A DNA stretch of 30,239 nucleotides from Kiritimatiellia bacterium (GTDB lineage Bacteria; Verrucomicrobiota; Kiritimatiellia; RFP12; DVOR01). Location of the stretch: NCBI GenBank assembly GCA_017457555.1, contig JAFTHG010000098.1, positions 1-30,239 on the forward strand, given 5' to 3'. The first letter of the stretch is position 1; the number at the start of each line of letters is the position of its first letter. This document shows positions 1 to 30,239 of the stretch, one piece after another. Made by a program: the position numbers and the translations under genes. The notes beneath the pieces were generated by a model, which worked only from the letters and a program-made list of their open reading frames with translations, was not told the DNA's origin and did not search any database.

Positions 1-154
1 CCCCTTATGCAGAACGCTTAAACGCAAAACGCTTAACGACCTTTGCACTGTTACGATAAACCACGCTTTGCGGGATTCACAGTGGTAGGCGTTTGCGGTG
101 GCGTGGCGTTTCAGGGGTGGGGCAAAGGGATCTCAGAGATGAGAGGGAATCCGC

Positions 155-170
155 CGCCCTTTCAGGGCTG
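155..170. repeat. Short REP-like palindrome CGCCCTTTCAGGGCTG (stem GCCCT / loop TTC / AGGGC)
   Basis: Hairpin visible in the sequence. It resembles GCCCTTTCAGGGC-type REP-like repeats that I recall from other bacteria. Only one copy is present here, so repeat status cannot be confirmed. Confidence 0.3.
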
Positions 171-287
171 AAATCCATCGTCCTCTTTCTGCCCCTTTGT
201 GGTGTTCACAGGGGCTGTGTTGTGGTGTTGCAGCGTTGGGTGGTGTGAGGGGGTGTCTTTTTGAACATTAATATAAAAGAAAAAACT

Positions 288-315
288 TTGCTTGTTGGCG
301 CTGATTTGGTAGACT
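288..315 (+). promoter_or_regulatory. Putative sigma70 promoter of the giant gene
   Basis: TTGCTT (288-293), 16-bp spacer, extended -10 TG-n-TAGACT (307-315), preceded by an A/T-rich UP-like tract (268-287). Predicts a transcription start near 322. Confidence 0.45.
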
Positions 316-630
316 AATTCTGTGATATGAGAGAAGCGATGAAGACATTTTCACAGAAGTGCCAAGGCACGTCGGTTCAGACCGGCGCGCTCTATCATTG
401 TTATCTCATTGTAATTCAAAGACTTATGCGTGATTGCGTAACACAGGCTTTATCGTATGCGCGCGCCTTCGCGATGCAAGGGATGCATCGGGGTGGGGCG
501 TTGAGCGAACGCAGTTTTTGCGGAAACGGTACGCAGCGTGTGGCTACGACAGGAAAAGTTTTTTCCGCAAATCACCTGACCGAGCTGATTTTTGAGAACG
601 ACAATATGCGCCCAATTTGCGCGATTGCCT

Positions 631-636
631 GAGGAG
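631..636 (+). promoter_or_regulatory. Shine-Dalgarno site of the giant gene
   Basis: GAGGAG lies 7 nt upstream of ATG 644, which opens a typical signal peptide. The track's TTG 617 has no such site. Confidence 0.8.
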
Positions 637-643
637 TCCGACT

Positions 644-3600
644 ATGAAAACTACGTGGATAAAATCATTCCTTGCTACTGGCATTAAGTGGCTGCCCTGC
701 ACGGTGTTTCTAACCGCTGCGCTCGCGACCACAGTGGTTCAGGCGGCTGAGGTGTCGTATTCGTGGAACAAAAAGAAAGGCTTTGTTGATGCAACAGGCA
801 CTCCTGTGGTCATTGACAAAGACTTCACAATCACCGCAAAGTTCACGATGCCATCAACGGTCAACTCCGGAGATGTGATTGTCTTCAATGCCACAAAGGG
901 CGATGGTACGTCTGTGGGTGGTCTTGGCGTCAAAGGCTGGTCGGGCACGCAAGTTTCGTATCTCGTGGGTGAGGCAACGCAAGGTTCCGGTGGTCACTAC
1001 TCCGAGGATCGTTTCTCAAATACCGACACCAAGGCAAATGGTTCGGGCGTGAATACACTGACGATTACGGCGACAGGGTTTAATGCCGGAGCAGTGGCAT
1101 CGTCCAACTTCAAGATGGATTTCGCCGGAGCTGGAACGGCGGGTTCTGTGGAGAACAATGGTGCTTCGGGTGAAGCGGGACCGACAAATGGCAGTTTCGG
1201 CACGGATCCTTTCTCGTTCACGGGCGTAACGCTGGCGGACGGAGCAAGCTTAATCAGCGCAACACTGACGATGGCGCTGCCGGATCCTGTTTGGGAGTGG
1301 GATGGCACAAAGACTGATGGCACGCTGTGTGACACGGTGAAAACGTTGCCAACGAAACTGGGTGAAACGGTTTATTCGGTCAGCGGTCAGATTTTTGACT
1401 TAAGTACGTTGAACATTCCGTCAAAGACGTTCTCTTTTGCTTTCTGGACGACGCGTGAAGGTCCAGCCAACTGGCGCGACTATGCCGGTTTCGCTAACGA
1501 AGAAGGGTATTTGCAAGTTCAGCGCGATGATACGGGCATCTTTGTGCAATGCTATCTCCAGGATGGGCCAACGTGGGGTTCCGGCAATAATCTGCCGTTT
1601 GCGCTCTCCTCGGTGTCCTATCAGCGCGTGGTGCTCGTACACGACACGACGGTGGTTAAAGTCTATGTGGACGGTAAGCTCATCTCCACAAACACGGTGA
1701 ACAGTGATACGTGGGCGAGTTTGTCCAGCGATACGGGCATCATGAAGTATTTCGGTCTGGGCTGTGCGCCGTCTAAGACGGGTGGCGACAATGGTCGTGC
1801 AGGGACTGCATGGATTGCCGATGCGCGTATTTACAATGTGGCACTGTCGGCGGGTGAAGTGGCCGCCTTCTACAATGCGTATGACTTCTACACCGAAACC
1901 CTTGGATTGAAGCGTTCGACTTCAACCGCTTTGATTGAAGGTGGCAAGTACAGCATCAAGGTGTCGGCTGCGGAAGCCGCGGCAGGGACGCTGCAGATTG
2001 CAGTGCCCAATACTGCGGCAGTCACGGATATCACCTGGGATGTGCGCTACTTTGACGAGGTGGAAAATCTGACGGCCACCTTTGATGCCGCAACGAAGAC
2101 CTATACTTTCTCCTTCACGCCGATTACGGAAGTGGGCGTTGAGAATGCCGAAGTGATTGCGGTCAACTTCGTCAATGAGTACTCGCAGTTGACGGGTGCG
2201 TTCAATAACATGGAGATGGTCGGTTTCGCCGCTCCCGGAAAGGGTGACAAAATCGCATTGCGCCACTGGAATCACTTCCAGATTGCAAATGGTACCAATG
2301 TGGCAACAACGGGTTCGGAAGGGGGCACCTACACCTTGTCGTGGTCTTCGCCTAATGTCTGGTACAATGGCAGCACCGATTCCACCGTGGGTAAGTTGCT
2401 TTACGGGTATCTGGATAATAATTTCAGCCTGACGCTGGAAGGTTTGCCGGTGACGGGCTACGATGTGGCCATCATCAGTGGTGGTGACGGTGGAGCCTTC
2501 AGTCCGATTACGGTGAATGGTACGGCATACATCGGCAGCGAAGGCGCTACGGTTGAAGGCTCCGGAAGCTGGGGAACGCGTTCAAATGGCGGTGCTTTGA
2601 CCGAGGGCACAAATGTGCTCTATGTGCCCAATGTTTACGGGTCGACACTGGAAATTTCACAACCGAATAACGCAACAAATGCCCGTGGCGCTTTGTCTGC
2701 CATTCAGGTCTTTATCCATCCGGCGGCTGGGGCTCAGGACTTTACGGCGGCACCTTCGGGAACGTCGGTCACATTCAGTTCCATTGACTGGGATGAAGGC
2801 ACCTTTGTGGGCGGTGAAGCCAATACGGCAACGCTGACGTTGGAACCCGGCACCACGCTGACGTTTGACGAGTCGCCAATGTTGGCAGAGTTGAAATTGA
2901 TCTCTTCGGGAGAGGTGACGGTCGCTCTGGGTGGTTCGGTAACGTCGCTGGATATTGCTTTGGCCGATATCAATTCGTTCAACTATGCTGAAGTCGGTCA
3001 ACTGAATATCGGCTCTCTGACGGCGACAGCGCTGACGGCTCCCGGCGGTACAACGTTGGCGATGGTGTCGCCCTCGCAAATCACTACGCTGACACGTGCC
3101 AACGGGTCAACGATCAAATTCTCGGAAGCCGTAACAGGCGAAGAGTCGGTCCTGCTGCTACAGGATAACACCACGGTCGAAACCACGGGTAATGTGACCA
3201 TCAACGGTTCAATCAAGGAAACGTTGAAGGGACGCGGTTGGACGCTTTCGGGTGGTACTTCCACTATTTCGGACAGCTTCTATCTGGCAGCCGGTGCTGC
3301 ATGGGCGAACCCGGGGAACAAGGCTTCGCTGAAAATTGAAAATGGTGCCACGTTAACCGTGAATGGCACAGCATCAACGCTTGGCCGCAACAAAACCGAT
3401 GGCGCCATGATGTTCGCTGAATGCGGCAATGGTTCAACGGTGACGATTACGGGTGAAGGCTCTGCGCTCTCTGTGCCGAATGGTGCGATTAACCTTTCGC
3501 GTGACGGCGCTACGACAGCTACCGTTTCGGATGGCGCCTCGCTGACCGCCTATAAGCTGGGCGGAACCTCTAATTCCAGCACTCTGACGATTAATAATGC

Positions 3601-6600
3601 TACGTTGGTGCTCGGCAAGGCCGATGCCACAGATGGCACCGTGCAGATGACGGCCGGCAAGTTGATTCTGGATGGTGCAACGCTTTCAGCCAATGGTGAC
3701 TGGAGTGTCAATACGGGGTCAACTGCTTCTCAGATTGAAGTGGCCAATACGCTGACAGTTAATCCCAATGGCAAGACGATTACGTTGCGGAATATGACCT
3801 TCCAGACGGGGGCTGCGCTCACCGCAACCGGTTCCGGCGTACTGGATATCCGTGAACTCTCCGGTATGGATGCTTATACCAAGACGCTTTCCGGCACGGT
3901 AAATGTGAAGACCGCTGCAGGCTCGGAAGGCACGGTGACTTTGGGCGATGATGCCACGATCACCCTCTATCTCTCCAGCCAGCAGATGATTACGGGCTAT
4001 ACTGCTGCAGGAGTGACCGGTAATGGCACCATTGTTTTCATGGATCCGGACGGAAATGAAGTGACTGAAGGCGTTTCCGGAAACGTTTACTTGCCGGCAA
4101 CGCCGCGTTGGACGGCAACGACTGCAACAGGCAGCTGGAGTGACACTACGCTGTGGAGCACAGGCACGGTTCCGACCTCGGGTGATATTGTAATTGATAT
4201 TACGGGTGTGACGGACGATGTGACGTTGACCGTGGATGCTACAACCACGCTGGGCACGGTAACGGTGCTCGGTGGTGAAAACACGCTGACCTTCAGCCCG
4301 ACCGCAACGAATGCGTTGACGGTTTCAAAGATTGATCTTTCGGCCAATACCGATGTCCGCAATGGAATCACGTTAACGGCAGATGGCACGGTGGTCATTG
4401 CAGAAGGCGCGACACTGACGGTGCCGAATAATATGGTCTATTCGGGTGATGCAATCAGTTTGGCGGCAGATGGCTTGCCTGCCCGTGTGACAGGTCCGGG
4501 CACGCTGGCTCTCGATTTGGGCGCAAGTACTTCGGTGAATCTGACAGGCTCCAATGCCAATTATAAACTGGGGCTTACGGTGCTCTCCGGTACGCTCAAT
4601 CTTCCCAATAAGGGAGGTGACGGTCCGGGTAAGGGACGTATCATTACTGTTTCAGGCAGCTCTTCCAAGTTGAAGCTCTCCAATGATGATGCAATGGGGT
4701 GGAACTATGCGGCAGGCCAGAAGGTTGCTCTGTATGATGGCGGCACCCTGTGGATCACAAAGCGTGACACAATGGTGGCAGATGTGGATATGCGCGCCGG
4801 TAAGATATTGTTGGACAAGAGCGCGAATGCAAATCGTGGTTTGGACTTGTATCATGCCAATATCTTTACTGTCTATGCGGCAGAGGGTGCTACTGCGACT
4901 GCGCCTACAGAATCGTCGTTCACCTTCTCAAGCGATACGGCCACAGCAGGACAGACCGTGTTAATCCGTGATGGGGACTTGACCTTTGATGTAAAGGCCA
5001 ATGCTCGCTTGACGGTTGATGCAAAGTTGGTTGCCGGTGAAGCAGGATTGAATGCCGGCGGCACGCCCGGTAAGCTCATTAAGAATGGTGACGGTGAATT
5101 GGTGTTGACCGCCGCCAACACCTATAATACGGTTACAGACGTGAATGCCGGTGTGGTGACGCTTTCGGGTAATGGTAAGTTTGGCTCCGGCACGGTGACG
5201 CTTGCCTCGGGTGCCGTGGTGAATCTGGTCGTTGCGGATGGTGCTACGAAGAATCTGACAGCGTATGGTTCGCTCAGCGCTGTGGCAGGCTCTATTATAA
5301 GGAAATCCGGAGCAGGTGCTTTGACGATGGATACCGCCTTTGCCGGAAAGGTGGAAGTGCTGGGCGGAACGTTGGCACTGGGAACACGTCGCGATGTGAC
5401 AATTGCCGCTTTGGCAGATGGCGCTGTGGTGGAATTAACCCGTGCAACGGGGGAACAAACCATTACCATTCCGACGACGCTGACGGCAGCACCTGCAGCA
5501 TCGGCTTTCTCCATTGCGGGACAGGCTCCGGAAAGCGTTACGTTGGAAAATGGCAATCTTGTCGTAACACCGCGTTCGGCAAGTTATTACTGGGTGCCGG
5601 CAGGGACAGATACGAACTGGTTGACCCTCAACAACTGGCGTTTCGGCAGTGTGACCGGGTCGGCAGCAACGGAACTTCCCACCGCAGTATCAGACGTGTA
5701 TGTTGTTGTGCCGAAGACAACGGCAGTAACGCTCACATTGGATGGCGATGTCACCGTGAACACGATGACGGTGCTTGCTTCCGGCACAGGCGAAAATGGT
5801 ACACTGACAATCGATGGTACTGCTTCCCTGACAGCCACTTCCTTGACGGTCGAAGAAGCTACGGTTGAAACGGCAAAGTTGAATGTACCAACCGTTACAT
5901 TGAATACCAATGCTCAAGTAATCGCTACGGTCGCAGAGGGGACAACGTGGAATGTCAACCGTCTCTCCGGTGTGGGTACCTTCGTTAAGAATGGGGTAGG
6001 GACGCTTCAATTAGCAGTGCCCTCTTCAACGGCCCGTACGGTTGCAGAAGGTGTGACGATTACGGTCAATGATGGTGTGTTGCAGACTTACCTGAATGGT
6101 AATGACAACAATCCGATCTTGAAGAATGTGGTCTTGAACTTTGCAGCAGAAGCCGATGGCTTCCGTTCGCATGGTTGGTTAGGCTTGGATGGTTCTGTCA
6201 CGGTGAATACGGCTGCAGATTTGACATTTGCTGCGGCGGTAGGTGCCGTTCCCTCACTTCAGGGCTCTGGCACGTTAGTGAAGCAGGGCGCAGGAACCTT
6301 CACGTGGGATTTGCGCGGTGGTGAACATGCCAATCCGATGACGATTGAGGCAGGAGCAATTGCCTTTGCAGGAAGCGGTTCGCAAACAGCGGCAATTTCG
6401 GGTGCCGGTCAGGTGAAGATTCCTACTGGTGCAACGATTACCTTTACCGTGGCGAATACCTATTCTGGCGGCACCTCTATTGTTGAGGGAGCAACCTTGA
6501 CCGCCAATGATACGAATGGTCTTGGCACAGCGGCAATCACGGGTGCCGGTAAGCTGATTGTGAACGGTTATCCTGCCAATGCTACTGTCCGTAATTCGCT

Positions 6601-9600
6601 CGGCGATACGGCATGGATGGGCCACTATGTGAATACGGCTGACAACACTCTGGCAGATAACGGCAATTGGTTGGGCGCTGTAGGTAACACCTCTTCCATT
6701 GTTGAATTCACGGGTGTGAATGCGGGGCACTTGGCTAAGGCCGGTTCAATGAATGCCACATTAAAAGTGACCGGTTCCATTACATTGAATAATGGATGGA
6801 GTAATAATGGCGGTTACACCTTTAATGGCGCACTTTTGGGCGAGGGTACTCTCGCTACAACGGGTGATCAGACCGATGTCTTGAAATTCCTCGGCGAAAC
6901 AAAGGATTTTGCAGGTACAATCAACGTTGCGGGCAGTCATTGTGTTGCCTTTGGTGAACAAGCTGATGATGGCACTAAGGTTGGCATGCTGGTGGTGCAG
7001 ACCGGTAAGACGGCAAACATCGCCGCAGGAAAGATCTGGACGGCTGTTAATGGTATTGAGGTCGCTGGTACGTTGAGCGGCACCGGTAAGATTGGTGATG
7101 AAACGGGTGCAAACGGTACCTTGAAGCTGGTCGCAGATGCGTGTCTGGATGTGACGGGTGGCACGTTGACCGTGGCAACGCTGGATACGCTTCCGGATAC
7201 GCTGACGGTGAAGTCTGCCGGCGCTCTGGTTACCATTACAGATCGTATTGATGTGATGACGGTGACGGAATCGGTGCCGACGTTGACCGATGTCACCGTG
7301 ACGCTTCTGAATGCAGAAGGTCAGAGCCTGGGTGCGGATTACGCATTGACCTCTACCACCAATGCAGATGGTGACATCATTATTCAGGTGATGTTGGCAG
7401 AAGAAGCAGAAACCTATACTATTAATATGGTAGAGGATGGCATCACCTCTTTGACGGAAGCTCTCGCGGGCGGTGTCTTCGGTGCTGGCGTTACCGCATT
7501 GCCGGAAGAATCCTTCAATCTGGTCATTAACTTTGGTGACGTTGCTGCTGGTGGAACGGCGGTTCCCGGTACGTTTGATTTGGATCACGCTACGGATGTG
7601 AAGATCTCCGTTTTGACGGTGAAGGGAACCAATGGCGGAACCGTGACACAGACCTCCGAAAAGGATGTGACTGTGGCGCAGACGACAATTGTTTCCGGCG
7701 TGGAAGTGGCTTTACCGGTAACATTGGTTGCAAAGACGCAGGTTGCAGATGTGGCAGCAGATGCGCGTCTGGTGATTCAGGTGCCGGATAATGCCGGAGA
7801 TATTACGGTTGCAACGAAGATCACGGGCGCAGGAGCCGTGGCGCTTGAATTGGCTGATGGCGCAACTGGAACAGGTTCCTCCGTGGTCTTTTCTGCGACA
7901 ACAAGCACCTATGCAGGTGGCACTGCTATCGCCACCGGTACGCATTTGAAGATGGCCGAAGCGAATGTGCTCGGTACCGGCGCTATCTCCGGTTGGAACG
8001 ATGGTTACGGTACGTTGAATTTCAAACCTGTTATCAGCACAACTGCAACGACAGCACCGACACTTGCTACGGACTGGGCGGGTACTGTTGTGCTGGAAGA
8101 TGTTGCAAACGTAAAGGGTTTCACGATTCCGACATATGCGCCAAATGCAAACGCAACGGTGACATTGAAGAATGTTACAGGCTGGTCGGCCACCGGAAAG
8201 CAAACGCTGGTGGGCAACCTGATTTTGGAAGAGAATGGTTATCAGCCGACAGATGGATCGAGCTCAAACCGAGCCAATTTGGTTGTGACCGGTAAATTAA
8301 AGGGCAATGGCTGGATTAAGGCTCCAACGAAGGGTAACTTCTATTATGGTTACAGCTTTGCTGATGCCTCAGAATTCACTGGAAGCATTCACCTTGCGAC
8401 AGGTTATGGCGCACGTACGTCGGTAATCTTCGGCGTGTTGGATTCCTGGTCTTCTGCTTATGATGGCAATGTTACCATTTTGGAAGGTACAACGGCAACG
8501 ATTGCAGAGAGTGCTGTTTGGACTCCGGCTGCAAATCATGCCATTGTTGTAAATGGTACGGTTGGTGGCGCAGGTACGATTGCAACGAAATTGACGGTGG
8601 GCGAGGGGGCAACCCTGTTGGCTTCGGCAGATTCCTGCCTGAAACTTGCCGCAGATACAACGTTGAGTCTGCCTACTCAATTCACTGTGCAGTTGCCTGA
8701 AAACACAACACTCCAGCCCGGTGTTCCGTTTGTAATTTTGGATCGTGCTGATACGACAACGCTTTCGGTGACCGGTTCGACCGTGACGGTGATGTCTGGT
8801 ACAACGCCTGTTGAAGATGCCATTCTGAGTGTGACAACGGATGGTGATGTGGCCGTTCAGATTCCTGCAGCCTTTGAAGCCGAAGTGTCTGCAGTCAATG
8901 TGGCATGGGAAGATCTTGCTTGGACGAAGGGTGGTGTGGCAACTACCGATAAGCCGTCGGCATTAGATCGTGCGACCTTGAAGGTTCAGGTGGCGGATGC
9001 GTGTATCACAAGTGATACCTTGTTGACGATTGGACAGTTGGCAGTTGAAGGTGAAGCGGTTGCTTTGCGCTTCACGCGTGACTGTATCACGCAAGCGATG
9101 TATGAGGCGATCCCGACAACCGTGACCTTGGTTGAAACTGCAACCGGTCTGGATGAAAAGATTACGGTTCAGGTGGCAACACTCAAGTATGGTGCTTTGG
9201 CCACTGTGACGCAGACTGAAACTGTTGCAACGGCAGCATTGACACTGCCGGAAGGCGCCGCACAGGGCTCCGGTGCAACAATCTATTCCATCAGCTTGGC
9301 TCTGAATGGTTATCAGATTGCTGATACGGATGTGACCGGTCTTGATGGGTATGAAGTGCTTGGTACCAACTGGACGCGAATCACAGGTGGCCAGTCTTCG
9401 GCATCCGGTACGGCCGATTTGATTGCGGTGCCATTGTCGGACGCAACCTCGAATACCGCACAGCAGACAGTAACCGCAGGGGCGATTTCGTATACGGTGG
9501 GGAATAACTTCTACCGTGCGCCGAATGCACCGATTCCTTTGTTGAAGGGTTATGCTGATGACGGTGGTACCACCTCGCTGTCAATTAACTTGCCAGCTGA

Positions 9601-12600
9601 AGAAGCGGCGAAGGGCTACACTGTGATTGTCTATGCTTCAAATGACTCGGCCTCGGACAATTACAATTTTGCCAACTTCACTGTGAATGACGTCCATTAT
9701 ACAGCGGTAAACGGTAAGACGCAGGAAGGTACGGCAGGATGGGGTAATCCCGGTCCCTACGATTCGTCTGAAAGTGCCTTGGCAGAAGGTGTTAATACGC
9801 TGATTGTTAAGAATCAGACGGCAGCAACGGTGACAATTTCGGAAAACAACTCCGGTAGTTCCCGTGGTGGTTTGGCCGGTGTGCAGATTGTCTTTGAATC
9901 GGTGGACTATGAATTGATTCCCGGTGTGACCGCTACGGTAACGGCCGCAACGGCAGATACTGTTGTTGCCTGGAGTGATTTGACGTGGGTTGATGATGAC
10001 GGTAATCCGGCCACTGCTCCTGTCGCCAATACTCCTGCAACGGTGGTCTTTGAAAGCGATGCCTCACTGGATTTGACTGGTGCAACCGCACTTCAGATTC
10101 AGGTGTTGGGTTACAATCACCGCGTTCGCTTTACCCCGGAGAGTGTGCCGGAAACGGTACCCTTTGTCTTCTCGGAAGACACCATTTACCGTTTGGCTAC
10201 GGCAGCAGATACACTTCCGGAAAATGTGGAACGCATGCCGGGAACACTGCGTTATGAATATACGTATGATGCTACAACAACTGCATACGCCACAATTTCG
10301 AAGACTGTGAGTGACTTTACGGAGGGCTTCTCCGGAAACTTCTCGGCCAATGGCGGTACGATTCGCTTCTCGGGCGGAGAAGTGGTGCTTCCGAATGTCA
10401 ACGGCTCTGCCACGGCGACGACCGTTGTCTTTGGCGGTACCAGCCGTACCACTGTGGCAGATATCATGCGCTTGGGCGAAGGCGAATTTATTGTACGCGA
10501 TACGGCCTCTGTGACGACGTCTCGCCTGTCGCTTTCGGATGGAGCGCCCGGTTACACGACGGCTTTGACGTTGGAAGATTCGGCGCAGATCCGCGTGACG
10601 GGCACCACGAATGTGGATCAGAATACCGCATCGATTATGGTCGGCCACTGGAATGGTGTGTCCTCGTTGACATTGCGTGACAATGCACGCTTGATTGCAG
10701 AAGCCACCGATGTGCTCGTGGGTAAGACGGGTAATACGCAGACCATTACCTTGGAAGGTGGTGAAATGCGCGTCCGTGGCGTAAAACTTTCGGCAAATGC
10801 CAGCGGTACAAATACCTTGACGCTGGCTGGCGGTACGTTGCTTGTGGGTAAGACGGGCATCAATCACTATGGTTCCACCACGTTGGCTCTCAATTTTGAG
10901 GGTGGAGCTCTGGGCGCTTTGACGGATACGGTAATGTTGGGTGCCGATGCGGCTGCGACAATTGCCACGTTGACAGGGACTCCGACGTTTGCCTCTGAGG
11001 CAGATGCGACACTGGAATTGACACAGGAAGAACCCTTCTTAACGGGTGGTGCTGTGGTTAATCAGAGCGGCACGTTGCAGGTGGGCGATATCACGTTGAA
11101 CGAGATGACGCTTGAAGGTGGCACGTTGAAAGTCGTGGGTGGTTTGGATGTTGAAACCCTCACCGCAGCGTCCTCAAGCAAAATTGCCTTTGATCGCGGA
11201 GTCTTGACGGCGACAACGTGTACTTTGAGTGACCCGGTGACGCTTGAAATTCCCCTGCGGAATCGTCTGAGTGAGGGTGGTTATATCCAGATGCGAAATG
11301 GTGGCGTATTGCCGGATTTGAGTGGTACTATTGTGTCGCTTGTTCTGGATGCCAATCGCACGGATGCAGAAAAGGTCTTACCGGAAGTGCCGTTGGTGCT
11401 CGGTGCTTATACCGATGGCACAGAGCCTAATGTGAAGGGCTTCGGTTTAACCAATAACACCAATAACGCCATCGCCGATTCCGAATTGGTTTTGCAGCAG
11501 GGTGATTTGGGCGCAGGCCTTTATGTGTCCCTGACGGGTACGGAAGTCTTGAAGCGTCACGATGCTATCTTGAATCAGACAACTCCCGGCACGGGCTATG
11601 ACCTGTTGCAGAATACGGCAGATGCTTATCCGTACTATTACTTCACCGCAACGGTTTCGGATGCACGTCTGCTGATTCCGGCCGGTGGTGTTGCCGTGTC
11701 GCATCCGACCTTCTCCGGCGAAAAGACACGTATTGTTGTCGCCGGTGATACGATGGTAACGCCGTTGAAGGCCAACAGTGTTGCAATTACGACAGACATT
11801 ATCTTTGACCTCTCGGCATGGGCAAGCGTGCTGCCGGACTTTGTCCGTGGCGCTGTGCGTGATGTGCCGGCTTCTTTCTGCCTGATCAGTGGTGGTATTA
11901 CCATGGCAGAAGGCGTCACTCTTGAAGTTGATACGGGAGACTTTGAAATTCCGGCGGGCTTTGACGTAAGCGTTGAGGCAACCAAGGATGGTCTCTATCT
12001 GGTCATTGCCGCCAACCGCCCGGCTCATACGGTGTCGGTGAACTTCACGGATGTGACAACGCCTCTGGTCGCGCCTCCGGCCAAACCGGGTGTCTATGCA
12101 ACCGATGTGGTAGCTTGGAATGATTTGAATTCGGTTTACTCGTCGGCCGCACTCAAGGTGACTGATTTTGGCGGTATGCCTTCAACGACGGCAACCTCGG
12201 TGGATGGCACGGAGGCAACACGTTTGTTGGTCTACACCTCCAAGGTGAATACATTTGCCGATGCGCCTTCTTCGATGCTGAAGGTCTGGTTAAGTGACAC
12301 AGCAGAGCAGACAATCCGCATTCAGAATGTACCGTTTGAAGCCTATCGCGTGGCACTGATCTTCGCAAATGATTTGGAAGCTGCCGCGTATGCTCCGATT
12401 CAGGTGGGCGAGGGTACGTACACGATGGATGGCGAAGGCTACACGCGCCGCGACATCTCTGCCTACACGGTAAAGCATGCAACAACCGGCCTGGTCACGC
12501 TTGAAGTGTCCGGTGATGCAGCATGGGGAACTACCGATGCACCGGAAGCCGCCGAACCTGTGGTACTGGGGCAGAATGCGCTGATAACGGATGTTTTGAC

Positions 12601-12640
12601 GGATGGCGAACTTGAAATCGTAGTGCCTGCGGCTGTGTAG
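644..12640 (+). CDS. Giant secreted surface/adhesin-like protein, N-terminal segment (3,998 aa up to an in-frame TAG), with autotransporter-associated beta-strand repeats
   Basis: Signal peptide MKTTWIKSFLATGIKWLPCTVFLTAALATTVVQA|AE. Thr/Gly/Ala/Val-rich beta-helix composition. PATR-like repeats (GKLIKNGDGELVLTAANTYNTVTDVNAGVVTL; GQVKIPTGATITFTVANTYSGGTSIVEGATL; STYAGGTAIATGT). LamG-like domain and repeated beta-sandwich domains. Confidence 0.9.
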   Translation: MKTTWIKSFLATGIKWLPCTVFLTAALATTVVQAAEVSYSWNKKKGFVDATGTPVVIDKDFTITAKFTMPSTVNSGDVIVFNATKGDGTSVGGLGVKGWSGTQVSYLVGEATQGSGGHYSEDRFSNTDTKANGSGVNTLTITATGFNAGAVASSNFKMDFAGAGTAGSVENNGASGEAGPTNGSFGTDPFSFTGVTLADGASLISATLTMALPDPVWEWDGTKTDGTLCDTVKTLPTKLGETVYSVSGQIFDLSTLNIPSKTFSFAFWTTREGPANWRDYAGFANEEGYLQVQRDDTGIFVQCYLQDGPTWGSGNNLPFALSSVSYQRVVLVHDTTVVKVYVDGKLISTNTVNSDTWASLSSDTGIMKYFGLGCAPSKTGGDNGRAGTAWIADARIYNVALSAGEVAAFYNAYDFYTETLGLKRSTSTALIEGGKYSIKVSAAEAAAGTLQIAVPNTAAVTDITWDVRYFDEVENLTATFDAATKTYTFSFTPITEVGVENAEVIAVNFVNEYSQLTGAFNNMEMVGFAAPGKGDKIALRHWNHFQIANGTNVATTGSEGGTYTLSWSSPNVWYNGSTDSTVGKLLYGYLDNNFSLTLEGLPVTGYDVAIISGGDGGAFSPITVNGTAYIGSEGATVEGSGSWGTRSNGGALTEGTNVLYVPNVYGSTLEISQPNNATNARGALSAIQVFIHPAAGAQDFTAAPSGTSVTFSSIDWDEGTFVGGEANTATLTLEPGTTLTFDESPMLAELKLISSGEVTVALGGSVTSLDIALADINSFNYAEVGQLNIGSLTATALTAPGGTTLAMVSPSQITTLTRANGSTIKFSEAVTGEESVLLLQDNTTVETTGNVTINGSIKETLKGRGWTLSGGTSTISDSFYLAAGAAWANPGNKASLKIENGATLTVNGTASTLGRNKTDGAMMFAECGNGSTVTITGEGSALSVPNGAINLSRDGATTATVSDGASLTAYKLGGTSNSSTLTINNATLVLGKADATDGTVQMTAGKLILDGATLSANGDWSVNTGSTASQIEVANTLTVNPNGKTITLRNMTFQTGAALTATGSGVLDIRELSGMDAYTKTLSGTVNVKTAAGSEGTVTLGDDATITLYLSSQQMITGYTAAGVTGNGTIVFMDPDGNEVTEGVSGNVYLPATPRWTATTATGSWSDTTLWSTGTVPTSGDIVIDITGVTDDVTLTVDATTTLGTVTVLGGENTLTFSPTATNALTVSKIDLSANTDVRNGITLTADGTVVIAEGATLTVPNNMVYSGDAISLAADGLPARVTGPGTLALDLGASTSVNLTGSNANYKLGLTVLSGTLNLPNKGGDGPGKGRIITVSGSSSKLKLSNDDAMGWNYAAGQKVALYDGGTLWITKRDTMVADVDMRAGKILLDKSANANRGLDLYHANIFTVYAAEGATATAPTESSFTFSSDTATAGQTVLIRDGDLTFDVKANARLTVDAKLVAGEAGLNAGGTPGKLIKNGDGELVLTAANTYNTVTDVNAGVVTLSGNGKFGSGTVTLASGAVVNLVVADGATKNLTAYGSLSAVAGSIIRKSGAGALTMDTAFAGKVEVLGGTLALGTRRDVTIAALADGAVVELTRATGEQTITIPTTLTAAPAASAFSIAGQAPESVTLENGNLVVTPRSASYYWVPAGTDTNWLTLNNWRFGSVTGSAATELPTAVSDVYVVVPKTTAVTLTLDGDVTVNTMTVLASGTGENGTLTIDGTASLTATSLTVEEATVETAKLNVPTVTLNTNAQVIATVAEGTTWNVNRLSGVGTFVKNGVGTLQLAVPSSTARTVAEGVTITVNDGVLQTYLNGNDNNPILKNVVLNFAAEADGFRSHGWLGLDGSVTVNTAADLTFAAAVGAVPSLQGSGTLVKQGAGTFTWDLRGGEHANPMTIEAGAIAFAGSGSQTAAISGAGQVKIPTGATITFTVANTYSGGTSIVEGATLTANDTNGLGTAAITGAGKLIVNGYPANATVRNSLGDTAWMGHYVNTADNTLADNGNWLGAVGNTSSIVEFTGVNAGHLAKAGSMNATLKVTGSITLNNGWSNNGGYTFNGALLGEGTLATTGDQTDVLKFLGETKDFAGTINVAGSHCVAFGEQADDGTKVGMLVVQTGKTANIAAGKIWTAVNGIEVAGTLSGTGKIGDETGANGTLKLVADACLDVTGGTLTVATLDTLPDTLTVKSAGALVTITDRIDVMTVTESVPTLTDVTVTLLNAEGQSLGADYALTSTTNADGDIIIQVMLAEEAETYTINMVEDGITSLTEALAGGVFGAGVTALPEESFNLVINFGDVAAGGTAVPGTFDLDHATDVKISVLTVKGTNGGTVTQTSEKDVTVAQTTIVSGVEVALPVTLVAKTQVADVAADARLVIQVPDNAGDITVATKITGAGAVALELADGATGTGSSVVFSATTSTYAGGTAIATGTHLKMAEANVLGTGAISGWNDGYGTLNFKPVISTTATTAPTLATDWAGTVVLEDVANVKGFTIPTYAPNANATVTLKNVTGWSATGKQTLVGNLILEENGYQPTDGSSSNRANLVVTGKLKGNGWIKAPTKGNFYYGYSFADASEFTGSIHLATGYGARTSVIFGVLDSWSSAYDGNVTILEGTTATIAESAVWTPAANHAIVVNGTVGGAGTIATKLTVGEGATLLASADSCLKLAADTTLSLPTQFTVQLPENTTLQPGVPFVILDRADTTTLSVTGSTVTVMSGTTPVEDAILSVTTDGDVAVQIPAAFEAEVSAVNVAWEDLAWTKGGVATTDKPSALDRATLKVQVADACITSDTLLTIGQLAVEGEAVALRFTRDCITQAMYEAIPTTVTLVETATGLDEKITVQVATLKYGALATVTQTETVATAALTLPEGAAQGSGATIYSISLALNGYQIADTDVTGLDGYEVLGTNWTRITGGQSSASGTADLIAVPLSDATSNTAQQTVTAGAISYTVGNNFYRAPNAPIPLLKGYADDGGTTSLSINLPAEEAAKGYTVIVYASNDSASDNYNFANFTVNDVHYTAVNGKTQEGTAGWGNPGPYDSSESALAEGVNTLIVKNQTAATVTISENNSGSSRGGLAGVQIVFESVDYELIPGVTATVTAATADTVVAWSDLTWVDDDGNPATAPVANTPATVVFESDASLDLTGATALQIQVLGYNHRVRFTPESVPETVPFVFSEDTIYRLATAADTLPENVERMPGTLRYEYTYDATTTAYATISKTVSDFTEGFSGNFSANGGTIRFSGGEVVLPNVNGSATATTVVFGGTSRTTVADIMRLGEGEFIVRDTASVTTSRLSLSDGAPGYTTALTLEDSAQIRVTGTTNVDQNTASIMVGHWNGVSSLTLRDNARLIAEATDVLVGKTGNTQTITLEGGEMRVRGVKLSANASGTNTLTLAGGTLLVGKTGINHYGSTTLALNFEGGALGALTDTVMLGADAAATIATLTGTPTFASEADATLELTQEEPFLTGGAVVNQSGTLQVGDITLNEMTLEGGTLKVVGGLDVETLTAASSSKIAFDRGVLTATTCTLSDPVTLEIPLRNRLSEGGYIQMRNGGVLPDLSGTIVSLVLDANRTDAEKVLPEVPLVLGAYTDGTEPNVKGFGLTNNTNNAIADSELVLQQGDLGAGLYVSLTGTEVLKRHDAILNQTTPGTGYDLLQNTADAYPYYYFTATVSDARLLIPAGGVAVSHPTFSGEKTRIVVAGDTMVTPLKANSVAITTDIIFDLSAWASVLPDFVRGAVRDVPASFCLISGGITMAEGVTLEVDTGDFEIPAGFDVSVEATKDGLYLVIAANRPAHTVSVNFTDVTTPLVAPPAKPGVYATDVVAWNDLNSVYSSAALKVTDFGGMPSTTATSVDGTEATRLLVYTSKVNTFADAPSSMLKVWLSDTAEQTIRIQNVPFEAYRVALIFANDLEAAAYAPIQVGEGTYTMDGEGYTRRDISAYTVKHATTGLVTLEVSGDAAWGTTDAPEAAEPVVLGQNALITDVLTDGELEIVVPAAV
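1421..1873 (+). other. LamG / concanavalin-A-like beta-sandwich domain within the giant protein
   Basis: Typical Laminin_G_3 motifs: TFSFAFW near the start, YQRVVLVHDTTVVKVYVDGKL, and IADARIYNVALSAGEVAAFY at the end. Confidence 0.75.
2252..2716 (+). repeat. Unnamed beta-sandwich domain, copy 1
   Basis: LLYGYLD...LPVTGYDVAII...GSWG...EGTNVL...TLEI...RGALSAIQVF. Confidence 0.65.
9281..9898 (+). repeat. Unnamed beta-sandwich domain, copy 2
   Basis: LLKGYADD...GYTVIVYA...AGWG...EGVNTL...TVTI...RGGLAGVQIV. Confidence 0.65.
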
Positions 12641-12682
12641 GGTCGCCTCTATGCAGGTTTGGCAGCCCTGCAGATTGTGGAA
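12029..12682 (+). repeat. Unnamed beta-sandwich domain, copy 3 (spans the TAG)
   Basis: VSVNF...MLKVWLSD...VPFEAYRVALIF...AAWG...LGQNAL...ELEIVVPAAV*GRLYAGLAALQIV. Confidence 0.7.
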
Positions 12683-15600
12683 GCTTCGGAAGTAGCTGCC
12701 GTCACGACAGCTGCAACCTACAGTTACACCTTTACGACGGCGGGTGAATACAATCTTGCCGATCTGGTGCTGACAACGGCGAGTGGTTCCACATCGTGGG
12801 TAAATGCCACATCCAACAGTTTGGCTCTTACCAGTGACGTGGATGTCGTAGTAACACTGCCGATAGATTTCGTGGCAGACACTGTGGCGCTCGCCGGTGC
12901 GGGTAAGATTACCTTGAAGGTAGAAAATAATGGTGGTGCACTCCTCAATACACTGGATGCGTCTGCCATGACTGGCGATGTTACGATTGACTTCGCATGT
13001 CAGGATGTCGCTTTCTCGGCTTCTGCAGGGACAACGACCTTCAATAAGGCGTTCAATAACAACGGTCAACCCTATGTGATCGCAGAAGGTGCAACGCTCG
13101 TTCTGGGTGAACAGAGTGGCATTACCACGAATATGGAACCGACGCTCTTTAGCACCAATTCGGCGATGCTTGCGATTGACAGTGCCTCAAAGGGAACTTT
13201 GCGCCGTAACTATCCGGTGACACAGAATCGTCCCGGTCAGTATGGTTATGCGTGGGATATCACGTTGGCTTACCGTGATGCAACCTTTACCAATGATGCT
13301 TATTGGCAACCCAGTTTGTTAATTGAAGAGGGGGATACGCTTCAGACAGGTGGCAATAACCTCTGGGTCACCGGCAATACCACACGTCGTACATTCACCT
13401 ATCGTCAGACAGGTGGCACGTTCACGATGGGGAACACAACGAATAATAATAATGGTTTCCTCTTTGGACCTGCCGGAAATAATGCTCAGGTTGATGGCGA
13501 TATCACCATTTCCGGTGGCCGTTTGCATACCTCTGCTATTCTGGCATGGGATGCTTCGGCACAAGTGGCCGTGACGGTTTCTGGCACGGGTTGCCTGTCA
13601 CTCTGGAATAAGTTGCACGCACAGCAGAATGCAGCTGTAACGGCAACTTTCTCGGAAGGTGGTACTCTGGAATTGGCAAATACCGCATTGAATAAGGGCG
13701 GTACGGGCTCGGTGACGGTCACCTTCAATGGAGGTCGGATTACCACGCAGCAGCCGACCTCTACGATGACGCTTCCAGTGGCCTTCACAGGTACGGACGT
13801 GGCTCCGACCACGCTGGCTCCTGAAGAAGGTTGTACATTGGTCTTGAATGCAGAAAATACGGGATCGGGCGTGATTGAAGTTACGCGCGGAACCGTGGCG
13901 GTGGCGAATGCCGCTGCGCTCGCATCGACCTCTACCACAGTGAAAGCGGGAGCCACCGTTGAAGCACGTGGCTTTGCCGCAGGTACCGCAATGAGCAACA
14001 CCGTGACCTTTGAAGAAGGCGCAACACTCTCGGCGACGGCTGCCGATGGTGTAACGACGGTTCGCATTGCGGGTTCGCTGGAGTTGCCGGCGGATCAGAG
14101 CACGATTCACTATCGCTTGAATGGCGAACTCTATGATGGCGTGACGGTGGATGCTACTGCCGGAACGGTCACCTTCACCACAAAGGTGACGGTGACGGAT
14201 GTCACTTGGGATGCCGCGCAAGATGCCGGCGTCTGGGGTGAAGGTATTGCCGGTCCGTGGGTGGATGGCGCAACCTATTACAATGGTGCTGCTGTTACGT
14301 TTGTGAATGCAACGCCAGCCAAGGTGGATGTCACGGTGCAGGGCGATGTGCGTCCCGGCTCGGTGGCATGGGGTGCCTCGTCTGCGGATACCTACCGTTT
14401 TGTCGGTGCATCTGATCTGTCGTTCCTGACGCTCACAAGCGCGACACCTGATATGGGATCTGGTCAGGTTTATGAAATTCCGGTGGCAACGTCAAGTGCC
14501 GCGGCCCTGTCCGGCAACAGCAACATCTACCGTTTGATTGGTGAACTTTCCAACGGTCGTAAGACGGCCTCGCTGGTAAGCGCATCCAATAATGTCCTCA
14601 ATCGTGAGAATGGTGATGGCACAGAAGCGTTGAACCATGGTGTGTGGTGCACGGAGGGTGTCACACTTACGCCTCTGGCTGGCGAAATTCAAATCGTTTC
14701 GGCCATGGGGTCGACGGATACGGCTAAGCGTTCGCACCTCTCCGGTTCGGGCAATGTCACCATTACAGGTGGCGGCACCGTACAGTTTGGTGGTCGTGTA
14801 ATTGAAACAAGTGCAACTGATGTGCCTTATCAGAACAAAGCCTTCTCCGGCCAGATCATCATTCAGGACGGTTCGACTTTGGATATCACGATGGTGCGCG
14901 ATCGCAATGACGCTGCGTATCGTGCTCGCGATGACTACTCGTTCTTTGCAACCACACTTGGCTTGGATGGCAATGCGTTAACCACTCAAGATGGGGCAGG
15001 CGCTCCCTTGTGGATAAATGATACTGTCGGTGTCCGCGTATTGGATGGCGGCACTTTCCGTGTGTCGGGTTGCCGCAGTATCTTTGGTGGTTGGGCTAAC
15101 CGCAATGATACCAACCTGATCGCTTCGTATCCGTTGGAAATCGGTACTGAAGCAACCGCAGAGTTCAGCTTTGCGGCACTTGAACAGGTCTTCCCGCACG
15201 GCTTCCGCTTCATCGGTAATGGTGCAACATTGTTGGCCACGCAGAATATGTTTGTCACTGGTGGTACGACCTTGAAGGTTGCCGGTATCGGTGATGACGG
15301 CGATCGTGCTGATCCTGCAACGGATACGGCTCTGGATACCAATGGTAATCCTGTCAATGCAGATACCTATGGTAAGTTGACGGCAGGTATTACGGCTGAA
15401 ATCGCTTCCGGTGCCACAACGGGTCTGGTGCCGTGGAGTCAGCCCAATTCGGCCGCGAATCCGCTTGAACTTGCGGTTGGCGAAGGTTCTACCTTAAACA
15501 TCACGGCAAATCTCCTGGCGTTGAATGGCAATGCAGCCTCTCGTGGCCGTTTCTCCTTCAAGAAGACGGGCACAGGTGTTGTGCGCTTTATGCAGACGAT

Positions 15601-18600
15601 GATTGATGCGGAAACACAGATTCAGGTGACGGAAGGCGCCTTAGGTGGTTCGGCAACCTTTACGGCTGCCGGCACCGCTGTAACCGCCGCTGCCGGTACG
15701 ACGGTGGAAGCTGGTCTCTCGGTTCCGTTGCTGTCGTTGGCAGACTCGGTGACTATGGCGATCAATCCCACGGGCGCAACCGTATTGCACGCAGATCGTC
15801 TCACCTTCACGGCGAGCGGCCGCTACACCATCGCCTCGCTCTTGCCAGAAGCAGAGATTCCGGAAGCAGAAGGACTGCCGGCAATGAAGGTGGTCAGTTG
15901 GAATACAATGCGCGCAGCAGACTCGGCAATCTTTACGCTGGACGATGTACTGACGGCAAAGGGTTATGGTCTGGAATTACGGACAGATGGTCTTTACCTC
16001 ATGAAGCAGGTGACCTACGTCCGTGAATTGGATATCGCCACAGCGGGTTCACATCGTGTGGTCTGGTATTCCAATAAGGCGTGGTACCGTTTGGATGATG
16101 CGGCGAAAACCCCGCGGAATTATGATCCTGAAGCGGGTGAAGCGGTGACCGCACTCTTCCTTCTGCCGGAAAGCTTTGCCGCAGAAAATGCTGCATTGCC
16201 GAAGATTACGCTGGTGCTTTCCAAGGAAGTTGCCTTCGCCAATATCCGCTTCGCCGCTCCAGTGGAAGTGAATGGTGAAACCACGTTGAAAACGCTTCCG
16301 GTGACGGTGGTCTACGAGTACAACCTCACCAATGAAACGATGCCTGAGGCTGATCGCGCCGTTCGCTTCACGTGGGTACCGACGCTTGTTCTGATGCGTG
16401 ATGGTAATCCGGGTCTGGCGAGCCTGCAGGTCAGTGTGCCGACGGGTTATGAATACACCGTCAGCAATACCACGGTGATGGTCTACGCTTCGGCTGCAGC
16501 TCCGGCACTGAATATCAACTTCACAGAGGGTGTTGCCGGCGATGCAACGTGGGTTGCAGAAACCGCAGATCCTTGCGGCGCCGTGCCATTTGCCGGAGTC
16601 TATTGGAACAATGCTTCCACAACCAATGGTAATCTCTTGCTTGAAGAAGGCAATCATTCGGTCATGTTGCTGTCGGCTCTGCCGGCAGGTATTGAACCGA
16701 ATGCCGAGGGGCAGGTTGTCCCGTGCGAAGTGACGTATGCCTTCAATCAGGCAACCTCCGTTTCCTCGCGGATGACGGGTAATGATGATGCCGCAATTGT
16801 TGCAGGCTTCCTCGCCGGAAATCGAACGAATGCGCTGACGGAATCGATCCTGACAGCTGGAAACTTCACCAATGCCGGAACGCAAAACGGCTGGCAGGTG
16901 CGTCTTGCCTCGGTGCCTTTTGAAACTTATGACCTTTATCTCATTCTGGCAGGTAATTCGGATGATACGGTGACGTATCCTTCCATCCGTGTCAAGGTGG
17001 GCAGTGCAGATTGGCGCACGTTCTCAATGGTTAATGGTTGGGCCGCTCCGGCAAATCGCACAGCGACATGGCAGGGCGTGGGCAATCTGGTCAAGGGCGA
17101 ATTCGTGGCTGGCAAGAATATGCTTCACCTCCGTGTTCAGACGGCGGCGGGCAGTTCGCTTGAAATTGCTCCATGGGATAATGGCCAGACATCGGATGGT
17201 GCTGCTGCGGCAGTGGGTCTGGCGGCACTCCAGGTTGTGCGTTGTGATGACGCAGCCAAGCTGGAACGTGTCGGAGCTGGTAAGTGGTCGGATGCCGGTG
17301 GCTGGCGCTGGTCAATCACGGGTGGTACGGACTCCGGCGCATGGTTTGATGCAACGGCGGAAAAACCGCACTACGCCGCCATTCCGATGGTACAGCAGTT
17401 GGATGCAGACAAGATTGTTTCGGTGCCGTATCTGGCACTGACCGGATCGGGTTCGATGATTCTGAAGGGTACGGACGCTGCAATTTCGACAGGTACTCTG
17501 GATTTGAGTGCGGTTGAACCCGGAGCCTCGCTGACCTTCGGTGCAGACGTTTTTGCCGAACCTATTAACGTGATTTTGGCTCCGGAAGTAACGATCTGTG
17601 TGCCGGAAAGCAGCACAGGGACGGTTGAAAACTATTGGCGTTGGTTGAATGATGATGCCGGCAATGGAGTGGATTCCACGTCTGCAACCATTCAGAAGAA
17701 GTTGGCAGGGGATGTAATCTTCTTCAATCCGATCTCGGCCAATCTCCAAATTGATGACGGCACCTTGTGGCTGGCATCCAATGCTAATGGTTCTGCCGCC
17801 GGACGTGTCTCCGGTGCGGGTACCTTCGGTAAGAAGGGCACGGGCACGTTGACCCATTCGGGCACATTCTCGCTCTCGGGCTCCACACCGATTCGCGTGT
17901 CGGAAGGTACGCTTGCGCTGTCGAACGCCTTGACGGGCATCTCGGGCGGTTCCACGGTTTTGGTGGATGGCGGTCGCTTGGAAATGCCTTCTGGCGGTGG
18001 TTTCACCACAGGCGCAATCGTCCGTTTGGAACGTGGCTTCCTGCTCTGCCGTGGTACGATGACAAACAATTTGCCGGTTGCACGTCTGGCGAATGGTTCA
18101 ACAATCCGCATTGATGGCGTTGGCGGTTGGCAGGGTTACACCTTCCAGTCGATGATTGCAGAAGGTGGTAATAATGAACTCATCGTTGCCAGCGCTGGTG
18201 CTGGTGGCGCTTGCGTTGATGTGCGGAATGAATTTGTTGTGATGCCGGGTGCAACATTGACGGTTACTCGTCCATCCAGTGGTGGTTTACGTGTTATCTC
18301 CGGTGTCGTTGATGTCCGTGATGGCGGTACATTGATTACGAATTCCCGTATCGGTCGTGGTAATGCCAGAGGTTACGGCTCCGCAACGGACTTGCTGACC
18401 AAGAAGGGCGCAGGCCTTTGGCAGATTGGGCAGGTGCTCTCTGCAAAAGGTGACGCATCCTGGGGGCAGACGTTGGATATCGCAGAGGGTGAAGTGCGCT
18501 TCGCTCTAAATGGTGCCAACTACGATGCAGCAAATGAAACACCGATTACGGTTAAGGCCGGAGCCCGGATGTCTGGTAATGTAACCTTCATTGATAAGTC

Positions 18601-21600
18601 TCCTGTCACCTTTGAAGAGGGCGCGATTGTCCGTAATGGTGTACCGGGTGTTTCGGGTAGCCGTCTGACCTTCCATACTGTTACCTTTAATAAGGGCACG
18701 GTCTTTGAGATGGATCTGCGGAATACCACTGCGCTGACGATCAGCAATGCTGCGACCTTCACGGCAGGTGAAATGTCGGTGCGTCTCTTGAATATGGGCG
18801 AATCCTTCACGGGTGAAAAGCAACTCATTGCCTGGCCGACTACAACGGGCGTGCCGTGCACCTTCACCTCGCCGGAAGCGATGGCGTTGGATGCGGTGCT
18901 TGAAACGCGTAATGATGGGCTTTACCTCGTTGCTTCGAATGCCTCTTACGTGTGGGCTGATCAGACAGATGTGTGGTCCTTGGAGGATGGCTGGGTCTAT
19001 CAGGGCACAGCAATCTCGTATCCTGAAATGGACTCGACCACGGATGAAAACACTCCTGTAGCACGTCTGGTGGCATTTGATTCGGATGTGACCGTGACGG
19101 TTGACAAGGGTGAAGCACTTGCCGATGGTGCCGTATGGAAGGCAAAGTCCCTGATTGCCGCAGTGAATGCGGGCAAGACCTTGACGCTTACACAGGGTGC
19201 CACGTTGACGGGAGCCACGAAGCTCAATGCGGTGATGGCATGGAGTGATATCTGGAAACTGGGAGAGGGCGCGGCCATCTTCAGTGCACCGGTTCAACTC
19301 CGCAATGCCGGAGCTGGCGCATCGGTGAATGTGGCAGACGGCACCTTGACCCTGACGCATCCGATTACGACAACATTGCCTCCGACAGGCACGGCGTTGA
19401 CGGATGTGCCGGCAGATGTGGAAATTGCTGCCGACAGTGCGTTGGTCTACAATCTCTCTGCTTCGGCAGAGGAGTTGACGGTAATCAACAGTGCCTATAA
19501 TCCGCTGATGCAGACGTTGACCGGTGCCGTGACGGGCGAAGGTACGCTCCGTGTCCTTGGCGCAGACAATACGATTGTCCTTTCAACAACGGCTGATAGT
19601 GATGTGAATCTGGATGTTCAGGCAGGCCAGTTGACATTGAATGGCGAGGTGGCTCGTGGCGCAGCCCGTGCCACACGCCGCACCATCACGGTGGCGAAGG
19701 GAGCACAGCTCGCATTGGATGCGGAATACGTCCTCGGCGGTTCGACCAACATTCTCTGGACGTTGGCTGCTGATGCACAACAGGGAGCACAGGTCACGAC
19801 CTCTGGTGGTGCCCGTGTCCGCGGTGCTATTACGGTGACTCCGACCGACACTACGGCGCAGAATATTGCCACGTTGGGCACGACATATGCACAGTTGGAT
19901 GCGGCAACACGCATTCATGTCCCAGCTGCTACCACATTGGAAATGGGTGGCGAATGGGTCACGCCTGAAGATGCTGCACTCACAACGTCCCTGACGAAGA
20001 CGGGCGCAGGTCTGCTGACGATGACTGACTTCGACTGTAATATTCCGGTGACGTTGGCAGCAGGTGAAATCCGTTTGGGTGCCAATGCAGTGGATACGGT
20101 GAATTATAATGACCGTGCCACCACGCCGATTTGGACCATCGCTTCCGGTGCAACGCTCTCTCTGGGTGGCGGTACCTTCTCGTTGGACAATGGTGCTTTG
20201 GATGTTCAGTCCGGCGCGGTGTTGAATGGCGGTGTGGCGACGACCACTATTGATGCTGCCACGACCCTTGCAGATCGCACGGTGTTGACCTTTGGCGAAA
20301 GCAACTCAATCAACGTGGGTTCGATTCAGTTCAAACAGGCGACTGTGGTCAATGGCGTGATTACGGTCAATCTGGATGCCCTTTCTCCGGCAGACCTGAA
20401 TCAGACGAGTGTGACTCTGGTCACCTTTGATAATGGTATGCGTAATGGCACGGGCTCCTTCCAGCTCGGCGGCAATAAGTTGGTCGCATGGGCTGAAAAT
20501 GGTTGGACGCTGCGTGACAATGGCACGGAAGTGATCTTGCAGCACTTCGGTGGCGACACGGGTTATTACACCTGGGCTGGTGACGGCACGGCGGGTTCCA
20601 CAGGCGTGGGCAACTGGGCTAACGCCTTCTGGACGTCCTCGGCGGATTCCACAACCCTCGTGGCATGGCCGACGACTACAGATGTGCCGCCGTCGGTGAT
20701 GTTGCAGGATGTCAGCCCCGTGGATGGGGAAGCTATTCCGGAAGAGGCTCGTACGCTTGACTGGACGCTGCCATCGCAGGCGCTTGAATCTTTCTATGCG
20801 AAGAATAGCGATGCGGCCGATTACAAGATTACCTCTTCGAATGGTTCGGCACCGTTTGAAATTACCGGTGACTTCCTTAAGGCGGGAAGCGGTAAGCTCA
20901 CGGTGGAACGTCCGATTATCCTTGGTAAGGAAGGCGCTTTGCGTCTGCTCGGCGGTGAAACGGAATTGACCGGTTCCCTGACGGCTTCTTCGGGTGAATT
21001 CAAGAAACCGATTACGTTGGCTGGTGCCGATACGGTGCTGCGCTTCTCCGGCACCTCTTCTCGCGTCCTGATGGGCCTGCTGGAAGGTGACGAACAGGCC
21101 ACCCTGATTCAGTCCGGCACTGGCACACTGACGATCGGTGACAGCGTGGATAAACTCAAAGCCCTGGCTGTTGAGGCTGGTCATGTGCGCTTGATTGCAG
21201 ACGGTCAGTATGTCGTGGCTCCGGCTGTGACGGTGGCTGCGGGCGGCACCTTGACCTATGGCGGTACGTTGAGTGGTGCCGGCACGGTGCAGATGAGCAT
21301 GAATGCCGCAACGGCTCCGGCCGGTACGCTGGTCTGGAGTGCCACCACGCCGTCGGCTTCCGATAAGGCTCCGCGCTTGGGTGTACCTGCCGGACTTACG
21401 GATGCGGCCATTAAGGTGGACACCTTCCGTTATCAACCGGATGGCGGTCATCTGATTCTCGATCCGAATGCAGCCGTTTTGGCTCCCGGCTTCAAGCTTG
21501 AGATGATGGCTTCTGATGAAGTGACCTCGGCGCTCTGGCTGGGTGCTCAGGCATCTGCCGGCGATGCACTCACGGTTTCGAAACTCTCCGGCACGGGTAT

Positions 21601-22420
21601 CATCGGTGTGGAACCGGTGGTTGAACTCCTCTCGGATGCAACGTGGAGCACGCACCGCACCCTTACGGTGGCTCCAACCGCAACGGATCTTGCCGCAGTG
21701 GAAGCCTTTGAAGGTTCTCTGATGGGTGCGACCACACCTGACGGCACAGACATCCATGTCGGCTTGACAGTTCAGAATCCGCAGGGTGGCGCTCGGACCT
21801 ACTTCCGTTACATGGGCACCTCGACGGATCTGCTGCTCGGTACGTTGGCAATCGGCGCCGATGCCGGTGCTGAAGTGACCGGAACTTGGGCTGGCGATGT
21901 GGCTGTTGCCAATGGAGGCCTCCTGATGGGTAACGGCACTGTCGGCGCTACCGGCCGCACCGTGTCTGTGCCGAAGGGCGCAATCCTCTCCGGTACGACC
22001 TATGGTCGCCGTATTCAGCCCAATAACACCTACACCTCGGAAGTGATTCCTGCCGAGTTGACGGTAAAGGGCACACTCAGCCTTGAAACGGGTTCGGTGC
22101 TGAATACGATGATTCGTAAGGATGCCTCGGGCAATACTTGGGTCTCCACGGTTACGGCCGACAATCTCCAGCTCCCGACGGTGCTGGAAGATGGTGCCGA
22201 AGAGGTGATGCTCACGGTCAATGTGGATATGGAAGCTGGCGTTGTTGCCTCCGGCGTGAAGATTCTCGGCTGGACGAGTTTGAATGGCGGCCAGAAGATA
22301 AACGGCACAGTAACAGTCACGGTGAATGGCGAAGTCGTTCCCGGTTACTCGCTGCGTAAGAAGAGTGACGGTCTCTACCTCTACCGTGAGAACGCGCGCT
22401 TCTGGATGATTCTCCATTAA
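12641..22420 (+). CDS. Giant surface protein, C-terminal segment (3,259 codons, same frame, directly after the TAG)
   Basis: The frame is open from 12641 (GRLYAGLAALQIVE...). The track's TTG 12659 has no SD and no signal peptide. Same composition and repeat types as the first half (FKKTGTGVVRF, FGKKGTGTLTH, LTKKGAGLWQI, LTKTGAGLLTM, FLKAGSGKLTV, LIQSGTGTLTI). Ends ...DGLYLYRENARFWMILH-TAA. Confidence 0.85.
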   Translation, partial: GRLYAGLAALQIVEASEVAAVTTAATYSYTFTTAGEYNLADLVLTTASGSTSWVNATSNSLALTSDVDVVVTLPIDFVADTVALAGAGKITLKVENNGGALLNTLDASAMTGDVTIDFACQDVAFSASAGTTTFNKAFNNNGQPYVIAEGATLVLGEQSGITTNMEPTLFSTNSAMLAIDSASKGTLRRNYPVTQNRPGQYGYAWDITLAYRDATFTNDAYWQPSLLIEEGDTLQTGGNNLWVTGNTTRRTFTYRQTGGTFTMGNTTNNNNGFLFGPAGNNAQVDGDITISGGRLHTSAILAWDASAQVAVTVSGTGCLSLWNKLHAQQNAAVTATFSEGGTLELANTALNKGGTGSVTVTFNGGRITTQQPTSTMTLPVAFTGTDVAPTTLAPEEGCTLVLNAENTGSGVIEVTRGTVAVANAAALASTSTTVKAGATVEARGFAAGTAMSNTVTFEEGATLSATAADGVTTVRIAGSLELPADQSTIHYRLNGELYDGVTVDATAGTVTFTTKVTVTDVTWDAAQDAGVWGEGIAGPWVDGATYYNGAAVTFVNATPAKVDVTVQGDVRPGSVAWGASSADTYRFVGASDLSFLTLTSATPDMGSGQVYEIPVATSSAAALSGNSNIYRLIGELSNGRKTASLVSASNNVLNRENGDGTEALNHGVWCTEGVTLTPLAGEIQIVSAMGSTDTAKRSHLSGSGNVTITGGGTVQFGGRVIETSATDVPYQNKAFSGQIIIQDGSTLDITMVRDRNDAAYRARDDYSFFATTLGLDGNALTTQDGAGAPLWINDTVGVRVLDGGTFRVSGCRSIFGGWANRNDTNLIASYPLEIGTEATAEFSFAALEQVFPHGFRFIGNGATLLATQNMFVTGGTTLKVAGIGDDGDRADPATDTALDTNGNPVNADTYGKLTAGITAEIASGATTGLVPWSQPNSAANPLELAVGEGSTLNITANLLALNGNAASRGRFSFKKTGTGVVRFMQTMIDAETQIQVTEGALGGSATFTAAGTAVTAAAGTTVEAGLSVPLLSLADSVTMAINPTGATVLHADRLTFTASGRYTIASLLPEAEIPEAEGLPAMKVVSWNTMRAADSAIFTLDDVLTAKGYGLELRTDGLYLMKQVTYVRELDIATAGSHRVVWYSNKAWYRLDDAAKTPRNYDPEAGEAVTALFLLPESFAAENAALPKITLVLSKEVAFANIRFAAPVEVNGETTLKTLPVTVVYEYNLTNETMPEADRAVRFTWVPTLVLMRDGNPGLASLQVSVPTGYEYTVSNTTVMVYASAAAPALNINFTEGVAGDATWVAETADPCGAVPFAGVYWNNASTTNGNLLLEEGNHSVMLLSALPAGIEPNAEGQVVPCEVTYAFNQATSVSSRMTGNDDAAIVAGFLAGNRTNALTESILTAGNFTNAGTQNGWQVRLASVPFETYDLYLILAGNSDDTVTYPSIRVKVGSADWRTFSMVNGWAAPANRTATWQGVGNLVKGEFVAGKNMLHLRVQTAAGSSLEIAPWDNGQTSDGAAAAVGLAALQVVRCDDAAKLERVGAGKWSDAGGWRWSITGGTDSGAWFDATAEKPHYAAIPMVQQLDADKIVSVPYLALTGSGSMILKGTDAAISTGTLDLSAVEPGASLTFGADVFAEPINVILAPEVTICVPESSTGTVENYWRWLNDDAGNGVDSTSATIQKKLAGDVIFFNPISANLQIDDGTLWLASNANGSAAGRVSGAGTFGKKGTGTLTHSGTFSLSGSTPIRVSEGTLALSNALTGISGGSTVLVDGGRLEMPSGGGFTTGAIVRLERGFLLCRGTMTNNLPVARLANGSTIRIDGVGGWQGYTFQSMIAEGGNNELIVASAGAGGACVDVRNEFVVMPGATLTVTRPSSGGLRVISGVVDVRDGGTLITNSRIGRGNARGYGSATDLLTKKGAGLWQIGQVLSAKGDASWGQTLDIAEGEVRFALNGANYDAANETPITVKAGARMSGNVTFIDKSPVTFEEGAIVRNGVPGVSGSRLTFHTVTFNKGTVFEMDLRNTTALTISNAATFTAGEMSVRLLNMGESFTGEKQLIAWPTTTGVPCTFTSPEAMALDAVLETRNDGLYLVASNASYVWADQTDVWSLEDGWVYQGTAISYPEMDSTTDENTPVARLVAFDSDVTVTVDKGEALADGAVWKAKSLIAAVNAGKTLTLTQGATLTGATKLNAVMAWSDIWKLGEGAAIFSAPVQLRNAGAGASVNVADGTLTLTHPITTTLPPTGTALTDVPADVEIAADSALVYNLSASAEELTVINSAYNPLMQTLTGAVTGEGTLRVLGADNTIVLSTTADSDVNLDVQAGQLTLNGEVARGAARATRRTITVAKGAQLALDAEYVLGGSTNILWTLAADAQQGAQVTTSGGARVRGAITVTPTDTTAQNIATLGTTYAQLDAATRIHVPAATTLEMGGEWVTPEDAALTTSLTKTGAGLLTMTDFDCNIPVTLAAGEIRLGANAVDTVNYNDRATTPIWTIASGATLSLGGGTFSLDNGALDVQSGAVLNGGVATTTIDAATTLADRTVLTFGESNSINVGSIQFKQATVVNGVITVNLDALSPADLNQTSVTLVTFDNGMRNGTGSFQLGGNKLVAWAENGWTLRDNGTEVILQHFGGDTGYYTWAGDGTAGSTGVGNWANAFWTSSADSTTLVAWPTTTDVPPSVMLQDVSPVDGEAIPEEARTLDWTLPSQALESFYAKNSDAADYKITSSNGSAPFEITGDFLKAGSGKLTVERPIILGKEGALRLLGGETELTGSLTASSGEFKKPITLAGADTVLRFSGTSSRVLMGLLEGDEQATLIQSGTGTLTIGDSVDKLKALAVEAGHVRLIADGQYVVAPAVTVAAGGTLTYGGTLSGAGTVQMSMNAATAPAGTLVWSATTPSASDKAPRLGVPAGLTDAAIKVDTFRYQPDGGHLILDPNAAVLAPGFKLEMMASDEVTSALWLGAQASAGDALTVSKLSGTGIIGVEPVVELLSDATWSTHRTLTVAPTATDLAAVEAFEGSLMGATTPDGTDIHVGLTVQNPQGGARTYFRYMGTSTDLLLGTLAIGADAGAEVTGTWAGDVAVANGGLLMGNGTVGATGRTVSVPKGAILSGTTYGRRIQPNNTYTSEVIPAELTVKGTLSLETGSVLNTMIRKDASGNTWVSTVTADNLQLPTVLEDGAEEVMLTVNVDMEAGVVASGVKILGWTSLNGGQKINGTVTVTVNGEVVPGYSLRKKSDGLYLYRENARFWMILH
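16505..17242 (+). repeat. Unnamed beta-sandwich domain, copy 4
   Basis: LNINF...IVAGFLAG...VPFETYDLYLIL...ATWQG...AGKNML...SLEI...VGLAALQVV. Confidence 0.65.
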
Positions 22421-22436
22421 GTTGAGAACACCATAC

Positions 22437-22475
22437 AACAAAAGAGGCATCGGAAACGGTGCCTCTTTTGTTTTT
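22437..22475 (+). terminator. Intrinsic, probably bidirectional, terminator after the giant gene
   Basis: AACAAAAGAGGCATCG-GAAA-CGGTGCCTCTTTTGTT: 16-bp stem with one G-U pair and a GNRA loop, followed by a T run, starting 17 nt after the TAA. Confidence 0.9.
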
Positions 22476-22517
22476 AGGATGCGGCAATTAAAGCGTGCCT
22501 GAACCGCGGTGTTTTGG

Positions 22518-22650
22518 GTTATTCGCCAGTGCAGGAGGTGCTTTTTGCCTGTGTGGGTGCGGTTATTTGCCAGTGTGGGATGCGTTTTTTCGCCAGTGCA
22601 GGAGGTGCTTTTCGCTTGTGAAGGATGCGTTTTTTCGCTTGTGTGGGGGC
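22518..22650. repeat. Degenerate tandem array, 6 units, period 22-23 bp
   Basis: TT(C/T)GC(C/T) cores with G at 22525, 22547, 22569, 22592, 22614 and 22637. The 24-mer TTCGCCAGTGCAGGAGGTGCTTTT is identical at 22522-22545 and 22589-22612. Confidence 0.8.
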
Positions 22651-22688
22651 TATTGTGTTAGATTTCTGTGAGAATGCACGCTGTCGTG

Positions 22689-22716
22689 TTGACGCATTGA
22701 AACAGTATGTTATACT
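22689..22716 (+). promoter_or_regulatory. Sigma70 promoter of the riboswitch-ATPase transcript
   Basis: TTGACG (22689-94), 16-bp spacer, extended -10 TG-n-TATACT (22708-16). The predicted start (~22723) is immediately 5' of the aptamer. Confidence 0.8.
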
Positions 22717-22726
22717 GGGCGCAACT

Positions 22727-22810
22727 TGAGGGAGTAGCCGACACGTTTGACGTGGGATAAACCAACAGTCCCGGCTGAACAGCCTGGTTTATCGGAAGTG
22801 GTGAGACTCA
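22727..22810 (+). ncRNA. yybP-ykoY family (manganese-sensing) riboswitch aptamer
   Basis: P1 TGAG/CTCA closes the hallmark L1 strands GGAGTAG (22731-37) and TGAGA (CC...GG-TGAGA-CTCA). P2 is CACGT-TTG-ACGTG. P3 is GATAAACCA/TGGTTTATC with L3 ACAGTCCC and hairpin GGCT-GAAC-AGCC. It sits upstream of a P2-type ATPase, a known genomic context for this family. Confidence 0.8.
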
Positions 22811-22860
22811 TGTGCGGTAGTGATGCCGTGCAGGGTCGTTTCTGCTCAAAATTAAAATGA

Positions 22861-22891
22861 AACGCCTGTGCAATCCTGCCGGGCGTTTTTT
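22861..22891 (+). terminator. Leader terminator (riboswitch expression platform)
   Basis: AACGCCTG (22861-68) pairs with CGGGCGTT (22880-87), with an inner GCA/TGC stem and a T6 run (22886-91). It lies between the aptamer and ATG 22916. Confidence 0.7.
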
Positions 22892-22915
22892 AGTATTCCA
22901 TGAGGACTGAAAGAG

Positions 22916-25498
22916 ATGAAACCTTTCTATTGTGAATCAAGTGACGCGGTTTTAGAGCGTTTGGGGGTGAATCCCCGTCAGGGTGTTTCCGGGGATGAGG
23001 TGCAGCAACGGCGCACGCAGTATGGTGAAAATGTGCTCTCGCGCGCCAAACCGGTATCGTTGTGGCAACGGATTGGGGCAGTTTTGTGCGAACCGATGAC
23101 CTTGTTGCTGCTTCTGGCGGTCGGAGTGCTGGTGACGGTCAATGTAATCCATGGCATAACAGGGGGCGAGACCGACTTCGCTGAGTGCGTTGGTGTGCTG
23201 ATTGCCATTGTGCTTTCTGTTGGCATTTCGGTGGTGATGGAGGGACGGAGCGCAAAGGCATTTGAGGCTTTACGGGCGATTGGTGCCGATGTGTTGCCCA
23301 CGGTATTGCGTGATGGCAAGCGAATCCGCCTCCCGCAAGCAGAATTAGTGGTCGGCGATATTGTTTTTGTTGGCACGGGTGACAAGGTAATGGCCGATGG
23401 CCGCCTGTTGGAAGCGCACGGTCTTCTGGCCGATGAATCTGCGCTGACGGGTGAATCTGCCGCCGTCCAGAAGGAGGCTCAGGCAGCAATTCCACCGGAG
23501 GCTCCGGTCGCTGAACGCGTCACAATGCTGTACGCCGGAAGTTTCTTAACCGCAGGTTCGGGCAAGATGGTCGTAACAGCTGTGGGAATGCAGACGGAGT
23601 TTGGCAAGATTGCTTCGGCACTGGCGGGGCAGGAGCAGGCGCAAACGCCGCTTCAGGCGCGCCTGGCTCAATTGGGCAAGTGGGTCACCATGGCCGGAGC
23701 GATCGCAGCAGGGATTGCCTTTCTGGCACGGATGCTCCAGGCATTCTGTTCGGATGTGCTCACATGGACGGCCGTGGGCGATGCCTTTATCTCTGCGATT
23801 GTACTGGTTGTGGCCTGTGTGCCGGAAGGTTTGCCGACGATTGTCGCCATGAGTTTGGCCGTCAACGTGCTGCGAATGGCGAAGCAGCAGGCACTGGTCA
23901 AACGGATGGTGGCCTCTGAAACGATTGGGTGCGTCACCTTTATTTGCTCAGATAAGACCGGCACTCTCACGGAAAACCGGATGACGGTGATGGCCTTTGT
24001 ATCGGCTGCCGGTGAGGAATCCACGCCGTCGGGTGCGTGGTTGCAGAATATCTGCGTCAATGCCACGGCTGATTTGAAAGCCGATGGCAGCGGTTTTACC
24101 GGCAATCCCACCGAGGGTGCGCTTCTGGTGGCGGTTGCAAAGGCGGGAATTAATCCCAAAAGTTTGCGCGATGCCACCACGATTCGCGATGTGGAGCCCT
24201 TCTCTTCTGAAACGAAATGTATGATTACGCACGTGGCAGGGGCATCGCCGCTGGCACTTATGAAAGGATCTCCGGAGCGTGTGCTCGCCGATTGCTTGCC
24301 GGAGGTAGCCACTGCGGCGGCAGCGGCGATGGCACCTTGGCAGGAAAGAGCGTGCCGTGTCTTGGCCTTTGCACACCGATCTCCCACCGATGACGTGTGG
24401 ACTTACGATGGCTTTGCGGCGATTGCCGATCCGGTGCGTGCCGAAGTGCCGGAGGCTCTGGCGGCATGCCGGAGTGCTGGGATTGACGTCATGATGTTGA
24501 CAGGCGACAATCTTTTAACGGCACAGGCGATTGCCAAACAGGTTCAGATTCTTTCAGGCGATAAACGGGCCGTCACAGCGGCTGAGTTGGAGGCGTTGAA
24601 TGACACCGCCTTTGCCGAAGCCTTGAAGACGGTGCGTGTGATTGCGCGCTCTACGCCGTCAATTAAATTGCGCGTGGTGCAAACCTTGCGGGCGCGTGGT
24701 GAAACCGTAGCCGTCACGGGTGATGGCATCAATGACGCTCCGGCCATTAAGGCTGCGGATGTCGGTGTAGCGATGGGCATCACCGGCACCGAAGTCACCA
24801 AAGAGGCCTGTGATATTCTCCTGCTTGACGATGCCTTCTCAACCATTGTCCGTGCCATTCGCTGGGGGCGAGGCATTGCCGATGGTTTTAAGCGCTTCAT
24901 TCTCTTCCAATTAACGGTTAATGTCTCTTCGGTGCTCGTTGTCCTCATTGCAGCACTGGCAGGACTGGCTTCTCCCTTCACCGCCCTGTGGCTCCTCTGG
25001 GTGAACCTGATTATGGATGGACCGCCGGCCCTCTGTTTGGGCCTGGAACCTCTGGGCGATGATCTCCTGAAACGCGCCCCCGTGCGCCGCGATGCACCGT
25101 TGATTACGCCTGCAATGGCGTGGCGCATGGGCATTACAGGCATCGTGATTGCGCTGCTCTCCCTGTGCCAACTGCGCTGGGACTTTCTGGGAGCAGGGCC
25201 TGAAGCCGCCCAAACGGCACTCTTCAGCCTTTTCGTCTTCTGCCAATTGGCCAATGCATTGAGTGCCCGTAAGCCGGAAGGTGGCAATCCGCTCCAGGGA
25301 CTTCTGGGCAATCCGGCGCTGATTGTGGCACTGATTGTCACCGCCACGCTTCAATGGGTGATTGTCACCTTCGGCGGCAGCGTCTTCAAAACGGTTCCAT
25401 TGCCGGCAGAAGTGTGGGGCAAATGCCTCTTTATTGCCGCCTGCATTCCGCTTCTGGGCGCCTTATTGCCCCACAGCGCGGAAGATGATAACCGCTAA
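22916..25498 (+). CDS. P-type ATPase, type IIA (Ca2+/Mn2+-transporting; YoaB/PacL-like), 860 aa
   Basis: TGES actuator motif, CVPEGLP in TM4, phosphorylation site CSDKTGTLTENRM, MLTGDN, TGDGINDAPAIKAADVG, and TM6 LWVNLIMDGPPAL. Confidence 0.95.
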   Translation: MKPFYCESSDAVLERLGVNPRQGVSGDEVQQRRTQYGENVLSRAKPVSLWQRIGAVLCEPMTLLLLLAVGVLVTVNVIHGITGGETDFAECVGVLIAIVLSVGISVVMEGRSAKAFEALRAIGADVLPTVLRDGKRIRLPQAELVVGDIVFVGTGDKVMADGRLLEAHGLLADESALTGESAAVQKEAQAAIPPEAPVAERVTMLYAGSFLTAGSGKMVVTAVGMQTEFGKIASALAGQEQAQTPLQARLAQLGKWVTMAGAIAAGIAFLARMLQAFCSDVLTWTAVGDAFISAIVLVVACVPEGLPTIVAMSLAVNVLRMAKQQALVKRMVASETIGCVTFICSDKTGTLTENRMTVMAFVSAAGEESTPSGAWLQNICVNATADLKADGSGFTGNPTEGALLVAVAKAGINPKSLRDATTIRDVEPFSSETKCMITHVAGASPLALMKGSPERVLADCLPEVATAAAAAMAPWQERACRVLAFAHRSPTDDVWTYDGFAAIADPVRAEVPEALAACRSAGIDVMMLTGDNLLTAQAIAKQVQILSGDKRAVTAAELEALNDTAFAEALKTVRVIARSTPSIKLRVVQTLRARGETVAVTGDGINDAPAIKAADVGVAMGITGTEVTKEACDILLLDDAFSTIVRAIRWGRGIADGFKRFILFQLTVNVSSVLVVLIAALAGLASPFTALWLLWVNLIMDGPPALCLGLEPLGDDLLKRAPVRRDAPLITPAMAWRMGITGIVIALLSLCQLRWDFLGAGPEAAQTALFSLFVFCQLANALSARKPEGGNPLQGLLGNPALIVALIVTATLQWVIVTFGGSVFKTVPLPAEVWGKCLFIAACIPLLGALLPHSAEDDNR

Positions 25499-25597
25499 AC
25501 TTTTTAGAAACGGAAGCCCTCTTTTTTTGCATCAAAGGACGCTGTTGAGGCGGTTTGAGCGAAAGTTATTAACAGGCTTAATTGCACCTGTCCTCAA

Positions 25598-25676
25598 TTT
25601 CGCTGAAAGACAGGTATCACTTTCGCTGAAATGGATTCCCAATTTCGCTGAAATTGACCCCCCGATTTCGCTGAAA
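25598..25676. repeat. Four copies of the quasi-palindrome TTTC-GCT-GAAA, period 22-23 bp
   Basis: TTTCGCTGAAA at 25598, 25621, 25643 and 25666 (spacings 23, 22, 23). Copy 3 is a perfect 7-3-7 palindrome CAATTTC-GCT-GAAATTG. Confidence 0.85.
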
Positions 25677-25715
25677 TTGAAATGCGGAAAAAGCGACTTC
25701 AAAAAGAGCTGTCAG

Positions 25716-25754
25716 CGCAACCGCACTTCACCACCGTCGCAACCGCTCTTCACC
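25716..25754. repeat. Two 17-bp direct repeats, period 22 bp
   Basis: CGCAACCGCACTTCACC (25716-32) and CGCAACCGCTCTTCACC (25738-54), one mismatch. Confidence 0.75.
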
Positions 25755-25851
25755 CAAAGGCTGTATCCTGCCGACAGGCTTACGCTCCTCAAGCAGAATC
25801 AGCTGAACCGGGAGCACAAATAAGGGGGCTTACGTTTCGGTTTCTGATGGG

Positions 25852-25888
25852 AAGAAGGGAAGGTTTTGTGCCTTCCCTTCTTTGTTTT
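25852..25888 (+). terminator. Terminator-like hairpin between the ATPase and GH20 genes
   Basis: AAGAAGGGAAGG-TTTTGTG-CCTTCCCTTCTT: perfect 12-bp stem followed by TGTTTT. Confidence 0.7.
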
Positions 25889-25951
25889 GGGGGTGGGTGT
25901 CGGATTCTGTGTACTGTTGGATACAGATCTTATTATGGTAAGGAAAAGTGT

Positions 25952-25980
25952 TTGAAGTAGGGGGCGAAATGCGATAGAAT
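25952..25980 (+). promoter_or_regulatory. Putative sigma70 promoter of the GH20 gene
   Basis: TTGAAG (25952-57), 17-bp spacer, TAGAAT (25975-80), with the ATG only 9 nt downstream. Confidence 0.6.
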
Positions 25981-25989
25981 AGTGGTGTT

Positions 25990-28269
25990 ATGAAAACGAA
26001 AACCTTACTTCCTTTGTTAGCTGCCATGGCGTTGTCGCCAGTGATGGCAGAGAACTGGCCGAACCTTGTGAATGCGTTGAATGTGGCGCCCCGTGTTGAG
26101 GGCGATCGCTTGACGTTGCCGGAGGTGCCGGATGCGACAGTGCGTTTCCTCGGTGCAGACTATGAGCAGATTATCCTGCCGGATGGTCGTGTGCAGAAGC
26201 CCTTGACGGATACGCATGTGAAGGTGAGTTTTCTTGTCACTCGTGGCGAGGAAACGGTGGCTTCGCGCGATTACGATGTGGTGGTGCCGGGTGAGGTAAC
26301 GCCTGCGGCAGATGCCAATCCGCGTCCGTTTGTGTTTCCTGAATTATTGAACTGGGCCGGCGGCAAGGGTGCGTATACCTTGGCGTCAACGGTGCGTTTG
26401 TCGGGTGCAACCCCGGCGATGGCGACGCAGTTGGCAGCTGAATTGCGTGATCTCGCGGGGCGTGATACCGTGGTGGTGTCTGCCGGTGAAACGGCGGATG
26501 TGACGTTGAGCCTCTGCGAGGATGCGCGTTTGGGCAAGGAAGGCTACACGCTGGAGATTACGGCGGATGGCGGTGTGAAGATTGCTGCTGCCACGGAGAC
26601 GGGCCTCTTCTGGGGCACCCGCTCGCTCTTGCAGATGGTGGTTTCAGGCAAGGGCAGCCTTCCGTGCGGTCGTGCGCTCGATATTCCGCGTTATCAGGTG
26701 CGCGGTTTCCTGCTGGATGTGGGCCGTTTGCCGATTCCGATGTCGTATCTCTACGACGTGGTGAAGTATATGGCTTGGTTCAAGATGAATGATTTGCACG
26801 TTCACTTGAATGATAACTTCATCTTCTTGGAAGATTATGTGCGTGCAAAGCGCGATCCGTTGAAGGAGGCGTACTCTGCTTTCCGTCTGGAATCCAAGGT
26901 GGTTGGGGCGAATGGTCAGGCGTTGACGGCTCCGGATCTCTCCTATACCAAGGCGGAATTCCAGAATTTTATTGCCTTTGCCAAGTCGTATGGCGTGAAT
27001 ATCATCCCGGAATTTGATACCCCGGCTCACGCACTGGCCTTCACCAAGGTGCGCCCTGATTTGATTTACAAGAGCAATAACCTCCGTGGCGCAGAGATGC
27101 TGGATGCAACGAATCCCGCCACGCATGATTTCGTGGAGAGCGTCTTTGATGAGTATCTCCTGCCACAGGATGGCAAACCGGCTGTTTTCAGCGGCTGCGA
27201 TGTGATGCACGTGGGCGCAGATGAATTCCATGGTGATGCTGAACACTACCGCGCGTATGCCGCATGGATTCTGGATATGGTGCAGAAGAAGGGCTACACG
27301 CCGCGTATTTGGGGCAGCTTGAATGAGAAGAAGGGCAAGACGCCCGTTCCCGGCAAGGGCGCACAGATGAACCTGTGGAATGGCTCCTGGGCGAAGGCGT
27401 GGGACTCCATCAATCAGGGTTTTGATGTGATTAACACCACCGATGGTGCACTCTACATCGTGCCGTTTGCCGAATACTATCGCATGGACTTCAATCAGCC
27501 GGGCATCTACACCTATTGGCGCGTGAATGAAATTGCCGGACAGTATGTGCCCTCGGGCCATCCGCAGTTGATTGGCGGCGTCTTTGGCATTTGGAATGAT
27601 ATGATCGACCTGCGTTATGTGGGCTATGGGTCATACGACATCTGGAATATGTTCACCTCTTCGGTGGATATCTTGGCCGGAAAGTTGTGGGGTGCCGATG
27701 TGCCGGATGTCGGCTATGATGCACACATGAAGCGTCTGCCGCAAGTGGGTAAAGTGCCTGGCATTAATCCATACTACCTCTGGCCGAATGGCGCCTCCTA
27801 TGTTTGCGTGCCGACCACGCTTCCTTGCAAGATGGGTCAGCCGGCAATGGGGCCGAACTACACCTTGACGATGCAGGTTCAGCTGGATGCCGAGCCGACT
27901 CCCGGCCAGGAACAGATTCTGCTCAAGTCGCCTGAAGGTGTCTTCTACGCCGCGATGAAGGATGGTACCATCGGTTTCCGCCGCAATGACAGCATTGAAT
28001 TCTCCTTCAACTGCAAGCTTCCCGTGGGCAAGAAGGTGACGTTGCAATTGATTGGTGAACCCGGCCGCACGCAGCTCCTGATTGATGGCGTCCCGTGCAC
28101 CGACTGCTCGCTGCCGCGCTTCCACAATAATAAGGAAGGCATCATCAATACCTTTGTGCTGCCTTTGGATGAAGTGGGCACCTCCTTTAATGGTAAGGTC
28201 TACCGCCTCGAAGTGAAGCACACGACCCCGGCAGGTCCTACACCGGATCCGCACCGCAAGAAAAAGTAA
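25990..28269 (+). CDS. Secreted GH20 beta-N-acetylhexosaminidase (DspB/lacto-N-biosidase-like branch possible), 759 aa
   Basis: Signal peptide MKTKTLLPLLAAMALSPVMA|EN. GH20b domain (EGYTLEIT...GLFWGTRSLLQ). Catalytic barrel motifs RGFLLDVGR, NDLHVHLND, IIPEFDTPAH and HVGADE (catalytic D-E pair). C-terminal beta-sandwich. Confidence 0.92.
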   Translation: MKTKTLLPLLAAMALSPVMAENWPNLVNALNVAPRVEGDRLTLPEVPDATVRFLGADYEQIILPDGRVQKPLTDTHVKVSFLVTRGEETVASRDYDVVVPGEVTPAADANPRPFVFPELLNWAGGKGAYTLASTVRLSGATPAMATQLAAELRDLAGRDTVVVSAGETADVTLSLCEDARLGKEGYTLEITADGGVKIAAATETGLFWGTRSLLQMVVSGKGSLPCGRALDIPRYQVRGFLLDVGRLPIPMSYLYDVVKYMAWFKMNDLHVHLNDNFIFLEDYVRAKRDPLKEAYSAFRLESKVVGANGQALTAPDLSYTKAEFQNFIAFAKSYGVNIIPEFDTPAHALAFTKVRPDLIYKSNNLRGAEMLDATNPATHDFVESVFDEYLLPQDGKPAVFSGCDVMHVGADEFHGDAEHYRAYAAWILDMVQKKGYTPRIWGSLNEKKGKTPVPGKGAQMNLWNGSWAKAWDSINQGFDVINTTDGALYIVPFAEYYRMDFNQPGIYTYWRVNEIAGQYVPSGHPQLIGGVFGIWNDMIDLRYVGYGSYDIWNMFTSSVDILAGKLWGADVPDVGYDAHMKRLPQVGKVPGINPYYLWPNGASYVCVPTTLPCKMGQPAMGPNYTLTMQVQLDAEPTPGQEQILLKSPEGVFYAAMKDGTIGFRRNDSIEFSFNCKLPVGKKVTLQLIGEPGRTQLLIDGVPCTDCSLPRFHNNKEGIINTFVLPLDEVGTSFNGKVYRLEVKHTTPAGPTPDPHRKKK

Positions 28270-28286
28270 GTGAGGTCGTTTCACCG

Positions 28287-28321
28287 AATCAGCCGTGCAG
28301 TCGCGCGGCTGATTTGTTTTT
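28287..28321 (+). terminator. Intrinsic terminator after the GH20 gene
   Basis: AATCAGCCGTGC-AGTC-GCGCGGCTGATT: 12-bp stem with one G-U pair, followed by TGTTTTT. Confidence 0.85.
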
Positions 28322-28386
28322 GTGCAAAGCGCTTCTGGCGATGTGTTGTTGGCAACGGGGAAATCGTTATCGTGCCGGAAGCATCG

Positions 28387-28413
28387 TTGCAGGGGAGCGG
28401 TTTTTGTTATACT
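28387..28413 (+). promoter_or_regulatory. Extended -10 promoter of mtnN
   Basis: TG-n-TATACT (28405-13) with a weak -35 TTGCAG (28387-92, 15-bp spacer). ATG 28421 is 7 nt after the -10. Confidence 0.65.
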
Positions 28414-28420
28414 TTATGGT

Positions 28421-29119
28421 ATGAAGAATCAGACGAAATGTTGGGGCATTCTCGGCGCATTAGACCGGGAGATTGCACTGTTGCGTAATCAGATGCAGGT
28501 CGAGTCTGAAGAGGCTTGTCTTGGGACAACGTTTCTCTCCGGAACGCTGTGCGGACAGCGTGTCGTGGTGGCTTGTTGCGGTATCGGCAAGGTCAATGCT
28601 GCGGCGTGTACGACCTATCTCATTTATGCCAAAGGCTGCGACATCATTGTGAATGTCGGTATCGCCGGAGGTGTCGGGAAGGGATTGAAGACGCTGGATG
28701 TGGTGATTTCCAGAGAGCTCTGCTTCCACGATCAGGATCCCGTAATGCTCAAATACTTCCCGGCACGACAGTTTTTTGAAGCGGATGCCTCCTTGCGCGC
28801 GCTGTGTTGCTCGGTCTGCTCCACGTCGTCTGCATTGACAGGCTCGTGGCGTGAAGGGCGCATTGCGACAGGGGACCGTTTTGTGGCGGATAGCGCCACA
28901 CGGGATGCGATTGTGGCCGCCGTGGCACCGGATTGTGTGGAGATGGAGGGCGCAGCTATCGCGCATGTGGCAACGGCAGCAGGAAAGCCTTTCCTCGTGA
29001 TTCGCTCCATGTCGGACTGCGCTGATGATGATGCCTCAACGACGTATGACAACTTCCTGGAGCGCGCAGCAGATCAATCGGCCGGCATTATTCTTGGAAT
29101 GTTACAACATGCCGATTAA
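28421..29119 (+). CDS. mtnN: 5'-methylthioadenosine/S-adenosylhomocysteine nucleosidase, 232 aa
   Basis: GILGALDREI, GIGKVNAA, VNVGIAGG, IATGDRFV, VEMEGAAIAHVA and FLVIRSMSDCAD. Start moved from the track's GTG 28322 to ATG 28421 because homology-like sequence begins there and the length becomes typical. Confidence 0.95.
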   Translation: MKNQTKCWGILGALDREIALLRNQMQVESEEACLGTTFLSGTLCGQRVVVACCGIGKVNAAACTTYLIYAKGCDIIVNVGIAGGVGKGLKTLDVVISRELCFHDQDPVMLKYFPARQFFEADASLRALCCSVCSTSSALTGSWREGRIATGDRFVADSATRDAIVAAVAPDCVEMEGAAIAHVATAAGKPFLVIRSMSDCADDDASTTYDNFLERAADQSAGIILGMLQHAD

Positions 29120-29411
29120 AGACGGATTGAAAAAGGCTTTGCTTCCCGGGTGTGCCGTGGCTTTTGCGCTGTTGGCTTGGGGGCTCTCACTCCTGATTCC
29201 GGATACATTGCGGCAGACACGCTGGCAGCAGGCCGCAGCAGAATTGCCGGAAAATGCGCCGGTGGCAGAGGTGTGTGCGGTGGTGTATCACCACTTTGGC
29301 GTACGCCTGACGGCTGCGGATGTCGGCGTTTGGCGCCGGTTGCAGCAGCAGGGACATTCAGCAGAGGCGGCATTGCATACTGTGGTGCGTTATCGGAGCG
29401 CCGGATTGTAA
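29109..29411 (+). CDS. Small hypothetical membrane protein, 100 aa
   Basis: ATG 29109 overlaps the mtnN end by 11 nt, which suggests translational coupling. One N-terminal hydrophobic helix (ALLPGCAVAFALLAWGLSLLIP). The ORF fills the gap to the next gene. Confidence 0.65.
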   Translation: MPIKDGLKKALLPGCAVAFALLAWGLSLLIPDTLRQTRWQQAAAELPENAPVAEVCAVVYHHFGVRLTAADVGVWRRLQQQGHSAEAALHTVVRYRSAGL

Positions 29412-29431
29412 CTGAGAAAGGGCAGAGAGCG

Positions 29432-30239
29432 ATGAAGACGTTGCTTCTATTATTCGTGATGGCAGGGTGCGCACTGATGGGTTTTGGCGCGGCAGAGGGC
29501 CCGGGTGAGTACCATTTTTCAGATGAAACCATCAAGACCACGTGGCGCAACAAAGTGACCTTGCCGGAGGATTGCATCGCGGTGTCGCCGACGTGTCTGT
29601 ACAGTCGCTCGGCAAAGACGGTTTATCTGCTCTCGGAACTCACCGGAATCGGCAAAGGATACGAAACGGAATTTATCCTCTTGGGGCCCTTAAGTGACCG
29701 CGCGTATGAAGGCCTCGCGATGGCGTGGGATGCACCCTCGGTGGTCAGCCAGGCGGTGAAGGCGCTGGGTGTGGAGCAGGGCGTGGCGGCTGATCCGCTC
29801 AGAGGTTTGTCTATGGCGCAGGGCGAACGCTTCACAATGTCCATTTGCCGCCTCAATGATGCGCAGCCGACCTTTCGTCCGCTCTCCGATTTTGTGATTG
29901 ATGAGTGCTCCACTCCGGCGCAAAATCTCATGGGGCGAGGTTTTCCCTTTGTGGGAGGCTGCGATTTTGATGATGTGATGCCGGCGGCAATCATCGCCGC
30001 CTACACCGAAAAGGCCGCCGTTTTCGGGTTGCCTTATTATGCAGCGAAGGGCACCGTTTATGGTTTGTTCCGCGCTAAGACAACCGAAGCAGAGGGGGCT
30101 CCGGCGGTGGTTGCACTGACGTGGCAGCAGTTGCCGAAGGCACTTCCACGCGTTCACCATGCCAAACTGCATATTACCGCCGCAGAATTGCAGCATCCTG
30201 AATGCTTGGTTGACAGCCTGAAGTCCTATTGTGATGATC
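29432..30239 (+). CDS. Exported hypothetical protein, YdjY-domain-like, truncated by the window end (at least 269 aa)
   Basis: Not in the ORF track because it has no stop. Translated by hand: MKTLLLLFVMAGCALMGFGAAEG...ETEFILLGPLSDRAYEGLAMAWDAPSVVSQAVKALGVEQG...GFPFVGG...AIIAAYTEKAAVFGLP..., open to 30239. Purine-rich tract upstream. The YdjY resemblance is from memory of the family pattern. Confidence 0.8.
   Translation, partial: MKTLLLLFVMAGCALMGFGAAEGPGEYHFSDETIKTTWRNKVTLPEDCIAVSPTCLYSRSAKTVYLLSELTGIGKGYETEFILLGPLSDRAYEGLAMAWDAPSVVSQAVKALGVEQGVAADPLRGLSMAQGERFTMSICRLNDAQPTFRPLSDFVIDECSTPAQNLMGRGFPFVGGCDFDDVMPAAIIAAYTEKAAVFGLPYYAAKGTVYGLFRAKTTEAEGAPAVVALTWQQLPKALPRVHHAKLHITAAELQHPECLVDSLKSYCDD

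Follow-up and report, generated by a model that had tools for sequence, protein, structure and literature searches.

The window analyzed here, a stretch of 30,239 nt that makes up the entire contig C60 of the MAG, carries a giant reading frame on the forward strand that is broken by one amber codon. Judged from its sequence, this frame (644–22420) is one gene, predicted to encode a secreted surface protein of roughly 7,258 aa, and the amber codon, TAG 12638–12640, is probably an artifact of the consensus or of base calling. The stop-split giant gene is a sound observation, though an ordinary one, and its main value is practical, lying in the correction of annotation.

From ATG 644, the frame runs for 3,998 codons to the TAG, the sole internal stop among its 7,258 codons, and then for another 3,259 codons to a terminal TAA at 22418–22420. 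The sequence around the internal stop reads GCT GTG TAG GGT CGC. In the list of window ORFs, the two parts are entered as 617/644..12640 and 12659..22420, which have an identical frame, and ATG 644 is the start used in the NCBI, Logan, and ENA gene calls. Two conspecific proteins, P0005 (Logan) and P0006 (ENA), encoded on contigs of 22,524 and 35,423 nt, respectively, are intact at 7,258 aa and fall into one 90% cluster with the window halves, differing from the window protein at 45 and 7 residues, respectively. A 400-aa query across the TAG found matches in 21 of 24 congeneric species genomes, all 21 of them uninterrupted. The congeneric open frames spanning the TAG site measure 2,245–9,797 aa, the shortest coming from fragmented MAGs in which contig ends may cut them. 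A broader protein search returned 43 full-length relatives of 4.7–7.8k aa, some of which carry the names Candidatus Spyradenecus sp., Lentisphaeraceae, or Kiritimatiellae MAGs; Candidatus Spyradenecus is a taxon named from chicken-gut MAGs (PMC8035907). The source of the window is an uncultured PVC-group gut bacterium, whose genus probably takes in Candidatus Spyradenecus. Given the lengths of the two frames, chance can be excluded as the source of a frame pair joined by a single stop, and the homologues are continuous across the site.

NCBI records hold the halves as separate proteins of 3,998 aa and 3,253 aa, the second starting from TTG 12659, and the existence of a record for each half is what speaks for two genuine adjacent genes. 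Against this, the boundary would lie inside a folded domain, the signal peptide is present only in the first half and the conserved tail only in the second, and all homologues are continuous. A Shine-Dalgarno sequence, a promoter, and a terminator are likewise all absent at the junction: no Shine-Dalgarno-like sequence precedes any start candidate 3′ of the TAG, and in a pattern scan no promoter-like or terminator-like site stood out nearby. We therefore give two separate genes next to no credence, and the continuous homologues already refute them. The earlier note had placed the TAG inside a single 7,258-codon gene, with a second half that lacks a start of its own and a first half that lacks the C-terminal tail. 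The intact conspecifics and the 21 continuous congeners bear out the first of these points, the missing Shine-Dalgarno-like sequences and a signal peptide found only at ATG 644 the second, and a tail encoded after the TAG the third. The same note had five other complete, credible genes or segments ending in TAA; five window ORFs do end so, and the small ORF 327–632 terminates with TGA. The NCBI entries are thus to be read as a single gene for one 7,258-aa protein. Features of this gene are listed in Table 1.

Table 1. Coordinates of the giant gene, its predicted features, and the two codons private to this assembly (window positions)
Feature	Position	Strand	Basis
Giant gene of 7,258 codons, internal TAG counted	644..22420	+	Single frame; intact conspecifics P0005 and P0006; 21 congeners
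Shine-Dalgarno-like GAGGAG, 7 nt before ATG 644	631..636	+	Sequence
Probable Sec signal peptide (basic N-terminus, hydrophobic core, VQA/AE)	644..745	+	Translation read by eye; inferred
LamG-like jelly-roll domain, aa 252–407	1397..1864	+	Pfam PF13385, E=3.3e-11, 44 bits vs cut-off 27.6
Unnamed beta-sandwich domain copy 1, aa 504–690	2153..2713	+	Four-copy alignment
Autotransporter-associated beta-strand repeat	5075..5164	+	TIGR02601, 25.5 bits vs cut-off 19.85
Unnamed beta-sandwich domain copy 2, aa 2880–3083	9281..9892	+	Four-copy alignment
Unnamed beta-sandwich domain copy 3, aa 3795–4012, holds the TAG	12026..12679	+	Four-copy alignment; AlphaFold2
GTG (Val3994) in place of an invariant Leu, in this assembly only	12623..12625	+	Leu in P0005, P0006, and 44/44 homologues
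In-frame TAG in place of a conserved Tyr (codon 3999), in this assembly only	12638..12640	+	Tyr in P0005, P0006, and 40/44 homologues
Unnamed beta-sandwich domain copy 4, aa 5287–5532	16502..17239	+	Four-copy alignment
Conserved C-terminal tail DGLYLYRENARFWMILH	22367..22417	+	Homologue comparison
Intrinsic terminator after TAA 22418–22420 (T-run behind a 10-bp stem that includes one G-U pair and is closed by a GAAA loop)	22443..22475	+	By eye

The architecture is that of a repeat-rich exported protein. The signal-peptide-like N-terminus is conserved across homologues, and a DGLYL..ARFWMIL[HRQ]-type ending closes nearly all of the 44 homologues listed, with one clear exception (P0032). Four copies of a beta-sandwich domain are spread along the chain, and their alignment confirms the four-copy domain with the stop in copy 3 that had been noticed earlier; the repeat is genuine but divergent, and no Pfam family matches it. 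An AlphaFold2 model of copy 3 from an intact conspecific (aa 3780–4030, 38-sequence alignment) reached a pLDDT of 84.7 and a pTM of 0.83, and copy 3 is thus predicted with confidence to be a beta-sandwich. Foldseek found no match to this model in the PDB at E≤0.001, and among AFDB clusters it returned weak CBM6/CBM35/malectin-like similarity (TM≤0.54). The profile of PF12951 scored 21.5 bits against the autotransporter-associated repeat, below its cut-off of 27. Whole-protein profile scans for autotransporter features yielded only the PATR/TIGR02601 repeat, and a profile search of the last 359 aa (aa 6900–7258) gave no C-terminal beta-barrel family match. The predicted product is a secreted surface protein with long beta-strand-repeat stretches, the LamG domain, the four CBM-like beta-sandwiches, and the conserved tail. 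The terminator that follows the gene was recognized by eye only and is absent from the pattern-scan listing.

Two known groups of proteins offer a comparison. Type V autotransporter passengers share with the window protein a Sec signal and the beta-strand repeat (TIGR02601), but type V autotransporters end in a C-terminal beta-barrel translocator, whereas the window protein instead has a short conserved ARFWMILH-type tail. The second group, giant surface or adhesin-like proteins of bacteria (bioRxiv 10.1101/2023.11.21.568195), are likewise very long, repeat-rich, secreted, lectin- or CBM-like, and largely unannotated by Pfam. Next to giants of 30–85k aa (West-Roberts et al. 2023, bioRxiv 10.1101/2023.11.21.568195), the window protein is modest at 7.3k aa, and no SecA-like or multi-transmembrane features were seen in it. 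Its earlier description as exceptionally large was overstated, as congeneric frames extend to 9,797 aa and bacterial proteins of up to 85,804 aa have been published (bioRxiv 10.1101/2023.11.21.568195). The gene family itself is conserved and almost wholly unannotated; its surface proteins are 5–10k aa in size and have a LamG domain, four unnamed CBM-like domains, and a conserved tail at the C-terminus. It belongs to a poorly known group of gut bacteria and may merit study in its own right, independent of the stop codon.

We then considered what the TAG interrupts and what it replaces. It lies 13 residues short of the end of copy 3, and in the AlphaFold2 model the last beta-strand of this copy (aa 4006–4013) is encoded beyond codon 3999. 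Termination at the TAG would therefore leave domain copy 3 unfinished. The truncated product would measure 3,998 aa and would be without the conserved C-terminal tail. The earlier note had proposed comparing this codon between genomes, and the comparison gave Tyr in both conspecifics, in 40 of 44 homologues, and, as TAT (14) or TAC (4), in 18 congeners. With Tyr codons in the congeners, the TAG amounts to one third-position change, most likely T to G. The ancestral codon 3999 was most likely the Tyr codon TAT, with ancestral codons deduced from congener DNA and the conspecifics compared as proteins. Protein searches, JGI metagenomes, and GTDB genomes yielded no further assembly that carries the TAG. 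Exact-pattern scans for conspecific DNA gave no match in JGI metagenomes or GTDB genomes, and a protein-guided scan of JGI metagenomes gave no relative.

A second private change accompanies the stop. Leu3994Val lies 17 nt upstream of the TAG change, both substitutions are to G, and codon 3994 is CTN in 17 and TTG in one of 18 congeners. Besides the TAG, only three residues in 7,258 codons are private to the window when it is set against P0005 and P0006, Val3994 included, and the 3,259 codons after the TAG hold no private change at all. By our arithmetic, three private changes would place at least one of their number 5 codons or fewer from the stop with a probability of ~0.004. Decay after a real inactivation is expected along the whole gene, not beside the stop. 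No second copy or template repeat of 10700–10950, 12540–12720, or 900–1100 was found in the genome, and with neither a template nor a second copy present, we rejected a diversity-generating retroelement or paralogue gene conversion as the process behind the clustered changes.

The spectrum of differences was then examined across further genes. Twenty more long MAG genes were looked up, and for 14 of them conspecific copies of equal length allowed a residue-by-residue comparison; the test set comprised 10 genes including the giant gene (about 23,300 codons), each with at least two other assemblies. Across these 10 genes, the MAG differed from its nearest sister assembly by 4 transitions and 15 transversions, the latter mostly A<->C or G<->T, and from a more distant conspecific by 63 transitions and 29 transversions (4:15 vs 63:29, Fisher p=1.9e-4). 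Because natural variation in these genes is rich in transitions, most differences between near-identical assemblies look technical. Eight changes were private to the MAG, at least three of them A:T>C:G; both of those in the window were to G. Private sites of the MAG include codons 229 and 307 of the gene at 520–3861 on contig C276 and window position 4337. The MAG is highly fragmented, with 322 contigs, 1.91 Mb, and 84.75% completeness. Some ENA contigs are exactly as long as MAG contigs and encode slightly different proteins, as would be expected if similar data had been given different consensus calls. The transversion-rich spectrum could also stem from a mutator lineage of very recent origin. 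Since the MAG appears error-prone elsewhere as well, private SNPs or stops in it should be taken as biology only when reads support them.

The sequence context of the two window changes was compared with known sequencing errors. Read along the reverse strand, both sites (12623 and 12640) have a GGC no more than 10 nt upstream, and the new base at each repeats one or other of the two bases before it. Sequence-specific Illumina errors are characterized by a nearby upstream GGC and a miscall to the preceding base, and the commonest miscalls cited are A-to-C and C-to-G (PMC3141275). The two window changes resemble these errors (Nakamura et al. 2011, PMC3141275) in the upstream GGC, the preceding-base miscall, the clustering, and the favored A-to-C/C-to-G types; the errors are, however, defined by strand-specific mismatches in reads, whereas the window changes are known from the consensus. 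A random substitution in the giant gene meets the signature in 5.8% of cases on a given strand and in 14.7% on either strand, figures to be read with the test having been chosen post hoc, after the sites were inspected, and with GGC being frequent in DNA of 55% GC. Preferential incorporation of G has also been reported (PMC4787001), and the "GG-ending 3-mer" error motif of that study (PMC4787001) did not fit at either window site.

With clustering, substitution spectrum, error signature, and assembly quality all tilting the evidence toward an artifact, we infer a technical rather than biological origin for the two changes. On this account, the TAT(Tyr)-to-TAG change and Leu3994Val would be consensus or base-call artifacts of a fragmented and probably low-coverage MAG, both G changes may share a single erroneous read or k-mer path as their source, and the full-length protein of ~7,258 aa would be what the organism makes. 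Both changes are private, with the sense codons Y3999 and L3994 in each of the two other conspecific assemblies, and they are clustered, in an assembly whose differences from its nearest sister are error-like in spectrum. At normal coverage, however, a consensus seldom carries substitution errors, whereas nonsense alleles are common among large, dispensable genes for surface proteins.

A genuine nonsense allele that arose very recently, TAT to TAG, in the strain or a sub-population is a possible though less probable origin. The gene would then be a young pseudogene or knockout, with a secreted 3,998-aa product that has lost the last strand of copy 3, the C-terminal half, and the tail, and Leu3994Val would either have arisen with the TAG in one multi-nucleotide mutation or stand beside it by coincidence. 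The TAG does stand in the deposited consensus, dispensable giant genes for surface proteins offer mutation a large target and are often lost, and the absence of downstream private changes is as compatible with a very young allele as with an error. What weighs against such an allele is that a pair of rare transversions, each to G, would have had to strike invariant or near-invariant residues within a 17-nt stretch; in addition, the nearest-assembly differences are spectrally unlike natural variation in the same genes, and two other conspecific assemblies are intact. The intact orthologues, the stop at a conserved sense codon, and the lack of a downstream start are all marks of a pseudogene; they are common to the artifact explanation and so cannot decide between an allele and an error. 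Other genes that an internal stop divides in MAG or genome annotation, as consensus errors or "internal stop" pseudogenes, show the same picture of a conserved-codon substitution, intact relatives, a startless downstream half, and a two-entry annotation. In the window gene, unlike the usual cases, the second private substitution 17 nt away and the abnormal spectrum point to an artifact. The earlier ranking of a nonsense allele and an error above readthrough is supported by these data, with the refinement that an error is favored over an allele.

Two other stop-split genes bear on the nonsense allele and count in its favor. The first is a paralogous 4,118-aa gene, found in this MAG on contig C68, which another ENA assembly of the species splits after residue 1820, at Gln1821 (a CAG codon). 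The second lies on contig C302 of the MAG, where an in-frame TAG falls within a gene for an LRR/InlB-repeat protein, at a conserved Trp (Trp in 89/90): the MAG reads GYVFAG-stop-MPEQ and homologues read GYVFAGWTPEQ. At the codon level, TGG-ACG has become TAG-ATG, placing a start codon directly after the stop, and as at codon 3999, a conserved residue next to the stop is changed too. The C302 TAG fits a local error process, yet it could be biology via its TAG-ATG stop-start junction. No conspecific copy of the C302 gene was found, the best matches being 78–83% identical over the queried region. A further step would be to take the TAG as real and polymorphic, in a lineage that switches off or truncates its giant surface proteins by point nonsense alleles; we hold this to be improbable, and nothing was found in support of the adaptive shedding or switch-off role that had been suggested for the stop. 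If it were true, the C302 gene and the split paralogue would be further on/off or split variants under host or phage pressure.

Finally, we weighed programmed amber readthrough or suppression, by which a suppressor tRNA, pyrrolysine, or a leaky context would yield short and long isoforms. In favor of this, the frame stays open for 3,259 codons past the stop, of 830 frames of at least 300 aa TAG closes 37, the fewest of any terminator, and C302 supplies a second in-frame TAG in another surface-protein gene. Against readthrough, the TAG is not conserved, being an ordinary Tyr codon in congeners and Tyr in both conspecifics, and the in-frame TAGs replace different residues, Tyr and Trp. The earlier note had named recoding machinery as something to look for, and the search did not bear the idea out. 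ARAGORN found no CUA-anticodon tRNA among the 23 tRNAs recovered, a result that is weak alone, as the tRNA set is incomplete and the MAG is 85% complete. The best PylS (TIGR02367) score was 22.7 bits vs a cut-off of 178, in line with aaRS-like matches seen in control genomes. With no PylS, no CUA tRNA among the 23, and RF1 present, pyrrolysine, a suppressor tRNA, and loss of RF1 were each rejected. Genome-wide TAG readthrough was also rejected, since long frames joined by TAG were not enriched relative to those joined by TAA and TGA. Programmed readthrough at codon 3999 is thus highly improbable and close to refuted, and the release factor RF1 (prfA) itself was recovered at 449 bits vs a cut-off of 423.

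A second in-frame TAG was found in the source MAG (G000), on the minus strand of contig C302 (stop at L051:1782-1784, L051 being the locus on this contig), in a gene that occupies the entire 4.7-kb contig. The encoded protein exceeds 1,574 aa and contains both LRR and InlB-B-repeat domains. Across the stop, G000 reads GYVFAG*MPEQ, whereas homologues read GYVFAGWTPEQ, and the residue at the stop is Trp in 89 of 90 homologues. The change from TGG-ACG to TAG-ATG comprises two substitutions in adjacent codons, three bases apart, and it places a start codon immediately after the stop. A paralogous giant gene on contig C68 (locus L042, 4,118 aa) is represented in another ENA assembly of the species by two proteins, of 1,820 and 2,295 aa, with the split at codon 1821, which is CAG (Gln) in G000. 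Nonsense-split giant genes are therefore recurrent among this species' assemblies.

G000 contigs C276, C228, and C162 were compared with cluster members from ENA and Logan, the sources of the conspecific sequences. ENA contigs were identical in size to those of G000 (13,483, 6,377, and 15,271 nt), and the encoded proteins differed at one to three residues. Two of the changes private to G000, at Trp229 and Gly307 on C276, were T>G. Because transversions dominate the differences between these near-identical assemblies, the sequence comparison suggests that consensus errors occur throughout G000. Another tight cluster of same-type transversions is private to the ENA assembly rather than to G000: at positions 10796-10864 of the window, Asn is replaced by Thr three times within 23 codons in P0006, the intact conspecific protein. 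The window codon at each of these sites, which are variable positions, is AAT, and the changes are hence A>C. We looked for a DGR-like template repeat for this cluster and did not find one.

We also examined features of the giant gene and its 3ʹ flank, collected in the table below. Proteins bearing the C-terminal tail end in neither a barrel nor a PEP-CTERM or LPXTG motif, and the tail is a candidate sorting signal. The four-copy domain matched no Pfam family; its AF2 model was confident (pLDDT 84.7), and the closest AFDB clusters were CBM6/malectin-like, at TM ≤0.54.

Features of the giant gene and its 3ʹ flank
Feature	Window position	Details
Beta-sandwich domain, four copies	2153-2713, 9281-9892, 12026-12679, 16502-17239	~190-250 aa
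C-terminal tail	22367-22417	DGLYL..ARFWMIL[HRQ]; conservation extends to nearly every one of the 44 listed homologues
Intrinsic terminator, clear	22443-22475	3ʹ of the giant gene; 10-bp stem including one G-U pair, GAAA loop; TTTTGTTTTT

The terminator had been missed by a pattern scan. Beyond the gene in the window, further giant genes are present on C68 (the 4,118-aa paralogue), C111 (3,982 aa), and C127 (2,564 aa), so a large share of the small G000 genome (1.9 Mb) is given to giant surface proteins.
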